From: an uncultured Pseudomonadota bacterium
GTDB taxonomy: Bacteria; Myxococcota_A; Polyangia; Fen-1088
DNA length: 64,000 nucleotides
Assembly: GCA_963847705.1 (NCBI GenBank)
Contig: CAWKBC010000030.1
Coordinates: forward strand, 498,691-562,690
Direction of reading: 5' to 3'
The position numbers and the translations under genes were made by a program. Positions 1 through 64,000 of the stretch are shown piece by piece; the stretch's first letter is position 1, and every line of letters begins with the position of its first letter. A model generated the notes under the pieces. That model did no database searches, had not been told where the DNA came from, and worked only from the letters and a program-made list of their open reading frames with translations.

Positions 1-723
1 CGCCGCTGCCCGGCCTATTCGGGGTCGACGTTCATCCCGATGTCGAGCCTCCCGATCTCCATGCCGTCTCAGTGGGAGCGAAAGGTGTGGCCCCTGATCT
101 CGGCCGCCCGTTTCCAGGTTGCCGACGTGCTGCCGAAACAGGTCAACCGGTGCGTCTATCTGGACATCGATATCCTGGCGGGCGCCGACCTGGCCGAGCT
201 GTTCGACCTCGATCTCGCGGGCAATCCGCTGGGGATGGTGCGGGCCACCTACATCCCCGATCATGACAAGGCCTACCTCAGAACCATCGATCTGGATCCA
301 GATGTCTATTGCAACGCCGGGGTGCTGCTCATCGATCTGGAGGCCTGGCGGCGCGAAGGGGCCGGCAGCGGGCTCATCAGCACCGGACGTGCGATGCCAC
401 CGAACATCTGGTTCTTCGACCAGGACATGCTCAACACCTACTTCAAAGGTCGCTGCCTGCTGCTGGAGAGCCGGTGGAACTGTCAGGATGCGGGCGTCAC
501 CCCGCAGGGAAGGCTCCAGCATTTCGCCGGTTCGACCAAACCCTGGAAAATGCCACCCGCCGCGGCCACGCTGGTCGGCCATGTCGCCTGGCACGGCGCC
601 AAGCGGCGAAGTGGGTTCGAACCTTTGCAGGTGCCGACCTATCTCAGATTGAAAAAGCAGCTCCGCGTCCTGGCGGCCAAGGTCCAGCGCCGCCTCACCT
701 GGCCCGAGAGGCCTTCGAGCTAG
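1..723 (+). CDS. Glycosyltransferase family 8 (5'-truncated by window edge)
   Basis: YLDID (DxD), YCNAGVLLIDL, FFDQDMLN and HFAGSTKPW motifs; frame open from base 1. Confidence 0.85.
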   Translation, partial: RRCPAYSGSTFIPMSSLPISMPSQWERKVWPLISAARFQVADVLPKQVNRCVYLDIDILAGADLAELFDLDLAGNPLGMVRATYIPDHDKAYLRTIDLDPDVYCNAGVLLIDLEAWRREGAGSGLISTGRAMPPNIWFFDQDMLNTYFKGRCLLLESRWNCQDAGVTPQGRLQHFAGSTKPWKMPPAAATLVGHVAWHGAKRRSGFEPLQVPTYLRLKKQLRVLAAKVQRRLTWPERPSS

Positions 724-742
724 AACGCAAGAGGCGGCCGCC

Positions 743-1826
743 TCAGGTCCGCAGAGGCGGAAGCATTCGAATCGCCGGGGGGGAGCCCCCGACCGGGCGG
801 TGAAGCTCGACCCGTCCGCCGGCCGCGCGCCCCTGTTCGTAGGCGGCGGTCCGCAGGATCGCGCTGGCGCTGCGGGTCGTGCGGCGCGGGTACCTGCGCC
901 GGAGGTAGGCGTCGCGTTGGGCGTCGGCGTGGCGGACCAGACCCTGGCTCTGGCTGACCCGCTCGCCCGCGCGCAGCTTCTCGTCGAAGCCGCTCATCAC
1001 GCCCGCGCAGAAGCGCCGCCGGTCCATGTCGGAGCGGATGCCGAGCGCGCGTTTGTGCTCGCGCCAGAGCCGCTCCGCGGTGTCGGTCAGGAAGGCATGC
1101 ACGTACACGGCGACTTCCAGATTGGCCGGGGTCCCGCAGAGCTCCAGCACGTGGCCGCGCCGGCCCGACTCGGCGAGGTAGGACGGGATCCAGATGACGC
1201 TCACGAAGAAGTGGCGGCCGAGGATTCCGGCCAGGATGCGTTCGCTGGTTTCGGTGCGCGCTTTCACCGGGCCGACGTGCCGGTAACCGTAGCCGTCCGT
1301 GCTGGCCGTGGCGGCCGCGTCGACGTTGTGCAGGAGCATGAGCCGGCGCGCTTCGTTCATGGCCGCTTCCGCCTCGTGCAAGTTGGGGCTTTCGGCCAGC
1401 GCGAGGAGCCGCGTGATCCGGCGCAGGACAGGGTGCGGTCCGCCCTCCGGGCCCCCGGCGGGCATCCCGGCGGCCTTGGCGTCGATCCCATGCTCGCGAC
1501 AGACCCGCGCGAACGCCGGTCCGTGCGCCGTCTCGTCGTGGATCTGCAGCGCCTCGTCGACGTACTGGTGCGCGATCTCGTGCTTGAGCACCTCGCGGAC
1601 CAGCCCCCAGGGATGGCCGAAGACCAGCCCGCGGGCGAGCGAGATGGTCCGCTGCAGGCGATGCCAGCTCCCGAGGCGGTGCGGCCCGTCCGACAGCGCG
1701 AGGACGGGCGCGCGGAGGGCGCCGCGGAAGTGGGTCTCGGAGATCTCGCGCCAGGTCAGGGCCAGCTCGCGGAGCAGGGCGGCCTCCAGGAAGATCCGAT
1801 CGCGGGGCGAGCTGGCGCGCGGCACG
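743..1826 (-). CDS. SprT-like HExxH metalloprotease domain plus DUF2786 protein
   Basis: LKHEIAHQ...HGPAF (SprT-like); LLALAESPNLHEAEAAMNEARRLM (DUF2786-like); GTG start at 1826 chosen by eye. Confidence 0.75.
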
Positions 1827-1886
1827 CCTTTTCCTATACCCGATCCGGTGCTGGCTCCCCAGTCGTCTTCCGAGCGAGCGCCTCGC

Positions 1887-2255
1887 TCAGCGTCCGGGCT
1901 GGGCGAGGAGCCGCTCGACCTCGTCGGCGATCTCGCCGAGGGTGAGCGGGCGCTGAAGAAACTTGGCCCAGCCGCGCGGCCGCCGGCGCTCATCCTCTGC
2001 CTCCGTGGACCCACCGATCGCCACGACCGGGATCCCGGCGGAGAGAAGCCCAACGAGCTCTCCCTCTTTCAATTCCTGCCCGCGCAGGTCGACCACAGCC
2101 AGCGCAGGGCGCACAGCCGAGCGCGAGAGCCGCGACACAAGGTCGGTCACCCTGACGAAGCCCTCCGCGTCATACCCCCTCTCGAGCAGCTCGGCCCGGA
2201 GATAGGCGCGCGGCCAATGATCGGAATCCACGATCCAGACAGGCATCCGTGCCAT
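1887..2255 (-). CDS. Single-domain receiver (REC)-like protein
   Basis: WIVDSD...LAVVDL...PVVAIGG...[11 protein letters not shown] follows the CheY-like pattern; conserved Lys replaced by Arg. Confidence 0.55.
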
Positions 2256-2368
2256 GGCTCAAAGGTGCGACGAATACGCGGCAGCGGCAGGTCCGGATCG
2301 CTCAGTTTGACGAAGGAATCGAACAGGCGGGGGAGGTGGTTGTTTGTCATGCTGAGGCAAGAGGTCAC

Positions 2369-2905
2369 ATGCTGAAGACGCGGTGGTGGTCGATGGTCCT
2401 TTTTGCAGCCGGCTGCGCGGGGCAAATGGCCAAGCCGGCGGCGACTTACGTCAAGCCGTCTGATTCGGAGCTGCGTCAGCGGCTGACGCCGATGCAGTAT
2501 GCGGTCACTCAGCAGGACGGGACCGAACCGCCCTACCACAACGAATACTGGGACAACCACGCAGCGGGGCTCTACGTGGACGTCGTCACCGGTCAGCCTC
2601 TCTTCCTGTCGGTCGACAAGTTCGATTCCCACACCGGTTGGCCGAGCTTCACGCGGCCGATCGCGCCAGGAAGCGTGGTCGAGCGTCCAGACTACAAGCT
2701 CGGGTACCTTCGGCGAGAGGTGCGCTCGACGAGCGGGGACTCGCACCTTGGACACATCTTCGAGGATGGTCCGAGGCCGACCGGTCTGCGCTACTGCATC
2801 AACTCGGCGGCGCTCCGGTTCATCCCTCTCGGCGATCTCGAAGCGCAGGGCTACGGCAGCTATCGCTCGCGATTCACCCAGGGGTTCAGCGACGTGCCGC
2901 GCTGA
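2369..2905 (+). CDS. msrB: Peptide-methionine (R)-S-oxide reductase, probable lipoprotein
   Basis: [36 protein letters not shown]; N-terminal LFAAGC lipobox; GAGG RBS. Confidence 0.92.
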
Positions 2906-2938
2906 GCTGGCCAGCCCACCTGACCCACCGCGCCTGAT

Positions 2939-3694
2939 TCACCAGAGCGGCTTGATTCCGTTCTTCTCGACGATGACCGACGAGGCGGCCCATTTGCCGT
3001 TGGCCCCCGCGGAGACGATGGCGAACACGGCGAGTCCGGGCTTGGCGTCGGCGAGCTTGGCGGGAACGATGGCCACGATGGGCGTCGAGGGTGGAACGAC
3101 CACGGTCGCCACGCCGCTGCAGGGCTTGCCGCCGGCCTTTGCCGCGTGGCCGACGCACTTGCCCCGCACGATCGCCGAGCCTTGGTAGGAGACGGTCAGC
3201 TGGCCGCCGGTCGACGCTGTCACGCTGGCGTTGGTCATGGTGTACGCCGCCGCCGCGTCGTGGGCGACGGCGACGGTACCGCTGGTGAGGCTGCTCGCCG
3301 CGGCGGGCGCGACCCCCTCGGGTTGATGGTCCCACGGGTAAGAGCCCTCGGCGAGGCCCTTCCAAGGAATGATGTGAATCTCTCGAGCCATCAGCAGGCC
3401 GGCCGGTCCAGGTACGGTGGTCACCCCCACGAAGTCGGTGTCCCTGATCTGGTCGAAGCGCCGGGATTCGACCGTGGCGAAGGGGACCGTGGGCGCGATC
3501 GACGCCGTGACGATGGTGCCGTCCGGCCGGCCGATCGAGATCGACTTCGAATCGATGCTCGCGATCTTGCCGCGGACCACCGAGGGCGCCGGAAGGTCGG
3601 AGGCAAGCGCCAGGGCCGCTGCGAGCACGAACCCACCAACGACGGTGAGCGAAAGCAGGGGCGTGTACAGCCGTTTGACGGAGGGAACCGCCAC
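2939..3694 (-). CDS. Secreted hypothetical protein
   Basis: Hydrophobic N-terminal signal, beta-rich body, high GC3; start uncertain. Confidence 0.65.
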   Translation of the reverse strand: MAVPSVKRLYTPLLSLTVVGGFVLAAALALASDLPAPSVVRGKIASIDSKSISIGRPDGTIVTASIAPTVPFATVESRRFDQIRDTDFVGVTTVPGPAGLLMAREIHIIPWKGLAEGSYPWDHQPEGVAPAAASSLTSGTVAVAHDAAAAYTMTNASVTASTGGQLTVSYQGSAIVRGKCVGHAAKAGGKPCSGVATVVVPPSTPIVAIVPAKLADAKPGLAVFAIVSAGANGKWAASSVIVEKNGIKPLW

Positions 3695-3985
3695 TGTCGC
3701 GGCAAGGTCGTCTGGCAGAATTCTGTGACCCCAGATGCCCACGCCGGAGTCTACCGTACCCTTCGGAGAACGGCGGCGAGTTCGTCATCGGCGAGACTAC
3801 CGATTGCGGATTCACCTTCCACGACTGGTGCGAGGAGGGGGGTGCAAAAGAGCTGCTTCGAGGACGGCACGCCTGCGTACGAGTTCGAGGTGGACGGCTC
3901 GCGCAAGATCGAGCACTGAGCCGCCGGCCGCAAACCGCGCTGATGGGCCCTACGAAACGGCGTGAGATTTCGTTAGTCTGTGCCC

Positions 3986-5425
3986 ATGGCCCACGGGAGT
4001 GAGCGGGTGATCGACGTCCACGCCAAGGCGCTGCGGATCAACCTCGACAAGCGGCGCTACGGCACCTTCGCCGAGATCGGGGCCGGGCAGGAGGTCGTCC
4101 GCTGGTTCTTCCGCGTCGGCGGCGCCGCCGGCACCGTCGCCAAGAGCATGTCGGCCTACGACATGACGGTGAGCGACGCCATCTACGGCAAGGCGGAGCG
4201 CTACGTCTGTCGGCCGCGCCTCGAGGCGATGCTCGAGCACGAGCACCGGTTGAACCTGGACCGCCTCTCGGAGAGCCGCGGCGAGACCACCGCCTTCTTC
4301 GCCTTCGCCGACACGGTGTCGGCCCGCAACTACCGCGGCACCAACGAGTGCCACGGCTGGATGGGGGTCCGCTTCCAGTCGCGGCCGCACGATCGCGACA
4401 GCCAGATCGTCATCCACGTCCGCATGCTCGACGGGGAGAACGCGCTCCAACAGGAGGCGCTGGGGATCGTGGGGGTCAACCTCCTCTACGGCGCGTTCTA
4501 TCACGATGAAGATCCCGAGCTCCTCATCGAATCGCTGCTGGACGGTCTCACCACCCAGCGCATCGCCATCGACATGATCGAGCTGTCCGGGATCGCCTTC
4601 CGCGAGGTCGACAACCGCCTCATGAGCATGAAGCTGGTCCAGCTGGGGCTCTCGGGCGCGGCGATGTTCGATCCCAGCGGCGCGGTGCTGCAACCGTCGG
4701 AGGTCCTCTACAAGAAGAACGTACTGGTCGAGCGGGGGAGCTTTCGCCCCGTCTGTCACGTCAACATGGACATGCTGCGCAGCGCCCGTGAGAACTTCGA
4801 GCGCGATCTGGGGCTGCCGGCTGCCTCCGGCGACGTCGTCGAGCTGATGGAGCTGACCATGCGCAACCTCCGCGAGGAGGGGGGCGAGGTCGATCGGGCG
4901 GACTTTCTGGCGCGCGCCGACATGCTGGCCGCCTCGGGCAAGACGGTGCTGATCTCCGACTACTTCGAGTACTACCGCCTGGCCGCCTATCTCTCGCACT
5001 ACAGCAACCAGCGGGTCGCCATCACCATGGGGGCGTCGAGCCTGCGTGACCTCTTCGACGAGAAGTACTACGGCGCGCTGGAGGGGGGAATTCTCGAGTC
5101 GTTCGGCCGCCTGTTCAAGAACGAGCTGCGCCTCTACATCTACCCCCTGCTCGATCAGGCGACCGGCAAGCTCGTCACCGTCGACAACCTCGAGGTGGCG
5201 CCGCACCTGCACAAGCTCTACGGCTACCTGGTCGACAGCGGCTCCATCAAACAGCTGGAGAACGTCAACCGGGACTACCTGCACATCTTCTCGCGAGACG
5301 CCCTGCGGAAGATCCGCGCCGGGGACCTCAGCTGGGAGGCGATGGTGCCGCCCCAGGTCGCCGAGGTGATCAAGACCCGCCGCTTTCTCGGCTATCTCCC
5401 GCCCAAGGCGCCGCCGCTCGAATAG
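3986..5425 (+). CDS. Conserved protein with NadD-like nucleotidyltransferase C-terminal domain
   Basis: YGTFAEIGAGQEV, KSMSAYDM and ERGSFRPV motifs; long high-GC3 ORF. Confidence 0.7.
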   Translation: MAHGSERVIDVHAKALRINLDKRRYGTFAEIGAGQEVVRWFFRVGGAAGTVAKSMSAYDMTVSDAIYGKAERYVCRPRLEAMLEHEHRLNLDRLSESRGETTAFFAFADTVSARNYRGTNECHGWMGVRFQSRPHDRDSQIVIHVRMLDGENALQQEALGIVGVNLLYGAFYHDEDPELLIESLLDGLTTQRIAIDMIELSGIAFREVDNRLMSMKLVQLGLSGAAMFDPSGAVLQPSEVLYKKNVLVERGSFRPVCHVNMDMLRSARENFERDLGLPAASGDVVELMELTMRNLREEGGEVDRADFLARADMLAASGKTVLISDYFEYYRLAAYLSHYSNQRVAITMGASSLRDLFDEKYYGALEGGILESFGRLFKNELRLYIYPLLDQATGKLVTVDNLEVAPHLHKLYGYLVDSGSIKQLENVNRDYLHIFSRDALRKIRAGDLSWEAMVPPQVAEVIKTRRFLGYLPPKAPPLE

Positions 5426-5485
5426 GCGTGCACTCCCGTGCTGGGAGCGCCGACGTGCGATAGCCTCACCGCCCAGGGAACGCGC

Positions 5486-5749
5486 ATGGACTCGTCACCG
5501 TCGAGCGGAACACCAATCACCGCACCCCTCGCGCTGGTGCTGGAGCTGCTCTCGTGGGTGGCGGCGCGACCGCGCAGCTACGGTGAGACGATGGAGGCCT
5601 GGCGGACCTCGTGCCCCCGGATGCCTGTCTGGGAGGACGCCACCGCGAACGGCCTGGTGACCGTGGTGCCGGGCGAGGGCGGCATGCGCGACAATGCTGT
5701 CTGTCTGACCGCGGAGGGCCGCTCTTTTCTCGAGGGCCATGGGCGATGA
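5486..5749 (+). CDS. Small conserved hypothetical protein
   Basis: [24 protein letters not shown] motif; stop overlaps next ATG (ATGA). Confidence 0.65.
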
Positions 5750-6744
5750 GGGTCACGATCCTCGACGATTACTTCGACACCCTCCGCACCCTGCGGTGCT
5801 TCGAAAAACTGGCGCCGTTCGAGGTCACCGTCTTCAACGACCATCTCGAGGAGGTCGACGCGCTGGCGGAGCGCCTGAAGGACACGGAGGCGCTCATCCT
5901 CATTCGCGAGCGCACCAGGATCAGTGCCCCCCTGCTCTCGCGCCTGCCGCGTCTGCGGCTGATCAGCCAACGGAGCGTCTATCCTCACATCGACATCGAG
6001 GCCTGCTCAAGGCTCGGGGTGATCGTCTCGTCCAGCCTGCACGAAGGGACTCCGTCGTACGCGGCCGCCGAGTTGACGTGGGGGCTCGTTCTTGCGGCCA
6101 TGCGCCAGATTCCTCAGCAAGCCGCCGCACTCCGCGGCGGCCGCTGGCAGATCGGCGTCGGGCACTCGCTGCGGGGCAAGACCCTCGGCGTTTACGGCTA
6201 CGGTCGCATCGGAAGAGTCGTCGCCGGCTACGGCAGCGCCTTCGGAATGAACGTTCGGGTGTGGGCACGCGAAGCGTCGCGGACGCGCGCGAGGATGGAG
6301 GGCTATACGGTTTCGGAGAGCAAGGAGGCCTTCTTCGAGGAGTCGGACGTGCTTTCGCTCCACATGCGGCTCGTCGAGGCGACACGGGGCATCGTCAGCG
6401 CGGCCGATCTCGCGCGCATGCAGCCGAGCGCGCTTCTCGTCAACACCAGCCGAGCCGGCCTGATCGAGGCGGGTGCGTTGTTGCCCGCGCTGCAGGCCGG
6501 CCGCCCGGGCATGGCCGCCCTGGATGTCTACGAGCAGGAGCCTCTGCGCGATCCCGCTCATCCACTGCTCGCGATGGAGAACGTCATCTGCACGCCGCAC
6601 ATCGGCTACGTCACGCAGGACGAATACGAGATCCAGTTCAGCGACATCTTCGACCAGATCGTCGCCTATGCCTCCGGCTCGCCCATCAACGTGGTCAACC
6701 CCGAGGCGCTGGTGGTCGGTGCATCGTCCCTTCGCTCGATTTGA
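5746..6744 (+). CDS. D-2-hydroxyacid dehydrogenase family protein
   Basis: [35 protein letters not shown]. Confidence 0.92.
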
Positions 6745-6991
6745 ATCCGAGAGCTCATTCTCTTCAAACGCTGGTCGTTTGCCCGCGTCGGATCCGGCTT
6801 GACGCCGAGCGGTGGACCGGAATTGTGAAGGGGATGTCGCGGAGCCGTTGCCCCTGCCCGGCGCCGTCCGTGCGAGTGTCCATTCGGCCCGTGAGACATA
6901 GGAAGGGGATGGGCGTGATGGGGGAGTCGAGGGTTGAGGGAGAGCGGTGCCCGGCCATCGGGCCAGTCGGGCACCGCTCGGACAAGGCACA

Positions 6992-7522
6992 ATGATCAAG
7001 AAGCTCGTTCTCCACTTTCCCGACGGCAGCGTGCGCACGTTCGATTCGGCGACCCATCAGATCAGGGTCACCGACACCAAGGTCATCGTGAAGAGCGAAA
7101 GCGGCGAAGAGGAAGAGTTTGCCGGCACGCCGGTCGCGGTTCCGCACCGCCTGGCGTTCGAGCGGCCAGCCGAACCCGCCGTCGCCGCGCTGGTGGCGCG
7201 GATGCCGCAGCACCAGCGATCACCGCTCCGCCTCTACCTGTCCGCTGAGGCAGAGCTGATGCATTCGACCTCCGGCGGACGCCCGCCCGCGCTGGGCTTG
7301 TCCGAGCTGCTCGAGGCGCCGCACCGGGGTCGTTGGGCGGCTCGCCATGTGGGGGGCCGCGCCGGCCGGCGGCGGGCATTAGGTTTCGTGGGGGAAGGAA
7401 GGTGCGAAGATGTGGACTCGCAAGATGAAGGGCGTGGCGATGGCCGCGACGGTGGTGTGGGCGACGCTCGGGCTGGTGCGGATGGGCTACGCGACGACGA
7501 ACGACGCTCAGCTGGTCAGTGA
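6992..7522 (+). CDS. Possible small hypothetical protein (3' part doubtful)
   Basis: First ~50 codons have coding-like usage (MIKKLVLHFPDGSVRTFD); the rest looks non-coding and overlaps the next gene. Confidence 0.3.
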   Translation: MIKKLVLHFPDGSVRTFDSATHQIRVTDTKVIVKSESGEEEEFAGTPVAVPHRLAFERPAEPAVAALVARMPQHQRSPLRLYLSAEAELMHSTSGGRPPALGLSELLEAPHRGRWAARHVGGRAGRRRALGFVGEGRCEDVDSQDEGRGDGRDGGVGDARAGADGLRDDERRSAGQ

Positions 7523-7967
7523 CGCTCGGCAGACGATCGGCCTCTACAAGAAGGCCGATCCGAGCATCGATGCCTTCTTCAGGCGCTCGGTCGGGTACGT
7601 CGTGTTCCCCGGAATCGGGAAAGGCGGCCTCGGCATCGGTGGCGCGCACGGCACGGGCGTGCTGTTCGAGAACGGCGCCCCGGTCGGGAAGGTCACGATG
7701 AATCAGGTCACCATCGGGGCCCAGGCCGGCGGCCAGGAATTCTCGCAGATCATCTTCTACGAGGTCCCCGGTCCGCTGCACGAGCTGAAGGGGGGCCACG
7801 CCTCGTTCTCGGCCGGGGTCAGCGCGGTCGCCTTGAGCTCGGGAGCTGCCTCGAGCGCGCGGTTCAACAACGGTATCGCCGTGTTCACCGCCACCAAGGG
7901 CGGCCTCATGCTCGAGGCGAGCGTCGGCGGTCAGAAGTTCAGCTACGAACCGTTCCCGGCGCTCTGA
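7410..7967 (+). CDS. Ysc84/SYLF-domain secreted lipid-binding protein
   Basis: VFPGIGKGGLGIGGAHGTG, GAQAGGQ, KGGLMLEASVGGQKFSY. Confidence 0.85.
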   Translation: MWTRKMKGVAMAATVVWATLGLVRMGYATTNDAQLVSDARQTIGLYKKADPSIDAFFRRSVGYVVFPGIGKGGLGIGGAHGTGVLFENGAPVGKVTMNQVTIGAQAGGQEFSQIIFYEVPGPLHELKGGHASFSAGVSAVALSSGAASSARFNNGIAVFTATKGGLMLEASVGGQKFSYEPFPAL

Positions 7968-7987
7968 GCCGCGGGCACGCTTGCCAG

Positions 7988-9406
7988 CTAGAGGTCAGCG
8001 GTCGTGAAGGTGACCGTTGCCCCTGCTGGCAACGTCGCGACGAAGGCCCCCTGACCGGTCCAGTCGACGGAGAACCGCGCCGGCACGCCACCCGGGTTGA
8101 ACACCACCAGCGTGTCTGTCTCATCCGGGTTGCGGAAGGCCTGCGCCACGACGCCATTGCCGTCCGAGCTGGCCACACGCGTCGCTCCCGGGACGACGAA
8201 CTTCGAGAACTGACCCAGCTCATAGTAGTTGAGGGTCAGCTGGACCTGCCCGGTCGTCGTATCGATCGTCGCCAGACCGCTGCAGCCGACGCACCCTTCG
8301 CCCATCTTGGGGCCCCCGTCCTGATCCAGCGCCAGGTTCCAGAGGACCACCCCGCTGGCCCAGTTCGCCGTGCTGGAGAGGATCTGCTGGGTGGCGTCGC
8401 CCGCGATGCCCGTCGGTCCCGTCGAGCACTCGGTCATGTAAACGGGCCGGCCCGGCTGATCCGTGTGAATCAACGTCATCTCGTCCAGCCCCTGGTAGCA
8501 ATGCCAGGCGGTGCCATAGAGCTCGTCGCCCGCACCCCCGTAGAGGGCCGTCGCGAAGTCGCGCGAGGCGCCGATGTCGTCGCCGCCCAGGATCTTCACG
8601 TTCGACAGCCCGGCGGCGCTCAACGCTGGAGCCAGGTCGACCGCGATCAGCTGGGCCTCGTCCGCGGCGGGGAGCAGCATCCCTGAGTACGAGGATGGCG
8701 CGAACGACGGCTCGTTCTGCGGTGTGATGGCCCAGACCGGGACGCCCTTGGCCTGGTAGTCCTGCAGGAAACGCACGAAATACTGCGCCAGCGCGCTGTG
8801 GGCGTCGTCGCGCAGGGCGCCGTCTCCGCCGCCCAACATGCTCCCGTTGGTCTTCATCCAGGCGGGCGGGCTCCAGGGATTCGCGAACAGCTTCATCTGC
8901 GGGTTGATCGCCTGCGCCTGCAGGATCAGCGGGACGACGTTGGCATCATCATGCGCCGTGCTGAACCCGGACAGCGTCGGGTCCGGATCGCCCTCGGCGT
9001 CGCCGTCATCGTAAGAATAGGTGCAGCCGCAGGCGGTGAAGTCGGAAGAGGCCATCGGGACGCGCATGAAGGAGAGGCCGATGCCCGAAGGCCGCGAGAA
9101 CAGCTCTGCCATCAAGTCGTCGCGCTCGGCCTCCGCCAGAGCGCCCCAGATCAAGGAGGCCGAGCTGTCGGTGAACGCCGCGCCGAAGCCGTCGATGCTC
9201 TGGAGCGTGACGGTGTCGTCGAAGGTGACGTCCGCTGGTCCGCCCCCGGCGGGCGTGACGTCGGCCTGGCGCGAGAGCGCGTGGCCCAGGTCCGGTGTGG
9301 TCAGCCAGACGTGAACCGCGGGGCCCGGGCGAACGATCTCGCTTCCGCAGGAAGCCAGGACCACCGTGGCGAGGAAGGTGAAGAGTGCGTGAGACAGGCG
9401 GCGCAT
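7988..9406 (-). CDS. Glycoside hydrolase family 30 lipoprotein
   Basis: GFGAAFTDSS, RVPMASSDF, PWSPPAWMKTN, QNEP acid/base, MTE nucleophile; LASC lipobox. Confidence 0.9.
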   Translation of the reverse strand: MRRLSHALFTFLATVVLASCGSEIVRPGPAVHVWLTTPDLGHALSRQADVTPAGGGPADVTFDDTVTLQSIDGFGAAFTDSSASLIWGALAEAERDDLMAELFSRPSGIGLSFMRVPMASSDFTACGCTYSYDDGDAEGDPDPTLSGFSTAHDDANVVPLILQAQAINPQMKLFANPWSPPAWMKTNGSMLGGGDGALRDDAHSALAQYFVRFLQDYQAKGVPVWAITPQNEPSFAPSSYSGMLLPAADEAQLIAVDLAPALSAAGLSNVKILGGDDIGASRDFATALYGGAGDELYGTAWHCYQGLDEMTLIHTDQPGRPVYMTECSTGPTGIAGDATQQILSSTANWASGVVLWNLALDQDGGPKMGEGCVGCSGLATIDTTTGQVQLTLNYYELGQFSKFVVPGATRVASSDGNGVVAQAFRNPDETDTLVVFNPGGVPARFSVDWTGQGAFVATLPAGATVTFTTADL

Positions 9407-9554
9407 GGCGGTCGTCGACAGGGGACGATGCCGCGGCGAGCTTGACCTTGTCCAGCGGCCGCGCGGCCACGATCGAAGACGGCGGGTGAGCGCGGGGGCC
9501 GTCGCGGCGCCCGTGGCCCGCGTGAGGGCGGCTGGTGGGTCGGTCCCGTCGAGC

Positions 9555-10934
9555 TCAGGCCGGCTTCAGGTCTCCCAGCAGGGTCGGGATCAGCTCCGAG
9601 ACCGTGGGGTGGATGGGGACAGCGCGCATGTAGGCGTCGATCGTGGCGCGCGCGTTCATCATGTCGATCACGCCATGGATCGCCTCGTCGCCGCCGACGC
9701 CCAGGATCGACGCGCCGAGGATCTGACGTGTCGCCGCGTCGGCGATGACCTTCATGAACCCCTGGGTCTCGCCCTTCTCGACGGCGCGCCCGACGCGCGT
9801 CATGGGACGGCTGCCCACGAGCAGCGGCCGCCCACTCGCGCGCGCCGCGGTTTCGGTCATTCCCACCCGCCCGAGCGGCGGGTCGATATAGAGAGCATAG
9901 GCGGGGATGCGGTCGCTCACGCGCCGGCTGGCGCCGTCCAGCAGGTTGGCTGCCACGATCTCGAAGTCGTTGTACGAGGTGTGGGTGAAGGCTCCGCGCC
10001 CGTTGCAGTCGCCCAGCGCCCAGATGCCGGGCATGTTCGTGGCCAGCCCGTCGTCGACGGTGATGAACCCGCGCGCATTGGTGGCGACGCCTGCGCGCTC
10101 GAGGCCCAGATCGTCCGTGTTGGGGCGCCGCCCCACGGCCAGCAACAGATGCGAGCCCACCACCGCGGGCTCCCCCTCCGTGCAGACGAGGCGGACGACC
10201 ACGCCATCCCTGTGCGGCCCGAAGCCGACGCACCTGGCGTTGGTCCGCACCGCGATCCCTTCGCCCCGCAAGATCTCCTCGATGGCGGTCGAGACGTCCG
10301 CGTCCTCCCGGGCGATCAGGTGCGGTTGCATCTCGACCACGGTGACCGCGGCCCCCAGGCGCCGGAACACCTGCGCGAACTCGAGCCCGACGTACGAGCC
10401 GCCCACCACCACCAGATGTTCGGGCACCCGCTCGAGCACCAGGATCGAGCTGTTGTCGAGATGCGGGACCTCGCCCACGCCCGGCATGTTCGGCACCGAG
10501 GCGCGTCCCCCCACATTGATGAAGACGCGCGGCGCCGACAGCAGGCCGTCCCCCACGCGCACCTGCGTGGGGGATTCGAAGGTGGCCTGCCCGCGCAGCA
10601 CCGTGCAGCCCCGCATCCCGCGCAACCAGTCTTCGAGGCGGCCACGCTCGGCGGCCACGACGGCCTGGGCGCGCGCCTTGACGCGTGCCATGTCCACGGT
10701 GACGGCGCCGTCGATGACCACGCCGTAGTCCCGGGCGCGACGCGCCAGATGCGCGGCCTGGGCGCTGGCGACCAGCGTCTTCGTGGGCGTGCAGCCGGTG
10801 TTGACGCAGGTGCCCCCGAACTGCGCCCGCTCGACCAGCGCCACCTTCATGCCGGCGCCCGTGAGCCGGTCGGCCAGCGGCGGCCCGGCCTGCCCCGCCC
10901 CGATGACGATCGCGTCGAAAACAGATCCGTTCAT
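9555..10934 (-). CDS. FAD-dependent pyridine nucleotide-disulfide oxidoreductase
   Basis: GAGQAG, GGTCVNTGCTP redox disulfide, IHPTVSE; no C-terminal Cys-Cys. Confidence 0.9.
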   Translation of the reverse strand: MNGSVFDAIVIGAGQAGPPLADRLTGAGMKVALVERAQFGGTCVNTGCTPTKTLVASAQAAHLARRARDYGVVIDGAVTVDMARVKARAQAVVAAERGRLEDWLRGMRGCTVLRGQATFESPTQVRVGDGLLSAPRVFINVGGRASVPNMPGVGEVPHLDNSSILVLERVPEHLVVVGGSYVGLEFAQVFRRLGAAVTVVEMQPHLIAREDADVSTAIEEILRGEGIAVRTNARCVGFGPHRDGVVVRLVCTEGEPAVVGSHLLLAVGRRPNTDDLGLERAGVATNARGFITVDDGLATNMPGIWALGDCNGRGAFTHTSYNDFEIVAANLLDGASRRVSDRIPAYALYIDPPLGRVGMTETAARASGRPLLVGSRPMTRVGRAVEKGETQGFMKVIADAATRQILGASILGVGGDEAIHGVIDMMNARATIDAYMRAVPIHPTVSELIPTLLGDLKPA

Positions 10935-11087
10935 GTGATGCGCTCCGGTTCGCTCACCTGCGTCGCGATGAACGATGTCCACGCGCCGGAGGTCCGCAAG
11001 CGGCTCGCTGCCCACCGTGGATCCTGGAAGGGGTCCCCCGACCTTGACGCACTTCGATCACTGCCCAGATTCGGATCCTCGCGACGC

Positions 11088-11795
11088 ATGCCAACGGCAA
11101 TCATCACCGGAGCATCCCAGGGGATCGGCGCTGGATTCGTCGAGCGGTTTCTCGGCGAGGGCTACGACGTCGTCGCGACCGCACTGCAGGCGACCCGAAA
11201 GCTCACCCCCTCGTCCCGCTTGTTGCTGGTCGACGGCGACATCGGCAAGCGCGAGACAGCCGCCGAGGTCGTTCGAACGGCGATCGACCGCTTCGGCGCC
11301 ATCGACGTCCTGGTCAACAACGTCGGGATCTTCCTCTCCAAGCCCTTCACGGAATACACGGCGGACGACGTCGACGCTCTGGTGTCGGTCAACGTGCTTG
11401 GTTTCGTGTACATCACCCAGCTCGCCGTGAAGCAGATGCTCGTCCAGAGCTCGGGCGTGGTCATCAGCATCTCCGCGTCGCTGGCCGATCACCCGATCGC
11501 GGGCGTCGACGCAGCGGTCTCCATGATGACGAAGGGCGGAATCAACACCATCACCCGGAGCCTGGCCATCGAGTATGCGAAGGCAGGGCTTCGCTTCAAC
11601 GCCGTCGCCCCCGGCGTCGTGAACACGCCCCTGCACGCGGACGAACCCAAGGATGACCTCAAGGCGCAGCAGCCCATGGGCAGCCTCGCCGAGGTGAAGG
11701 ACGTCGTCGACGCGGTTCTCTACCTGTCGCGCGCGCGTCAGGTCACCGGCCAGGTCCTCTACGTCGACGGCGGGGCGCACGTGGGGCGCTGGTAG
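11088..11795 (+). CDS. Short-chain dehydrogenase/reductase
   Basis: TGASQGIG, VNNVG, NAVAPG, VTGQVLYVDGG. Confidence 0.9.
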   Translation: MPTAIITGASQGIGAGFVERFLGEGYDVVATALQATRKLTPSSRLLLVDGDIGKRETAAEVVRTAIDRFGAIDVLVNNVGIFLSKPFTEYTADDVDALVSVNVLGFVYITQLAVKQMLVQSSGVVISISASLADHPIAGVDAAVSMMTKGGINTITRSLAIEYAKAGLRFNAVAPGVVNTPLHADEPKDDLKAQQPMGSLAEVKDVVDAVLYLSRARQVTGQVLYVDGGAHVGRW

Positions 11796-11819
11796 GCAAG
11801 TCCAGATGGCTGCCAGGCA

Positions 11820-11990
11820 ATGGGGCTCGCCGATCGGCTTGCCCGACGCCAGCAGGAAGCGCGCCGGCTCGCCCTCGCTGGCCACGATCGTGACGAACGC
11901 GCCGTCCTCGCCGGAGCTCGCGCTCGCCTGGCAGAGCTACCCGACCTGATTCCCCCGGGCCCGTCGAAACCAGAACCGCCCACCAGCATC
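11820..11990 (-). pseudogene. Pirin C-terminal fragment
   Basis: Minus strand reads EGEPARFLLASGKPIGEP, resembling the pirin C-terminal cupin; no intact ORF. Confidence 0.5.
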
Positions 11991-12065
11991 TGACATGTGG
12001 CGCCGCGGAGGCACCGCTCGGGGTGGCCACCACGGCCGCCCGCTGTGGTCTCCGGCCGCCGGAGC

Positions 12066-12341
12066 ATGAATCAAATGAGCACGTCCAGGGTGTTGGTCTA
12101 TTCCACGACGTATTGCGGCTTCTGCCGCCGGGCGGAGGATCTCCTCCGGCGCGAGGGCATCGCTTTCGAGGCCATCGACGTCACGGATGATGTGCATGCC
12201 CGCGCCGAGTTGGTCGAGCGCGCTGGCGGCCGGCGGACCGTCCCCGTGATCTTCGTCGACGGGCAGGCCATCGGCGGGTACCAGGAGCTGGCGGCCATGG
12301 TCCGGGGCGGCGGGCTGAAGCACCTCTCGGCCGCGGCCTGA
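12066..12341 (+). CDS. grxC: Glutaredoxin 3-like protein
   Basis: CGFC active site, RTVPVIFVDGQAIGG. Confidence 0.85.
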   Translation: MNQMSTSRVLVYSTTYCGFCRRAEDLLRREGIAFEAIDVTDDVHARAELVERAGGRRTVPVIFVDGQAIGGYQELAAMVRGGGLKHLSAAA

Positions 12342-12404
12342 CCTCGTTCGCGCAGTTGCGGGGGCAGGCCCGACCGTCGAGCGGGAACCGATCGGGCGTC
12401 TTGC

Positions 12405-13730
12405 TCAGCTCGCCGCGGGTGGCTCCTCGATGTAGAGCTTCCGTCGCTCGACATCGTGGTCGAACAGGTCCGCGTAGCGGCCCCAGGCGACCAGGGTCTG
12501 AAACACCCGATCGGTGTTTTCGTAGGGGAGATGGAGCGCGATCGAGCCGAGGACGACGTCCTCGTCGAGCTCTTGCCGCTCCGCCTTCCTGATCTGCTCC
12601 AGCACGTCCCGGAACAGCCGGAGCTCGACGACCTGGCGCTGGAAGAGCTGCTTGCGCTCCGGCGCGCCGCCCGCCAGAAATTGACGGCCCACCGGGGTGA
12701 GGTCGACGTCCTGGCGAGGCGTGTCGACCAGGTCCAAGAGCTCGCCGGCCTTCACCACCGAGAGAACCTTCCCGAACTCCCAGCCCAGATCGTCGACCAG
12801 CGAGAACACGTTCTCCCGCCCGCCGCGGTCGTCGAGCATCTCCAGGAGGCCGGAGATCTCGCTCGGGCCCGCGTCGGGGAGAGGCTCCCAGATCGGGGTC
12901 CGCGGCGGCGCCTTGGCCCCTGCATGCGCCGGAGCGCTCGCCGGCGCATCCGGGATCTCGGCCTCGGTGATGACGCCGTGGATCTCATCGACGAGCCGCT
13001 GAAACGCCGGCGCGCGGTAGTCGCGCGGGTAGGGGAGCTTGTTCTCGAAGATCCGACGCACGCGTCCTGGTCGCGCCGCCATGACGACGATCCGGGTCGC
13101 CATGAAGACGACCTCCTTGACGTCGTGGCTCACCATGAAGATCGTCTTCGGGTTGGAGGCGTGATCGCTCCAGAATCGGACCACCTCGCTGCGCAGGTTC
13201 TCCGCGGTCAGCGCGTCGACCTGGCTGAAGGGCTCGTCCATGCACAGGATCTCCGGCTCGACGGCCAGCGCCCGGGCGATCCCCACCCGCTGCTTCATTC
13301 CGCCGGAGAGCTCGCGCGGGTAGGCGTCCTCGAAGCCCTCGAGGCCCACCAGGCGGATGACCCGCTCGCTGGTGGAGCCGCACCTCGTCGAGTCGTTGCC
13401 CCGCGCCGCCAGCGGCTCGACGATGTTCTGGCGCACCGTCAACCAGGGGTAGAGCGCGAAGCTCTGAAAGACGATGGCCACGCCGGGATTGAGGCCGGCC
13501 AGCGCCTGCCCGCGATACTTCACCCCGCCGCCGACGGGTTGAATCAGGCCGGCCAGGATGCGCATCAGCGTCGATTTGCCGCAGCCGGACGGCCCCAGGA
13601 TCGCCAGGATCTCCTCCTCCCGGACGTCGAGAGACACATCGTCGAGGACCCTGACCTCGGCCCCGCTCGGCAGCAGGAAGGTCTTGGTGACTCCGCTCAG
13701 CTCGCAAAGCACAGGCGATGAATCGGACAC
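12405..13730 (-). CDS. NitT/TauT-family ABC ATPase with C-terminal extension
   Basis: GPSGCGKST, LSGGMKQR, MDEPFS; AGGAG RBS before GTG. Confidence 0.9.
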   Translation of the reverse strand: MSDSSPVLCELSGVTKTFLLPSGAEVRVLDDVSLDVREEEILAILGPSGCGKSTLMRILAGLIQPVGGGVKYRGQALAGLNPGVAIVFQSFALYPWLTVRQNIVEPLAARGNDSTRCGSTSERVIRLVGLEGFEDAYPRELSGGMKQRVGIARALAVEPEILCMDEPFSQVDALTAENLRSEVVRFWSDHASNPKTIFMVSHDVKEVVFMATRIVVMAARPGRVRRIFENKLPYPRDYRAPAFQRLVDEIHGVITEAEIPDAPASAPAHAGAKAPPRTPIWEPLPDAGPSEISGLLEMLDDRGGRENVFSLVDDLGWEFGKVLSVVKAGELLDLVDTPRQDVDLTPVGRQFLAGGAPERKQLFQRQVVELRLFRDVLEQIRKAERQELDEDVVLGSIALHLPYENTDRVFQTLVAWGRYADLFDHDVERRKLYIEEPPAAS

Positions 13731-13738
13731 GACAGCTC

Positions 13739-15502
13739 CTATCTCGACAGCGCGTAGCGCCGTTCGGCGAGTTGGTAGAGACGCTTCCAGAACAGCCGAT
13801 TGACCGTCACCACGGTGGCGGCCATGGTGAGGACCCCCGCGGTGAGGACCGGGAAGTCCCCGTGGGCCGCCGAGACGCTGATGAGCGAGCCCAGCCCCGG
13901 CGTCATCCGGATGGTGCCGGAGGCCTGGATGAACTCCGCCACGATGCTGGCGTTCCAGGCGCCGCCCGCGGCCGTCACCCACCCCGTGACGAGCTGGGGA
14001 AAGATCCCGGGCAGATAGAGGCGGCGCCATCGCTGGGCCCGACTGAATCGATAGACCCGCGCGGCCTCCTGCAGCTCGTTGGGGATCGACATCGCGCCGG
14101 CGATGACGTTGAAGAGGATGTACCACTGGGTGCCCAGCATCATCAGCACCACCGAGCCGACGCCGAGCGGGAGCGCCGCCGAGGCCATGACCGCCAGGAC
14201 CAGCGGAAACAGCATCGGCGCCGGGAACGAGGCGGCGATCTGGACCAGCGGCTGGAGGACCCCGGCCGCGCGCGGGTGCGTGCCGATGTAGACGCCCGCC
14301 GGGATGGCCCAGAGGGATCCCAGGATCACGGCGGCAGAGGTGCGCAGAAACGTGAAGGCCGTGTCCCGGCCGATCTCGCGCCAGGCAGCGCCATGAACCT
14401 TGGCCAGCAGGAGGGCGAGCTTGACGGTCCCCCAGATCGAAGCCGCCGCCAGCGCGGCCAGAACCGCGAGCACCAGCGTGAAGACGATGACGCTGCGGCC
14501 GCGCGGCCCCAGCCTCTCCAGCACGGGCTCGCGCCGGCGGGCCGCCTGCCTCGCTTCTCCCTCCCGCTGGCGCCGCTCGAAGAAGCGCTGGACCGCCGCA
14601 TAGAGCTGGCTCCGCCGCAGCAGCTTCAGGACCCAGGAGGTGTTCACCGACGCGCCCCCCACGTCCTCGAGCTTGAAGCGCTCGGCCCAGGCGACCAGCG
14701 GACGCCAGAACAGCTGGTCGACGACCACGATCATCACCGTCATCGCCACCACCGCGGCGACCATGGCGCCGCGATCACCGCGGTCGATGGCCACGCTCAT
14801 GTAGGCGCCGACGCCAGGAAGGCGGAAGTCGTGGTCCCCCAGGCGAAAGGCCTCATTGATGGTCAGGAAGAACCACCCGCCGGCCATGCTCATCATTCCG
14901 TTCCAGACCAGGCCCACGGTCGACGACGGCAGCTCGATGCGCCTGAATCGGCGCCACCAGCCGAAGCGGTAGATGCGGCCCGCCTCCATCAGGTCCTCCG
15001 GGATGGCCCGCAGCGAGTGATAGAAGCTGAAGGTCATGTTCCAGACCTGGGCGGTGAAGATCATCAGGATCGCCGCCAGCTCGAGGCCGGTGTTGGTGTG
15101 GGGGAAGAGCGTGGCCAGCGCCAGCACGATCCCGGGCATGAATCCCAGAACCGGGATGCTCTGCAGAATGTCGATCAGCGGCAGCATCACGCGATCGGCG
15201 TGGCGGACCCGGGCGGCCACGTATCCGTAGACGAGCGTGAAGAGCAGCGAGACGGCGAACGCAATCATCCCGCGGCAGAGCGAGAAGAAGGTGTAGAGGG
15301 GGAGGGTGCGCAGCTTGAGGCTGATGTCCACCTGTGCCCGCAGCGGCGCGTGCCACTCGACCCCGACCTTCGCCACGCCGTAGAGCGCCAGACCGAGGAG
15401 CAGCAGCGCGGCCAGGTCAGGCCACCCCGTGCGCCAGCGGATCGCGCGCGTGAGCGCGATGATCCTCGGTTGCGCGCGTTCGGTTCCGGCAGAGGCCGTC
15501 AT
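13739..15502 (-). CDS. NitT/TauT-family ABC permease (two permease domains)
   Basis: DILQSIPVLGF, WNGMMSMAGGWFF, GGAWNASIVAE; many TM segments. Confidence 0.9.
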   Translation of the reverse strand: MTASAGTERAQPRIIALTRAIRWRTGWPDLAALLLLGLALYGVAKVGVEWHAPLRAQVDISLKLRTLPLYTFFSLCRGMIAFAVSLLFTLVYGYVAARVRHADRVMLPLIDILQSIPVLGFMPGIVLALATLFPHTNTGLELAAILMIFTAQVWNMTFSFYHSLRAIPEDLMEAGRIYRFGWWRRFRRIELPSSTVGLVWNGMMSMAGGWFFLTINEAFRLGDHDFRLPGVGAYMSVAIDRGDRGAMVAAVVAMTVMIVVVDQLFWRPLVAWAERFKLEDVGGASVNTSWVLKLLRRSQLYAAVQRFFERRQREGEARQAARRREPVLERLGPRGRSVIVFTLVLAVLAALAAASIWGTVKLALLLAKVHGAAWREIGRDTAFTFLRTSAAVILGSLWAIPAGVYIGTHPRAAGVLQPLVQIAASFPAPMLFPLVLAVMASAALPLGVGSVVLMMLGTQWYILFNVIAGAMSIPNELQEAARVYRFSRAQRWRRLYLPGIFPQLVTGWVTAAGGAWNASIVAEFIQASGTIRMTPGLGSLISVSAAHGDFPVLTAGVLTMAATVVTVNRLFWKRLYQLAERRYALSR

Positions 15503-15672
15503 CGGGCCAGACCTTAGCAACACGCCCTTCTCGCTGGCCGGTCGATTCTCAGAATATGGCGGGGGACCTTTCGCGATCCAGGTCACGGACCTCCAGGTCA
15601 ACGTCGGATATCGGATCGACGTGACTGAAAAGTCACGCGCCCGGGAACAGCCAGGAGATACCCTCCGGCGCC

Positions 15673-16791
15673 ATGGCGAGAAAAAATCTGTGGGGATTTT
15701 GTGGTGTGACGGCCCTGGCCCTGGTCGCTCCGGCCGCACAGGCGGATCCGATTCGCTACGGGTATGTGGCGCTCGATCAGGTGCCGCTCCCCGCGCCCTA
15801 TACGTCTTTCTCGCCGGCGGCGATCGTCGACGGCCGGGTGTACGGGACGGTCTTCGACGACACATACACCATCGCCAGCGTCGCCGTGTACAGCCGCGGA
15901 GCCATCACGATCGGTCCTCCGGGAATTGCGACCGTCGCCAACGCCCGCGGGTCGATCGGCGGGCAGAGCACGTCCGGGCAGGCGGCCCTCTTCGAGCGGG
16001 GCGCGACCACCCTCGTCCCGGCGCTGCCGGCACAGGCCTTCGCCAACGTGGTCTCGCTGGGCGACGACGAGCTCGCGCTCATCCAGTCGACGGACAGCTC
16101 CTTCACCAATTCGTTCGCCTATTTTCGCGGGGGAAACGAATCGGTCATCGACTTCGGTCTGCCCGATCCGGCCGCCAACGCCTTCATGAACGGCGCCGGT
16201 GTGATTGGCCTGACCAAGAACCAGAGCCCGACGGACCATTTCGACCACGGGTACCGCTACGACCCGCGCACGCAGACGAGCACGCTCTTGCCCCCCTCGC
16301 CGGACCCCACCGACGTCAACGTCCTCATCCAGGGGATCAACGCCGGGGGAGACGTTCTCGGCTACTCGTTCACGGACTTCGCCAGCCCCGACTACCACGA
16401 GCGGGTGGGGATCTGGGACCGTCGCGGGGTCTTCCAGACCTACTTCTTCGAGACGCTGAACACGAGCACGCTGGTCTTCAACGATCGGGACGAAATCGTC
16501 ATCACCAACAGCTCCGACGGGAACAGCTATCTCGTGCCCACCCCGGGGACGCGCCTCGATCTGGCCAGCCTCACCGCGAACGTCCCGGCCGGGCTCCAGC
16601 TCTCGCTGGTCGTCTCCCTCGACAACGGGGGGAACATCACCGGCTTCGCCGTCGACGAGAGCTTCGACTTCTTCCCCTTCCTGCTCGTCCCGCTCGGACA
16701 CGGCGACCCGGATCCGGGCCCGGTCCACGTCCGGTGCGCGGTGCCGGCCTCGATCGCGCACGCCTCCGACCGGACGCACCCCCACAAGTAA
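15673..16791 (+). CDS. Secreted beta-rich repeat protein (HAF-repeat-like)
   Basis: Signal peptide AAQA|D; repeated xNxxGxIxG units. Confidence 0.7.
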   Translation: MARKNLWGFCGVTALALVAPAAQADPIRYGYVALDQVPLPAPYTSFSPAAIVDGRVYGTVFDDTYTIASVAVYSRGAITIGPPGIATVANARGSIGGQSTSGQAALFERGATTLVPALPAQAFANVVSLGDDELALIQSTDSSFTNSFAYFRGGNESVIDFGLPDPAANAFMNGAGVIGLTKNQSPTDHFDHGYRYDPRTQTSTLLPPSPDPTDVNVLIQGINAGGDVLGYSFTDFASPDYHERVGIWDRRGVFQTYFFETLNTSTLVFNDRDEIVITNSSDGNSYLVPTPGTRLDLASLTANVPAGLQLSLVVSLDNGGNITGFAVDESFDFFPFLLVPLGHGDPDPGPVHVRCAVPASIAHASDRTHPHK

Positions 16792-16888
16792 CGGGGACGC
16801 CGCCCGCCGCCGTCGCCGCCCGTTCCCACCCCCCCACGTGACCGAGGTCAAGACGGACGCGCCCGGGTCCTGTTATGGTGGCGTCCGC

Positions 16889-18304
16889 ATGAGCGCACGC
16901 GCATTCGGACTGGTTCTGCTGGGCGGCCTGTTATCGGCGACCCTTCCCAGCACCGCGGTCGCCAAGAAGTACACGCTCGACGAGCTGCTGGAGCTGGCAC
17001 GCACGCAGAATCCGGGGCTGCGCGCGGGCGACGCCGCGACGCGCGCCATGCGGGCGCAGGTGCGGGAGGCCAAGCGCAACTGGTACCCGCAGGGGGACCT
17101 GACCTCGTTCGTCGCGCCGGTGCCGCGGGTCGAGTGCGAGGGCCCGGGCCTCATGGCCTACCCCGCGCAGGATCAGAACATCCGCGAGCAGAATTGCGTC
17201 ACCACCAACGCCAGCCCCTCGCACGGGGCGCTGCAGTACCTGACCAACTTCGCGGGCGCCTATACGCGAACGGACGTGAAGCTGGTCCAGCCGCTCTGGG
17301 ACTTCGGCAAGATCTCGGCGGGCGTCAGCGCGGCCGAGGCCGGGGTGACGGTCACCACCGGACGCCAGGCGGGCGCCCGCGCCGACGTGGAGCTCAACGT
17401 GCGTAAGGCCTACTGGGGGCTCAAGCTGGCGCGCGAGCTGCGCTCGATGCTGGAGGAGGGGGAGGGGTACCTCGACAGCGCGCAGAAGAAGATCGACAAG
17501 CAGCTGGCCGACGGCAGCGGCAACGCGACGGTCAGCGATCGCCTGCGCCTGCGCACGGTGCGGACCGAGATCGAGGTGCGGTTGCTCGAGGCCAAACGCC
17601 AGGAGGCGATCGCGCTCAGTGGGCTGCGGGCGCTGCTGAACCTGGATCCGGGCGAAGATCTGGACGTGGACGACGCAGACTTCGAACCCCTCGAGGTCCC
17701 GGCCCATCCTCTGGCCTACTACGAGGAGGAGGCGCGGATGTCACGGCCCGAGGTGCGGACCCTGGAGTACGCCGTCAAGGCCAAGCGCGCGCTGGCCACC
17801 CTCGAGCACCGCAAGCTCTATCCGGATCTGGTGCTGATCGGGCAGCTCTCCTTCGCCTACGCGCCCACCATCGACGCGCCCCAGAACGCCTTCGCCAGCA
17901 ACCCCTTCAACGGGTACGGCGGCGGGATCGCGGCGGCGCTGCGCCTGCCGCTCGACTTCGGGCCCAAGCTGGCCCGTGGCGATCGCACCGGCGCCGAGGC
18001 CGACGAGATCGAGGCCCGTCGCGAGGAGATGCTGGGCGGCGTCGGCTTCGAGGTCAGCAAGGCCTTCCTCGAGCTGTCGGAGGCCCAGACGCGACTCGAT
18101 GAGACCCGCAAGGGCGAGAAGGCCGGCAAGTCGTGGGTGGCGGCGGTTACGCAGAACTTCGCGCTCGGGCTGGCCGACTCGCGCGACTTTTCGGACGCGC
18201 TGCTGCAGTCGTTCAAGATGCGGACCTTCGCGCTCCAGGCGGTGTACGACCTCAACGTCTCGACGGCGACTCTCTCGCGAGCGACGGGGACCACCGTTCC
18301 CTGA
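16889..18304 (+). CDS. TolC-family outer membrane protein
   Basis: Signal peptide, QPLWDFGK, VRKAYWGL, SRPEV, helical repeats. Confidence 0.85.
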   Translation: MSARAFGLVLLGGLLSATLPSTAVAKKYTLDELLELARTQNPGLRAGDAATRAMRAQVREAKRNWYPQGDLTSFVAPVPRVECEGPGLMAYPAQDQNIREQNCVTTNASPSHGALQYLTNFAGAYTRTDVKLVQPLWDFGKISAGVSAAEAGVTVTTGRQAGARADVELNVRKAYWGLKLARELRSMLEEGEGYLDSAQKKIDKQLADGSGNATVSDRLRLRTVRTEIEVRLLEAKRQEAIALSGLRALLNLDPGEDLDVDDADFEPLEVPAHPLAYYEEEARMSRPEVRTLEYAVKAKRALATLEHRKLYPDLVLIGQLSFAYAPTIDAPQNAFASNPFNGYGGGIAAALRLPLDFGPKLARGDRTGAEADEIEARREEMLGGVGFEVSKAFLELSEAQTRLDETRKGEKAGKSWVAAVTQNFALGLADSRDFSDALLQSFKMRTFALQAVYDLNVSTATLSRATGTTVP

Positions 18305-18326
18305 GGCCGGCTCCCGCCGGCAGCGG

Positions 18327-18671
18327 TCAGGGCTCCGGACAGTCAGGTGCGCCCGACGGCAGCGCCGGAGTGGTGGTCACGACGGCGACCGCCGTGGCGC
18401 TGTCTCCGACAGCCACCACCGGCGTGAGCTGTTTGGCGACCGTCTCGCAATTGGAAGCATCCTGCTCCGCCCTTTGTATGTTGCCCGTCTTGTAGAGAAC
18501 ACCGCCCTGCAATCGGTACTTGTCCGCGAGCTCCCGGTAATGGTCGGCTCGCGACTGCGCGTCCGCAGCCGTGGTCGGTTGTTCCGCCCGCGCCGCCAGC
18601 GGCGCTCCTGAGAGCAACCCTCCCAGCGCCAGCGCGGACAGCTTGGAAACCATGCTTCTGTTGGCCTTCAT
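18327..18671 (-). CDS. Small secreted hypothetical protein
   Basis: Signal peptide ending ARA|E; AAGGA RBS. Confidence 0.6.
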   Translation of the reverse strand: MKANRSMVSKLSALALGGLLSGAPLAARAEQPTTAADAQSRADHYRELADKYRLQGGVLYKTGNIQRAEQDASNCETVAKQLTPVVAVGDSATAVAVVTTTPALPSGAPDCPEP

Positions 18672-18942
18672 CGCGCGCCATCCTTTCGGTGGCTGAGCCC
18701 GCATTCGATTTGCGGGCCGCCCCCCATTGCAAATCTGGCCGTCGGATCGGCGTCGGCAAGACCGCCCGCTCCGGGGCAGTCTGCAGAGCTTCAAGGGTTC
18801 AGGTCCTCCTTGGTCGTGCGCCGGGGCTGAATCCAGGCTCGCGCCGACGATCGGCGAACGCTCGTTGGACGGTCGCCGATCGGCGCGACGCGATGGAGCC
18901 GAGCGGCCACTCTCAACCTGGGCCGGGAGCGTCGATTCTGCT

Positions 18943-19407
18943 CTACGTCAGGGGCGCGGCCGCGGCCGAGGGGGCCTGCCCGCGCCGACGGGTCACCGCC
19001 TGCGTGGCGAGCATGCCGAGCGCCATCGACGAGACCGCCACGACCGGAGCGATACGCCCCGCGCCGAGCGCCACCAAAGCAGGGCCGGGGCAATACCCGG
19101 TCAGTCCCCAGCCGATGCCGAAGATCGCCGCTCCCGCCAGCAGCTGGGCGTCGATGCGCGTCGCGCGCGGCCAACCGAAGTCGCCGCCCAGGAAGGGATG
19201 CGCGCGGCGTTTGGCGGCACGAAAGGTCCAGTACCCGACCGCGATTCCCCCGCCCATCACGAACATCAGGCTGGGATCCCAGTTCCCCAGCACGTCGAGG
19301 AACGCCTGCACCTTGAGCGGATTGGTCATTCCGCCCAGCCCCAGCCCGAGGGCGAAGAGAAGACCGCAGAGCGCCGCGACGGCGTTCTTCTTGCTCGCGT
19401 TGCTCAC
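18943..19407 (-). CDS. YeeE/YedE-family sulfur transport membrane protein (second subunit)
   Basis: GMTNPLKVQAFLD, WDPSLMFVMGG, FGIGWGLTGYCPGP. Confidence 0.88.
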   Translation of the reverse strand: MSNASKKNAVAALCGLLFALGLGLGGMTNPLKVQAFLDVLGNWDPSLMFVMGGGIAVGYWTFRAAKRRAHPFLGGDFGWPRATRIDAQLLAGAAIFGIGWGLTGYCPGPALVALGAGRIAPVVAVSSMALGMLATQAVTRRRGQAPSAAAAPLT

Positions 19408-19823
19408 AGCCGGCCTCGCGTCACGGCCACGGTCAGCATCCCGGTCGCGACGAAGACCAGCGTCGCCACGATGGACCGGGACGACAGACGGCTGATCCCG
19501 CAGAGCCCGTGTCCGGAGGTGCACCCGTTGCCGAGGGTGGTGCCCACGCCGACCAGGAATCCACCGACGGCCATGGTGGCGAGCCCGGTCGAGCTGCCCG
19601 GGCCGAAGACCCCCGGCGAGCCGAGGCGCCAGAGCAGGCCGCCGACCACCAGTCCCCCCAGAAAATACAGGCGCCAAGAGAGCTCGGCGCCCCGCGCGCC
19701 AAAGCTCCGTCCGAGGATTCCCGCGATCCCCGCGATGCGCCCGTCGAAGAGGATCAGGAGCGAGATCGCGACGCCCAGCACCAACCCGCCGAGGGTCGAG
19801 CCAAGTGGTGTGAAGCCCATCAT
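19404..19823 (-). CDS. YeeE/YedE-family sulfur transport membrane protein (first subunit)
   Basis: GRIAGIAGI, GNGCTSGHGLCGISRLS. Confidence 0.88.
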   Translation of the reverse strand: MMGFTPLGSTLGGLVLGVAISLLILFDGRIAGIAGILGRSFGARGAELSWRLYFLGGLVVGGLLWRLGSPGVFGPGSSTGLATMAVGGFLVGVGTTLGNGCTSGHGLCGISRLSSRSIVATLVFVATGMLTVAVTRGRL

Positions 19824-19910
19824 CGATGGAGTATAGGGGCGGGACTCGAAGGCGACCCGTCGGCTGGGCCTCGAGGTGCGCCCGGAGAAACCCGCTGACC
19901 AGAAGCGGGG

Positions 19911-20225
19911 CTAATCGCGGACGAGAGGAAGGCCGGCGTTCGCCCACCCGCGGGTGCCGCCGCTGAGGTTGTAGACGTTGGTGCGGCCTTCGGCCTCCGC
20001 GACCCTCGCCGCCGTCTGGCTGCGGACGCCAGCCGCGCAGACGAAGAGGATTCCGTCGCGCGGCAAGGTGTCCTTGGGCCTGGCCCTCAGCTCACCGAGA
20101 GGGACGAGGCGAGAGCCAGGGAGGTGTCCGCTCGACCACTCTCCAGGTTCCCGCACGTCGACCACGTCGAAGTCGCCATGCGCAATCAACTCCCGAGCCT
20201 GCTCCGGACCGATGGAGTGAATCAT
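19911..20225 (-). CDS. Single-domain rhodanese (sulfurtransferase)
   Basis: VDVREPGEWSSGHLPGS, CAAGVRS catalytic loop, LSGGTRGW. Confidence 0.9.
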   Translation of the reverse strand: MIHSIGPEQARELIAHGDFDVVDVREPGEWSSGHLPGSRLVPLGELRARPKDTLPRDGILFVCAAGVRSQTAARVAEAEGRTNVYNLSGGTRGWANAGLPLVRD

Positions 20226-20227
20226 GT

Positions 20228-20245
20228 TGTCTACTATAACGGATG
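20228..20245. promoter_or_regulatory. 18-bp palindromic operator, copy 1 (rhodanese promoter)
   Basis: Minus strand CATCCGTTATAGTAGACA, overlapping the TATAGT -10. Confidence 0.65.
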
Positions 20246-20325
20246 AAATGCTCGCATGCAAGACCATCCGTCGGTGCGGCCCCACGATCGCGGGCGGGCT
20301 GAGCTGGCAAGAGGGCCGGCGCGCG

Positions 20326-22222
20326 TCAGAGGCCCGGCACGCGGCCGGACTGGATGCGGAGCAGCGCGGCCACCAGCGCGTCGATGTCCTGGCAGGTGTT
20401 GTAGGGGGCCAGCGAGGCGCGGACCGTGCTCTCCAGGCCGAAGCGGCGCAGGATCGGTTGGGCGCAGTGGTGACCAGAGCGCACGGCGATCCCTTCCTGA
20501 TCGAGGGCCTTGCCGACGTCCTCGGTCCGCGCACCGTCGAGGACGAACGAGAGCACGCCGGCCTTTTCGGGCGCGGTCCCGATCAGGTGAAGCCCGGGGA
20601 CACGCGCCAGCTCTCCCGTCGCATACTCGAGCAGCTCGTGCTCGTAGGCGCCGATCCGCTCGCGGCCGATGGCGTTGACGTAGTCGAGCGCGGCGCCCAG
20701 GCCGACGGCGTCGGCGATGTTGCCGGTGCCCGCCTCGAACCGCAGGGGCGGCGCTTGATAGGTCGTCTTCTCGAACCGCACGTCGCTGATCATGTTCCCC
20801 CCACCTTGCCAGGGGGGCATGGCTTCCAGGACATCTGTCTTTCCGAACAGAGCCCCGATGCCGGTCGGCCCGAAGATCTTGTGGCCGGAGAAGCAGTAAA
20901 AGTCGCAGTCCAAGGCCTGGACGTCGACGGGCAGGTGCGAGACCGCCTGAGCTCCGTCGATCAAGACGCGCGCGCCATAGCGATGGGCGATCTCGATCAT
21001 CTGCTTGACCGGAACGATGGTCCCGAGCGCGTTCGAGACCTGCGAGACCGAGACCAGCCGCGTGCGCGGCCCCAGCAGCTTCTCGTACTCCTCGAGAATG
21101 ACCTGGCCCCGATCGTCGACCGGCGCCACCCGCAGGCGCGCGCCCGTCGCGGCGGTGAGCTGCTGCCAGGGGACGATGTTGGCGTGGTGCTCGAGCCAGG
21201 AGATCACGATCTCGTCCCCTTCGGCGACGTGGCGACGGCCCCAGCTCTGGGCCACGAGGTTGATCGCCTCCGTCGTTCCGCGCACGAAGACGATGTTCTT
21301 GGACGAAGGGGCGTTCAAGAAGCGTGCGGTCTTGTCCCGCGCAGACTCGTAGGCGTCGGTGGCGCGGGCCGCCAGCTCGTGCGCCGCGCGATGGACGTTG
21401 GAGTTCTCGTGCTCATAGAAGTACGAGAGGCGTTCGATGACCGCGCGCGGTTTCTGCGTGGTGGCCGCGTTGTCCAGCCAGACCAGCCGCCGCCCGTGGA
21501 CGCGCTCCTCCAGGATGGGGAAGTCGCGCTTGATGCTGAGGGGATTGAAGAATCCCGCCGGCGGCGGGGAGATCGGGGACCAGCTCGGGCTGGAACTCGC
21601 TGACGAGCGAGAGCCCAGGCGAGAGCTCCGGCGCCGTGGCCGGAACGGCGGTCGCGGGCACCGGCGTGGCGGGCGAAGCCGGGAACGCGGGCGACGTCGG
21701 GAACGCAGGCGCGGTGGACCACCCGGGCAAGGCGAGCGGTGCGGTCGACAGCGGCGAGGCGGGCGTCGCGGGCAGCGAGGGTGTCGCCGGCGAACCCGGC
21801 AGGGAAGGCGAACCCGGCAGGGGGGGCGAACCCGACGACGCAGGCGTAGCCGACGACGCAGGCGAACCCGGCAACGCAGGCGAACCCCACGACGCCGGCG
21901 AACCCGACGATGCAGGTGACGGGTGCCCCGCGATCTGGAGAAAATATGGCGTCGGTGACGCCGCGGCGGGCGGCGTCTCGACCAGTGCCAGGGGCGCCGA
22001 CCCCCCCAGGAAGTTGGCCATCGTCAACGGGAGCGTGCGAAGGTCGCTCTCGGTGGGCGGCGGGGCGACCGCCCAGAGGGGCGGCGTCGTTGCGGCGCCC
22101 GGCACCGGCGGCAGATGCCCCGCCGACCCGGGGGCCTGCGCAAACAGCTCCCCCGCCAGCCGGGTGATGGCAGCGGTCAGGTCGCCTTCCGGCAATCTGG
22201 CCGGTGGATCACTTGTACTCAT
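20326..22222 (-). CDS. Family 2A encapsulin cargo cysteine desulfurase (SufS-like) with N-terminal disordered cargo-loading domain; one +1 frameshift near 21566
   Basis: RDFPIL, LDNAATTQKP, FSGHKIFGPTGIG, VRSGHHCAQP in one frame; ITRLAGELF plus Pro/Ser/Ala-rich N-terminus in another frame, starting within the encapsulin 3' end. Confidence 0.85.
21789..21914. repeat. Seven imperfect tandem 18-bp repeats encoding SPASSG-like hexapeptides
   Basis: GGCGAACCCG(G/A)C... recurs every 18 bp. Confidence 0.8.
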
Positions 22223-23165
22223 GGTAGCTGCCGACCTCGACGTCTTCGAGCACGCCGAGCGCGTCGTCCGTCAGGACCGCCGCCGAGCAGTAGAGCGACA
22301 CCAGGTAAGAGGCCGCCCCCTTCTGGTCGATGCCCCGCAGGCGAACCGACAGGCTGGGGCTCACCTCTCCCGGCAGCCCGGGCTGGAACAGCCCGACGAC
22401 GCCGCGTTTCTTCTCACCGGTCCGGAGCAGGAGGATGCTGGTGGTCCCGCGGCCGTCCTTCTTGCCAGCGGCGCCGGCGTGCCCCGTGATGCCGACCTTG
22501 TCCGAGGGGATGATGGGGATTCCACGCCAGGTGATGAAGGGCGAGCCGAACAGCGACACCGTCGCCGGCGGAACGCCGCGACGGGTGCACTCCCGCCCGA
22601 ACGCCGCGATGGCCCTGGGGTGGGCCAGGAAGAACGCCGGCTCCTTCCAGACGCGGGTGATCAACTCGTCGAGATCATCCGGCGTCGGCGCACCGGCCCG
22701 CGTCGCCACCCGCGACGCCTTGCTGGCGTTGCTCAGCAGACCGTAGTTCGCGTTGTTGACCAGCTCGTGCTCCTGCCGCTCCTTCAACATCTCGATGAGG
22801 ACGCCGAGCTGTTCGCGCACCTGGTCCATCGGGCTGCGATAGAGATCGGAGATCCGCGTCTGCACGTCGATGGTGGTGGTGACCGTGCTGAGCGTGTACT
22901 CGCGCGGCTGCTCTTCGTAGTCGATGAAGGCCGTCGGCAGCTCGTCGCCATCACCGGGACTGCAGGCCAGCGCGATCCCCGAGTCGGTCGCCTCTTTGAC
23001 CTTGTTCACCCGGTAGGTGCCGGACTCGACCGGCACCCAGGGGAGAAGATTGACCAGCCACCGCGGCGTGACACCGATCCACTGGGGCGGTGTCTTGGTC
23101 GTGTTGGCGAGGTTGCGGGCGGCGGTTGCGCCCAGGGTGGGGTGAGATCTGTTGGCGTCGGGCAT
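22209..23165 (-). CDS. Family 2A encapsulin shell protein (SrpI-like)
   Basis: AARNLANTTKTPPQW..TPRWL..LPWVPVESGTYRVN, PTPDDLDELI, AHPRAIAAFGRECTRRGVPP. Confidence 0.93.
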   Translation of the reverse strand: MPDANRSHPTLGATAARNLANTTKTPPQWIGVTPRWLVNLLPWVPVESGTYRVNKVKEATDSGIALACSPGDGDELPTAFIDYEEQPREYTLSTVTTTIDVQTRISDLYRSPMDQVREQLGVLIEMLKERQEHELVNNANYGLLSNASKASRVATRAGAPTPDDLDELITRVWKEPAFFLAHPRAIAAFGRECTRRGVPPATVSLFGSPFITWRGIPIIPSDKVGITGHAGAAGKKDGRGTTSILLLRTGEKKRGVVGLFQPGLPGEVSPSLSVRLRGIDQKGAASYLVSLYCSAAVLTDDALGVLEDVEVGSYHEYK

Positions 23166-23327
23166 GTCCGTCTCTTTCTGTAATCTGATCCGTGATGCGC
23201 TGGGGCGAAGCTATCGGCGCGGCGGTCGGGGGTACAAGATCCAGTTGTTGGCCGGGGCGACCCCCCAGGCTTTCTCTCCGTCAACGCGGAGCGACTTCCG
23301 CAATCGTGGAAGTGGGGGTGGAGAGGG

Positions 23328-23939
23328 TCACCTGGCGCCCTCGACGTAGGTCATCACCAGATACATCACGGCCTCGGCAGCGCCGGGATTCCGATAGCGG
23401 TGGGGCACGTCGGCGCTGAACAGGATCGCGTCTCCGACCTCCAGGCGGTGAGCGACGTTGTCGACTTCGATCTCGACGGCGCCGGCCGTCACCACCAGGT
23501 TCTCGGTCGTTCCGGGGGGGTGAGGGGGCGCTTGCTCTTCGCCCGCGGACTTGAGCCGCAGCTCGTAGAACTCCGTCCGGTTGCGGCGTTCGTCGAAGGG
23601 AAACAGGGCGCGGGAGGTGAAGGTCCCGTCTTGATTGGACAGCAACTTCCCGGAGCGCGCAGGCAAGACGATCGCAGCGCTGTTGGTCCGATCGATGAGA
23701 CTGGAGAAGGGGACCTCCAGTGCCCGTGCGACCTTCCAGAGGACGTTGATGGTCGGCGCGCTCTGACCGAGCTCGACCTGGCTCAGCATCGCCCGGCTCA
23801 CCCCGGAGCGGCGTGCCAGTCTTTCCAGCGACAGGCCCCGTTTGCTGCGCAATCTCCGGAGGTTCGGACCGAGGGCCGGCAGAACCTCGTCGGCAGGTCT
23901 CGACTCCAAGGCGCCGCCCCCCTTCGTCCGCTGTGGCAT
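23328..23939 (-). CDS. XRE HTH plus cupin transcriptional regulator (SutR/PuuR-like)
   Basis: SLERLARRSGVSRAMLSQVELGQSAPTINVLWK; HPPGTTE; FSADVPHRYRN. Confidence 0.9.
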   Translation of the reverse strand: MPQRTKGGGALESRPADEVLPALGPNLRRLRSKRGLSLERLARRSGVSRAMLSQVELGQSAPTINVLWKVARALEVPFSSLIDRTNSAAIVLPARSGKLLSNQDGTFTSRALFPFDERRNRTEFYELRLKSAGEEQAPPHPPGTTENLVVTAGAVEIEVDNVAHRLEVGDAILFSADVPHRYRNPGAAEAVMYLVMTYVEGAR

Positions 23940-23952
23940 TAAAACGGACTAT

Positions 23953-23970
23953 TGTCCGTTATGATGGACG
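23953..23970. promoter_or_regulatory. 18-bp palindromic operator, copy 2 (upstream of XRE-encapsulin-desulfurase genes)
   Basis: TGTCCGTTATGATGGACG. Confidence 0.55.
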
Positions 23971-24010
23971 AGTCAAGCGCGCTGTGCGCGTCCGCGGCCC
24001 AGACCGATCG

Positions 24011-24631
24011 CTACCGTCCGTAGACGATGACGTTGTGGTAACGGGCCTCCGAGCCGCCGGAGTTCTCGTAGACGTGGGGCTTGTTGGCGTCGAACACCAC
24101 CGAGTCTCCGGGGCCCAGCTCGTCGCTGTGATCTCCGACGGTCATTCGCATCGACCCGCTCAGCACCACCACGATCTCGCGTGTTCCCGGCCCGTGCGGC
24201 TCGGAGACGTGGCGCGCGCGGGCGGCCAGCCGGAGCTCGTACATCTCGATCTGGGGGATTCCCGAGGCGGGCATGAGCGGTCGGCTGTCGAACTTCCCGT
24301 CGAGCGACCGCAGAAGCTGGGCCTCTCCGCGTCTCAGGACCGACAGTCCCGTGCGCGCCTCGCCGATCAGGTCGGAGAACGTGACGCCCAGGCCGGAGGC
24401 GATCTTCCAGAGCACCCCGATCGTCGGATTGGTCTTCCGCGTCTCGATCTGGGAAAGGGCCGCCCGGCTGACGCCGGTGAGCTGCGCCAGCTGGTCGAGG
24501 GACATCTCGCGGCGCTTCCGCTGCTCGCGCAGGTGATCCGCGACGCGACCGGCCAGCTCCGCGGCCCCGATCTCGTCGCCCGAGGGGATGGGCGCACCTC
24601 GAAGACCAGCCGCCGCCTTTTTCCTGGGCAT
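24011..24631 (-). CDS. Second XRE HTH plus cupin transcriptional regulator
   Basis: SLDQLAQLTGVSRAALSQIETRKTNPTIGVLWK; HGPGTRE; FDANKPHVYEN. Confidence 0.9.
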   Translation of the reverse strand: MPRKKAAAGLRGAPIPSGDEIGAAELAGRVADHLREQRKRREMSLDQLAQLTGVSRAALSQIETRKTNPTIGVLWKIASGLGVTFSDLIGEARTGLSVLRRGEAQLLRSLDGKFDSRPLMPASGIPQIEMYELRLAARARHVSEPHGPGTREIVVVLSGSMRMTVGDHSDELGPGDSVVFDANKPHVYENSGGSEARYHNVIVYGR

Positions 24632-24757
24632 GGCGGGACGGTATCACGCGATGGCCTGGTCCAATATGGGCAGGGATGTCCGCGGCCCAAGGGAGAGGGC
24701 TCCAGGGACTCCTGCGGGGCAGCGGCCCGGCCCGGCCCGTCTCGCGTTGTAAACTGA

Positions 24758-24775
24758 AGTCCCGTATAGTAGACA
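24758..24775. promoter_or_regulatory. 18-bp palindromic operator, copy 3 (abuts cysE ATG)
   Basis: AGTCCCGTATAGTAGACA followed directly by ATG. Confidence 0.65.
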
Positions 24776-25735
24776 ATGGCCACCATGCTGCGCACAGCCG
24801 ATTCGCAGGCCGCCGCGTTCGACTCTTTTGCGGACGTCGTCGATGACATCTGCGCCGCCAACGAAGATCTCCTGCGCGGCCGTCGCAAGCAGCGGGGACG
24901 TCACGCGCTGCCCTCCCGGGCCGCTGTGGCCGCGGTGGTCGACGATCTGCGGTCGGTGCTGTTTCCCGGGCACTTCGGCGCGACCGACCTGGCGCCGACC
25001 AGCATCCGCTACTACGTGGGCGCGCAGCTCGACAAATTGCAGGTCGCGCTCACCGAGCAGGTGCGCCGCGGGCTCTCCCTGGTCTGCGATCATGACGACG
25101 TCACCGGCGCGGGCGAATGCCGCCGGTGCGACCAGGAGGCCTCCGACGCCACGGAGGCTCTGGTCATTCATCTTCCGACGATCCGGAGAATGCTGGAGAC
25201 CGACCTCAAGGCGGCGTTCGCCAGCGATCCCGCGGCCACCTTCCTGGACGAGACGCTCTATTGCTACCCGGGGGTCCTGGCGATCACGCAGCACCGGATC
25301 GCGCACGAGCTCTACAGTCTCTCGGTCCCCCTGATCCCGCGCATCATCTCCGAGCTGGCGCACGCGGCCACCGGGATCGACATTCACCCGGGCGCCAAGA
25401 TCGGACCGTACTTCTTCATCGATCACGGGACCGGGGTGGTCATCGGCGAGACCTGCGAGATCGGCGCGCGGGTTCGCCTCTATCAGGGGGTGACCTTGGG
25501 CGCGCGCGGATTTCCGATCGATCCGGACGGTCAACTGTTCAAGGGCCCGCGACACCCGATCATCGGGGACGACGTCGTCGTCTACGCGGGCGCCACGGTG
25601 CTTGGCCGCGTGACGATCGGGGAGGGTGCCGTCATCGGGGGGAACGTCTGGCTCACCCGGGACGTGCCGCCCGGCGGCCGCGTCACCCAGGCCCGCCTTC
25701 AGCAGGACACCTTCGAGGGCGGCTCGGGGATCTAG
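24776..25735 (+). CDS. cysE: Serine O-acetyltransferase (EpsC/SrpH type)
   Basis: DPAA, CYPG, TGIDIHPGAKIG, FIDHGTGVVIGET, RHPIIGDDV. Confidence 0.92.
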   Translation: MATMLRTADSQAAAFDSFADVVDDICAANEDLLRGRRKQRGRHALPSRAAVAAVVDDLRSVLFPGHFGATDLAPTSIRYYVGAQLDKLQVALTEQVRRGLSLVCDHDDVTGAGECRRCDQEASDATEALVIHLPTIRRMLETDLKAAFASDPAATFLDETLYCYPGVLAITQHRIAHELYSLSVPLIPRIISELAHAATGIDIHPGAKIGPYFFIDHGTGVVIGETCEIGARVRLYQGVTLGARGFPIDPDGQLFKGPRHPIIGDDVVVYAGATVLGRVTIGEGAVIGGNVWLTRDVPPGGRVTQARLQQDTFEGGSGI

Positions 25736-25754
25736 CCTCTTGCGCCGGCACCGC

Positions 25755-25772
25755 TGTCTAGTATAGTAGACA
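25755..25772. promoter_or_regulatory. 18-bp palindromic operator, copy 4, within a sigma70-like promoter for prx
   Basis: TGTCTAGTATAGTAGACA; TTGCGC at 25740 lies 16 nt before TATAGT. Confidence 0.7.
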
Positions 25773-25960
25773 GTATTGTGGCTCGGAACGAGGGGAGGGC
25801 GGGGAGCCTGTTTGCAGGGAAGGGTCAGGGAGGAGCGGGCCGAGCGGTGGCGGGGCGGGAGCCACCCGCGCGAGAAACGGGGCTTGCGCGGGTGGCCACG
25901 GGGCGGCAGCGCGCCGCGCGGGGATCGCGCGAACAACAACGGTAGACCCAGGAGGACAAC

Positions 25961-26599
25961 ATGGCTCTTCACATCGGAAGCATCGCGCCCGACTTCGAGC
26001 AGGATTCGACGGAGGGAAAAATCAAGCTCCACCAGTGGCTGGGAGACAGCTGGGGCGTTCTCTTCTCCCATCCGGCCGACTTCACCCCCGTCTGCACCAC
26101 CGAGCTCGGCCGGGTGGCCAAGCTGAAACCGGAGTTCGACAGGCGAAAAACCAAGGTGATCGCGCTGTCGGTCGATACGGGCGCCTCGCACAAGAACTGG
26201 ATCCGCGACATCGAGGAGACGCAGGCGACCAGGATCAACTTTCCGATCCTCGCCGACGCGGATCGCAAGGTCTCCACGCTCTACGACATGATCCATCCGG
26301 AGGCGAACGACACCCTGACGGTGCGCTCGGTCTTCATCATCGACCCCAAGAAGAAGATCCGTCTCATCATCACCTATCCCGCCAGCACGGGCCGGAACTT
26401 CGACGAGATCCTGCGGGTCATCGATTCGCTGCAGCTCACCGAGTATCACTCGGTCGCCACCCCCGTCGACTGGAAGAACGGCGACGACGTGGTGATCGTC
26501 CCATCGCTCAAGGATCCGGACGTCCTCCGGCAGAGGTTTCCCAAGGGCTGGCGGGAGATCAAGCCGTACCTCCGCCTGACCCCGCAACCGGATCGGTAG
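25961..26599 (+). CDS. 1-Cys peroxiredoxin (Prx6)
   Basis: FSHPADFTPVCTTELG, YPASTGRNFDEILR; AGGAGG RBS. Confidence 0.95.
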   Translation: MALHIGSIAPDFEQDSTEGKIKLHQWLGDSWGVLFSHPADFTPVCTTELGRVAKLKPEFDRRKTKVIALSVDTGASHKNWIRDIEETQATRINFPILADADRKVSTLYDMIHPEANDTLTVRSVFIIDPKKKIRLIITYPASTGRNFDEILRVIDSLQLTEYHSVATPVDWKNGDDVVIVPSLKDPDVLRQRFPKGWREIKPYLRLTPQPDR

Positions 26600-26765
26600 G
26601 GCGGCGATCCCGGTGGGTCGGGTGGTCCATCACCTCCAGCGCCGCGATCCCCCACTTTCGCTTCCCCGGCGCCGCCGCCACGCGCTCGGGCGTCATGTCG
26701 AGCTTGTGCGTGATCCAGTGGGGGGAGGTGGCGTTGTTCCGGATCGTCTGGTCGACCTCGCGCTG
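26600..26765 (-). pseudogene. Orphan coding fragment of unidentified gene
   Basis: About 55 codons of strong GC3 bias (EVDQTIRNNATSPHWITHKLDM...) with no credible start. Confidence 0.35.
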
Positions 26766-26841
26766 ACGTCGACGTCGTGGGAAGCCGTCCTTCGCGTGAG
26801 CTGGTCGTGTTACTTTCCAAGCTCGTCTGGCGGAAGACCGC

Positions 26842-27075
26842 ATGGAACCACCATCGACCGAGACCGCCGATGTAGACGCGCAGTCGGAAGAGTGGTTCGC
26901 GTCCTACGCGGAGCCCTCGAACCAATCTTCGAACCGACATCGCCGCCTCCGTCACCGTCGCAGTCGCGATCCGAGGCGCCAGCGACGCGACCGGCTGATC
27001 GCGGTGCTGATGGTCGCGTCGGTGGTGTTCGTCGGCGCGATGACGGCCTTCTTCTACGCTGTACTGGTTCGCTGA
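26842..27075 (+). CDS. Small membrane protein
   Basis: Arg-rich stretch followed by one C-terminal TM helix. Confidence 0.5.
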   Translation: MEPPSTETADVDAQSEEWFASYAEPSNQSSNRHRRLRHRRSRDPRRQRRDRLIAVLMVASVVFVGAMTAFFYAVLVR

Positions 27076-27428
27076 CGGTCGGGTTCCAGTCGGGCGCCGC
27101 CGGGCAGACGGGCACCGCGAGAATCTAGGGACCGTTCCCCCGTTTCGTCTCGACAAGCACGAGGTCAGCGTGGCGAGGTCTCGCGCGTTCATGAACGCCG
27201 CCCCAGCCTGGCAGGCCGCCGGGAACCCCGCCGAGCCAACGAGCGGCTCCGTTTTCGACTTCATCGGGTCCACCCCGGAGGCGGTTACAGCGAGAACCTG
27301 ATCCACAGGCGGGTCGAACGGACGCCGGCCGAGCAGAAGCTAAGCTCACGCGGACGCCGCGCCGCTGCGGGCAGGCCATGAGCGCCGGCTTGCGCCCTTG
27401 AACATGGTCGCCATGTTCAAGTGGCGAC

Positions 27429-27755
27429 ATGGGTGGCCGCGCAATCAATGCAATTTTGGGCCTATGGCTTTTTGTTTCGTTATTCCTGTGGCCACACACC
27501 AGGGCTCAGCGCGTGACAGGGTGGACGATCGGGATGTTGGCCGTGACGGCGGCACTCGCTGGAGTGTGTGGGAGAGCTTGGGGCCGCTTGCTGAACGCAG
27601 CTCTGGGGCTATGGTTGGTCGTCTCCGGACTTCTCGTTCCCCGGCTCGGGGTCGCCACCTTCTGGACGGACTACGTCGTGGGTTTTGGGTTGGTGTTCTT
27701 CGCCATACTGCCCAGCTGCATGACGTCTCTGCCAGATCACAGAGCCGACGCATAA
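27429..27755 (+). CDS. SPW-repeat membrane protein
   Basis: Duplicated NAILGLWLFVS / NAALGLWLVVS. Confidence 0.7.
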   Translation: MGGRAINAILGLWLFVSLFLWPHTRAQRVTGWTIGMLAVTAALAGVCGRAWGRLLNAALGLWLVVSGLLVPRLGVATFWTDYVVGFGLVFFAILPSCMTSLPDHRADA

Positions 27756-27808
27756 ACGCCTCCCGGCACGATTCCTTGTCGATCAGCGTCCGCGCTCCCA
27801 AGCTTGTG

Positions 27809-27994
27809 CTAGCGATGACCGCGGCCGCCAAGGTGGTGTCGGCGGTCTCCCGAGGTCACCACACCGCCCGCAAGCAACAGGATCGCCGCCACCAGCGCCA
27901 CGTTGACCACGGGGCCGAGTCCCGGCACCCCCGAGAGTCCCAATAGCAACGTCGCAATCGCCAATAGCGCGAAACCGAATCCCCAATAGAGCAT
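27809..27994 (-). CDS. DUF1328-like small membrane protein
   Basis: MLYWGFGFALLAIATLLLGLSGV, two TM helices. Confidence 0.55.
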   Translation of the reverse strand: MLYWGFGFALLAIATLLLGLSGVPGLGPVVNVALVAAILLLAGGVVTSGDRRHHLGGRGHR

Positions 27995-28099
27995 GATCTC
28001 GCCCCCCTTCCAGTCTTTGGATGAATATCGAGCAAGGGTGGTTACGAGACTGGTCGGCCTCAAACCAACACCGGGCGATCGCCGTCGGTCATCAAGGGG

Positions 28100-28987
28100 T
28101 CAGCTCACGCACGCGTCGGACGAGCGCTGGGGGCCATTCAGCACCTTGGTTGCATCGAGGGCCGGGCGGGACCTGGGAAACCGCTCGACGAGATTGCGGA
28201 GCAGGGCGCGTTCATCCTTGCAGAAGGACATCTGACCAAACACCCGAGCCAGCTGCCACATCGCTTCCGGCGCGTCTGGCGAGTTGGGGTAGGTTGAGAG
28301 CAGGCTCTGAAAAGCTGCCGCCGCGTTCGCATACCTCGCCTCGGTGGCGTACGACAGACCGACCGCTAGGTAGGCTTGCGACGCGCGAGCGTCTTGCGGG
28401 AAGCGCTGAATGAAGACCTGGCAGTAGTGGCGTCCTTTCTCCCTTTGCTCGGAGGCGAGCATTGCCATCGCCTGCCGCCAGAGCTGGTCCTTGTCCTCCG
28501 GTAAGGAAAGCGCGATCTTCTCGGCAAGGTGGGCATCGGTCTGTTCAAGTGCCGCCAGTCGCTTTGCGACCCGGTCTCTCGCTTCGGTGCGCTCCCGGAT
28601 TCCGCACGCGACCGTTTCGGTCACCTTGTCCAGCCGTGTCTGAACATCGGCGATGTTCGCGTCGAGCTTGTCCTCCTTGGCGGCAGTGTCATCGGCAGTG
28701 GCCATCAAAAGCGCCTGAGCCTCCGCGAGGGTTCGGTTCAACTCGGGGATCTGTTTGGCGTGCTCGCCGTCGACATTCTCGAGTGCGTCCAGTCGAGCGC
28801 GAACATCCGCGACGCCGGTTTTCGTTCTCTGTGCCTCGAACGTCGTCATGCAGGCGGGCGTCCCGGTGGCGAGGACTGTCAGACAGAACGCCGCTCGAGC
28901 GAGCAGGACGAAAGGGCGCGATCGGTATGGGGACCACCCCTGATGCTTCAGTGGTCTCGGGTATGTTTCGGTCTCTCTGACGGCCAA
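28100..28987 (-). CDS. CpoB/YbgF-like coiled-coil plus TPR lipoprotein
   Basis: Lipobox-like TPAC, coiled coil, FIQRFPQ and YPNSPDAPEAM TPRs; start uncertain. Confidence 0.75.
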   Translation of the reverse strand: MAVRETETYPRPLKHQGWSPYRSRPFVLLARAAFCLTVLATGTPACMTTFEAQRTKTGVADVRARLDALENVDGEHAKQIPELNRTLAEAQALLMATADDTAAKEDKLDANIADVQTRLDKVTETVACGIRERTEARDRVAKRLAALEQTDAHLAEKIALSLPEDKDQLWRQAMAMLASEQREKGRHYCQVFIQRFPQDARASQAYLAVGLSYATEARYANAAAAFQSLLSTYPNSPDAPEAMWQLARVFGQMSFCKDERALLRNLVERFPRSRPALDATKVLNGPQRSSDACVS

Positions 28988-29016
28988 GATGAACCTCGCT
29001 CTAAGGGAAGACCGTA

Positions 29017-29032
29017 TGCATCCTCCGTACCT
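29017..29032 (-). promoter_or_regulatory. Candidate sigma54 promoter (cpoB-like gene)
   Basis: AGGTACGGAGGATGCA, GG-N10-GC. Confidence 0.4.
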
Positions 29033-29203
29033 CTGCGGTGCGAGTAGGAGCGCCCGTCAGGATCACTTGGACGTCAAGAGAACGCTCAGTCCGCGCCGAC
29101 TCCGTTAAGTCTTTTGAAGCGGCGTCGGACAACGACAGACCCGGACCGGTCGCTGACGGGCGAGTGGTCTGGAAGAGAGGACGGCCTGGTGGCAAGGCCG
29201 AGT

Positions 29204-29219
29204 TGGATCGTCCCTTGCT
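29204..29219 (+). promoter_or_regulatory. Candidate sigma54 promoter, 12 nt before ATG
   Basis: TGGATCGTCCCTTGCT. Confidence 0.65.
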
Positions 29220-29231
29220 CGAATGCCAGAC

Positions 29232-29798
29232 ATGCGGCTGTTCCTTGTTCTTTGCGCCACCTGTCTGTACGCCGCGAGGGCGTGGGCCGCACCGGGGGCA
29301 CCCGCACCGTCCGTTCCGCCTCGCGGGTCGTTGGTCGACCCGACCTTCCCTCAGAGCCGATGGTTCCCGGGCCGACAATCGACCATCAGCCCGTCGCGCG
29401 ACACCCGCCCGGCCGCGGCCGATCCTCCCGCGACGTTGACAGAAGCCGACTTCAACTCGTGCAGAAAGCCCGCCTCTGAAAAGCGGGTCGTCCAGGTGCC
29501 CCTCAAGCCTGACACCGACGTGGAGCATCTCGTCGTCTGGATCTCGTCCATCACCTGCAAGGCCTTCGTGTGGTCCGGGGCGATCGATGCAAGCAGGAAG
29601 CGGGTCACCGTCTCTGTGCCCAGCCTCGTCACGCCCAAGCAAGCATTCCGGCTGTTCTTGGACGCGCTCAATTCCGTCGGACTGACCGTCCTACCGTCGG
29701 GCAGCTTCTATCAAGTCATCGAGTCCGTCAGGGCGAAGACGAAGCCGATTCCGCTTTACGGCTGGAACGGTCATCCTCTCACTGCGACACGCCCTTAG
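29232..29798 (+). CDS. Secreted protein consisting of a stand-alone GspD-like N0 domain
   Basis: Signal peptide; LKPDTDVEHLVVWISSITCKAF...VTPKQAFRLFLDALNSVGLTV; no secretin domain. Confidence 0.65.
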   Translation: MRLFLVLCATCLYAARAWAAPGAPAPSVPPRGSLVDPTFPQSRWFPGRQSTISPSRDTRPAAADPPATLTEADFNSCRKPASEKRVVQVPLKPDTDVEHLVVWISSITCKAFVWSGAIDASRKRVTVSVPSLVTPKQAFRLFLDALNSVGLTVLPSGSFYQVIESVRAKTKPIPLYGWNGHPLTATRP

Positions 29799-29827
29799 CG
29801 CCAACGGTCGGCCTGTCCCGGCCGTCA

Positions 29828-31711
29828 TCAGCCCATTGAGCCGACGGTTGCGATGCCGCCTGGAAGCTGGTCGGGCAGGCGCCGGGGAATCGTGGCGTCC
29901 CCGAACTGTTGAGGGGGAGCTTCAAGGGCGTGTTGCGGTCCCAGCTGTTGCATCCAGAGGCCCGCGTAGAGACCGCCTCGCGCCAACAGCTCCTGGTGAC
30001 GTCCCCTTTCGACGATGCGGCCACCCTTGAGGACGACGATGAGGTCCGCGTCGCAAATGGTCGACAAGCGGTGCGCGATGACCAGCGTGGTGCGCCCCTG
30101 CATGAGCGGGCGCAAAGCCTCCTGGACCAGCGCTTCGTTCTCAGCGTCGAGGGCGCTGGTTGCCTCGTCCAGGATCAGGATGCGAGGGTCCTTCAGGATT
30201 GCACGCGCGATCGCCATACGCTGGCGTTCGCCCCCGGAGAAGCGCTGTCCACGCTCACCGACGACGGTCTGGTAGCCGTCCGGCAGCGCGGCGATGACGT
30301 CGTGAATGCGGGCGGCGCGCGCGGCGGCCGAGATCTCCGCGAAGGAGGCGCTCGCTCGGCCGTAGCGCAAATTCTCCTCGATCGTGGCGTGAAGGAGGAA
30401 CGTTTCTTGGGTCACGACGGCAATGTGCGATCGAAGCGAATCCAGCTGTAGGTCGCGCAGGTCGTACCCGTCGATCAGGATCTGGCCTGCGCTCGGATCG
30501 TGCAGGCGCGGCACCAGCGCCGCCAGCGTGCTCTTCCCGGCGCCCGACGGTCCGACGATGCCCACCGTTTGTCCTGATGCCACGACCAGATCGATGCCGT
30601 CGAGGCAAGCGGCCCGCCGGTGGGCGAAGGTCACGCCGCGGAAGACGATCTCCCCGCGGGGTCTGGCGAGAGGGAGCGCCCCGCGCCGGTCGACGATCTC
30701 GGGCACGACATCAAGCAGTTCGAAGACGCGCTCGAAGTAGGCGTACGAAGTCACGACGTCGACGTGCACACCGGCCAGCTGCGAAAGTGAGCCATAGAGT
30801 CGCTTGAGGATCGTGACGAACGCCACGACCGTCCCGAGCTTCAGGTGATCGTGCATGATCAACCAGCCGCCGACCGCGAAGACCAAGGCGGGCCCCGCGC
30901 TCTCGAACAGCCCCAGCACCATCTGGAACCAGCGCCCCAACAAGGTCTGGCGGATGGAGAGCTCGCGCAGCTGGCGCCCCTTGTCGGCCACGCGCTCCGC
31001 CTCGCGCGCTTCCCCCCCGAACACCTTGAGCAGGAGCGCGCCGGAGACGGACAATGTTTCCGTCAGGATGCCGGTGAGCTCTGCCAGGGCCCGCTGCGTG
31101 AGGCGTTTGATGGCTTTGCGCCGCCTCCCCACCCGCCGGGTGGGAATGATGAACAGAGGCAGAAGGCACAGAGCCACCAGCCCGAGGCGCCAGTCCAGCG
31201 CCAGCACCAGGATCGCGCTGCTACAGAAGATCACGGCGCTCTCGACCATCCGGACCAACGTTCCCGATATGGTCGAGCCAACCCCCTGGACGTCATTGAG
31301 CGCGTGCGAAATCAGCTCCCCCGGGGGGGCGTCGGTGAAGTATCGGAGTGGTTGCCGCTGCAGGTGCCGGAAGAGCGCCACCCGGAGATCGAGCATCACT
31401 CCCTCGCCCACGGTCGCCGAGAGATAGCGCTGTCCCACCTGGAGCGTGCCGGCCAGCAAGGGGCCCAGGATCATCCCCACGCACAAGATCATGAGCAGTC
31501 CAAACCGCCGATCGGGGAGCGCCACGTCGACGACCCGCTTCACGAGAAGAGGCGGTGCCAGATTCAACACCGCCCCGGCGACGATGCAGGACACCACCAG
31601 CGTCGCGCGGCGGCGGTAGGGGCGAAGGGCCGCCACGATCCGCCGCAGCGTGACCATCTGGAGCGCTGACAGGTCGCTCGACTTCGGTTCGATCCGCCCC
31701 GCGGCCCCCAC
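29828..31711 (-). CDS. ABC exporter, fused permease/ATPase
   Basis: TM domain, GPSGAGKST, FSGGERQR, LDEATSALD. Confidence 0.92.
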   Translation of the reverse strand: MGAAGRIEPKSSDLSALQMVTLRRIVAALRPYRRRATLVVSCIVAGAVLNLAPPLLVKRVVDVALPDRRFGLLMILCVGMILGPLLAGTLQVGQRYLSATVGEGVMLDLRVALFRHLQRQPLRYFTDAPPGELISHALNDVQGVGSTISGTLVRMVESAVIFCSSAILVLALDWRLGLVALCLLPLFIIPTRRVGRRRKAIKRLTQRALAELTGILTETLSVSGALLLKVFGGEAREAERVADKGRQLRELSIRQTLLGRWFQMVLGLFESAGPALVFAVGGWLIMHDHLKLGTVVAFVTILKRLYGSLSQLAGVHVDVVTSYAYFERVFELLDVVPEIVDRRGALPLARPRGEIVFRGVTFAHRRAACLDGIDLVVASGQTVGIVGPSGAGKSTLAALVPRLHDPSAGQILIDGYDLRDLQLDSLRSHIAVVTQETFLLHATIEENLRYGRASASFAEISAAARAARIHDVIAALPDGYQTVVGERGQRFSGGERQRMAIARAILKDPRILILDEATSALDAENEALVQEALRPLMQGRTTLVIAHRLSTICDADLIVVLKGGRIVERGRHQELLARGGLYAGLWMQQLGPQHALEAPPQQFGDATIPRRLPDQLPGGIATVGSMG

Positions 31712-31966
31712 CTCTACAAGGTAAGGTCTGCGGACCGCTCGCGACCTGGGGGGACGACCCGACCTTGCCCGCTACCAGAAGCGATCATTCTGAAGGACGG
31801 GTAGGGCGGGCATAGCGCCCGATCGTGCGCCGCCGTCGGCGGCCGACCTGATGGGGCCAGCGGTGGACGGGCAGGTGTCGTTTACAAATTGCCCGATACA
31901 TATGGCGGCGAACAGAATCCTTCCACCTCGTCGCGACGAAAGTGGCAATCGCGGGCCCCGGCAGCA

Positions 31967-31982
31967 CGGCGCGGAACATGCA
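31967..31982 (+). promoter_or_regulatory. Candidate sigma54 promoter
   Basis: CGGCGCGGAACATGCA, about 60 nt upstream of the lipoprotein ATG. Confidence 0.4.
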
Positions 31983-32040
31983 GCGGGCCAGGCCACCCAT
32001 CCGCACGACGCGAGGTGGTGTGAGACCAGGGAGAGCATCC

Positions 32041-32337
32041 ATGAAAACGATGATGTGTTTGGGAGTCTTGGCCATGCTCGTCGGCTGCGTTGCTTCCAAG
32101 GCGGAGCTCGATTCGACCAAAGCGACACTGACCAACGTCACCCGGGAACGAGACGAGCTGAAAGCTCAGGTCGCCACGCTGCAACAGCAGCTCACGATCA
32201 CGCAGGGGGATCTCGCGAAAGAGAAAGCGGCTGAAACCGCCTCTCCTGACAAGTCCGGGAAAGCGGCGATGGCCTCCAAGACCACGACAAGTGGAGCCTC
32301 AACGACTTCCAAAAATAAGCGCGCCCACAAGTCGTAG
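32041..32337 (+). CDS. Small coiled-coil lipoprotein
   Basis: LVGC lipobox, heptad region, basic tail; GGAG RBS. Confidence 0.7.
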   Translation: MKTMMCLGVLAMLVGCVASKAELDSTKATLTNVTRERDELKAQVATLQQQLTITQGDLAKEKAAETASPDKSGKAAMASKTTTSGASTTSKNKRAHKS

Positions 32338-32634
32338 GTGGGCATTGCGGCTGTTCGCAGAAGTCGCAGCCCGCGGCTGGGGGAAAGCGAATCGGGCTCG
32401 GCAGGGGTGCTCCAGCAGCGACTCGCCGCTCCGCAGGAAGACGGACAAAGGAGCCTGACGGGATGCTCAGGGTGTTGCGCCTGCCTCCGCGGCTCGAGGG
32501 GGCCAGGCGCTGGTCGACGACGTCAAGGTGGCCGAGGAGCAGGCGCCGGGCACCCAGAGCGGCGTCGAAATCAATGCGCGACCGTTCAAGGAACAAGCAG
32601 GCGAAGCTCGACAGATCGGAGGTGAGACTGCAGC

Positions 32635-33261
32635 TCACCGCGCAAACAGCGACGTGAGCATCGCCGCGATCTCCAGATCGTCGCGCGCGACGAGAGCGAC
32701 GGGGACGGTCAACGTCACCGGTTCAAGGTGGGCGCCGCAGGTGACGGAGCCCTGGTAGCTTCCGGAGATGAGCGGGAGACTGTACGAACAGGGTCCGATC
32801 TGAGCCTGGATGCCGGTTGGGCGCACCTCCATCGCGACCGATCGCTCGCCGAAGGTCCCGACGACCTCGAGACCATTGTGTGAGCGCAACACATCCAGCG
32901 CGATCTGACGGTCCCCGAGCTGCCCTTCGAGTCGTTGTGGTTCAAACCGAAAATCGACCGACGCGACCCCGACGACTCCCTGCATGTGGCCCGGAAACAG
33001 CCTGAGCGAGACGTCCTTGGTCGAGAGACCCTCTCGCGTGACATCGGCTATTCGCACCCGGTCGCCTACCGTGAATGTCAGCGTTTGCCCGGGGGAAGAC
33101 GCCAAAACGGCTCCGTTGGCTACCGTCGAAGAGCTGAGGCTGGCTGCTCGCGATAGGCCGGGGCTCGTCGTTGCGCCGATCATGACGGAAAGAGTGACCG
33201 TCAGCGCCCAGCGCTTGAAACGCCCCGGGCCATTCTGCGTGATGCTGGAGTCTCTGCTCAC
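32635..33261 (-). CDS. Secreted beta-strand-rich hypothetical protein
   Basis: Signal-like segment, beta-rich, Cys pair; start uncertain. Confidence 0.55.
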   Translation of the reverse strand: MSRDSSITQNGPGRFKRWALTVTLSVMIGATTSPGLSRAASLSSSTVANGAVLASSPGQTLTFTVGDRVRIADVTREGLSTKDVSLRLFPGHMQGVVGVASVDFRFEPQRLEGQLGDRQIALDVLRSHNGLEVVGTFGERSVAMEVRPTGIQAQIGPCSYSLPLISGSYQGSVTCGAHLEPVTLTVPVALVARDDLEIAAMLTSLFAR

Positions 33262-33311
33262 ATTGCAAGGCTCGCGCGGAGCGGACGGTGGCCGAGAGGA
33301 TGGGGGGACGC

Positions 33312-33620
33312 TCACGAGAACGCTGCCCGTCTCGGCCCGCTGGCGTGGATACCCACGACGATTCCGACGGCGCATATGACGTTGCTCCAGAGCGTCATCT
33401 CCTGGATCGACAGAGTGAACACCGCCGAAACGAATAGCCAAAGCGCCAGCGCTGCCGATATGGAACGGGCACGCGGAGCGTAGAGGTCGAAGATCGCGAT
33501 GCCGATGGCAAGGAGACCGCAGACAATGGCGTTGACCTTTTGGAACGGTGAGTGTCTCCACATGAATGCGGAAGCCAGGAGCCAGGTCCCCGCCAGGATG
33601 CTGATTAGCCGCTCTTTCAT
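33312..33620 (-). CDS. SPW-repeat membrane protein (second copy)
   Basis: LAGTWLLASAF / LALWLFVSAVF. Confidence 0.65.
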   Translation of the reverse strand: MKERLISILAGTWLLASAFMWRHSPFQKVNAIVCGLLAIGIAIFDLYAPRARSISAALALWLFVSAVFTLSIQEMTLWSNVICAVGIVVGIHASGPRRAAFS

Positions 33621-33869
33621 CGCACACTAAAACTGGCGACGAGAAGTCCGCCGCACAAGAAGTCACGTCTGCGACAAGCGCCACGCCCAAGCTCAGGGAG
33701 AGGTCGCGAAGCGAAGTGGGAACGGCACCCCGGCCGACCTTGGTTTCGACGAGAGTCGCAGCCGGGGCGGACGGACGTCAGGTGGCCAGGATGCTGGGCT
33801 TGCACCTCGAAGCGTGAGTGTCATGTTGGAGGTGTGGCGTGAGCGCCCGTGGGGATGGCACTGCCTGGC

Positions 33870-33995
33870 CCGCACCAGATCGGCAAGAGAAGCGATACCG
33901 ATCGGGCGACCTTCCTCATCGAGGATGGGACCCGCCAAACCTGATGGCGACACATCAGTTCCTCGGCGGCGCCGAGGATCGACTGCGGGTCGTCG
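33870..33995 (-). pseudogene. Frameshifted CBS-domain fragment
   Basis: AAEELMCRHQVWRVP and ILDEEGRPIGIASLADL in two frames. Confidence 0.6.
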
Positions 33996-34240
33996 TGGAG
34001 GCGCGCGTTGCCACACCGGTACGGGGGTGGCGAGAGAAAAGAAGATGGCGAGCAAAGGCCAGCGAAGGCAGTCGTTGAGTGGGGTGTCGGATCCCCGGTC
34101 CCCCGGGTCCTGCGGACCCCACCCGGGGTCGAGAAAGCGAGGCCGGCAGAGAGAATGTGCACGTCGGAATTGAACGGGACCCCTCTATCTCTCATGTTGG
34201 AACGGTGTGTTCATCGAGCAGGGCTTCCGGCCGAGGTGGA

Positions 34241-36463
34241 ATGGCACTGTCACGGACCTGGCGGCTCCCCGCAATCCTCGCTCTCACCCTGCTCACGTCA
34301 CTGACCGTCGTCGGGGCTCCCGCGCCGCCCTCCCAGCGCGACACCGAGGCCAACATCACCCGGGTGACCACTTCGCTGCTGGCCAGCTCGCAGCTCGCAC
34401 ACCACCCGCTCGACACGCAGCTGGCCGGAAAGCTGCTCGACCGCTACATGGACGCGCTCGACGGGCCGCGTTCGCTGTTCTTGGGCACCGACGTCGACGA
34501 GTGGCGGCCAATGCGTGCCAACCTGGCCCAGGCGACGCGCGCCAACGGCGACACCCAGCCGGCGCACCTCATCTTCGCGCGCTACCTCGAGCGGCTGCGC
34601 CAGCAGGTGGCGTTCGACACCCAGTTGCTGCGCGCGGGCCACTTCCAATTTCGGGGCGACGACCGCTTGCAGATCGACCGCGAGCACGCTGAGCGGCCGC
34701 GCGATCTGGCGGCCGCGCACGAGCTGTGGCGGCAACAGCTGCGCGCCGAGTTCCTGGACGACAAGCTGGGCGACAAGCCGCCGCACGACATCGGAGCTGC
34801 GCTGATCCGACGTCACGAGCAGCAGCTCAAGACGATGAGCGAGCTCGGCAATGAGGAGGTGCTGGAAATGTACCTGGACGCCCTCACCCACGTCTACGAT
34901 CCGCACTCGGATTACCTGGACAAGGAGTCGATGGAGTCGCTCTCGATCGCGATGAACCTGTCGTTGTTCGGCATCGGGGCGACGCTGGAGATCGAAGACG
35001 GCTTGTGCACGATTCGCGAGCTGGTCCCGGGCGGGCCGGCGGCGTCGAGCGAGGCGCTCAAGCCCGGCGATCGCATCGTCGCGGTCGCGCAGGGTGCGGC
35101 GGCGCCGGTCGACGTGACCAGCATGCCGCTCACGCGGATCGTCGAGCTGATTCGAGGGCCCAAGGGGTCGAACGTGACGCTGACTGTCCTGCCGCCGACG
35201 GGCGCCGGCAAGACCGTCCGCCTCACGCGTGCCGAGGTGAAGCTGGAAGAGCAGCAGGCCAAGGCCCGCGTGGTCGACCTTCCGCGCTCTGGCGCCGAGC
35301 CGCTGCGTCTGGGGGTGATCGACCTGCCGTCGTTCTATTCGGGCGCCGATGAGAGCGGGAGCCACGGCTGCACCGCCGATGTCGTGCGCCTGCTGGCCAA
35401 GCTGCAGGCCGAGAAGGTGCAGGGTGTGGTGCTGGACCTGCGTCAGAACGGTGGCGGCTCGCTGCAGGAGGCGATCGATCTGGCGTCGCTCTTCGTCGGC
35501 GGAGGGCCGATCGTGCAGACCCGCGGCGCCGACAACACCATCGAAGTCGACGCCGACGAAGGCGCGACCCTGCGCTACACGGGTCCGCTGGTGGTCCTCA
35601 TCAGCCGGTTCAGCGCCTCGGCGTCCGAGATCGTGGCCGGTGCGCTGAAAGACTACGGCCGGGCGGTGGTGGTGGGCGATCCGTCGACCTTCGGCAAGGG
35701 TACGGTGCAGACCATCACGCCGCTCGCTCCGATCATGGACCATGCGGGCCTGAGCCATGCGTTCGATCCGGGCGCGCTCAAGCTGACGATCAGCAAGTTC
35801 TACCGACCGAGCGGCGCTTCGACGGAGCTGCGCGGCGTCGCCTCCGACATCGTGATCCCCTCGGCGAGCGGCGTGGTGCCGATCGGCGAATCCAAGCTCA
35901 CCGACCCGCTGCCCTGGGACACCATCCCCGCCTCTCGCTATCACCCCTTCGGCGAGACGGCGCCCTATTTGACGGAGTTGCGCGACGCCTCGGCGGCGCG
36001 TCTGGCGGCCGATCCCGCGTTCGCCGAGCTTCGGCAGCAGCTCGTACGCCTCGAGTCCCGCGTCAACGACGGTTCACTCTCGCTCAACGAGGCTCAGCGC
36101 CGCCACGAGCTGGCCCGGGACAGGGCACTCGACAAGGCGGTCTTCGTCAAAGCCGAGTCCGAGGAGGCCGGCGTCCCGGCCTACGAGATCACCGTCAAGA
36201 ATTCCAGCGCGCCGGGCTTGCCGCCGCGCATGGCGAGCACGGCGAAGCCGCGCCCCGAGACCGCGGCCCCCAAGTCCGGCGACTCACTCGACGAGTCCGA
36301 GTCCAACGCCACCCACGCCGCCGACGACCTGGTTCTCGACGAATCGCTGCGCATTCTGGCCGACTACGTCCGGCTGCTCGCCGGCCCGGCGCGTCCGGGA
36401 GGGTCGCCCAGCCGGCCGGGGGAAGTCGTCGGCCCACGCGAGGTCGGAAAAGCGGGCGGTTGA
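34241..36463 (+). CDS. prc: Carboxy-terminal processing protease (S41A, Prc/Tsp type)
   Basis: DPHSDY, PDZ domain, LDLRQNGGG, SASASEIVAGAL, TFGKGTVQ, KFYRPSG. Confidence 0.9.
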   Translation: MALSRTWRLPAILALTLLTSLTVVGAPAPPSQRDTEANITRVTTSLLASSQLAHHPLDTQLAGKLLDRYMDALDGPRSLFLGTDVDEWRPMRANLAQATRANGDTQPAHLIFARYLERLRQQVAFDTQLLRAGHFQFRGDDRLQIDREHAERPRDLAAAHELWRQQLRAEFLDDKLGDKPPHDIGAALIRRHEQQLKTMSELGNEEVLEMYLDALTHVYDPHSDYLDKESMESLSIAMNLSLFGIGATLEIEDGLCTIRELVPGGPAASSEALKPGDRIVAVAQGAAAPVDVTSMPLTRIVELIRGPKGSNVTLTVLPPTGAGKTVRLTRAEVKLEEQQAKARVVDLPRSGAEPLRLGVIDLPSFYSGADESGSHGCTADVVRLLAKLQAEKVQGVVLDLRQNGGGSLQEAIDLASLFVGGGPIVQTRGADNTIEVDADEGATLRYTGPLVVLISRFSASASEIVAGALKDYGRAVVVGDPSTFGKGTVQTITPLAPIMDHAGLSHAFDPGALKLTISKFYRPSGASTELRGVASDIVIPSASGVVPIGESKLTDPLPWDTIPASRYHPFGETAPYLTELRDASAARLAADPAFAELRQQLVRLESRVNDGSLSLNEAQRRHELARDRALDKAVFVKAESEEAGVPAYEITVKNSSAPGLPPRMASTAKPRPETAAPKSGDSLDESESNATHAADDLVLDESLRILADYVRLLAGPARPGGSPSRPGEVVGPREVGKAGG

Positions 36464-36633
36464 CCTCTTCACCCGCCGGGCGGGCGTGCCTCGGCGCGAG
36501 CATCCACGACGCCGGAATAGTGACGCTCGCTCCACACCCAAGGCCGGGCAGCCGCCGATAGGGGCGGCGCCAGGGATGGCCCGCGATGGCAATCGTCTCA
36601 CGCCCAGCTGAGGACGCTGGGAGGAGTCTGGCT

Positions 36634-38751
36634 TCACCAGACGCGGCAGCGATGGACTGGGGCCAGCGACGCGCCTGTCGGGCAAGAAAAGGCGCGCCCA
36701 AAGGCCTCCAGGCTGGAGACGGCCCCATTGACGCGATCTTCCGGCGGCGAATGCGGGTCGATGGTGGCGAGTGTCCGCGCGTACGCTTCGCGTCTGTTTG
36801 TGCACCAGGATTGTCCGAAGGCCACGAAGAACCGCTGGTCGAGCGTGAGCCCGCCTGGGCTCGCGGCGGCCTCTTTTCCATCCCCCGCGTGAAACGCCTC
36901 ATAGGCCAGGCGCAGGCCGCCCATGTCGGCGATGTTCTCGCCCGCGGTCAGGCGGCCGTTGACGTGCAGCCCGCCGGTGACCGGATAGCCGTCGTACTGA
37001 GCGACCACGCAGGCCACCCGCTCGTCGAAGGCTTTGGCGACCGCCGGGGTCCACCAGTCTCGCAGGTCGCCCTGCCCATCGAACTTCCGTCCCTGATCGT
37101 CGAACCCATGGGTCAGCTCGTGGCCCATGATCACCCCTATCCCCCCATCGTTCAGCGCGGCCGGGGCGAGGCGGCCGAAGAACGGCGGCTGCAGGATTCC
37201 GGCCGGAAAGACCATCTCGTTCCTGGAGGGATCGTAGTAGGCATTCACGGTCTGCGGCGACATGTCCCAGTCGCTGCGATCGACGGGGTTGCCGATCTTG
37301 CCGAGATCCCGCTCCAGCTCGAAGGCCGCTGCATTCATCCGGTTGCCGAGGTCGCTCTGTCGATCGATGAAGAGCGCGCCGTAATCACGCCAACGGGCCG
37401 GGTAGCCGATCTGGTTGTAGACGAGAGCAAGCTTGCGCAGTGCCTCGGCGCGCGTCGGGGCGTCCATCCAGGTGAGCTGTCTGAGCGTCGCTTGAAAGGC
37501 CCCTTCGATCGTCGTCATCTGAGCGTCGGCCCGAGCCTTCCCATCGGCGCCGAAGGTGGCAGCCACGAACTGCCGGCCCAGCGCCTGTCCCATGCCCAGC
37601 TCGACCGCCGCCAGGCAGCGCTTCCAGCGCGGCAGGAGCTGGGCCTCGCCGGTGAGCGCATGGGAACGAAATCGAAAGCTCTCGTCCACGAAGGCTTGCC
37701 CCAGGGCGGGAGCGGCGGCATCGATGAGGTGCCAGGCGAGGTAGCTCTCCAGATCGTTGGGCCGAGTCCTGGCCAACAGGTCGTTGAACGCCGCGAAGAA
37801 GTCGGGGACCAACACGTTGATCGCCTGGATCTCGGGGTGCCCCAGCAGCTGAAAATACGCGTCCCAATCGAAGTTCGGCGCCAGGCGTGTCAGTCCGGAT
37901 CGATCGAGTCGGTGGTAGACCCGGGTCGGATCGCGGTGATCGACGCGGGCCATCGAGGCGCGCGCCAGCGTGGTCTCGGTCGCCAGCACCACGTTCGCCC
38001 GCGCGCCAGCCTCGGCAGCCGGCACACCCTCGAGCTCGAACATCCGGGCCACGTGGGCCCGATAGGCCCCGCGAATTTCGACCGACCGGGGATCGGTCTC
38101 GAGGTAGTAGTCGCGATCGGGCAGGCCCAGCCCCCCCTGATCGGCGGCGCCGATGACCAGGCGCGCGTCGCGGAAATCCTGCTGCGATCCGAAATCGAAC
38201 AGCCCCTGCGCCCCCGCGAGCTGCAGCTCGGCGACCAGCCGGGCCAGAACCGGCCGGGTGTCCGGCGCCGACAGTGAGGACCAGCGCGAAAGCGCCGTGA
38301 GCGGGCGCATCCGCTCGGCGAGCGTGGCCGCCGAGGCGGTCTCCGCCTTCGCCTCGTTCATGCACGTGTCGTAGAAGTCTCCCAGCTTCCGCTCTTCGAT
38401 CTGCCCCGGGGGAACGCCGGCGGCGTCGGCGTCGAGGATGTCGCGCAGGCGGGCCAGGTTGCGTTCGTTGATCTCGGAGAAGCTGCGGCTCCAGGCCGGG
38501 CGATCGGGCGGAATGGGCGTCGCGGCCAACCAGCCTCCGCAGGCGAACCGGTAGAAGTCGGTGCAGGGATCGACGGCGCGGTCGAGGATGCGAAGGTCGA
38601 TCGTCAGAGGCGCCGCCGGTGGGGCGGGCGTCGGGGCGGGCCCCGTTGGGACGGCGCTCGACGTCGTTGAATGCGAGGCGCAGCCCGAGACCCCGGCCGC
38701 CAAGGCCGCACCCAGCGCCAGCGCGAACGAACGGTCCTTCCGGGCGGCCAT
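36634..38751 (-). CDS. M13 metallopeptidase lipoprotein (PepO/neprilysin-like)
   Basis: DPCTDFYRFACGGW, VNAYY, HELTHGFD, GENIAD; VSGC lipobox. Confidence 0.95.
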   Translation of the reverse strand: MAARKDRSFALALGAALAAGVSGCASHSTTSSAVPTGPAPTPAPPAAPLTIDLRILDRAVDPCTDFYRFACGGWLAATPIPPDRPAWSRSFSEINERNLARLRDILDADAAGVPPGQIEERKLGDFYDTCMNEAKAETASAATLAERMRPLTALSRWSSLSAPDTRPVLARLVAELQLAGAQGLFDFGSQQDFRDARLVIGAADQGGLGLPDRDYYLETDPRSVEIRGAYRAHVARMFELEGVPAAEAGARANVVLATETTLARASMARVDHRDPTRVYHRLDRSGLTRLAPNFDWDAYFQLLGHPEIQAINVLVPDFFAAFNDLLARTRPNDLESYLAWHLIDAAAPALGQAFVDESFRFRSHALTGEAQLLPRWKRCLAAVELGMGQALGRQFVAATFGADGKARADAQMTTIEGAFQATLRQLTWMDAPTRAEALRKLALVYNQIGYPARWRDYGALFIDRQSDLGNRMNAAAFELERDLGKIGNPVDRSDWDMSPQTVNAYYDPSRNEMVFPAGILQPPFFGRLAPAALNDGGIGVIMGHELTHGFDDQGRKFDGQGDLRDWWTPAVAKAFDERVACVVAQYDGYPVTGGLHVNGRLTAGENIADMGGLRLAYEAFHAGDGKEAAASPGGLTLDQRFFVAFGQSWCTNRREAYARTLATIDPHSPPEDRVNGAVSSLEAFGRAFSCPTGASLAPVHRCRVW

Positions 38752-38891
38752 CTCAACCTCTACCCGTGGGAATCGGCCTGATGGCTGTCAACCCCTGGGC
38801 CCGAGGCCGCGACAGATGAAAGCCGTTGACCACGTCCAGACTGGCCGCAAGTTAGGCCATGACGGGATCATGAAGACAAGGAGGAGCAGGA

Positions 38892-39353
38892 GTGTTCGAT
38901 CACCTCGAGCTGATTCTGGTACCTACGGACTTTTCGCCAGCTTCCGCGGGAGCGCTGCGAGTCGCCATCCACCTGGCCAAAACGTTCCATGCCGGTATCG
39001 AGCTCTTCCACGTCGACGCCGATCCGTCCATCGAGGGTCTTTCTCCTGAGAACGCCTTCCCGATCAGGTTCATCTTCGAGAGTGTGCACGTGGAGTCTCG
39101 CGAACGCCTCGAGCGAATGGCGGACGAGGTGTGTCATGCGGGAGTTCCATGCAAGAGCGTCTCGGAGTTCGGACGTTCATCACGGGCGATCGTCGAGCAG
39201 GCTCGTGCCAGTCACGCGGGGCTCATCGTCATCGGCCGTCACCAAACACATCACCTCGGCCACTCCTGGCTCGGCGGGGTGGCGGGAAAGGTGGTCGAGC
39301 ATGCGGCGTGCGCCGTCCTCGCCGTTCCCTTCGAGGCGGCCGAAGGGACGTAG
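38892..39353 (+). CDS. Universal stress protein
   Basis: ILVPTDFS, LIVIG, LGGVAGKVVEHAACAVLAV. Confidence 0.88.
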   Translation: MFDHLELILVPTDFSPASAGALRVAIHLAKTFHAGIELFHVDADPSIEGLSPENAFPIRFIFESVHVESRERLERMADEVCHAGVPCKSVSEFGRSSRAIVEQARASHAGLIVIGRHQTHHLGHSWLGGVAGKVVEHAACAVLAVPFEAAEGT

Positions 39354-39399
39354 CGCTCCTCGCAGCGATCCTGGAAACTCCGCCCATCCGCGGGCAATC

Positions 39400-42300
39400 T
39401 CAGCGGGCGTACGCCTCTTGCGGTGATGCGGGAGCCGGCTGCTCGTCCTCTGCGGGCGGGATTGGTCTGGCGAGCATCGTGAAGATGGACGGCACCAAGA
39501 AAAGAGACAGGAAGGTCGACGACGTGAGGCCTCCGACGACTGCCAGGGCCAGCGCCTGATTCGCCTCCGTTCCCGCCTCCAGCCCGAGCGCGGTCGGAAG
39601 CAGCCCAATGACCGTGGCGAGGCTGGTCATCACGATGGGCGTAAAGCGCGTGCGAGCTGCCGCGACGATTGCATCCTCCTTGGTCCCGCCATGATTCAGG
39701 TTCACGCTGGCCTCTGCGACCAGCAGAATCCCGTTCGAGACGGCGATCCCGATGACCATGAGCACCCCCATGAGCGCCGTCACGGAGAACCCCTGGCCCG
39801 CGGCCAAGAGGGCGAGCGTGATCCCCACCAGGCAGACGGGAATGGCGAACAGCATGACCAGGGGCAAGCGCAGCGATTTGAACTGGATCGTCATCACCAT
39901 GAAGACGACCATGACCGCGAGAGCGACAGCGACACCCAGCCCGGAGAAGGTCGTCCGCATCAGGTCCATCTCGCCCACGTAGCTCCACTTGATGCGGTTC
40001 GTTCTGGGATCGGCGGCCAACCTCTCGTCGAGCTCCTTGGCGACGCTGCCGACGTCGCGCCCTTCGGTCTGCATGTAGACCTCGGTGACGCGCTTCATGT
40101 GATCGCGTTCGATGGCGATTGGGCCCGCCGCACGCTCGATGTCGGCGTAGGCCGATAGAGTGATCGGCTTGGCGTCGCTCGTCACCCGCACCGGCAGCTG
40201 GGCCAGCGCGCCGGTGTCGGGGACGTCCTTCTCATCGTAATAGGTGACGACGTAGTAGGCCTGACCGTTCTGTGGATCGATCCAGACGCTCGGCGCGTTG
40301 ATGTTCCCCAGCGTCGCATCCAGGGTCACCTGCGCGGCCTGGCGGGCCGTCACGTCGACGAATCCGGCCTGCGACCTCAGGGTGTTGACGTGCAGCTCGG
40401 GATACGTGGTTTGCAGCTGCACGCGGATGTCCCGGACGCCGCCGATCGTGCGCGCGACCTCGGCCACCGCGTGGGCCTGGTCCTCGAGCACGGTGAGGTT
40501 GTCGTTCTGGATCTCGATTGCAATCGGAGCCACGTAGCCGTTCGAGAACACACTCGCCACCAATCCGCCCGGCCACTGCAGGAACTCGACGCCCGGATAA
40601 TGTGCAATGAGCAGGGAGCGCATCTGGTCGGCGATCTGGCGTTGGGTGTGCTTGCGGTGCTCCGGATCGACGAGGGCCACCCGGATGAAGCCCATGTGTG
40701 GGCCGTCGTTCGGGCTGGTCATCGCGCTGCGCGCGTTCTCGGGCGACCCTTGGTTGGTCAGGACCAGCTCGACCTCGCCGCTGGGAAGCTGCTCGTGAAG
40801 CATCTTCGCCATCTCGCGCACCCGCCGCGAGGCTTCGTCGAGCGAGATCCCCGGCGAAAAGCGCACGTAGACCCGCTCCATCGACTCGTCGATCTCCGGG
40901 AAGAAGGCGCTGGGGAGGCGGGTGGCCGCCCACCCCGCGCCAGCGGTGAGCAAGACACAGGCCACGATGATCCAGACGCGCACGCCCAGCGCCCTCCGCA
41001 GAATACGGGAGTATCCCTCGGCCAGCCGGTCGATTGCCTCTCCCAGCCTCTTCCCGATGCCCTGCGGTTCCTTGGTGCCCAGGACGAATCGGCAGGCCAC
41101 CGGCGTCACGAACATGCTGACGAGATAGGAGACGATCATCGCGACGGCGACGGTGAGCGCCAGTGGCGCGAAGAGCCTCTTGGCCAGGCCCGCCAGCAGC
41201 AACACCGGCAAGAGGACAGCGATCGTGGTCAGCGTCGAGGCCAGCACCGGCAACGCCACCGCGTTCGTCCCCTCGAGTGCCGCGCGGTAAGGGGACAAGC
41301 CCCGGCGCTGGTGCCGATGGATCGATTCCAGGACGACCACGGCGTCGTCGACCAGGCGACCCATGGCCAACGTCAATCCGCCCAGCGTGAAGGAGTTCAG
41401 CGTCTGGCCGGTCGCGTAGAGAACGATCAAGGTCACCGCGAAGGAGAGCGGGATCGCGACGGCGACGATGAGGGTGCCCCGGAAGCTCTGAAGAAAGATG
41501 AGGATGACGAGTGAGATCAGGACCAGGGCCTGAAGCACCTCCCGTTTGAGCCCGGAGTAGGAGGTCTTGACGAACGTCGACTGATCGAAGACCGGCTTCA
41601 CGACCATGCCCGGCGGAAGGTTGGCCAGACCACCCACGACCTTCTTGACCGCGTCGACGATCTTGATGGTGTTCCCGCCCGGGATCCGCAGAACATTCAG
41701 GTAGACGGCATTCTGGCCGTTCACCGAGACGGCCTGAGTGGGCGCCGCACCGCCATCTTCGACCCGGGCCACGTCCGAGATGTACACTGGCCGCCCCCCG
41801 ACCAACTTCACCATCGCGTCGCCGATCTGCCCGACACGCCTGGGGACCGCGTCGGTGTAGACGTTGGCATCGAAGGTCGGCGCGATGAATTCGCCCGACG
41901 GCAGGAGCGCGTTGGCTTGCGCCACTGCGGCCGAGACGTCCTCGGCCGTCAGGCCACGGGATTGGGCCTCGGCCCGGTGGACGATCACGTTGATCTGGCG
42001 CTGCCGTCCGCCGTTGGGCGAAGCGCTGGCGACGCCGGGAATCCCTTCCAGAAGGGGCTCGATGTTGTTGAGCGCGTAGTCGTAGAGCTGCGGCCCAGAG
42101 AGCCCGCCGCCGGAGACGGTCACCTGCACGACCGGGGCATTGGTGGGGTCGAACTGCAGCACGAAAGGGGGAATCACGCCCAAGGACTTGGGGACGGCGG
42201 ACATCGCGAACTGGACCTGCTGCTGGACCAAGGTCTGCGCGGCGTTGAGATCGGTACCCCACTCGAGCCAGACGTAGGCGATGCTGAGGTTGTTGCGCGA

Positions 42301-42543
42301 CTCGCTCTGCACGTGCTCGACCCCGGGCGTCGCACTCACATACTTTTCGATTCGCCAGGTCAGCGTCTTTTCAACGTCTTTGGCAGCCAGGCCAGGGGCC
42401 AGAGTCCCGACCACCAGCACGGGCGGTGTCAGGTTTGGAAACGTGTCGATCGCCATGCGCGGCGTCACGACCCAGGCGAAAATGAGCGCCCCGATGCCGA
42501 GCATCAGGCTGGCGAGCGGATTCCGTAGAGAAAGATGGGTCAC
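39400..42543 (-). CDS. RND efflux permease
   Basis: 1047 aa; GRLVDDAVVVLE, VSNGILLV, RFTPIVMTSLA. Confidence 0.93.
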   Translation of the reverse strand: MTHLSLRNPLASLMLGIGALIFAWVVTPRMAIDTFPNLTPPVLVVGTLAPGLAAKDVEKTLTWRIEKYVSATPGVEHVQSESRNNLSIAYVWLEWGTDLNAAQTLVQQQVQFAMSAVPKSLGVIPPFVLQFDPTNAPVVQVTVSGGGLSGPQLYDYALNNIEPLLEGIPGVASASPNGGRQRQINVIVHRAEAQSRGLTAEDVSAAVAQANALLPSGEFIAPTFDANVYTDAVPRRVGQIGDAMVKLVGGRPVYISDVARVEDGGAAPTQAVSVNGQNAVYLNVLRIPGGNTIKIVDAVKKVVGGLANLPPGMVVKPVFDQSTFVKTSYSGLKREVLQALVLISLVILIFLQSFRGTLIVAVAIPLSFAVTLIVLYATGQTLNSFTLGGLTLAMGRLVDDAVVVLESIHRHQRRGLSPYRAALEGTNAVALPVLASTLTTIAVLLPVLLLAGLAKRLFAPLALTVAVAMIVSYLVSMFVTPVACRFVLGTKEPQGIGKRLGEAIDRLAEGYSRILRRALGVRVWIIVACVLLTAGAGWAATRLPSAFFPEIDESMERVYVRFSPGISLDEASRRVREMAKMLHEQLPSGEVELVLTNQGSPENARSAMTSPNDGPHMGFIRVALVDPEHRKHTQRQIADQMRSLLIAHYPGVEFLQWPGGLVASVFSNGYVAPIAIEIQNDNLTVLEDQAHAVAEVARTIGGVRDIRVQLQTTYPELHVNTLRSQAGFVDVTARQAAQVTLDATLGNINAPSVWIDPQNGQAYYVVTYYDEKDVPDTGALAQLPVRVTSDAKPITLSAYADIERAAGPIAIERDHMKRVTEVYMQTEGRDVGSVAKELDERLAADPRTNRIKWSYVGEMDLMRTTFSGLGVAVALAVMVVFMVMTIQFKSLRLPLVMLFAIPVCLVGITLALLAAGQGFSVTALMGVLMVIGIAVSNGILLVAEASVNLNHGGTKEDAIVAAARTRFTPIVMTSLATVIGLLPTALGLEAGTEANQALALAVVGGLTSSTFLSLFLVPSIFTMLARPIPPAEDEQPAPASPQEAYAR

Positions 42544-43769
42544 AGGGGTCTTCCGAAGCCCCCGCCACGGGTTCCGCCGTCGCTTTCCGTGGGCGCCTCC
42601 GCCGGCTCGAGGTGTGGCGTGACCGCGTCCCCGTCCGAGAGTAAGGATCGCCCTTCGGTCACGATCTGGGTATTCACGGGTAGCGTCCTGGGATCGAAGT
42701 AGAGCCCGTCGGCGCGCTCGCCCAGCAGAGCCAACTGCCGCAGATGGGCGACGTTGTTCTCCACCACGAAGATCTTGGCCTTGCCATGTTCTTGCGTGGC
42801 GGAATCCAGCGGGATTCTGCTGGCAGGAACCGGTTTGCCGACGTTCATGTGAACCGTCGCGGTGGTGCTGGTCGGAATCTGGCGGTGCGGATCTGCGACG
42901 TCGATCTCGAAGTGGATGGTGCGGGTCGCCGGGTCGGCCTTGGGAGCTCGCCGGGTGACGGCAGCGAACAGGGTGGCTCCCGTGGCGAGGACATCAATGC
43001 GGACCGGCGCGCCCACGGTCGCGACGTTGAAATCCTTCTCCGGCGCGTCGACGACGATCCGAACGGTGTTCCGATCGACGATGGAGACGATCGTCGCGCC
43101 TGGGTGAACGAACGCGCCCGGATCAATGGACCGGGTGGCGATCTCACCGTCGAACGGGGCCTTGAGCGCGCAGTCGTTGACTTCCAGCGAGGCGGCCAGG
43201 CCCTTGGCCTTGCTTTCGAGGACGTGCGACTGTTCCGCAGAGCTCTGCGCCGAGGTCTGCTCCACCTGATTGGGCGCGATGAAGCCACCCTTGAGCATCG
43301 ATGCCTCGCGCGCGGCCTCATCCGCGGTGGCCCGTTGCTGCTGTCCGATCGCCTGCGCCTGCAGCTGGACGGCCCGGCTCACGGCGTTGGGGTGGGCGCA
43401 GTCGAGCGTTGCCACGACCTGACCGCGCGTCACGGGATCGCCGGGCCGTACCAGAACCGTCGTCACGTAAGCCGATATGTACTGAGGGCCGACGCTGGCC
43501 TCTATCCACGAATCGATGGCTCCGACGTAGGTTCGGCTGTCGGAAAAAGGCGCCGCCTCGGCGCCGACGACCGAGACAGGCCGCGGGGCCTCCGAGAGCG
43601 CCACGCGGTTGATCTTCCCTTCGGCGTGGTGAACCAAAAGAACGCCGGAAACGACGAGAAGGGCCGTGACCCCACCGATCGTGATGAGCTCGCGCCGATG
43701 ACCAACTCGGCGCTCACGCTTTGCGTTCCGTTCCTGCGACCGCTCACTCTCTTCGACATCAGCGGTCAT
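42540..43769 (-). CDS. RND periplasmic adaptor (membrane fusion protein)
   Basis: VRPGDPV, LKAPFDG, DPATRT; overlaps the permease start. Confidence 0.9.
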   Translation of the reverse strand: MTADVEESERSQERNAKRERRVGHRRELITIGGVTALLVVSGVLLVHHAEGKINRVALSEAPRPVSVVGAEAAPFSDSRTYVGAIDSWIEASVGPQYISAYVTTVLVRPGDPVTRGQVVATLDCAHPNAVSRAVQLQAQAIGQQQRATADEAAREASMLKGGFIAPNQVEQTSAQSSAEQSHVLESKAKGLAASLEVNDCALKAPFDGEIATRSIDPGAFVHPGATIVSIVDRNTVRIVVDAPEKDFNVATVGAPVRIDVLATGATLFAAVTRRAPKADPATRTIHFEIDVADPHRQIPTSTTATVHMNVGKPVPASRIPLDSATQEHGKAKIFVVENNVAHLRQLALLGERADGLYFDPRTLPVNTQIVTEGRSLLSDGDAVTPHLEPAEAPTESDGGTRGGGFGRPL

Positions 43770-44001
43770 GCGTGCCCTCGGCTCCTACCTGTCGATGATC
43801 TGATCGAACGTAAGCATGAGCTTGGCGATGGCAATCTGACCGGCCCCCTCGGACCGGCGCGCCGGCGCTGCTTCGGGTGACGCGGGATTCGAAGCGGGCG
43901 GCGTCCGGCAACCCAGCGCGGGCGCGCGCCGATTCGTCGCGGCGACGTCCGGCCGGATGCGAGCAAACCGGCCGAACGTCAAGATTCAGAGCGGAACTGT
44001 T

Positions 44002-44394
44002 CTATTTGGGGTCGGGCTTGGCGGCGGACAGCGCCTTCTTGGCCTTGACGCCGGACTTCTCCGAATCGTTGCCAGAGCTCTTCATTTGCTTGGCCTCGTC
44101 GCCCATGGCTTCGCCTGCCTTCTCGACGGCGTGCCCCTTCTTCTTCTTCTTCTCACCGGCCATCTCCTCGGCTTTGTCGCCGTTCTTTTTGCCGGCCTTC
44201 TCTTCGGCCTTGCCGCTCTTCTCCATCTTGGCGCCCTTGCTCTTCTTCACATCGGCGGCCTTCTCTTCGGCACCGCCCTTCTCCTCCATGGTGTTGCCGG
44301 CCTTTTCGGCCGCGGTGTCGGCGCGCGCGACCGCACCGGTGAGATAGGCGGTGGCGGCGAGAGTCAGAGAGAGCCTAATCAATGAGCGAACCAT
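44002..44394 (-). CDS. Secreted Lys/Glu-rich hydrophilin-like protein
   Basis: Signal peptide ARA|D; repeated EKAG/MEK units; GGAGG RBS. Confidence 0.7.
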   Translation of the reverse strand: MVRSLIRLSLTLAATAYLTGAVARADTAAEKAGNTMEEKGGAEEKAADVKKSKGAKMEKSGKAEEKAGKKNGDKAEEMAGEKKKKKGHAVEKAGEAMGDEAKQMKSSGNDSEKSGVKAKKALSAAKPDPK

Positions 44395-44700
44395 GTGGAG
44401 ACCTCCGTGTGATTGCGAGCTGAGAAGCGCAGAGAGCGATTCACAGGCCGCCACAACATGGGTCCTGGATCCTCGGGGCGCTAGGGCCTGCTTCGAATCG
44501 GTCACACATGCGTCGACCGCCTCAGCGGCCGCGAGAATTCCTATCCAGGGCTCGGTGGCCGGCTCCAGGCGAACCACGCAGGCCACGTCGGAGGCGAGCG
44601 CACCCAGGGCGCTCAGCTCGCTTCGCGCCTCTTGCAGGAGATAACCTGACAGGTCGATCTCGTTCTTGCCCCCTGCGGGCGTGAAGTCGCCCAAGAGAGG

Positions 44701-44919
44701 GTGAAGCGCTTCACGCTCGGTTACACACGCCTACAGTCGACCAAAGGCAGCTGGATTGTCGTCCCGAACAGCGTGATGCTGGCGAGCGTCCTCATCAAAG
44801 CCGCTTCCACGGAGAAGGATTCGATCAGCGAGGCCGCTCCCTCGGAGCCCCTCTCGCGTACGCCGCCCGCGGGGGCGGAGCCCGGACCGCGCGGCAGCGA
44901 GAGGCCGGATAGCGGGTAA
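44701..44919 (+). pseudogene. Possible MscS beta-domain fragment
   Basis: FTLGYTRLQSTKGSWIVVPNSVM. Confidence 0.4.
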
Positions 44920-45108
44920 CGTACGCGGGTCCATTCCCGCCGGAGAAGCAGGGCCTCTCGAGCAAGCGTCCCTTCAGGTCCACCGTCTACGAAAAGGTGA
45001 GCTCACCAGGGGATCTTGACGCTGTTCGTGACGGCAAAAATGTTTCCGCCTCGGATGTCACCCGGTTAGAAACGCAACACCGAGCTCCCTTGGATTGCCG
45101 GAATCGGC

Positions 45109-45124
45109 GGGCACGAGGTCTGCA
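45109..45124 (+). promoter_or_regulatory. Candidate sigma54 promoter
   Basis: GGGCACGAGGTCTGCA, 15 nt before the in-frame GTG. Confidence 0.55.
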
Positions 45125-45139
45125 CCACCAGGATGGGTC

Positions 45140-45817
45140 GTGTCCTGCAAGCGGGCAATCTCCGGGGGGCTCGTGCTCTTGCTCTGCGCCTTACCGACGG
45201 CGGCCGGGGCGGCGGTCGACACATCTCGGGATGACGGGTGCCTCCAGCGACGGTGTAGGAGGGCGGAGCTTCCTTCCAATCCCCTCAACGAGCTCGAACG
45301 TGCCGACCGGACCATCGAAGGTCTGCTCGGCCGGCGGGTACCAGAGTGGTCACCGGAGGCTGATGCCATCAAGTGGGAGGTGGACTCGATCCTCGCCGGA
45401 ATGTTGGACTACCAGCAGATCGCGCGAAGCTCCCTCGGCGGTGACTGGGACCGGCTCTCGATCGCTCAGAGGGCTGCGTTCTTGAGAGCCCTCTCTGGCC
45501 TCACAAACCGCGCCTTCGTGTCAGGGATAACCCGCTCCGATGTTCAACTGCGCTTCGGTTCCGAGACCGTCTTGGGCCCGAAGGCCAGCGTCATGGTCAC
45601 GGCGACCGTGCCCGGAGGAAGCTCAGACGCCGACCAGCAGATCGAGTACCGGCTGTCCCAAAAACAAGGCCGATGGCTGATCTACGACGTTCTCGTCAAT
45701 GGGGTGGGCCTCGTCGACCGCTATCACGCGCAATTCGCTCGACTGATCCAGAGAGAGGGCGCCTCTGGCCTCATCGACCGCATGCAGCGCAAGCTGGAAG
45801 TAACGGGGCGGTATTGA
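45140..45817 (+). CDS. MlaC/Ttg2D-family periplasmic binding protein
   Basis: LDYQQIARSSLG..W, IEYRL...WLIYDVLVNGVGLVDRYHAQF. Confidence 0.85.
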   Translation: MSCKRAISGGLVLLLCALPTAAGAAVDTSRDDGCLQRRCRRAELPSNPLNELERADRTIEGLLGRRVPEWSPEADAIKWEVDSILAGMLDYQQIARSSLGGDWDRLSIAQRAAFLRALSGLTNRAFVSGITRSDVQLRFGSETVLGPKASVMVTATVPGGSSDADQQIEYRLSQKQGRWLIYDVLVNGVGLVDRYHAQFARLIQREGASGLIDRMQRKLEVTGRY

Positions 45818-46027
45818 CCTCACGACGCGAGCGAGCTCGCCGGCCGAAAATCCGGGGTCGCGCATACGCCGACAGGGAATCCCCTGCGGAACACCCGGGA
45901 AGACCGGGAAGGTTCCGGCCGCCAGCGGCGGGTAGGTGAGGTGACGCCTTCTCGGGCTTCTTCGGTAGGGCTGCTGCCGTCTCGAAGGCCCGACCGTCTA
46001 CGGCGTTTTGGCGTTACTATCTCACTG

Positions 46028-47242
46028 ATGCGCGCACGCGCGACGGCCCTCCTGTCCACTGTCGCTCTGCTCGCCGGGATCGGCTGCGCGTCGACGCCGA
46101 AGCCCAAGGAGATCGTGGCGCTCGAGGATCTGCGGTCCAACCCGACGCTGTCGGACCCGGATCGGCAGGCGTTCGATCTCCTGGCGGCCGCCGACGGGTT
46201 GTTGGTTCTGGCGTCGCGGGAATGGGAGGGACGGGACCCGGTCGCGGCCCGGCGGGACGCGCTCATGGGGCAGATCAAGATGAAGACCGCCCTGGCGCTT
46301 CTGGAGGCGGAGCGGACCCGGGCCAAGGTGGCCGAGCTCGACGAGGAGCTGGCCATCTCGCGCGAGGAAGAGGAGCGACTCGACGCCGAGCTGGCAACCG
46401 CCCAGGAGGAGACCGATCTGCTGGAGCGACTCCGGGCGGTGAAGCAGGCCTCGGCAGCTCAAAAGAAGGCGCTCTCCGAAGCGATGGACAGCGCCAGGAA
46501 GCAGGCCGCCACGGAGCGACAACGGTTGACGGAGCAGCTCTCCGGTGAAAAGAGAAAGGCCCAGGCGCTGGACGGAATTCGGGTCGTCGAGCTGACTCTC
46601 AAGATCGCGGAGACCGTCGACGCTCCTCACTACGCCCAGGCAAAATATGTCGCGGCGACCGGCATGCTCCAGGACGCGCACAAGGAGTTCGACGCTGGTC
46701 ACTGGGACGAGTCGGCCGCCCGCTCGACCTTGGCCCAAGCAGAGGCAGAAGGTGGGATTGCGATTGCCCGGCCGCAGTACGAGAAAGCGGCGCAGGCGAT
46801 GAGCAATCGCGCGCGGGATCGCGAGCTCGAGAACGACGCGACCTCCATTGCGGGCGTGCAGACCAGGTTGGAGCGTGAAGGGGATCTCCAGCGGCTGGTG
46901 CTGGTCTTCCACGGCCTCTTCGCGGACAGGCAGGCGGCGCTGCGGCCGGAGGGGGCGAAGACTCTCGGCGAGGTCAAGGACCTCCTGAACAAATACCCGA
47001 CCTATCCGCTGCAACTCACCGTCTTCACCGAAGGCCAGGACAAGCAGGACGATCTGGTGGCGCGCTCGCTTGCCCGCGCCAACGCGGTGTTTTGGGCGCT
47101 GGTGGGGCAGGGCGTAGATCCCAAGCGCATGAGCGTCGACGGCAAGGGCTCGCCAAGCCCGAGCGCCGACAGCTCAGCGACCGCCCACGTCACCGAAAAC
47201 GCCCGCGTCGAGCTCTCGGTCCTGTACCACGGCACCGAGTGA
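46028..47242 (+). CDS. Coiled-coil lipoprotein with degenerate OmpA-like C-terminal domain
   Basis: GIGC lipobox; SLARANAV...GVDPKRM...NARVEL. Confidence 0.8.
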   Translation: MRARATALLSTVALLAGIGCASTPKPKEIVALEDLRSNPTLSDPDRQAFDLLAAADGLLVLASREWEGRDPVAARRDALMGQIKMKTALALLEAERTRAKVAELDEELAISREEEERLDAELATAQEETDLLERLRAVKQASAAQKKALSEAMDSARKQAATERQRLTEQLSGEKRKAQALDGIRVVELTLKIAETVDAPHYAQAKYVAATGMLQDAHKEFDAGHWDESAARSTLAQAEAEGGIAIARPQYEKAAQAMSNRARDRELENDATSIAGVQTRLEREGDLQRLVLVFHGLFADRQAALRPEGAKTLGEVKDLLNKYPTYPLQLTVFTEGQDKQDDLVARSLARANAVFWALVGQGVDPKRMSVDGKGSPSPSADSSATAHVTENARVELSVLYHGTE

Positions 47243-47291
47243 CCGAGCAGGCGCTCCCGAGTGAGGTGTCAGACTGCGCCGGCAGCCCCCG

Positions 47292-47612
47292 TTAGCCCGG
47301 GCAACCTTTCTTCTTGGGGTTCTTGCAGCAGGCGAGGGCCTTCTTGGCGTCCGTGACTTTGCCCTTCGCCGTCTTGGCGTCGTCCTTGGCTTTGTCCTTC
47401 AGGGGCTTTTCGCAGCTGGTCTTGTCCTTCCCCTTCTTGTCTGCGCAGGACGAGAGGTCAGGTTTGGCTGCGGCCTTCGCCGCAGTGTTGGCGTCATCGA
47501 CCGCCTTTTGCTGGGCGCTGCAGTCGGGTTTGGCTGCCGCATCCGCCGCGAAGGCGGCCGAGCCGAAGCCCAGGAGCAGAGCCGGAACCAGAGTCATGAG
47601 CGTGCGTTTCAT
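47292..47612 (-). CDS. Small secreted Lys-rich six-Cys protein
   Basis: Signal peptide AFA|A; AAGGAG RBS. Confidence 0.7.
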   Translation of the reverse strand: MKRTLMTLVPALLLGFGSAAFAADAAAKPDCSAQQKAVDDANTAAKAAAKPDLSSCADKKGKDKTSCEKPLKDKAKDDAKTAKGKVTDAKKALACCKNPKKKGCPG

Positions 47613-47654
47613 CGTGTCGTCTCCTTTGTGTGGGTCGCCCAAATCGGGCCGATG

Positions 47655-48716
47655 TCAGTAATCGAAGCTGAAGTCGTTGTCTGGATCCGTCTTGAAGCGA
47701 TCCAAAAATGGCGAATAGGTTTGAACAGCCACCCGATGCTCAGCCGGGCTGAACCGCATGAGGCGGAGGTAACCGCCGCCGCCCAGCGGCTCCATCTGAA
47801 AGTTGGCCAGGAGCTGATGGACCGGCGCGCCCTCAGGGCGCGTGCTGGTCAGACGGCCGACGCCGTCTTCCAGATCGTGGCCGCACAGCACGAACAGGAT
47901 GTTGTCGTTGTCGCGGATCAACTTTCGCCAGATCTCTTCGCCGTCGTTCACGCTGCCTGGAACCCGATCGTCCAGATAGACGTGGGGATTCCAGAGCTGG
48001 TCCGGACGCGTCCGATGGTCGTAGCGGGTGTCGTCGGAGTAAAGGTACGCGTGAGTGACCACGATCGTCGGCGCCGACGGGTGTTGCTTCACGATTCCGT
48101 TTGCCCACGTGAGGACGGCGTCCCGTGGCCCGAATTCCAGCGACAGAATGAGCCAGGGGCCGCCGGGGGCGTCGATGAGCTGGAAGCTGTTCTCGATGTG
48201 GTTCGGCTCGAACGTTCCGCCGAACGACGGCATCGCGGCGAAGGTCGAGGCAGGGAAGTAGCGGTTGATCAGACTGTTCCGGCTGACCAGGTTCCCGTTT
48301 CTGGAATAGTCGTGATTTCCTGAGGTCACCATGTAGGGCACCACACCATCCAGGAGATGGAGACTCCCGGACGCCGACGCCCACTGTTCGGGCTCGTCCT
48401 CGTCGACGATGTCACCCTCGTGGACCACCAGGGCAACCTCGGCCGAGCCTTGCTGGTCGACGATCCATTGCGATTGAGCCCGAAGGATCTCCGGATGGGC
48501 GGCGGCGTAGTACTGGGTGTCGGGCAGCGCGACGATCGTGAAGTCGCTCTGACGACGGAGCTCGCACCCTCCGGTCACCGCCACGCAGCCGAGAGCCAGC
48601 GACAAGAAAACGAACAGCCGAGGCCCGATCGTTGCGTGTCGCCACGATGGCGCGGGAGCAGGTGGACGACAAAGCCGCGGAACATCGCGGTTTCCCGTCG
48701 TTGGGGGCGGACGCAT
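47655..48716 (-). CDS. Calcineurin-like metallophosphoesterase lipoprotein
   Basis: DTQ, HEGDIVD, GNHD, THAY, GHD motifs; TGGC lipobox. Confidence 0.85.
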   Translation of the reverse strand: MRPPPTTGNRDVPRLCRPPAPAPSWRHATIGPRLFVFLSLALGCVAVTGGCELRRQSDFTIVALPDTQYYAAAHPEILRAQSQWIVDQQGSAEVALVVHEGDIVDEDEPEQWASASGSLHLLDGVVPYMVTSGNHDYSRNGNLVSRNSLINRYFPASTFAAMPSFGGTFEPNHIENSFQLIDAPGGPWLILSLEFGPRDAVLTWANGIVKQHPSAPTIVVTHAYLYSDDTRYDHRTRPDQLWNPHVYLDDRVPGSVNDGEEIWRKLIRDNDNILFVLCGHDLEDGVGRLTSTRPEGAPVHQLLANFQMEPLGGGGYLRLMRFSPAEHRVAVQTYSPFLDRFKTDPDNDFSFDY

Positions 48717-48729
48717 CGCGGGGTGGCCT

Positions 48730-48745
48730 AGCAAAGGCCGATCCA
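48730..48745 (-). promoter_or_regulatory. Candidate sigma54 promoter, 13 nt before ATG
   Basis: TGGATCGGCCTTTGCT. Confidence 0.65.
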
Positions 48746-48818
48746 CATGCGGCTTTCACGGATCGCCCACGGTTCGCCTCGCGCGTCCCGGCGGGAATGC
48801 CTCGAGGTTCCGAGGGCG

Positions 48819-50345
48819 TCACCGCTGCGTCGTCGCTGGAGGTGGTCCTCCCGCAGCCTGAGCGATCGCGCCGCTCGGGCCGCCCCGGGTGGCGAGCGCC
48901 GCCGTCCCTGAGGGGGCTGCAGGCGTCACGAAGAGATCGGCGAAGTGAACCACGCTCGTGCTGGACTGGGGAGCCAGCTTCTCGGTGATCTCTTCGATCG
49001 ACTGCACCGTGTCGCCGCGAGAGGCGGTGGTTCGGGCAAAGGCCTTGCCCAAGTGAGCGATGTGGTCGGATGATTGTCTCGACTGCGATCCGATCTCGCG
49101 TGCCTTTTTCAGCTCAGCATAGGAAACCGCGTCGCCGGCCATTTCATCGAGGGCCCGCCTGAGCTGAGCCTGGACGTCGGGAAGCAGCGCAGCCCACGGG
49201 TAGTCCTTGAGACCGCGGGACGCTCCGACCCATATCGGTCCCGGTGTGCCGGGATTTGACGGCCCGCCGGTCGCGCCGCTTCCGATCACCAGGAAGGGAT
49301 CGGAGCTGAGGGGAAAGTCCCTCGGGAACAGAGAGAAGAGAAGCATTCCATCCGGTCGCGCCCTGATGTTCGCAACCAGCCCTCCGAACGGAAAGAACAG
49401 CTCCTCCAGCGTCCCCAGCGCCGCGTGGAGTTTCTCCCGCGCCCCATCGAGGGCAACGAGGTCCTCCGGAGGCTCGCGCGGCGACCGCTTGAGGGTGGTC
49501 ATCAGGTCGCGCACCTGGTCGATCCCGATGACGACGTTCAACGCGCTCCCCTGGCTGTAGCCAGCGTGAAAGATTCCCACCAATTCGTATTCGCCGGTGG
49601 CGCGCGACACCGCCAGCACGGGGGAGCCCGAATTGCCCGAGGAGAGCAGGGCGTCGACCACGAAGTCATCGTGGTCCCAGTCGCCGTAGTCGTCGTGATC
49701 GTGCGCGGAAATGACCTTGCCGACGTTCGTCGCGCGGAACGCCCCCAGGGGAAAGCCGCGAACCTCGACCACATTCCGCTCTCGGAGGTCGGCGCTGCGG
49801 CCGACCTTCCAGGGCATGACCTGAAGCGGCGCGTGCGCTCGCAGGATCGCGACGTCCAGCTGCGGGTCCGTGACCACCACCGTCGCCGGCACGTCGTCGC
49901 GCGCGTACTCATCGTGCTCGTTGTCGACCAGCGCCAGGGTCTGCGAGACCAACTTGCAACCGGCCGGAACACCGTCGACCAGGTGACCCGCGTCCGTCAC
50001 GCTCGGCCAGGCCGCCACGTGGTCGTTGGTGAGCAGCAAGGTGTCGTTCGCCTGACGCTGGTAGGCGAAAGCCGTTCCATGCAAGACCGATCTCTGCCTG
50101 CTTCGGCGAATCGCGCCGTCGGCGGCATAGGACAGACACTCGTAAACGGCGGTGTTTCGAGCGCAATAGGAGAAGACCGACTCGGGGTGGTCGTCGTAAT
50201 TCTGTGTCCGGGCCGACAGCGCCGAGAAGTCATCGGCGTAGGCCCCGGTGTAGGCACCAGCCGGGCCGGTCTGCCCGAACGCGGCAGGCGCCGCGAACGT
50301 CAGGACCAAGCAGGCCAAAGTCGTCAATGCCCGACGCTCGGTCAT
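48819..50345 (-). CDS. Secreted trypsin-like (S1) serine protease with C-terminal extension
   Basis: LTNDHV, QLDVAIL and SGNSGSPV triad; signal peptide. Confidence 0.85.
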   Translation of the reverse strand: MTERRALTTLACLVLTFAAPAAFGQTGPAGAYTGAYADDFSALSARTQNYDDHPESVFSYCARNTAVYECLSYAADGAIRRSRQRSVLHGTAFAYQRQANDTLLLTNDHVAAWPSVTDAGHLVDGVPAGCKLVSQTLALVDNEHDEYARDDVPATVVVTDPQLDVAILRAHAPLQVMPWKVGRSADLRERNVVEVRGFPLGAFRATNVGKVISAHDHDDYGDWDHDDFVVDALLSSGNSGSPVLAVSRATGEYELVGIFHAGYSQGSALNVVIGIDQVRDLMTTLKRSPREPPEDLVALDGAREKLHAALGTLEELFFPFGGLVANIRARPDGMLLFSLFPRDFPLSSDPFLVIGSGATGGPSNPGTPGPIWVGASRGLKDYPWAALLPDVQAQLRRALDEMAGDAVSYAELKKAREIGSQSRQSSDHIAHLGKAFARTTASRGDTVQSIEEITEKLAPQSSTSVVHFADLFVTPAAPSGTAALATRGGPSGAIAQAAGGPPPATTQR

Positions 50346-50357
50346 GCTTCCGGAGGG

Positions 50358-50373
50358 TGCATCGGCTGTGCCT
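50358..50373 (-). promoter_or_regulatory. Candidate sigma54 promoter, 12 nt before ATG
   Basis: AGGCACAGCCGATGCA. Confidence 0.6.
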
Positions 50374-50705
50374 GGCTATCCCGTCGCCAGCCGGCGTGCG
50401 GCCACGGGGCGGCCGTCAACGAACTGTACGGTCTACACCCGTGCCGTCAGATCTCTCAGCGGTACTGAAACCACCACGTTCGAGAGCGTTCCCCGTTGTG
50501 AGTGCCGATGAAATGTGACTATGTTCACGACGCCAGAAAAGCCGACGGATTGAGTTGAAGACGATTCCAGATGACCGCGCATTTTTCGTCAGAGCGTGCG
50601 TCGACCGACTGGAGACGCTCGATCCACGAAATCTCTGCAGGAGAGCAGACCAGCCGTTTGGATTCATCGCGGCGACATTCGCCATCCTGAGACGCATTCT
50701 GCTCG

Positions 50706-52628
50706 ATGCCCGAATCTGAACATCCAGAAGTGAGTGCCGCCGAGGGGCGCAAGGGGCCGACACTGTTCGGTCGCTCTCTTCCGCTCGGTGCGGTGCTCGG
50801 GGCCATGACGCCTCCGCTCGATCTCAGGATCCTTGGTCGAATGCTCCTGCACACCGCCCTGGTGGGGCTCGCCGCCGGTTTCATCGGGGCGGCGTTTTTC
50901 GCGTCTCTCGAATACGCACAGAGCTTCTTCATGGAGCACCTGGCCGGCTATACGCCGCTCCGGGCCCACGGCGAGATGATCCTCGGTGAGAGTGGCCCGG
51001 TGGTCCTGCGCCCCCTCGTCGTTCTGATTCTTCCCATGTGCGGCGCGCTCATCGCCGGGCTCCTCTGTCAGCTCGCGCCCGAGACCCGCGGGGGCGGCGG
51101 AGACGCGATCATCCACGCCTTCCACCACCAGGGTGGCGTCGTTCGTCGACGCGTCGTCTGGGTCAAGGCTCTCGCCTCGATCTTCACGCTCGGTACCGGT
51201 GGCTCGGGTGGTCGGGAGGGTCCCACCATGCAGATGGGCGGCGCGCTCGGCTCGGCCATCGGCCTCGGCCTCGGGGTGAGCCCGCGCGAGCGACGAATCC
51301 TCATGGTCGCGGGCGTCGCGGCCGGCATGGCCGCCGTGTTCCGGACTCCACTCGGGGCGGCCCTCCTGGCGGCGGAGATTCTCTACCGCGACGACTTCGA
51401 AGCCGAGGCGCTGATCCCCGCCGTTCTGGCCAGTGTGATCGCCTACTCGGTCGTCATCACGATCTTCGGCGAATCGACGCTGTTTGCGCGCGCCCCACGC
51501 TATCTCTTCGTCCCCAAGCACCTGCCCCTCTACGCGTTGCTCGCGGTTCTCATCGCCGTGGTGGCGTCGATGTTTCTGGCAGCCCTTCGCGGCGTGCAAA
51601 GCCTCTCGGCACGCCTGCCACTTCCCATCTGGGCGCGCCCGGCGGCGGGGGGGCTTGCCCTCAGCGTGTTGGCGGTGCCGCTCATGGTCCTGGTGGGAGG
51701 ACATTTCGGCACGCCGGGGCGTGCGCTCGGCATCCTCGGAGGTGGGTATGGCGCCGCTCAGGTGGCGATCACCGGAGCGGACTGGCTGCCGGCTGGTCTG
51801 AAGGGCGCCGAGTTCCTCCTCTTTCTCTGCGGGGCGAAGCTGCTCGCCACTTCGCTCACCGTCGGGACAGGCGGAAGCGCGGGCGACTTCGGTCCGTCGC
51901 TGGTTCTGGGTGGTCTCCTCGGCGGCGCGTTCGGTCGCGCCGCGGGCGTTCTTCTCCACGACCCCTCCATCGACCCAGGCGCGTTCGCTCTGGTCGGAAT
52001 GGGCACGTTCTACGGCGGGCTCGCCCACGTTCCCGTGAGCTCACTCATCATGGTCTGCGAGCTCGCCGGCAGTTACGACCTGCTGGTCCCGCTGATGCTC
52101 GCAGAGGGGATCGCGTTCGTGGCACTGCGCAATCGGTTCCTCTACGAGGCCCAGGTTCCGACGTACAGCGACTCGCCGATGCACAAGCCCTCCGGATCTC
52201 TGGATGCCCTCGGCCAGTTGCGGGTGTCGGAGCTCCTCCACGTTCGGACGCCGATCCGCACGTTTCGGCTGGCCACGGCGCTCCCCGAGATGCATCGTGC
52301 GCTCGGCGAGACGACCTGGCAGACGACCTTCCCGGTCGTCGACACAGCGAACAAGATCCTGGGCGTCGTGAGCGCCGCCTCGATCGGCCTGATCGCGCCC
52401 CATGACGGTGTTCCGGCCCCGGCCGTCGCTTCGGATCTCATGCAGCCTCCCACGCTCCTTGCCCTCGACGACGATCTGCGAAAGGCGGGCGAGTTGATCC
52501 TGAGCAGCGGCCTCCATCAGCTTCCCGTCCTGACGGCCGAGGCGCAGTTGGCCGGGTTCATCGACGAGTCTCAGGTGACCCGCGCCTACCTCAAGTCGGA
52601 AGTAGAGCCAGACCGTCCGGGAGACTGA
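50706..52628 (+). CDS. ClC chloride channel/transporter with CBS pair
   Basis: GGSGGREGPT, FRTPLGAA, GSAGDFGPSL; C-terminal CBS domains. Confidence 0.92.
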   Translation: MPESEHPEVSAAEGRKGPTLFGRSLPLGAVLGAMTPPLDLRILGRMLLHTALVGLAAGFIGAAFFASLEYAQSFFMEHLAGYTPLRAHGEMILGESGPVVLRPLVVLILPMCGALIAGLLCQLAPETRGGGGDAIIHAFHHQGGVVRRRVVWVKALASIFTLGTGGSGGREGPTMQMGGALGSAIGLGLGVSPRERRILMVAGVAAGMAAVFRTPLGAALLAAEILYRDDFEAEALIPAVLASVIAYSVVITIFGESTLFARAPRYLFVPKHLPLYALLAVLIAVVASMFLAALRGVQSLSARLPLPIWARPAAGGLALSVLAVPLMVLVGGHFGTPGRALGILGGGYGAAQVAITGADWLPAGLKGAEFLLFLCGAKLLATSLTVGTGGSAGDFGPSLVLGGLLGGAFGRAAGVLLHDPSIDPGAFALVGMGTFYGGLAHVPVSSLIMVCELAGSYDLLVPLMLAEGIAFVALRNRFLYEAQVPTYSDSPMHKPSGSLDALGQLRVSELLHVRTPIRTFRLATALPEMHRALGETTWQTTFPVVDTANKILGVVSAASIGLIAPHDGVPAPAVASDLMQPPTLLALDDDLRKAGELILSSGLHQLPVLTAEAQLAGFIDESQVTRAYLKSEVEPDRPGD

Positions 52629-53506
52629 AGCGCTGACGTCGCCGGGTTGTGGAGCTCGGGACGTGTCGGGTCCGCTGGAAAGGATCGGACGTGCAGGTCG
52701 CGTTGCGGGAACGGAATGTCTATCCTCTCAGCACGAAAGCGCCGCTCGATGTCGAATCGGAGGTCGGACGAGACGCGGCGGTCCTCCCTGGGATCCGAGA
52801 TCCAGACGAGGAGCGAGAAGTCGAGGCTGGAGTCGCCGAACTGCTCGAACCTCACCTCGGGTGGCGGCTCGGACAGCACTTGCGGATGTCCGAGCGGCAC
52901 AGCCAGCAGGGTCTTGCGGACGAGATCGGTGTCGGTGCCGTAAGCGACACCGACCGAAACGGCGAAGCGTAGGTTGGGGGTGGGGATGCTGTGGTTGATC
53001 ACCTGGGTATTCACCAGCTCGCTGTTCGGCACGATGATCGTGACCTGATCGCGGGTGATGACCCGGGTGGCTCGCAAGCCGATGTTGTCGACGATCCCGT
53101 AGGCGTCCCCGACCTTGATGAAGTCGCCCGGACGTACCGGTTGCTCGAAAAGGACGATCAGCCCGGACACGAAGTTTTGGGCAATGTTCTGAAGGCCAAA
53201 GCCGATCCCCACCAGCAGCACTGTCGAGGCTGCCAGCACCGCCGACAGATTCAGTCCAACGGAGTCGACGGCGACGACAATGCCGACGAGGTTCAAGAGG
53301 TACCGCGCGATCTTGACGATCGCGAACTGCGATCCGGGCGACATCCCGCGGCGCCCCAGCACCCGGCGGAGGCCCCGGGCCGCCATCGCGGAAAACAGGA
53401 CGGTGCTGAGACCAATCACCGCGCCGACGAGAAGGGCACCCGGCGTGATGACCCCAGCCGCCAGACGGATCAGCGGATGATGGAGAAAAGACTCCGTCTC
53501 ATGCAT
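52586..53506 (-). CDS. mscS: Small-conductance mechanosensitive channel
   Basis: GIGFGLQNIAQNFVSG, IIVPNSEL, FGDSSLDF, IPFPQRDLH. Confidence 0.92.
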   Translation of the reverse strand: MHETESFLHHPLIRLAAGVITPGALLVGAVIGLSTVLFSAMAARGLRRVLGRRGMSPGSQFAIVKIARYLLNLVGIVVAVDSVGLNLSAVLAASTVLLVGIGFGLQNIAQNFVSGLIVLFEQPVRPGDFIKVGDAYGIVDNIGLRATRVITRDQVTIIVPNSELVNTQVINHSIPTPNLRFAVSVGVAYGTDTDLVRKTLLAVPLGHPQVLSEPPPEVRFEQFGDSSLDFSLLVWISDPREDRRVSSDLRFDIERRFRAERIDIPFPQRDLHVRSFPADPTRPELHNPATSALQSPGRSGSTSDLR

Positions 53507-53618
53507 GGCTGCGGCTCCGGTCGATCAATTGCGCGTCCGTCTTTGCGAAACCCAGCAAAGATGCCTTCGGGCCCACAAAGCCTCGCGGAGTGTCTTGGAG
53601 CCCGCATCGACTTCATGC

Positions 53619-53870
53619 TCAGTGAACCTCGACGAAGGTCCAAAACTGACTGCGCAAGGCCTGCAACCGCTCGAAGGACTCATGGGCGCTGATCGACACC
53701 AGATATTGGACCTTCGAGAGCAAGGTCGCCTGCTCGCGGCTCATGAGGAGCTCGGTCGAGGGCTGCACGACTGGCCGCGCGCGTTCGCCCTCCCACATGA
53801 CGTGGCCGACGACGATGAAGTCGCCGACGTCCTTCTGGCGGGGATGAAAGCGCGCCTCCAACATCCGCAC
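53619..53870 (-). CDS. Small unknown protein, paralog A
   Basis: Aligns end to end with 60400-60678; GTG start 12 nt after a sigma54 motif (alternative ATGs at 53864 and 53894). Confidence 0.7.
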   Translation of the reverse strand: MRMLEARFHPRQKDVGDFIVVGHVMWEGERARPVVQPSTELLMSREQATLLSKVQYLVSISAHESFERLQALRSQFWTFVEVH

Positions 53871-53882
53871 GACCGTCGGAAC

Positions 53883-53898
53883 AGCAAGAGTCATGCCC
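53883..53898 (-). promoter_or_regulatory. Candidate sigma54 promoter
   Basis: GGGCATGACTCTTGCT. Confidence 0.6.
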
Positions 53899-54145
53899 CA
53901 CCATCATCGGCATGGGTTGAAATCCTTGTCTGCGAGGACGTCGGGCGTCTCCGCCGCCACGACATGCGGCTCACGGCGCAGGGCAGGAGCCATTCTTCAG
54001 CGTGCGGGTACGCCCGCGGGGGACGGGGCGACGAACCGAGACCGCCTTCGACTCGAGGTGGCTTGGGCGCCGTCCGCGCTCCAAGCGGTGGCGCTCAGGG
54101 CCAGACTCGCGTCGATCACCAGCGCGGCCGCCGGGCGAGCTCGGG

Positions 54146-54919
54146 TCATTGAACCTGGAAGGGAATCTTGATCTCCGCCAGCTGTTCGCCATGTTGTTCG
54201 TCGTCGATATCGGCACGAAAGGTCAGTCGGCGTTCGCGTTTGGTCGCATCTTCGAAGTAGAGAAAGCCGGAGATCTCGCCGCCATCCGCGAGGACGCCTT
54301 CGGGGAGCCCCATGCGCCGCATGGCGCGAGTCGGAAGACCGTTCCCCCAGCGCCGGTACTGCTGGTTGGAGAACGCTTCGTCACGCTCCAGCGGGTGAGG
54401 CCACGCGGCCAGTGTGGGGTAGATGTCGTGGTATCGGGGCGCCACGAAGAAGTTCGAGGCGGCGTAGATAGGCTCGATCGTGCCAACCCCTTCGACGGGT
54501 GGCTGGTGATCCAATGGCACGATCGGGATGGCCCGATAGACGTGTCCGTGCCCCCCGACCAGGGTGAACTGCTGGTACTCGATACGCGCAGGGAGGCCGC
54601 TGTGGTTGACGATTCGAACCTTCACTGGCGTCAAGCGGGCGGAGAGATCCGCAGGGGCGGCGTTCCAGTCGTCCCCGTCGGCGGAGATCCTGACCCCTTG
54701 ACCCTCGGCGGCCGCGGCTTCAGGAGCACCAGGAATTGTGTGCGCGGAGGCCGCGGGCAACATTCGTCCCTGTGCGCACGAGGCAGCCGACAGACTGAGA
54801 ACTGACAAGAAGACGAACGCCCGGCCGCCGATCGTCTGGTTGCTACCCGGCGTTTCGAACGAGCAGGAACGGCAACTGCCCAGGAAACCGCGATCTCGCT
54901 TCGTCGGTGGCAGACGCAT
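54146..54919 (-). CDS. Hypothetical lipoprotein
   Basis: AASC lipobox; LPEGVL..GGEISGFLYF. Confidence 0.7.
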   Translation of the reverse strand: MRLPPTKRDRGFLGSCRSCSFETPGSNQTIGGRAFVFLSVLSLSAASCAQGRMLPAASAHTIPGAPEAAAAEGQGVRISADGDDWNAAPADLSARLTPVKVRIVNHSGLPARIEYQQFTLVGGHGHVYRAIPIVPLDHQPPVEGVGTIEPIYAASNFFVAPRYHDIYPTLAAWPHPLERDEAFSNQQYRRWGNGLPTRAMRRMGLPEGVLADGGEISGFLYFEDATKRERRLTFRADIDDEQHGEQLAEIKIPFQVQ

Positions 54920-54931
54920 GTCCGGGGCACG

Positions 54932-54947
54932 AGCAAACGGCGATCCA
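54932..54947 (-). promoter_or_regulatory. Candidate sigma54 promoter, 12 nt before ATG
   Basis: TGGATCGCCGTTTGCT. Confidence 0.65.
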
Positions 54948-55423
54948 ACCCACGGGGACGGTCCCTCTTCCCTTGCATCCTCGTCATCGAGCCCGAGGTC
55001 GTCGCCAACATGGCGCTACCTCGAGCATGGGTCGTACCCGGCGAAGCGACGGGCAGTCGCGGCGTCCGGGAGACGACCGTCAGGAACGTGCTCGGTCCGC
55101 GCCATCGCCGCTGCGGTTGGAAGTGACGACGGGGCTGGGACTCGGACTCTTTTTTTTGAGACCCGGAAACCTCGCGGGCGGCAGGGAAGCGTCAGTGTGA
55201 GTCCCGAACAAGAGCCAAGCAAAACCGAGAAGAATCGAACCGCGTTCCGCCCAGCGCCAGAAGACCCCGGTCACATCACTTCTCACGCGCGCCAAGCGCT
55301 TGAGCAGCCTTCGTCTGCGAGCTCGCCCCATCGTCGTGTCCCGGCTCAATCTTCTGCACAACACATTCCAAAGCCGGAGGGCGATTCGGTGGCGTCCGGG
55401 CCCCGATGGCACGCGGGCCGGCG

Positions 55424-55714
55424 ATGACAAATCAGTCGCCTGCCGCCATTTCGTTCAAAGGTGTAACGGCAGAGGAGGCGGCGGTGATCGAGACGACCAA
55501 AGCGATCGTTCACGGTGCACCGATGCCCGCGGTGGGCTGGAGCAGCCGGCCGGCCACAGGTCGCTCATTTTTCACGATGATGGTTCTGGTCGTGGTGGCG
55601 ACCGGCCTGGCGTTGTTCCTGGCCCTGCGCCCCTCGACCGAACGGGGGCATCGCGAATCACGCGCAGGACCAGGGTGCGCGCCGAAGTCGGGCATGCTAA
55701 CGGTAGATTTGTAG
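55424..55714 (+). CDS. Possible small membrane protein
   Basis: One TM helix; ends 4 nt before the cyclase ATG. Confidence 0.4.
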   Translation: MTNQSPAAISFKGVTAEEAAVIETTKAIVHGAPMPAVGWSSRPATGRSFFTMMVLVVVATGLALFLALRPSTERGHRESRAGPGCAPKSGMLTVDL

Positions 55715-55718
55715 CTCC

Positions 55719-56963
55719 ATGCATCGAGTTGCCCTCTCCCTTCTGACGCACGGGCTGCGCTGGCAGGACGCGGTCGATGTGCTGGTGCTCACGGCGCTCT
55801 TCTCATGGGCCTACAGGTGGCTCAGGCACACCATCGCGGTTCAGGTGGCCTTGGGTCTGGTGACCCTCTTGGCTGTGTCATGGACTGCCAGCCACCTCGG
55901 CCTCATTCTCACGTCGTACCTCCTGTCTGCCGTCAGCGCCGTCGCCACCATCGTCGTCGTGGTGGTGTTTCAACACGAGATTCGACGGGGTCTGAGCCGC
56001 GTCAGCCCACTCAGCTGGCTGACGAGATCAACGGTCGGTGACCGCTTCGATGACACCGATGGCGTCGTCGCCAGGGCAGCCTTTGCGCTGGCCGCGCGGC
56101 GAAAGGGTGCCCTCATCGTGTTGCCTCGCCGCGATGCCATCTTCGATCTCGTGACGAAGGGGACGATCCTCGACGCGCGCATCTCGGTCGAGATGATCGA
56201 GGCCATCTTCACGGGGACCTCTCCTCTACACGATGGCGCGGTCGTCATTGCCGCAGACCGGCTGGCACGGGCGGGCGTGGTGTTGCCGCTGGCGACCGGA
56301 ACGGAGGATCCGAGCTTCGGCACGCGGCACCGGGCTGCGATTGGGCTGGCTCAGGCTTCCGACGCGTTGATCGTTTGCGTGAGCGAGGAGCGGGGGACGG
56401 TCCACCTGGCCGTGGGCAATGCGATGAACCTGATCCGGGACCAGGGGCACCTTCGAGACATGCTGGTGAGGTCCCGACCCCCACTCCCGTCGGCGCTTCC
56501 CCGACCTGGGGCCCGGCGTCGGGAGAGCCTGGCCAGCCAGTGGCCGCATCTGGTGATCTTCGGAGGTGTGTTGGCCGCCTGGGCGGCGCTGGCGCTCGAC
56601 CGATCGCACGCGATCACGCGCGTCGTGCCGCTCGAGATTCGGGGTGTGAGCGACGGCCTGGTCTTCGACCCGCCTCGTTACACCAGCGTCGCGGTGGAGT
56701 TGCGGAGCTCGCGGCGCGAGCTGGAGGTGCTGCCACCCGACTCCGTGGGCGCCTTCGTCGACCTGGCCGGCACGAACGTCGGCACGCATACCTATCGAAT
56801 CGTCACCACCGCCCCGGCTGGCATCGAGGTCGTGAGCGAGACGCCCTCCAGCATGGAGCTGGAGATCCGAGCCCGCGTGCCGACCAATCCGTCGTCAGGC
56901 CGTCGCGCCTCGGAATCGACGCCCGATGCCCGACCCAAGTCCCCGATCGCCTCGCGTCGCTGA
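55719..56963 (+). CDS. cdaA: Membrane diadenylate cyclase (CdaA) fused to a YbbR-like domain
   Basis: Three N-terminal TM helices, FQHEIRRGL, SPLHDGAV, GTRHRAA, VSEERG; further TM then YbbR-like AFVDL domain. Confidence 0.88.
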   Translation: MHRVALSLLTHGLRWQDAVDVLVLTALFSWAYRWLRHTIAVQVALGLVTLLAVSWTASHLGLILTSYLLSAVSAVATIVVVVVFQHEIRRGLSRVSPLSWLTRSTVGDRFDDTDGVVARAAFALAARRKGALIVLPRRDAIFDLVTKGTILDARISVEMIEAIFTGTSPLHDGAVVIAADRLARAGVVLPLATGTEDPSFGTRHRAAIGLAQASDALIVCVSEERGTVHLAVGNAMNLIRDQGHLRDMLVRSRPPLPSALPRPGARRRESLASQWPHLVIFGGVLAAWAALALDRSHAITRVVPLEIRGVSDGLVFDPPRYTSVAVELRSSRRELEVLPPDSVGAFVDLAGTNVGTHTYRIVTTAPAGIEVVSETPSSMELEIRARVPTNPSSGRRASESTPDARPKSPIASRR

Positions 56964-56987
56964 CCGAACCATCCGCAGGCCAATCCT

Positions 56988-59699
56988 TCAGCCTTGGGCT
57001 TTGGCGCTGAGCCTCCTGGCCGAGCGCCTGACGGCCACGCGCTCCAGCACGTTGGCGGCCAACGCGGTCCAGCCTGTCTGGTGGCTGGCGCCGAGCCCCC
57101 GACCGGTGTCGCCATCGAAGTATTCGTGAAAGAGGAGCAGATTCTGCCCATGCGGGTCGATCCGATAGAGGGGGGCGTCGCCCAGGCAGGGTCGTCGTCC
57201 CGTTTTGTCGGTCAGGAACAGTCCGGCAATCCGACGCTCCAACTCTTCGGCCACCTCGAGCAGCGTGAGCCGATGACCCGATCCCGTCGGACACTCCACG
57301 CGCAGCGAATCCCCGTAGAAGTGGTGGTGGCGCTTCAGCGCTTCGATGAGGAGATAGTTGAGCGGCATCCACACGGGACCACGCCAGTTCGAATTTCCGC
57401 CGAACAGCGCGCTGTCGGACTCCGCGGGCGCGTAGCGGATCTCGTAGCGCTCCCCTCCCAGCTCCAGAGCGTAGGGTTGGTCCTTGTAGACTCGGGAGAG
57501 TGAGCGAATGCCGTGCGGTGACAGAAATTCTTTCTCGTCGAGCATGTAACGCAGAACGCGTTCGAGGCGGTCGCGGGAAGGGACTGCCAGCAAGCGGCGG
57601 GCCGAGTCGCCTTGGCGGGTGACGCCGATGCTCCTGGCGAGCTCGGGCTTGTTGGTCAAGAACCACTCTAGACGCCGCCCGAAGTGGGGCAATCGCCGGA
57701 GGCGGTCGTCGTCGAGGGATTCGGCGGCGAGGATAGGAATGAGTCCGACCGCGGAGCGGATTCGCAAGGGGACGATGCGACCGTCGACCCGCGCGTGGTC
57801 GTAATAGAAGCCGTCCTCCTCGTCCCAGAGGCCCTTGCCACCGAGGTCATTCGCAGCCTGGACAATCGCCGCGAAGTGCTCGAAGAACTTGGACGCGATG
57901 TCGGCGTAGGCGCCGTTGTCCCGGGAGAGCTCGAGGGCGATCGCCAGCATCGTCGTGCAGTAGAAGGCCATCCAGGCGGTGGCGTCTGCCTGCTCCAGGT
58001 GGGCGACGCCCGGGATGGGTTTCGAGCGATCGAAGAGGCCGATGTTGTCGAGCCCGAGAAAGCCACCCGCGAAGAGATTGTTGCCGTTGAGGTCCTCGCG
58101 ATTGACCCACCAGGTGAAGTTCACCAGGCACTTGTGAAACGCGGCCTCCAGAAAGCGGAGGTCGCGGCCGAATCCACCTTGCTCCGAGAGCTGATAGACG
58201 CGCCAGGCGGCCCAGGCGTGCAGCGGTGGATTCGCATTGCCAAAGTCGAACTCGTACGCGGGTAGCTGTCCGCTCGGGTCCATGAACCATTCGCGGCCGA
58301 GCAAGATGACCTGCCGCTTCGCGAGTGCCGGATCGAGACGTGCCAGCGCCACGCAGTGGAAGGCCAGATCCCAGTCGGCGAACCAGGGATACTCCCACTT
58401 GTCGGGCATCGAGATGACGTCCCGGGCGTAAAGGTGCTTCCAGTTCCGGTTGCGGCCGCCGAGGCGTTCCTCGGGGGGCGTTGGCTCGCCCGGATCTCCT
58501 TGCAACCAGTGCTCGACGACGTAACCGTAGAATTGCCTCGACCAGAGGAGGCCCGCGTCCGCCTGTCGCGCCACGAGGCGCTCCTCCGGCGTCAGCTCCG
58601 CGGTGCGGTGGGATAGGTTGAACTGTTCGGCCTCCGCCCTGCGCAGGTCGAACAGCGCGTCGAACCCCGGGCCGAATGGTTGCTCGGGCATCTCGGTCTC
58701 CGCGCTCAGGCGGCAGCGAATCACCTGCTGCTCGCCCGGCGCGACCGTGAACGCGTACCAGGCCGCGGCCTTGGTACCGAACCCGTCGGGATTCACCGCT
58801 CCCCTCTCGCCCCTGACGACGCGCCGATGGAACGCGTCCTTCACCCAGGCGGAGCGGTTGCTGGCTCCGTAGAGACGCTCGGCATTTGTCTCATTGTCCG
58901 TGAACAGGAGCTCGGGGAGCGCGCTGGCGACGGTGTCGAAGGCGAGCAGCTGCCGTCCCAGGGTGGCATGCTCTGACCTCAATCGTCCGGGACCCGCCCG
59001 ATCGATTCGACCCTTTGGCCAGTAGCCTTCCCCTTGCCGGCCCCACGCCCAGCTGTTTCGATGCCACAGCGTGGGCAGCAGGTGCAGCGCAGCGGGGTCG
59101 GGGCCTCGATTCGCGCAGGTGATTCGAATCAGGATGTCGTCGGGCCCGGCCTTCGCGTACTCGACGAAGACATCGAAATACCGACCCCCGTCGAAGATAC
59201 CGGTGTCGTCTATTTCGAACTCGGCGTCTCCCCGTCCGCGACGGGCGTTCTCGGCGACGAGTCGGTCGTAGGGAAACGCCCGATGCGGGTACTTGTAAAG
59301 AGCCCTCAGATACGACGACGTCGGGGTGGCATCGAGGTAATAGTAGAGCTCCTTGACGTCTTCGCCGTGATTCCCCTCGGGGCCCGAGAGGCCGAACATT
59401 CGCTCTTTCAGGATCGAATCCTGGCCGTTCCACAGGGCGATTGAAAAACAGACCCGGCACTCGCGATCGGTGAGGCCGAGCAGTCCGTCCTCGCCCCAGC
59501 GGTAGGCGCGGCTGCGGGCATGATCGTGGGGCAGGTAGGTCCAGCAATCGCCGTCCGCCGAATAGTCTTCTCTGACCGTGCCCCACTGTCGTTCGGCCAG
59601 ATAGGGACCCCAGCGCTTCCAATTTTTCTGTCGCGCGGCATCCTCGGCGAGGCGCTGGCGCTCCGGATCCTTGGCGCTCCCGTTGTCGAGCGAGCTCAT
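56988..59699 (-). CDS. GH63-like (MGH1) glucosidase
   Basis: WGPYLAERQWGTVREDYS, SMPDKWEYPW, GGNSNWRGPVW, GASHQTGWT. Confidence 0.9.
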   Translation of the reverse strand: MSSLDNGSAKDPERQRLAEDAARQKNWKRWGPYLAERQWGTVREDYSADGDCWTYLPHDHARSRAYRWGEDGLLGLTDRECRVCFSIALWNGQDSILKERMFGLSGPEGNHGEDVKELYYYLDATPTSSYLRALYKYPHRAFPYDRLVAENARRGRGDAEFEIDDTGIFDGGRYFDVFVEYAKAGPDDILIRITCANRGPDPAALHLLPTLWHRNSWAWGRQGEGYWPKGRIDRAGPGRLRSEHATLGRQLLAFDTVASALPELLFTDNETNAERLYGASNRSAWVKDAFHRRVVRGERGAVNPDGFGTKAAAWYAFTVAPGEQQVIRCRLSAETEMPEQPFGPGFDALFDLRRAEAEQFNLSHRTAELTPEERLVARQADAGLLWSRQFYGYVVEHWLQGDPGEPTPPEERLGGRNRNWKHLYARDVISMPDKWEYPWFADWDLAFHCVALARLDPALAKRQVILLGREWFMDPSGQLPAYEFDFGNANPPLHAWAAWRVYQLSEQGGFGRDLRFLEAAFHKCLVNFTWWVNREDLNGNNLFAGGFLGLDNIGLFDRSKPIPGVAHLEQADATAWMAFYCTTMLAIALELSRDNGAYADIASKFFEHFAAIVQAANDLGGKGLWDEEDGFYYDHARVDGRIVPLRIRSAVGLIPILAAESLDDDRLRRLPHFGRRLEWFLTNKPELARSIGVTRQGDSARRLLAVPSRDRLERVLRYMLDEKEFLSPHGIRSLSRVYKDQPYALELGGERYEIRYAPAESDSALFGGNSNWRGPVWMPLNYLLIEALKRHHHFYGDSLRVECPTGSGHRLTLLEVAEELERRIAGLFLTDKTGRRPCLGDAPLYRIDPHGQNLLLFHEYFDGDTGRGLGASHQTGWTALAANVLERVAVRRSARRLSAKAQG

Positions 59700-59784
59700 T
59701 GTTGGCCGGCGAACGTCACAGCAGGTGCTCCGCGTCGATCTCCCTGGGCTCCTCGTGCTCGGTCACGCTTGGTGGTCGCACAGG

Positions 59785-60021
59785 TTAATGGGCCGACGCC
59801 GGCGGCACAGCGGCAGGCGGCACCCTGGGCCCGACCGTTTCCCCAACCGGCGTGGCCATCGCCGCCGCATTTCTCCGGATGTGCCGACCGTGGAATCCGA
59901 TGATCAACACGCCAATCAGTGCCGAAACCACGAGCACGGCGACGAGGACGATCAGCGTCCGCTTGCCGTTTCCCATCTCGCCAAGCTTCTGCCCCTCGCT
60001 CATGACCCGTGAGTCATTCAT
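59785..60021 (-). CDS. Small membrane protein
   Basis: Single TM helix; TACCTT 6 nt before ATG. Confidence 0.5.
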   Translation of the reverse strand: MNDSRVMSEGQKLGEMGNGKRTLIVLVAVLVVSALIGVLIIGFHGRHIRRNAAAMATPVGETVGPRVPPAAVPPASAH

Positions 60022-60365
60022 GGACCCAAGGTACGCACGAAACGTCGATGGAGTAATCGACGGCCCAAAACTGCGATCCAGGGTGGATGAGGGAGGGGCA
60101 GAGCGGCCATGTCAGGGAATCCCCGAGAGCGGCGGAGGCGATTCGAACTGAACGTTCAATTTGTCGCGAGGCGTGTCTCGGCGTGCCGGCCCATACCGTC
60201 AGCCACTGTCAGCTACTTTTAGACCAGGGCCAGGCCAAGCGAGCCAGCCGCTTGGAAGCGGCGACCGCGGATCCGCTGCGTAAATAAATTCACCAGTCCG
60301 GCCCGGACGCGCACAGTCCTTTACCAGTACGCCCCGCGCCTGGTCAGCCGAGAACGGGAGCCGGG

Positions 60366-60381
60366 GGGCATGCCCCTTGCA
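60366..60381 (+). promoter_or_regulatory. Candidate sigma54 promoter for the paralog B-pal unit
   Basis: GGGCATGCCCCTTGCA. Confidence 0.6.
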
Positions 60382-60399
60382 CCACCACCAGGGCTTCTC

Positions 60400-60678
60400 A
60401 TGCAGGTCCCAGAGGCTCGATTCCACGGCAAAAGGAAGGACTGCGGCAGCTTCATCGTCGTCGGCCACGTTGTGTGGGACGGCGAGCAGGCGTGGCCGGT
60501 CGTTCCGCCGTCGACCGAGTTGCTGCTGCGCGACGAGCCGGCCACGCTCCTCTCCAAGCTGCGGTCCCTGGTGTCGGTCAGTGGCCGGGAGTCGTTCCGG
60601 CCGTTGCAGGTCTGGCCAAGCCAGTTTTGGTCGTTCGTCGAGGTCAACATGGTCTCATCTTCGGGAGGTTCGACATGA
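60400..60678 (+). CDS. Small unknown protein, paralog B
   Basis: EARFH...FIVVGHVVWDGE..PSTELL...SQFWSFVEV shared with paralog A; stop overlaps the pal ATG. Confidence 0.7.
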   Translation: MQVPEARFHGKRKDCGSFIVVGHVVWDGEQAWPVVPPSTELLLRDEPATLLSKLRSLVSVSGRESFRPLQVWPSQFWSFVEVNMVSSSGGST

Positions 60679-61196
60679 GCAGCGCGCGGTCTATGGGTGT
60701 TCCTGCATTGGGTCTTTGGGCCGCCATCGCTGGGCTCACCGGCCTCGACTGCTCGCATGAGCAGAAGGCCCCCGCCGTTCACCCTTCTCAGCCCATGGCG
60801 GCCCAGGCTCCGCCGCACCGCGAGCGGCCGAGTGAGGTCCAGACCGCGAACGACGGGCCCAAGGACAAGGAAGAGCCGGTGGTCTTCTTCGACTTCGATT
60901 CGTACACGCTCCGCGGAGAAGCGCATCCGGTGTTGCAAAAGGTCGCTGAGAAGATGCGGGGTCAAGCGGCCGAGAAGCTTCAGATCGAGGGAAACTGCGA
61001 TGACCAGGGGACCATCGAGTACAACCTGGCGCTCGGGGAGGAGCGGGCCCGCGCGGCCAAGAGCTACCTCGTCCACCTGGGTGTCCCGGACTCCCGCATC
61101 GCCACCGTCAGCTACGGCTCGCAGCGGCCCAAATACCAGGGTCATGACGACGACGCTCGCGCCAAAAATCGTCGCGATGACCTCGTGGTGCGCTAG
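60675..61196 (+). CDS. pal: Pal/OmpA-family peptidoglycan-associated lipoprotein
   Basis: FFDFDS, IEGNCDDQGTIEYNLALGEERA, SYGSQRP, KNRRD. Confidence 0.85.
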   Translation: MSSARSMGVPALGLWAAIAGLTGLDCSHEQKAPAVHPSQPMAAQAPPHRERPSEVQTANDGPKDKEEPVVFFDFDSYTLRGEAHPVLQKVAEKMRGQAAEKLQIEGNCDDQGTIEYNLALGEERARAAKSYLVHLGVPDSRIATVSYGSQRPKYQGHDDDARAKNRRDDLVVR

Positions 61197-61222
61197 GACC
61201 AAAGCGCGGTCATACTGCGACC

Positions 61223-61434
61223 ATGCGCAGATCGCGGTCCGCGGCGCTCTCGGCCCGCTTGGCCTTGGCGTCGGTGGGCACCGCGCTCGCGGTGGGTGTG
61301 GTCTGCGCGGTCGGGCTTTTTTCGCTCGGGAATTCCTCGGCGGTCTCCTCGAGCACGGGGGGCGCATCGTCGCCGCGAACCGTGTCGACCCGGGTGGCGC
61401 CCTCTTCGAAATACAGATTCCGGTGGTGCGTTGA
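61223..61434 (+). pseudogene. Sensor histidine kinase remnant (N-terminal TM joined out of frame to HATPase C-terminus)
   Basis: MRRSRSAALSARLALASVGTALAVGVV then LEHGGRIVAANRVDPGGALFEIQIPVVR*, stop overlapping the regulator TTG. Confidence 0.65.
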
Positions 61435-62789
61435 GCGCGGCCGTCTTGGTGGTGGATGACGAGGCTCTGATCCGTCAATCGGTTCAGGCGCTGCTCTCGG
61501 GCGAGGGGCTCGACGTCACTTCTGCTGGATCAGGTGTCGAGGCCTGGGCACGCTTTCAGGAAGCGCGTCCCGACGTCGTGCTGCTGGATCTGGTGCTCGG
61601 GGACGCCGACGGCCTCGACATCTTGAAGCGGATGAAGCAAGAGGCGCCCGACACCAAGGTCATTCTGATCTCCGCCCATGGTTCGATCGAGAGCGCAGTG
61701 GCCGCGATGAAGCTGGGCGGATATGACTTCATCAAGAAGCCGTTCGAGCTGGAAGAGATCGTGGCCGCGGTCCGCAACGCCATCCGGACCAGCCGGCTGG
61801 AACACCGGGTCGCTTATCTGTCGGCGCAGGAACGGCGCAAAAGTGGCGGTACCTTTGTCTACGCGGCGCACCGAATGGAGCGCTTGCTCTCCCAGGTGGA
61901 AATGATCGCAAAGAGCCCCGTGGCTCTGGTCCTGGTGACCGGCGAGAGCGGCACCGGAAAACAGGCCATCGCGCGGATGCTCCACGAGGGGTCGGCGCGT
62001 TCCGGCGGCCCGTTCGTGGAGCTGAACTGCTCGGCGATTCCTGAGAATCTGGTCGAAAGCGAGCTCTTCGGCCACGAACGGGGCGCCTTTTCCGATGCCC
62101 GTGAACGCAAGCTGGGCCTGGTGGAGATTGCCGACGGCGGGACCCTCTTCCTCGACGAGATCGGAGATCTCTCCGGCGGAGCTCAAGCCAAGCTCTTGAC
62201 CTTTCTTGAACAACGCACCTTCCGGCGCGTAGGTGCGACGGCCGTAAGGCGGGTCGACGCCCGGATCGTCGCCGCCACCAATCGAGATCTGCCCGCCGCG
62301 GTCGCGGCCCGCACCTTCCGGGAGGATCTCTATTATCGGATCAACGCGATCACCGTGCACCTACCTCCGCTGCGGGAAAGGGCCCCCGACGTAGCGGTGC
62401 TGGCGGAGCACTTCTTGGCCGAAGCGGCTCGAGAATTCGGGCGCCGCTTTCAAGGCATCGCGCCGGAGACGATTGGGCTGCTCGAGCGTTACCCGTGGCC
62501 AGGGAACGTCCGCGAGCTTCGCGCCGTCATTTCTCGCGCCGCGCTCCTGCACGACGACGATCAGCTGCGCCCGGCTCAGCTGCCGTCCGAGCTGGTTGCG
62601 GCAGCGCTCGCGGCGCCGGCCAGGTCAGCGACCGCCCTGAATGGGGTTTCGGCGATCCCGACTCTCGAGGAGGTCGAGCTCGACCACATTCGGCGTGTAT
62701 TGGACATTTGTGGCGGCAACCGCACGCTCGCCGCCCAGCACCTTGGCATCACCCGGCAAACATTGTCGAAGAGAGTAGGCGGCGACTGA
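61431..62789 (+). CDS. NtrC/AtoC-family sigma54-dependent response regulator (REC-AAA+-Fis HTH)
   Basis: VVDDE, GESGTGK, ESELFGHERGAFSDA, LFLDEIG, WPGNVREL, HTH. Confidence 0.93.
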   Translation: MSAAVLVVDDEALIRQSVQALLSGEGLDVTSAGSGVEAWARFQEARPDVVLLDLVLGDADGLDILKRMKQEAPDTKVILISAHGSIESAVAAMKLGGYDFIKKPFELEEIVAAVRNAIRTSRLEHRVAYLSAQERRKSGGTFVYAAHRMERLLSQVEMIAKSPVALVLVTGESGTGKQAIARMLHEGSARSGGPFVELNCSAIPENLVESELFGHERGAFSDARERKLGLVEIADGGTLFLDEIGDLSGGAQAKLLTFLEQRTFRRVGATAVRRVDARIVAATNRDLPAAVAARTFREDLYYRINAITVHLPPLRERAPDVAVLAEHFLAEAAREFGRRFQGIAPETIGLLERYPWPGNVRELRAVISRAALLHDDDQLRPAQLPSELVAAALAAPARSATALNGVSAIPTLEEVELDHIRRVLDICGGNRTLAAQHLGITRQTLSKRVGGD

Positions 62790-63497
62790 TCTCCGGGCCC
62801 GGCCCCTTGCTGGGGACGGCCTCCGTCGAGCCGACCCTGGCGGGCCCGAAAGGCATCAGCATCCCCCACAGCGAGGCGAGACGAACGATGTCGGCGCTGG
62901 TGTGGACGGACAGTTTGCCGTTGATGTGGCCGCGGTGGGTCTCCACGGTCTTGACGCTGATGCCGAGACGCCCCGCGATCTGTTTGTTGGAGCTCCCCCA
63001 GACCACCAGATCGAAGATCTGACGCTCGCGCTGTGACAGGCGCTCGATCGGCTGCCCGACGCCATGGTGCTTGCTGCCCTCCGCATTTGCGGCTGGAGGG
63101 GGGAGACGCCCGGGGGCAATACCAGCTCACCCCTCCCCACGGCCCGCGTCGCGGCGATGATCTCCTCTGGCCGCTGTCCCTTGAGCGCATACCCCTTCGC
63201 ACCGGCGCGAATCGCCTGGTGCACGATCGCTTCCGGGCCATGGGGCGCGAGAAGCAGCACGCGCGCAGTGGGCGCGACGCGGCCCAACTCCCGCGCCAGG
63301 GCGATGCCGTTGCGATCGGGCAGGTGGAAGTCGGTGACGACCACATCGGGAGCAAGTCCAACGGCAAGCTCACAGGCATGATGCGCATCGCCGCACTCGG
63401 CGATGACACTCAGGTCAGCTCCCTCTGGCAGGTCAGCCAGAGTGGTGCGCACGCCGACCCGGAAGATCGTCGAAGAGTCCACCAGCAGTAACTTCAA
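62749..63497 (-). CDS. NarL/LuxR-family response regulator, frameshifted at a G6 run (63098-63103)
   Basis: REC domain (LLLVDSS, DFHLP, GYALK) and HTH (LSQRERQIF, ISVKTVETHR) in different frames. Confidence 0.8.
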
Positions 63498-63540
63498 CCG
63501 TCCTGGCTCCTTTCTGAACAGCGAATCGCCTTCGTCACGC

Positions 63541-63556
63541 TGCAAGGCCGATGCCG
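63541..63556 (-). promoter_or_regulatory. Candidate sigma54 promoter (luxR-type gene)
   Basis: CGGCATCGGCCTTGCA. Confidence 0.55.
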
Positions 63557-63839
63557 CTGAGTGCCCTGGCGTTGCGGGAGTTGTGCGGTGCCGGGCGGTA
63601 GGAAATTCAGCGGGTCGGCAATCAGTCGTTCAATAATTTGCTGACCAGAGCCGGAAGATCGGGCGGACAGCAACGGGTGGCCTCAGCTGTTCCCGCTGCT
63701 GAACGACCGCGGTCGCGCGCTTGCCGCCGATCGCGATGTTCCACTCGGTGGTGCCACGCTCGTCCGCCTCTCCTTCCTGGCGTCCTCGAGATCATCCTTG
63801 GTGGACCAATGCGGTCCGGAAACATCGCGCCCCACCGGC

Positions 63840-64000
63840 TCAGTTGCACGAGCCGGAGCAGGGAACGAACGTGCCGGCGGTGGCCTGGACAGTCGCGCTG
63901 CCACTCGTGAGGCCCGACGCCGAGGCCGTCACGGTGATGGTTCCGGGTCCGGTCGCTTGAACGATCGCGAACGCCAGGCCTGCATAGGCCTTGCGAACGT
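63840..64000 (-). CDS. C-terminus of a GH2-type glycoside hydrolase (truncated by window edge)
   Basis: VRKAYAGLAFAIVQATGPGTITVTASASGL...CSGSCN*. Confidence 0.65.
   Translation of the reverse strand, partial: VRKAYAGLAFAIVQATGPGTITVTASASGLTSGSATVQATAGTFVPCSGSCN

Follow-up and report, generated by a model that had tools for sequence, protein, structure and literature searches.

The 18-bp operator-like sequences around a Family 2A encapsulin gene in an uncultured Myxococcota bacterium (genome G000) raise the question of which regulator reads them and how far its reach extends. In the initial annotation of the 64,000-nucleotide stretch analyzed here (the window), four copies of a palindromic operator had been assigned to one or both of two adjacent XRE-cupin regulators, XRE1 and XRE2, possibly acting as a heterodimer that represses the encapsulin locus in response to a sulfur metabolite.

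Four sites at the locus and their relatives in the genome

The features of the locus are collected in Table 1. The cargo desulfurase is split by a frameshift near 21560-21575, and its 5′ part, in the other frame, encodes 269 aa of low complexity with the character of a disordered N-terminal loading region. The frameshift is likely an assembly indel; a programmed frameshift is unlikely because similar indels occur in other genes of this assembly and of the related genome G001. Four small-share DNA runs yielded only pieces from relatives and support no claim about habitat.

Table 1. Features of the encapsulin locus, in window coordinates
Feature	Position	Strand	Remarks
YeeE/YedE-type (Sulf_transp) gene and DUF6691 gene	18943..19823	-	family matches
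Rhodanese	19911..20225	-	PF00581
Site 1, predicted operator	20228..20245	-	hybrid TCCG/TAGA halves, central TATAGT
Cargo cysteine desulfurase	20326..22222	-	NF041166, 837 bits (cut-off 800), on 3′ part
Family 2A encapsulin shell	22209..23165	-	NF041162, 486 bits (cut-off 380)
Predicted encapsulin promoter-like element	23208..23237	-	TTGTAC-N18-TAGCTT; 42 nt 5′ of ATG; equal spacing in kin loci
Downstream box of TCCG-N6-CGGA pair	23275..23292	-	centre about -82.5 from inferred start
Upstream box of TCCG-N6-CGGA pair	23295..23312	-	centre about -102.5 from inferred start
XRE1	23328..23939	-	HTH_3 + Cupin_2 regulator, 203 aa; clade travels with encapsulin
Site 2 partner, weaker box	23933..23950		20 bp from site 2; covers XRE1 start
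XRE1 sigma-70-like promoter	23948..23976	-	TTGACT-N17-AATAGT
Site 2, predicted operator	23953..23970		TCCG-type; between -35 and -10 of XRE1 promoter-like element
XRE2	24011..24631	-	HTH_3 + Cupin_2 regulator, 206 aa; near-universal in family
Site 3, predicted operator	24758..24775	+	hybrid, central TATAGT; directly 5′ of cysE
Serine O-acetyltransferase (CysE/EpsC)	24776..25735	+	start conserved in G001 is second ATG, 24785
Site 4, predicted operator	25755..25772	+	TGTCT-type; 188 nt 5′ of peroxiredoxin gene
1-Cys peroxiredoxin	25961..26599	+	family match

All four 18-mers are present with the positions and strands first annotated, and three of them share the exact core TATAGTAGACA. As palindromes they are imperfect, pairing at 4, 6, 5 and 8 of 9 positions in sites 1-4. 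All four match a matrix refined on 15 genome sites at 22.0-31.9 bits. The motif had been described as absent elsewhere in the window; the next-best position indeed scores only 7.3 bits, but related boxes are found beside site 2, where one forms its partner, and as a tandem pair upstream of the encapsulin gene. Allowing up to 3 mismatches to the originally proposed consensus, a search of the window gave 4 matches, located at 3 places, where 100 shuffles predict 0.01; site 2 is retrieved only when more than 3 mismatches are allowed.

Site 1 ends 2 nt 5′ of the rhodanese ATG, where the promoter is predicted to be leaderless, and the rhodanese gene is also preceded by a site in eight kin loci (G001, G008, G024, G012, G006, G010, G011 and G015). 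Sites 2 and 3 adjoin the regulator genes themselves, site 3 lying 127 nt before XRE2, and both are kept in G001. Site 2 and its partner form one of just 2 tandem matches in the 6.1 Mb genome and lie outside the training set. The peroxiredoxin gene is likewise preceded by a site in G001, G015 and G151. Overlap with the -10 element had been claimed for three copies. A sigma-70 scan found a single full promoter-like element, that of XRE1 (1 found, 0.4 expected in shuffles), and none at sites 1, 3 or 4, so the overlap is suggested by a central TATAGT. The geometry at sites 1-4 would fit promoter occlusion; that of the pair before the encapsulin gene would not.

The annotation had proposed extending the motif search to the genome and to orthologous loci. 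A matrix built from the four sites yielded 12 further genome matches of at least 14.7 bits. Eight directly precede genes with sulfur-family matches (sbp, an ssu cluster, an arylsulfotransferase gene and a metY operon), and 2 more precede DUF2325 and Macro genes whose orthologues carry the box in related genomes. At a threshold of 19 bits or more, 12 positions matched, whereas 25 column-permuted matrices gave 0-8 each; this control did not discriminate at 15.5 bits (15 positions, compared to 1-66). The cysDN, cysH, cysG-sir-cysA-Rrf2-cysK and Rrf2-porin-sbp-cysTW operons have no site. Since the core cysDN, cysH and sir operons lack one, part of sulfur assimilation in this bacterium lies outside the regulon.

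These matches bear on the possibility that an XRE1/XRE2 heterodimer represses the encapsulin locus alone through the four sites. Four strong sites within 5.5 kb, adjacent regulators, a heterodimer model that passes its threshold (see below) and the mostly local action of XRE-cupins in the excerpted text of PMC7901475 would agree with such an arrangement. However, some sites at sulfur genes elsewhere in the genome outscore those at the locus, the box and XRE2 are also present in genomes in which no XRE1 and no encapsulin were found, and none of the four sites directly precedes the encapsulin gene, before which a separate tandem variant lies. The regulon marked by the box is one of sulfur genes and extends across the genome; the proposed local encapsulin regulon is therefore not supported, and we consider it highly improbable.

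Boxes of the form YGTCY-N8-RGACR occur in 19 of 26 genomes of the genus (85 matches, compared to 4 for the reversed control), and the genes 3′ of them include cysD, cysH, sir, sbp, ssuC, ASST, sulfatase, yeeE, DsrE and 2-thiouracil desulfurase genes. Among 93 sites outside G000, considered in both directions, an ATG lies 1-2 nt after the box in 43 cases compared to 1-7 per other offset, and a -10-like core is frequent in boxes adjoining an ATG. The strict pattern was found in 30 of 251 genomes across the class and in 14 of the 42 from its own family; this concentration indicates that the TGTCT regulon is not class-wide.

Two XRE-cupins as candidate readers of the box

XRE1 and XRE2 are 39% identical, and both score above the Pfam cut-offs for PF01381 and PF07883. 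XRE2 has an 89% paralogue at C25:60261. Their recognition helices, SRAMLSQ and SRAALSQ, are nearly identical, and their specificities may therefore overlap widely. The cupin His/Glu/His residues are conserved (H146, E152 and H186 in 26/26 sequences; H140, E146 and H180 in 18-19/19). Folded from its single sequence, XRE2 gave a useless model (pLDDT 42.6); the alignment-based model (75.9) confirmed the family alone. The best match in both sequence and fold is the Vibrio cholerae HTH_3 regulator 1Y9Q (E 8e-24; 31-34% identity), the cupin of which binds D-methionine according to the excerpted PMC7901475.

The annotation had named Escherichia coli SutR (YdcN, b1434) as the family lead, and this proved sound. 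SutR is 35% identical to both regulators and shares the HTH_3 and cupin architecture and a similar helix 3. The box at its own promoter is likewise 18 bp with a TGT...TATA...ACA architecture, although it has G at position 4 where the box here has C (positions 4/15 differ). The ydcO-sutR spacer holds the top-scoring site within 8 kb, and the strongest of the 27 YdcN ChIP-exo peaks listed (S/N 1345, others at most 20) centres on a like palindrome. The regulon listing excerpted from PMC5934670 gives a SELEX site at ydcO/ydcN and counts cysE in the SutR regulon. In a quick tree, SutR forms a long branch in an open part and is not a clear orthologue of XRE1 or XRE2; it adjoins a ydcO-type transporter gene, whereas XRE1 and XRE2 neighbour encapsulin and cysE. 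Unlike the SutR system, the one described here has paralogues of two clades, a tandem upstream variant and some 15 sites, located at sbp, ssu, sulfatase and metY genes.

Of 28 XRE2 orthologues, 7 have a site of at least 13 bits in the 300 nt before the gene (none in the control; 22 of 4689 genes in the background), and the other 21 have none. Four family genomes that are 96-100% complete and have no XRE match contain 0 sites each, and in other families an XRE gene is located within site-bearing cysG/sir clusters. There are counter-examples: G203, G213 and G256 have XRE2 but no strict-pattern match, and G009, G023 (74% and 80% complete) and G127 have 2 matches each but no XRE match. Because kin genomes are non-independent, Fisher values for such comparisons overstate the association.

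Could another factor (Rrf2/CymR-like, MarR, CRP-family or LysR) read the box, with the XRE genes only members of its regulon? CysB/Cbl (LysR), CymR (Rrf2) and cyanobacterial CysR are global sulfur regulators. Their regulons resemble this one in spanning sulfate and sulfonate uptake, desulfonation and cysteine and homocysteine synthesis, but they belong to other protein families and use other boxes. Rrf2 genes are contained in the core sulfate-reduction operons of G000, one heads a sulfate-uptake operon there, and in both G010 and G012 an Rrf2 gene is located 3′ of sites. However, no site was found at the three Rrf2 loci of G000 (best score at most 1.7 bits), and Rrf2 was rejected as the reader. 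So was CysB: a tblastn search with a Variovorax CysB-family fragment found no orthologue in G000 (84.7% complete), the best LysR proteins being 27.6-30.4% identical. G179 carries 8 palindromes of a similar kind without a close XRE-cupin, but these mostly lie inside called genes or by a MarR-like ORF, and the genome was not counted as an instance of the regulon. The box also matches the DNA under the SutR peak, and no site accompanies a third XRE-cupin, which belongs to another clade. We therefore judge a reader from another family very unlikely.

A tandem box upstream of the encapsulin gene

De novo motif discovery before encapsulin genes returned a TCCG palindrome with an information score of 13.3 compared to 7.5-8.3 in shuffles. 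Scored at 15 bits or more, this box precedes the encapsulin gene in 16 of the 17 genomes that have XRE1 and could be evaluated, and in 0 of 4 without XRE1. G454 has XRE1 and no TCCG box; in 3 of the 4 box-negative genomes encapsulin is an internal gene of an operon, a position that would by itself be enough to account for the missing box. Of 73 independent genes of the XRE1 clade, 36 also have a match to the matrix upstream (none in the control). Across 89 genomes, XRE1 and encapsulin occur together in 19, encapsulin alone in 4, XRE1 alone in 2 and neither in 64. At E 1e-42, XRE1 was detected in at least 7 of 201 phylum genomes when the best 15 candidates per genome were scored. The tandem pair accompanies the XRE1 clade and is also present in Azospirillum, Competibacteraceae and an Acidobacteriota bin; 5 of 12 metagenomic encapsulin loci have just one strong box. 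XRE1-like genes on Rhizobium, Mesorhizobium and Microvirga plasmids had no annotated sulfur neighbours (3 of 58 records), and neither an XRE-cupin nor a tandem box was present in the 15-19 kb covered at each of the pANL, Ralstonia, Variovorax, Paraburkholderia and Aliarcobacter loci.

The pair has activator-like geometry. With -10 hexamers picked by pattern, box and hexamer are separated by 63 nt in 8 loci and by 50-52 nt in another 4, a difference of one helical turn, so that the pair holds its helical phase relative to the promoter-like element.

A model of the XRE1/XRE2 heterodimer scored 0.77 compared to 0.01 for the best control, at least 92% of contacts recurring between runs and the partner pLDDT being at least 77; the mark it passed is reached by 116 of 157 solved pairs and 2 of 215 mismatched pairs. 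The suggested heterodimer is thus structurally compatible in the model, though likeness to family dimers may account for the score. XRE2-like genes occur in 35 of 42 family genomes and XRE1 in 21 of 89, which makes an obligate heterodimer unlikely.

Nearly identical recognition helices, the heterodimer score (with the same reservation) and the hybrid halves of 22 of 108 sites are compatible with XRE1, XRE2 and mixed dimers binding every box alike and only repressing, the tandem pair acting by looping or roadblock or blocking an unmapped upstream promoter. Characterized XRE-cupins are repressors in the excerpts of PMC7901475, which argues against activation by XRE1. Against such uniform binding, CC-type sites account for 11 of the 75 sites from genomes with XRE1 and for 1 of the 33 from the other genomes, the TCCG pair tracks XRE1, and phase-preserving spacing to a weak promoter better fits activation. 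We consider a system with no division of labour unlikely.

A candidate sulfur regulon and its biological meaning

We favor, with a probability of about 0.68, the reading that the four sites are members of a SutR-like 18-bp box before sulfur-acquisition genes and likely the operator of both XRE-cupins, which would divide the work. The annotated link to sulfur metabolism of an XRE-cupin operator, at positions fit for repression, is supported. XRE2 would be the family-wide sulfur-scavenging repressor and XRE1 the encapsulin-linked regulator, probably an activator. XRE-cupin dimers very probably bind the boxes. Boxes that cover a -10 hexamer and lie 1-2 nt before an ATG would very probably block RNA polymerase, with XRE2, which would prefer TGTCT-N8-AGACA, repressing the sbp, ssu, sulfatase, metY, yeeE, peroxiredoxin, cysE and rhodanese promoters until sulfur is short. 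XRE1 probably prefers TCCG-N6-CGGA, occupies boxes in pairs spaced by 20-21 bp and acts as the repressor of its own promoter. The signal is plausibly a sulfur-containing amino acid, or a precursor of one, held in the cupin by its His/Glu/His centre, and we lean slightly toward the encapsulin pair being a class-I-type activation site for the encapsulin-desulfurase transcript. Either protein, or a facultative heterodimer, may recognise the hybrid sites 1 and 3.

A more speculative extension, which we regard as rather doubtful, is that one sulfur signal sets filling and emptying of the store oppositely through the two paralogues. At plentiful cysteine XRE1 would activate shell and desulfurase from the phased tandem boxes, while operators on the leaderless rhodanese promoter and the scavenging genes would keep remobilisation and uptake shut until starvation. 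XRE1 and its tandem box would then be a portable switch, moved with Family 2A encapsulins among Myxococcota, Alpha- and Gammaproteobacteria and Acidobacteriota.

The Pseudomonas aeruginosa XRE-cupin repressors in the excerpts of PMC7901475 (PauR, PsdR, ErfA, PA0535, PA1359, PA1884, PA4987) likewise have core-promoter palindromic operators, a site by their own gene and a predicted ligand-sensing cupin. As described there, they control polyamine, dipeptide and other local modules, PauR alone being dispersed (12 places); in those excerpts none activates, none is shown running a sulfur regulon, and PA2312 gave no data. With XRE-cupins described as local repressors, a dispersed regulon, paralogue-specific boxes and possible activation would widen the view of the family.

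The Family 2A operons of Synechococcus elongatus (SrpI) and Acinetobacter baumannii 118362 share shell, desulfurase, rhodanese and serine acetyltransferase with this locus. The excerpted accounts report induction by sulfur starvation and name no operator or dedicated regulator (PMC8049743, PMC10836720), and a literature search found neither for Family 2A sulfur-storage encapsulins. The box and its two XRE-cupins, a system of SutR type, would provide a first candidate control element for Family 2A encapsulins, with a candidate regulator and operator. They also define a candidate sulfur-starvation regulon for an uncultured Myxococcota family, in a genome where no CysB orthologue was found, and suggest a connection to sulfur starvation for DUF2325, a Macro-domain protein and a beta-carbonic-anhydrase-like gene. 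The tandem variant before the encapsulin gene would let one XRE-cupin switch a sulfur-storage compartment on, and because the module is present in cultured Azospirillum, the timing of compartment filling and emptying becomes directly testable.

A sulfur-linked box beyond the encapsulin locus

The four 18-mers described in the initial annotation as palindromic operators are present in the window at the coordinates given there, but they are symmetric in part only, with 4, 6, 5 and 8 of 9 pairs matching, and are imperfect palindromes. Allowing up to 3 mismatches, the consensus proposed for them hits 3 places in the window with 4 matches, where 0.01 would be expected; the site at 23953 is more divergent. 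The locus reads, on the minus strand and in this order, yeeE/DUF6691, rhodanese, a frameshifted desulfurase, the Family 2A shell, XRE1 and XRE2 (neighbouring HTH_3 and Cupin_2 proteins), with cysE and a 1-Cys peroxiredoxin beyond XRE2 on the plus strand. The break in the cargo desulfurase separates its low-complexity loading region from its catalytic domain, lies close to a run of G at ~21566 and is probably a long-read indel.

Using a symmetric matrix built from the four sites alone, we scanned the genome (6.1 Mb, 69% G+C, 84.7% complete) and obtained 16 matches at a threshold of 14.7 bits. Twelve were outside the window, so the box is genome-wide and does not define a regulon local to the encapsulin locus. 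At 19 bits or more there were 12 genome positions, compared with 0-8 for 25 permuted matrices; at a 15.5-bit threshold this control does not discriminate. Eight of the 12 outside matches lie directly 5' of genes with sulfur-family matches: one at carbonic-anhydrase-like/metY/metA, two at divergent sulfate-binding protein genes, one at an arylsulfotransferase and four at promoters of an ssu island (ssuA-like genes, ssuCB, ssuD-like, ssuE, a D-cysteate sulfo-lyase-like gene and a sigma-54 activator fused to SsuA). Two others precede DUF2325 and Macro-domain genes whose orthologues in kin also bear the box, and one resembles coding sequence. The last, the top-scoring site in the genome, is a perfect palindrome that closely follows the stop codon of an sbp gene, and no gene is called beyond it on its strand; a lost gene, a small ORF or an RNA is possible there. 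By contrast with these promoters, cysDN, cysH, cysG-sir-cysA-Rrf2-cysK and Rrf2-porin-sbp-cysTW had no site in this genome, and the regulon is thus not complete for sulfur assimilation. The Rrf2 genes inside these box-less core sulfate uptake and reduction operons suggest a second regulatory layer.

Several neighbours of the box recur. DUF2325 recurs in the regulon, its ATG following the box by 1-2 nt in most kin loci. The Macro-domain gene has a box in four genomes, and in two of these cases it is divergent from cysD-type genes. The beta-carbonic-anhydrase-like gene heads the metY-metA operon and has a box at several kin copies; a possible role for it would be to hydrolyse COS as a source of sulfur. 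The sigma-54 activator with an SsuA-type sulfonate-binding domain (701 aa) lies 3' of a regulon site in the large ssu island.

Coordinates of the features (G000, genome of the window, with contigs C; other G, relatives' genomes; L, extracted loci)
Feature	Location	Strand
Site 1	20228-20245	
Site 2	23953-23970	
Site 3	24758-24775	
Site 4	25755-25772	
Tandem pair, shell	23295-23312 and 23275-23292	
Tandem match, XRE1 promoter	23933-23970	
Desulfurase, two parts	21413-22222 and 20326-21573	-
Shell	22209-23165	-
XRE1	23328-23939	-
XRE2	24011-24631	-
XRE2 paralogue	G000:C25:60261-60878 (L113)	
Top-scoring site	G000:C1:102347 (L001:14348)	
Coding-like match	C29:1208	
DUF2325	G000:C1:95080-95361; L074, L092, L098, L103, L104, L106, L111	
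Macro-domain gene	G000:C30:236974-237645; L027, L075, L091	
Carbonic-anhydrase-like/metY-metA	L001:7580-10380	
Sigma-54/SsuA fusion	L004:7845-9947 (G000:C11)	
Box-less Rrf2 operons	G000:C45:8878-15556; C8:97754-102440	
Third XRE-cupin clade	L005:14215-16850; L156, L157	
Flavoprotein/4Fe-4S/HEAT genes	L040:2936-5958; L201, L202	
Twin palindromes	L161:1474-1518 (G179)	
Truncated XRE1-like gene	L118:6479-6775	

Conservation and candidate readers

Of 26 genus genomes, 19 contain YGTCYNNYATRNNRGACR (85 matches against 4 for a reversed control), and a strict pattern was found in 30 of 251 class genomes, concentrated in the organism's own family (14/42). From the matches listed, we picked 40 regions for their AT-rich centre, 39 of them in kin, and ran Pfam on 68 proteins encoded nearby. 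In this selected set the box adjoined cysD, cysH, sir, sbp, sulP, ssuC, ASST, sulfatase and yeeE, further DsrE, 2-thiouracil desulfurase, porin O/P, Prx and DUF2325, and also many unannotated genes. The consensus from 108 sites in 22 genomes was YGTCTAYTATARTAGACR. In 43 cases an ATG begins 1 or 2 nt after the box, compared with 1-7 at every other offset, many of these promoters being homologous. The TATANT core thereby lies 7-8 nt 5' of the start codon, from which we infer putative leaderless promoters with the operator lying over them. In kin, genes for a flavoprotein, a small 4Fe-4S protein and a HEAT-repeat protein are found repeatedly 3' of the box or 5' of encapsulin. In one relative, the gap between a MarR-like ORF and its divergent neighbour holds twin TCTCGTATACGAGA palindromes, probably a separate operator.

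XRE1 and XRE2 formed separate clades in a quick tree. XRE2-like genes are found in 35 of 42 family genomes, and four genomes 96-100% complete that lack one had no sites. There are counter-cases: three other genomes without an XRE match have 2 matches each, and three with XRE2 have none. A site lay within 300 nt upstream of 7 of 28 XRE2 orthologues (control, 0; genome background, 22/4689) and just downstream of 5 of 28, 5' of genes such as metY. In other families an XRE-cupin gene sits inside cysH-cysG-sir or cysG/sir clusters bearing sites (L056, G184). We also considered Rrf2 and CysB as readers; Rrf2 loci lack the site, and a search of this 84.7%-complete genome turned up no CysB orthologue. 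A third XRE-cupin clade, divergent from SDR and QueA-like genes in three families, had no site. An XRE2 paralogue, 89% identical, has a weak upstream site and non-sulfur neighbours.

A tandem box at the encapsulin gene

None of the four sites proposed as operators of the encapsulin locus is at the encapsulin gene itself, and a tandem variant pair had escaped the initial annotation, which saw no further copies in the window. For a de novo palindrome search we took the regions upstream of encapsulin in 22 of 24 loci, the other 2 being cut or broken; it yielded TCCG-N6-CGGA, with an information of 13.3 compared with 7.5-8.3 in 5 shuffles. In 12 of 16 strong-box loci the second-best position was 20 or 21 bp off; the other four, all of one genus, had half a partner only. 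A genome-wide tandem scan gave 2 matches, the shell pair, which is in the training set, and one at the XRE1 promoter, which is outside it and makes site 2 half of a pair. The four-site observation is real, broader than first described, and accompanied by a second, encapsulin-specific box.

The tandem box followed XRE1. Across 89 genomes, 19 had both XRE1 and shell, 4 shell only, 2 XRE1 only and 64 neither. Of 17 evaluable genomes with XRE1, 16 have the TCCG box, compared with 0 of 4 without XRE1, three of which have the shell inside an operon. Outside the training set, 73 metagenomic XRE1-clade genes were left after 7 of 80 loci had been removed for being short or duplicate, and 36 of them have a matrix match upstream (control, 0). 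Among 12 metagenomic shell loci, several being close kin, 7 had tandem scores above 20; the scores were 16.6-23.8 in two Competibacteraceae loci, an Acidobacteriota bin and Azospirillum, and -2.8 to -0.2 in five loci without an XRE-cupin nearby. On a Methylosinus plasmid, a truncated XRE1-like cupin gene lies directly 5' of a Family 2A encapsulin, with a low tandem-box score. Downstream of the boxes is a weak promoter-like element, often TTGCGN-N18-TANNNT; with hexamers picked by pattern, box and "-10" are 63 nt apart in 8 loci, and 50-52 nt apart in another 4. The window boxes are centred at about -82.5 and -102.5 relative to the inferred start, typical class I activator positions in CRP work.

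Known regulators and a predicted division of roles

The suggested likeness to E. coli SutR (YdcN) drew support from a similar site in the sutR region and a box at a ChIP-exo peak; SutR, on a long branch in the quick tree, is no clear orthologue. In 8 kb around sutR the top site was TGTCCGTTATAACGCACA, in the ydcO-sutR spacer, a score reached by 1 of 60 shuffles. A SutR box may already be given in Yamamoto 2015. YdcN peaks were placed with a 1976-bp genome-version offset that a rough check on ycj genes supported. Within the YdcN rows 1-27 of Dataset S4, the strongest of the 27 peaks (S/N 1345) centres on the neighbouring CGTGCGTTATAGCGTACA (PMC8464067). The predicted manner of working is that of a one-component regulator like SutR or PauR, and the predicted gene content is like that of a CysB or CymR regulon. 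Full-text searches of openly accessible papers gave none whose title and abstract describe an operator for Family 2A encapsulins or a sulfur regulon in Myxococcota; comparisons drew on parts of PMC7901475, PMC8346489, PMC8049743, PMC10836720, PMC10781874, PMC5934670, PMC4797297 and PMC8464067.

Both cupins keep a His/Glu/His centre, and the neighbouring residues differ. The nearest structure, 1Y9Q, is described with D-methionine (PMC7901475), making a sulfur amino acid a plausible signal. The proposed XRE1-XRE2 heterodimer scored 0.77 in modelling against 0.01 for the best control, with runs agreeing in at least 92% of contacts and partner pLDDT of at least 77; among reference pairs, 116 of the 157 solved ones and 2 of the 215 mismatched ones came up to the mark. 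However, XRE1 is so patchily distributed that an obligate pair is unlikely, and paralogues from a dimeric family can pass such a test by likeness.

From these sequences, the most likely arrangement is a division of roles. As long as sulfur is not short, XRE2 dimers would sit on -10 elements and hold down sulfur scavenging, cysE, rhodanese and Prx. XRE1 would repress its own gene and activate the shell-desulfurase transcript from the phased pair. In a bolder and less probable reading, in which filling and emptying of the sulfur store are set in opposite directions, XRE1 would activate shell and desulfurase when cysteine is plentiful, with rhodanese and scavenging shut until starvation. Operons of known Family 2A systems are reported to be induced by starvation (PMC8049743, PMC10836720), and this favours activation of the shell-desulfurase transcript in starvation over the bolder reading.

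Follow-up and report, generated by a model that had tools for sequence, protein, structure and literature searches.

In the genome of a Polyangia-like bacterium (a MAG), there is probably a class of start-proximal sigma54 promoters, in which the motif lies directly before the start codon and translation proceeds without a Shine-Dalgarno (SD) sequence, with the 64,000 nt stretch of DNA analysed here (the window) holding part of a likely envelope regulon. The motifs would be -24/-12 sigma54 promoters from which RNA begins at the start codon or 1-6 bases before it. Ribosomes would then load at the 5' end without an SD, by a route likely to be common to the host's many sigma70-type start-proximal genes, while an activator with a GAFSDA loop, encoded in an operon of small gene, Pal, kinase and activator, would bind a bipartite element at window promoters. 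We infer sigma54 binding, 5'-end ribosome loading and the cognate activator, and take the position of the transcription start site (TSS) by analogy from other species.

Start-proximal sigma54 motifs across the genome

The host encodes rpoN and many potential activators (43 strong PF00158 matches, 30 of them with G[AS][FY]TGA). As the first-pass annotation had suggested, the genome was scanned with a position weight matrix (PWM) and a histogram drawn of the distance from motif end to start codon, which showed the anticipated peak, beginning abruptly at 12 nt. When the PWM was held out by contig, ATG was observed 35 times at 12-16 nt against 7.5 expected (p 3e-13), and GTG 12 times at 12-13 nt against 2.3 expected. 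An untrained consensus, matching 75 sites, was followed at 12-13 nt by 14 ATG codons where 1.7 were expected, 12 of them opening at least 60 codons; unlike ATG, the triplets ATC, ACG and AAG were not raised at this distance. With the matrix used in-sample, non-coding sites numbered 189 versus 49-77 in spacer-shift controls, and ATG-initiated ORFs at 12-13 nt numbered 34 (with none at 11 nt) versus 0-3. An earlier PWM, for which distant sites had been the training set, learned little beyond its own seed.

Chance GG-N10-GC matches in DNA of 67% GC are a vanishingly improbable source of this pattern. A reversed-sequence control did give nearly the real count (343 versus 362 sites at 10 bits), meaning that raw motif counts at this threshold barely differ from chance and that the weight falls on the spacer-shift and distance tests alone; as CG is commoner than GC in this genome, the control was judged biased and was replaced by the spacer shifts. 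The flat spacer-shift controls and the held-out peak have already refuted a chance origin of the class, and conservation in four gene families likewise stands against it, although single weak sites are less secure, the weakest in the window (29032 and 31967) falling under 10 bits.

Genome-wide, 74 called genes have a start-proximal sigma54 motif, with starts taken from our own gene caller, which missed those at 29232, 54919 and 45140. At around one third of strong sigma54 sites the start is 12-16 nt away and lacks an SD. An SD 4-mer precedes 4 of the 74 genes versus 980 of 3130 genes (p 1e-7), and the 16S anti-SD is intact. GTG is the start codon in 19 of the 74, so the class does not take the strict AUG-only form of S. 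meliloti and C. jejuni. A large sigma70-type start-proximal class also exists, comprising 440 genes with TANNNT 6-9 nt before ATG, and the SD 4-mer is similarly scarce there (16 of 440); leaderless translation looks general in this genome. The suggestion that leaderlessness is peculiar to the window's cluster is not supported, as the sigma54 class is genome-wide and densest in a hypoxia-type island on another contig, and the sigma70-type class is much larger. A 'phylum-wide' occurrence was considered and dropped, the excess outside the taxonomic class being slight (466 versus 389; control distance on 80 of 121 genomes).

Published TSSs fall 9-12 nt past the motif: 12 nt for dctA and SMb20436 and 9 nt for glnB in S. 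meliloti (PMC3616915 Table S10), and 10 nt in four rows for B. japonicum (PMC4842269 Table S9). Leaders would therefore be about 0-3 nt; the textbook spacing of 10 nt gives leaders of 2-3 nt, or 3-6 nt where the start is at 15-16 nt, which are not strictly leaderless. Of the proposal of sigma54-driven leaderless mRNAs, what survives is 'leaderless or near-leaderless', as predicted from sequence. If the class is real, its fixed start edge offers a sequence-only estimate of the sigma54 +1 in uncultured myxobacteria.

The edge also bears on whether the mRNAs are instead leadered, SD-less products of upstream promoters, with sigma54 holoenzyme acting as a repressor or roadblock on the 5' UTR or the motif serving another protein. 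Internal genes and read-through are possible, and 92 nt upstream of 54947 there is another sigma54-like site. However, hardly any start lies at 0-11 nt and numbers rise abruptly at 12 nt, as expected if a start cannot precede +1; the sigma70 class has the same edge, at 6 nt; activator-type dyads lie about 45-120 nt upstream; and the M. xanthus NmpR promoters described in PMC11841059 require the sigma54 site for expression, all of which makes this arrangement quite unlikely.

Promoters and genes of the window

The ten GG-N10-GC motifs that the first-pass annotation placed upstream of genes at 29-64 kb are all present (Table 1), with GG at -24 and GC at -12 in the fixed spacing that marks a sigma54 promoter, and the five 16-mers it quoted each occur once, at the first base it gave. 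These five, four before ATG and one before GTG, do lie 12-13 nt from the start (12, 13, 12, 12 and 12 nt, in order of coordinate), while four of the other five genes appear to have longer leaders. Eight of the ten score above 10 bits with a PWM trained on the same genome, including some of these sites. The region at 1-27 kb, where no motifs had been noticed, indeed has none with a called start behind it, but contains two weak non-coding sites above 10 bits (11866 and 19380).

Table 1. Features of the window; motifs on the minus strand are named in the text by their higher coordinate, and motif-to-start distances run from motif end to start codon
Feature	Position	Strand	Remarks
Sigma54-type motif	29017..29032	-	8.3 bits; before CpoB/YbgF-like TPR lipoprotein gene (ORF 28100-28987)
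Bipartite element	29071..29118	+	E1 29071-29084, E2 29103-29118; pair score 23.5
Sigma54-type motif	29204..29219	+	12 nt before ATG 29232; copy of lipoprotein-operon promoter
Exported protein, GspD-like N0 domain	29232..29798	+
Weaker bipartite element copy	31878..31924	+	-89/-58; score 13.3, between background 95th and 99th percentile
Sigma54-type motif	31967..31982	+	9.8 bits; leadered, 58 nt to ATG 32041 of 98-aa lipoprotein
Sigma54-type motif	45109..45124	+	15 nt before GTG 45140 (MlaC/HpnM-like protein); without bipartite element
Metallophosphoesterase lipoprotein	47655..48716	-
Sigma54-type motif	48730..48745	-	13 nt before ATG 48716
Sigma54-type motif	50358..50373	-	12 nt before ATG 50345 (exported trypsin-like protease, 48819-50345)
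Bipartite element, inverted	50413..50459	+	-86/-53 to motif 50373; score 26.3
Sigma54-type motif	53883..53898	-	12 nt before GTG 53870 (83-aa protein)
Sigma54-type motif	54932..54947	-	12 nt before ATG 54919
Bipartite element	60278..60325	+	-88/-56; score 28.4, the genome's top pair
Sigma54-type motif	60366..60381	+	18 nt before ATG 60400, operon head
Operon	60400	+	Small gene (60400-60678), Pal-like (60795-61196), sensor kinase remnant, activator
Sensor kinase remnant	61223..61434	+	Matches N- and C-terminal ends of intact paralogue on contig C44
NtrC-type response regulator/sigma54 activator, GAFSDA loop	61431..62789	+
Sigma54-type motif	63541..63556	-	Leadered, 43 nt to TTG 63497 of NarL-like response regulator
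Bipartite element	63597..63647	-	-91/-56; score 17.5, gap 35

Behind motif 29032 the first in-frame start is a TTG at 29 nt, and the true start of that ORF is uncertain. Among the leadered genes, ATG 32041 is preceded by a purine-rich SD and TTG 63497 has SD-like purines upstream. The gene at 29232 is the second gene of the lipoprotein operon, with stop/start overlap, in eight relatives. Neither Pfam nor NCBIfam gave a match for the 83-aa protein, whose homologues use ATG at the codon that is GTG here, and the 257-aa lipoprotein starting at 54919 (54146-54919) had no family match.

Spacing is preserved among orthologues, the main set of relatives being a single genus and not independent. In the small-protein (53870) family, 27 of 30 loci are at 12-16 nt, none of these 27 with an SD, and all five loci beyond the genus are at 13-19 nt; seven homologues start with TTG. 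Corresponding counts are 19 of 22 for the lipoprotein (54919) family at 12-20 nt (15 of the 19 at 12-14 nt), 9 of 16 for the protease (50345) at 12-14 nt, counting loci whose upstream DNA is present, and 9 of 19 phosphoesterase (48716) loci at 12-13 nt. By conservation, the proximal codon appears to be the true translation start.

The alternative is that the promoters are real and translation starts further downstream on mRNAs with ordinary leaders, with the codon at 12-13 nt reflecting only a pyrimidine-purine preference at +1. Consistent with this, the n-regions of the products from 48716 and 54919 would be unusually long (~33 aa), another ATG lies two codons after 53870, and the phosphoesterase has its own downstream ATG in some relatives. 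By contrast, enrichment is limited to ATG (and GTG) and does not extend to other A-initial triplets, 54919 orthologues with short canonical signal peptides begin exactly at the proximal codon, the N-terminus of the small protein is conserved from that codon on, and in two relatives upstream ORFs of unequal length both end on the downstream start, which leaves a downstream start very unlikely.

Over its first ~40 codons the 48716 gene shares homology with the 5' end of the 54919 gene, and in close relatives the matching piece is a separate upstream ORF. Among phosphoesterase loci it is fused in frame in five and forms an upstream ORF in two, with stop/start overlap with the real start. The TGGATCG variant, said to be shared by three unrelated genes, does not represent independent promoters, as all three descend from one cassette. 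GATC methylation as the basis of this variant -24 box was dropped (GATC observed/expected 1.01), and a riboswitch-like leader in the 5' cassette shared by 48716 and 54919 was rejected, since RNA folding gave no common structure. Clustering, a further claim of the original description, is visible but not significant after correction: the 29-64 kb stretch is second densest, with 7 start-proximal sites per 35 kb, a count reached in 12 of 975 sliding windows, 10 of which are in an island at 85-160 kb of contig C27. With the three cassette copies counted once and an out-of-frame site at 55039 dropped, four sites are left; at P 0.0023 per window, this number loses significance when 174 windows are considered.

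A bipartite element and a kinase-activator operon

Computational footprinting revealed a putative bipartite enhancer (E1 + E2) at -86 to -91 of five window promoters (29032, 31967, 50373, 60366 and 63556); 29204 is a sixth, sharing the element at 29071, which is at -86 inverted relative to motif 29032 and at -133 forward relative to 29204. The element is also found at the conserved small gene-Pal-kinase-activator (GAFSDA) operon. The model was trained on relatives only, and the 99th percentile of background pair scores is 16.5. Four of the genome-wide top five matches are those at 60278, a C44 paralogue, 50413 and 29071. Totals were barely above shifted-gap controls at a threshold of 16 (23 versus 10-18), and 9 versus 1-5 at a threshold of 20. 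For the 50413 element, E1 occupies the same place in four orthologous loci and is forward at about -88 in two others. E2 is possibly an IHF-type site. A plain k-mer test of the ten promoters found no shared motif (best p 4e-7, null minimum 9e-7), footprinting later giving a degenerate one, and a literal search of this genome for the relatives' lipoprotein enhancer returned 0-2 unrelated matches.

The first-pass annotation had noted a sigma54 activator downstream of one motif; it is present at 61431, but with GAFSDA in place of GAFTGA. The same loop occurs in 20 of 20 loci. The T-to-S and G-to-D changes each occur among validated activators (PMC3162934); no report of a test of the double form was found. 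The window's kinase copy is broken, its middle missing with a junction near 61345. The 61431 product is likely to be the regulator of the bipartite element, and the putative enhancer shared by window promoters and the local operon makes a regulon likely.

The proposed 'regulon' therefore stands in that six of ten window promoters share an element tied to a conserved two-component operon, and falls in that this is not one leaderless programme. A single dedicated leaderless envelope/stress programme, with all ten genes under the local activator and selectively translated for want of leaders, would fit the second densest cluster, the element common to six promoters and targets that include Pal-like, CpoB-like, N0-domain and protease genes. 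Yet the element is absent here from 45109, 48745, 53898 and 54947, though present at the 53870 and 54919 genes of relatives; only 29204 and 50373 among the five promoters at 12-13 nt have it in this genome, while four of the six promoters that carry the element lie outside 12-13 nt and have predicted leaders longer than 5 nt. Most of the other 57 start-proximal promoters are without it, just 2 exceeding the 95th percentile for E1, and the sigma70-type proximal box in 440 genes is hard to reconcile with one programme, which is thus unlikely. Leaderless genes and the regulon are overlapping sets, and since leader length varies within the regulon, leaderlessness appears to be a lineage habit rather than regulon logic. 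The envelope bias originally described is mild genome-wide, with a hydrophobic N-terminus in 35 of 74 versus 1094 of 3130 (p 0.036, by a crude heuristic). If the reading holds, the enhancer and conserved kinase-activator operon constitute a named, testable candidate envelope regulon.

Relation to known sigma54 and leaderless systems

Known sigma54 -24/-12 promoters have the same GG-N10-GC geometry (PMC3616915; PMC3162934), matched here by rpoN and many activators, and, like the putative elements found here, their dyads or repeats lie about 45-130 nt upstream; a similar bias toward exported functions is described in PMC3162934. The strong S. meliloti examples examined, however, have 5' UTRs of about 50-160 nt, whereas around one third here would have a start within 12-16 nt. 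In a published analysis, sigma54 distances were in 100-nt bins, in which a 12-16 nt class could not show.

Leaderless mRNAs of the sigma70 type similarly have a promoter box directly before the start and no SD. In the accounts compared here, leaderless genes follow a -10 box, as in all 19 in C. jejuni (PMC3847290), or an extended -10 in B. japonicum (PMC4842269); further comparisons are C. crescentus (PMC4117421) and M. xanthus pexR, with predicted sigmaA (PMC12754779). The host class differs in that its -24/-12 box would depend on an ATP-driven activator, and in that GTG/TTG starts are common, whereas the S. meliloti leaderless TSSs described in PMC3616915 all begin with AUG. A literature search found no description of the sigma54 motif/start-codon pairing. 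If such a class holds across the lineage, leaderlessness follows ribosome habits, not the sigma factor, and activator-dependent genes can dispense with 5' UTR control. Gene finders restricted to SD or TANNNT models would misplace such starts and cut off signal peptides; our own caller missed or truncated several.

The C27 island has the same dyad enhancer as the M. xanthus NmpRSTU oxygen regulon (PMC11841059) and, by reading of its sequence, genes for a globin-like sensor kinase, an activator, an oxidase and USP, CBS and BON-type proteins. Using the NmpR consensus given for M. xanthus in that source, 17 sites were found to have a perfect dyad. The island holds 16 of these, and in 9 of the 16 the start follows at 12-13 nt. 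The NmpR-type GCA-N5-TGC dyad is at none of the ten window promoters and does not define the window's regulon. A wider proposal is only just probable: that in this Polyangia lineage about one third of sigma54 promoters start mRNA at or within a few bases of the start codon, among them most of an NmpR hypoxia regulon, together with part of a so far undescribed envelope regulon under a conserved GAFSDA activator and its bipartite enhancer, such that enhancer-driven activation is coupled to leaderless initiation tolerant of GUG/UUG and the promoter plus first codons is copied as a portable module. Unlike the 9 of 16 island promoters, the M. xanthus mxan_4236 reporter primer has an SD-like run before the ATG. 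In the M. xanthus Cappable-seq data tabulated for c-di-GMP genes (PMC8844925 Table S2), at least one TSS is at -1 (MXAN_1525; sigma factor not given).

Distance between sigma54-type motifs and start codons

The first-pass annotation had placed five GG-N10-GC motifs 12-13 nt ahead of start codons, and these motifs and spacings proved exact (see table), the distance d being the number of bases that separate the motif (16 nt, ending with the base that follows the -12 C) from the start codon. The genome-wide peak in this distance that it had anticipated was recovered with a position weight matrix trained on one half of the contigs and applied to the held-out remainder: start codons are concentrated at d 12-16, far above expectation, with 35 in-frame ATGs in this interval where 7.5 would be expected (p = 3e-13); GTGs at d 12-13 numbered 12, against an expectation of 2.3. 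With an in-sample matrix, 189 non-coding sites exceeded 12 bits, whereas 49-77 did so once the spacer was altered by 1-3 nt; ATG-initiated ORFs at d 12-13 fell from 34 to 0-3, and no such ORF was found at d = 11. An untrained consensus, matching 75 sites, likewise gave 14 ATGs at d 12-13 against 1.7; ATC, ACG and AAG were not raised at this distance. The pairing of motif and start codon is not a product of chance, and the start-proximal sigma54 motif is a genuine architecture, conserved and genome-wide in extent. Little weight attaches to any single weak site, as a reversed-sequence control at 10 bits approximately equalled the raw count (343 vs 362).

With the full matrix, 74 called genes (55 ATG, 19 GTG) have a motif at d 11-16, roughly 15-20 of them representing background, and a Shine-Dalgarno (SD) 4-mer precedes 4 of the 74, against 980 of 3130 other ATG genes. 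The excess of strong sigma54 sites is about 120, of which around 45, roughly a third, have an ATG at d 12-16. The host genome (6.1 Mb, 85% complete, 6% contaminated), in which the window occupies C30:498691-562690, has one rpoN copy and an intact 16S anti-SD, and of its 43 strong sigma54-activator domains 30 carry G[AS][FY]TGA; the closest matches to its RpoN DNA-binding domain are MAGs labelled Myxococcales, Polyangia and Haliangiales. Genes were called with a purpose-built hexamer model (5103 genes), in which start placement is rough and 29232, 54919 and 45140 are missed.

Sigma54-type motifs in the window, with distance to the start codon (d) and the E1+E2 upstream element
Motif	d (nt)	E1+E2 pair position	Pair score	Gene (start codon) or remark
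29032	29, uncertain	-86 to -91, inverted	23.5	
29204	12	-133, shared		N0-domain (29232)
31967	58	-86 to -91	13.3	SD-like purines present
45109	15	absent		
48745	13	absent		phosphoesterase (48716)
50373	12	-86 to -91, inverted	26.3	protease (50345)
53898	12	absent		small protein (53870)
54947	12	absent		lipoprotein (54919)
55024-55039 (-)	12		13.7, moderate	second sigma54-like motif, 92 nt upstream of 54947, before ATG of 126-codon ORF out of frame with lipoprotein; could be second promoter or chance
60366	18	-86 to -91	28.4	small protein (60400)
63556	43	-86 to -91	17.5	SD-like purines present

Proximal codons as starts and the predicted leader

Comparison of orthologues within the genus, which are kin and not independent, indicates that the proximal codons would be the real starts. 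In the small-protein family (53870 and 60400), the motif stands at d 12-16 of a codon aligned with the first residue at 27 of 30 loci (17 ATG, 3 GTG and 7 TTG, none with an SD), the remaining three having d = 23, a broken codon and no motif, respectively; outside the genus, d is 13-19 in 5/5 homologues counted by eye. Orthologues of lipoprotein 54919 with at least 44% identity carry the motif at d 12-20 at 19 of 22 loci and at d 12-14 at 15 of the 22, five loci having been scored by eye, and in several a short canonical lipoprotein signal begins at the motif-proximal ATG; the motif was not found at five more distant loci of this type (L132-L136, one within the host genome). For protease 50345, upstream DNA is present at 16 loci, and d is 12-14 at nine of these. 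Similarly, orthologues of phosphoesterase 48716 have the motif at d 12-13 at 9 of 19 loci: at five of these a GTG at that distance begins a long in-frame N-terminus, at two the ORF opened there (46 and 60 codons) terminates in overlap with the ATG of the enzyme itself, and at two it stops earlier. Three other phosphoesterase loci possess a TANNNT box in place of the sigma54 motif.

The small proteins (53619-53870 and 60400-60678) belong to an 80-90 aa family with no Pfam or NCBIfam match, which occurs in 23 of the 26 genomes of the genus and, among the class genomes sampled, in 8 of 151. The gene is nearly always first behind a start-proximal sigma54 motif, and seven homologues have a TTG start without an SD.

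In the available parts of the published TSS maps, the motif-to-TSS distance is 12 nt for dctA and SMb20436 and 9 nt for glnB, strong consensus promoters of S. meliloti (Table S10 of PMC3616915), 10 nt in four rows for B. japonicum (PMC4842269) and 8-13 nt in C. jejuni (PMC3847290). By analogy, the leader would measure 0-4 nt at d 12-13 and 3-7 nt at d 15-16. The sharp sigma54 edge at 12 nt parallels the 6-nt edge of TANNNT in the same genome (11, 116, 86, 72 and 64 boxes at 5-9 nt, respectively, for 3277 candidate ATGs), and suggests a +1 at or just before d = 12. Approximately 440 called genes form a sigma70-type start-proximal class, which makes translation with no leader, or with a short one, look general in this host; the TANNNT box 6-12 nt before the ompA-like start at 46028 is kept in 9/9 relatives. 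Within the window, TANNNT boxes lie 6-9 nt before an ATG at 3986, 15502, 15673, 19823, 24631, 46028 and 55719. On these sequence patterns, near-leaderless sigma54 transcription is quite probable.

No description of a sigma54 leaderless class was found in the available text of the leaderless and sigma54 literature, including that on Myxococcus and Deltaproteobacteria (PMC12754779, PMC3616915, PMC4842269, PMC5243855, PMC3847290, PMC7438776, PMC4117421, PMC8844925, PMC11841059, PMC3162934 and PMC12316311, in the last of which the word 'leaderless' is absent), and single cases may exist. S. meliloti SMc_ORF_18 is listed with a leaderless TSS and a weak predicted RpoN box without the GG (PMC3616915).

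A shared cassette and a bipartite upstream element

The TGGATCG variant had been described as common to three unrelated genes. The 7-nt variant with a TTGCT box occurs at only three sites in the genome, all inside the window, and these promoters are not independent, because a colinear cassette of ~135 nt, running from promoter to signal peptide, is common to 48716 and 54919, and 29232 has a copied, operon-derived promoter. The host lacks about 90 nt found in relatives G001 and G021, and its cassette forms an in-frame fusion with the phosphoesterase. In eight relatives, 29232 follows the lipoprotein gene as the second, overlapped gene, and it has its own promoter copy only in the host and G021. 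In L140 (G021), L138 (G003) and L139 (G001), the duplicated promoter-plus-signal-peptide cassette has turned into an upstream ORF ending on the phosphoesterase start, an arrangement of putative translational coupling; a single-base difference in G001 may be an assembly error. The stand-alone secretin-N0-like exported protein (29232-29798) and the unknown lipoprotein (54146-54919), encoded by one operon in the eight relatives, may be a pair of secretin accessory proteins.

When the ten window promoters were tested for shared exact words, nothing rose above the null. Footprinting of the relatives' lipoprotein and small-protein promoters identified a pair of conserved blocks separated by 31-32 nt, E1 at about -88 and E2 at about -56, the latter resembling an IHF site. 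Matrices built from the relatives only (17 and 13 sites) placed 60278, its paralogue on contig C44, 50413 and 29071 among the top five E1+E2 pairs of the host genome (background 95th percentile 8.0, 99th 16.5). A sigma54 site lies near 6 of 23 pairs above 16 bits, against 1 of 22 control pairs; among the 57 other start-proximal promoters, high E1 scores are limited to two.

Promoter 60366 heads an operon comprising the small gene, a Pal-like gene, a kinase and the NtrC-type activator encoded at 61431. Of the 19 relatives with an orthologue of this activator, 16 have it on the small gene's contig, at a distance of 2-4 kb. The activator loop is GAFSDA at 20/20 loci, each substitution being known from a validated activator (PMC3162934). 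The window's sensor kinase (61223-61434) has its middle deleted, and an intact paralogous operon with the same upstream element (G000:C44:28570-32375; 81-88% nucleotide identity) is either a duplicate or bin contamination. The operon likely encodes an autoregulated two-component system, with Pal-like, CpoB-like, N0-domain, protease and lipoprotein genes as predicted targets that would fit an envelope role. We lean towards part of the window being one enhancer-defined envelope regulon; the single dedicated leaderless programme originally proposed is improbable, the E1+E2 pair being missing at four of the ten promoters. Genes for a diadenylate cyclase (DisA_N/CdaA) and for an MGH1/GH63 glycoside hydrolase are situated inside the motif cluster at 55719-59699, near MscS and CLC channel genes, and hint at osmotic functions.

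Clustering and spread among genomes

The proposed clustering at 29-64 kb held in part: the window ranks second in start-proximal density, but called-gene clustering is not significant without an island on contig C27 (p = 0.11), the densest start-proximal cluster (85-160 kb, 11 per 35 kb). A GCA-N5-TGC dyad, matching the M. xanthus NmpR site in the available text of PMC11841059, is found at 9 of 14 start-proximal promoters there, against 9 of 900 in the background (p = 8e-14, compared with 2e-6 for the best among 15 null sets). Perfect dyads accompany 17 sigma54 sites in the genome, 16 of them in the island, nine of which have a start at d 12-13; the dyads give independent support to the view of start-proximal motifs as promoters equipped with enhancers. 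The region (G000:C27:85000-160000, outside the window) is an NmpRSTU-like hypoxia island in which the 16 perfect dyads have near-helical offsets. By inspection of translations, it harbours a globin-like sensor kinase gene (125602-126783), an activator (122382-123776), USP, CBS, BON, cytochrome bd, PEP synthase and a second F-type ATPase operon.

A survey of 80 of 121 genomes with one strict pattern, comparing d 12-13 with d 24-25, gave 17 vs 2 in the host, 177 vs 85 in 14 class members (11 up, 3 down) and 466 vs 389 in 65 other genomes (36 up, 23 down). Only 8 of the 80 had p < 0.01, and the trait is patchy among genomes. One gene family present three times in the host (C1:177314, C27:349685 and C34:25199) carries the same sigma54-like motif at each copy, 11-13 nt ahead of an in-frame GTG, and looks like a repeated or mobile element.
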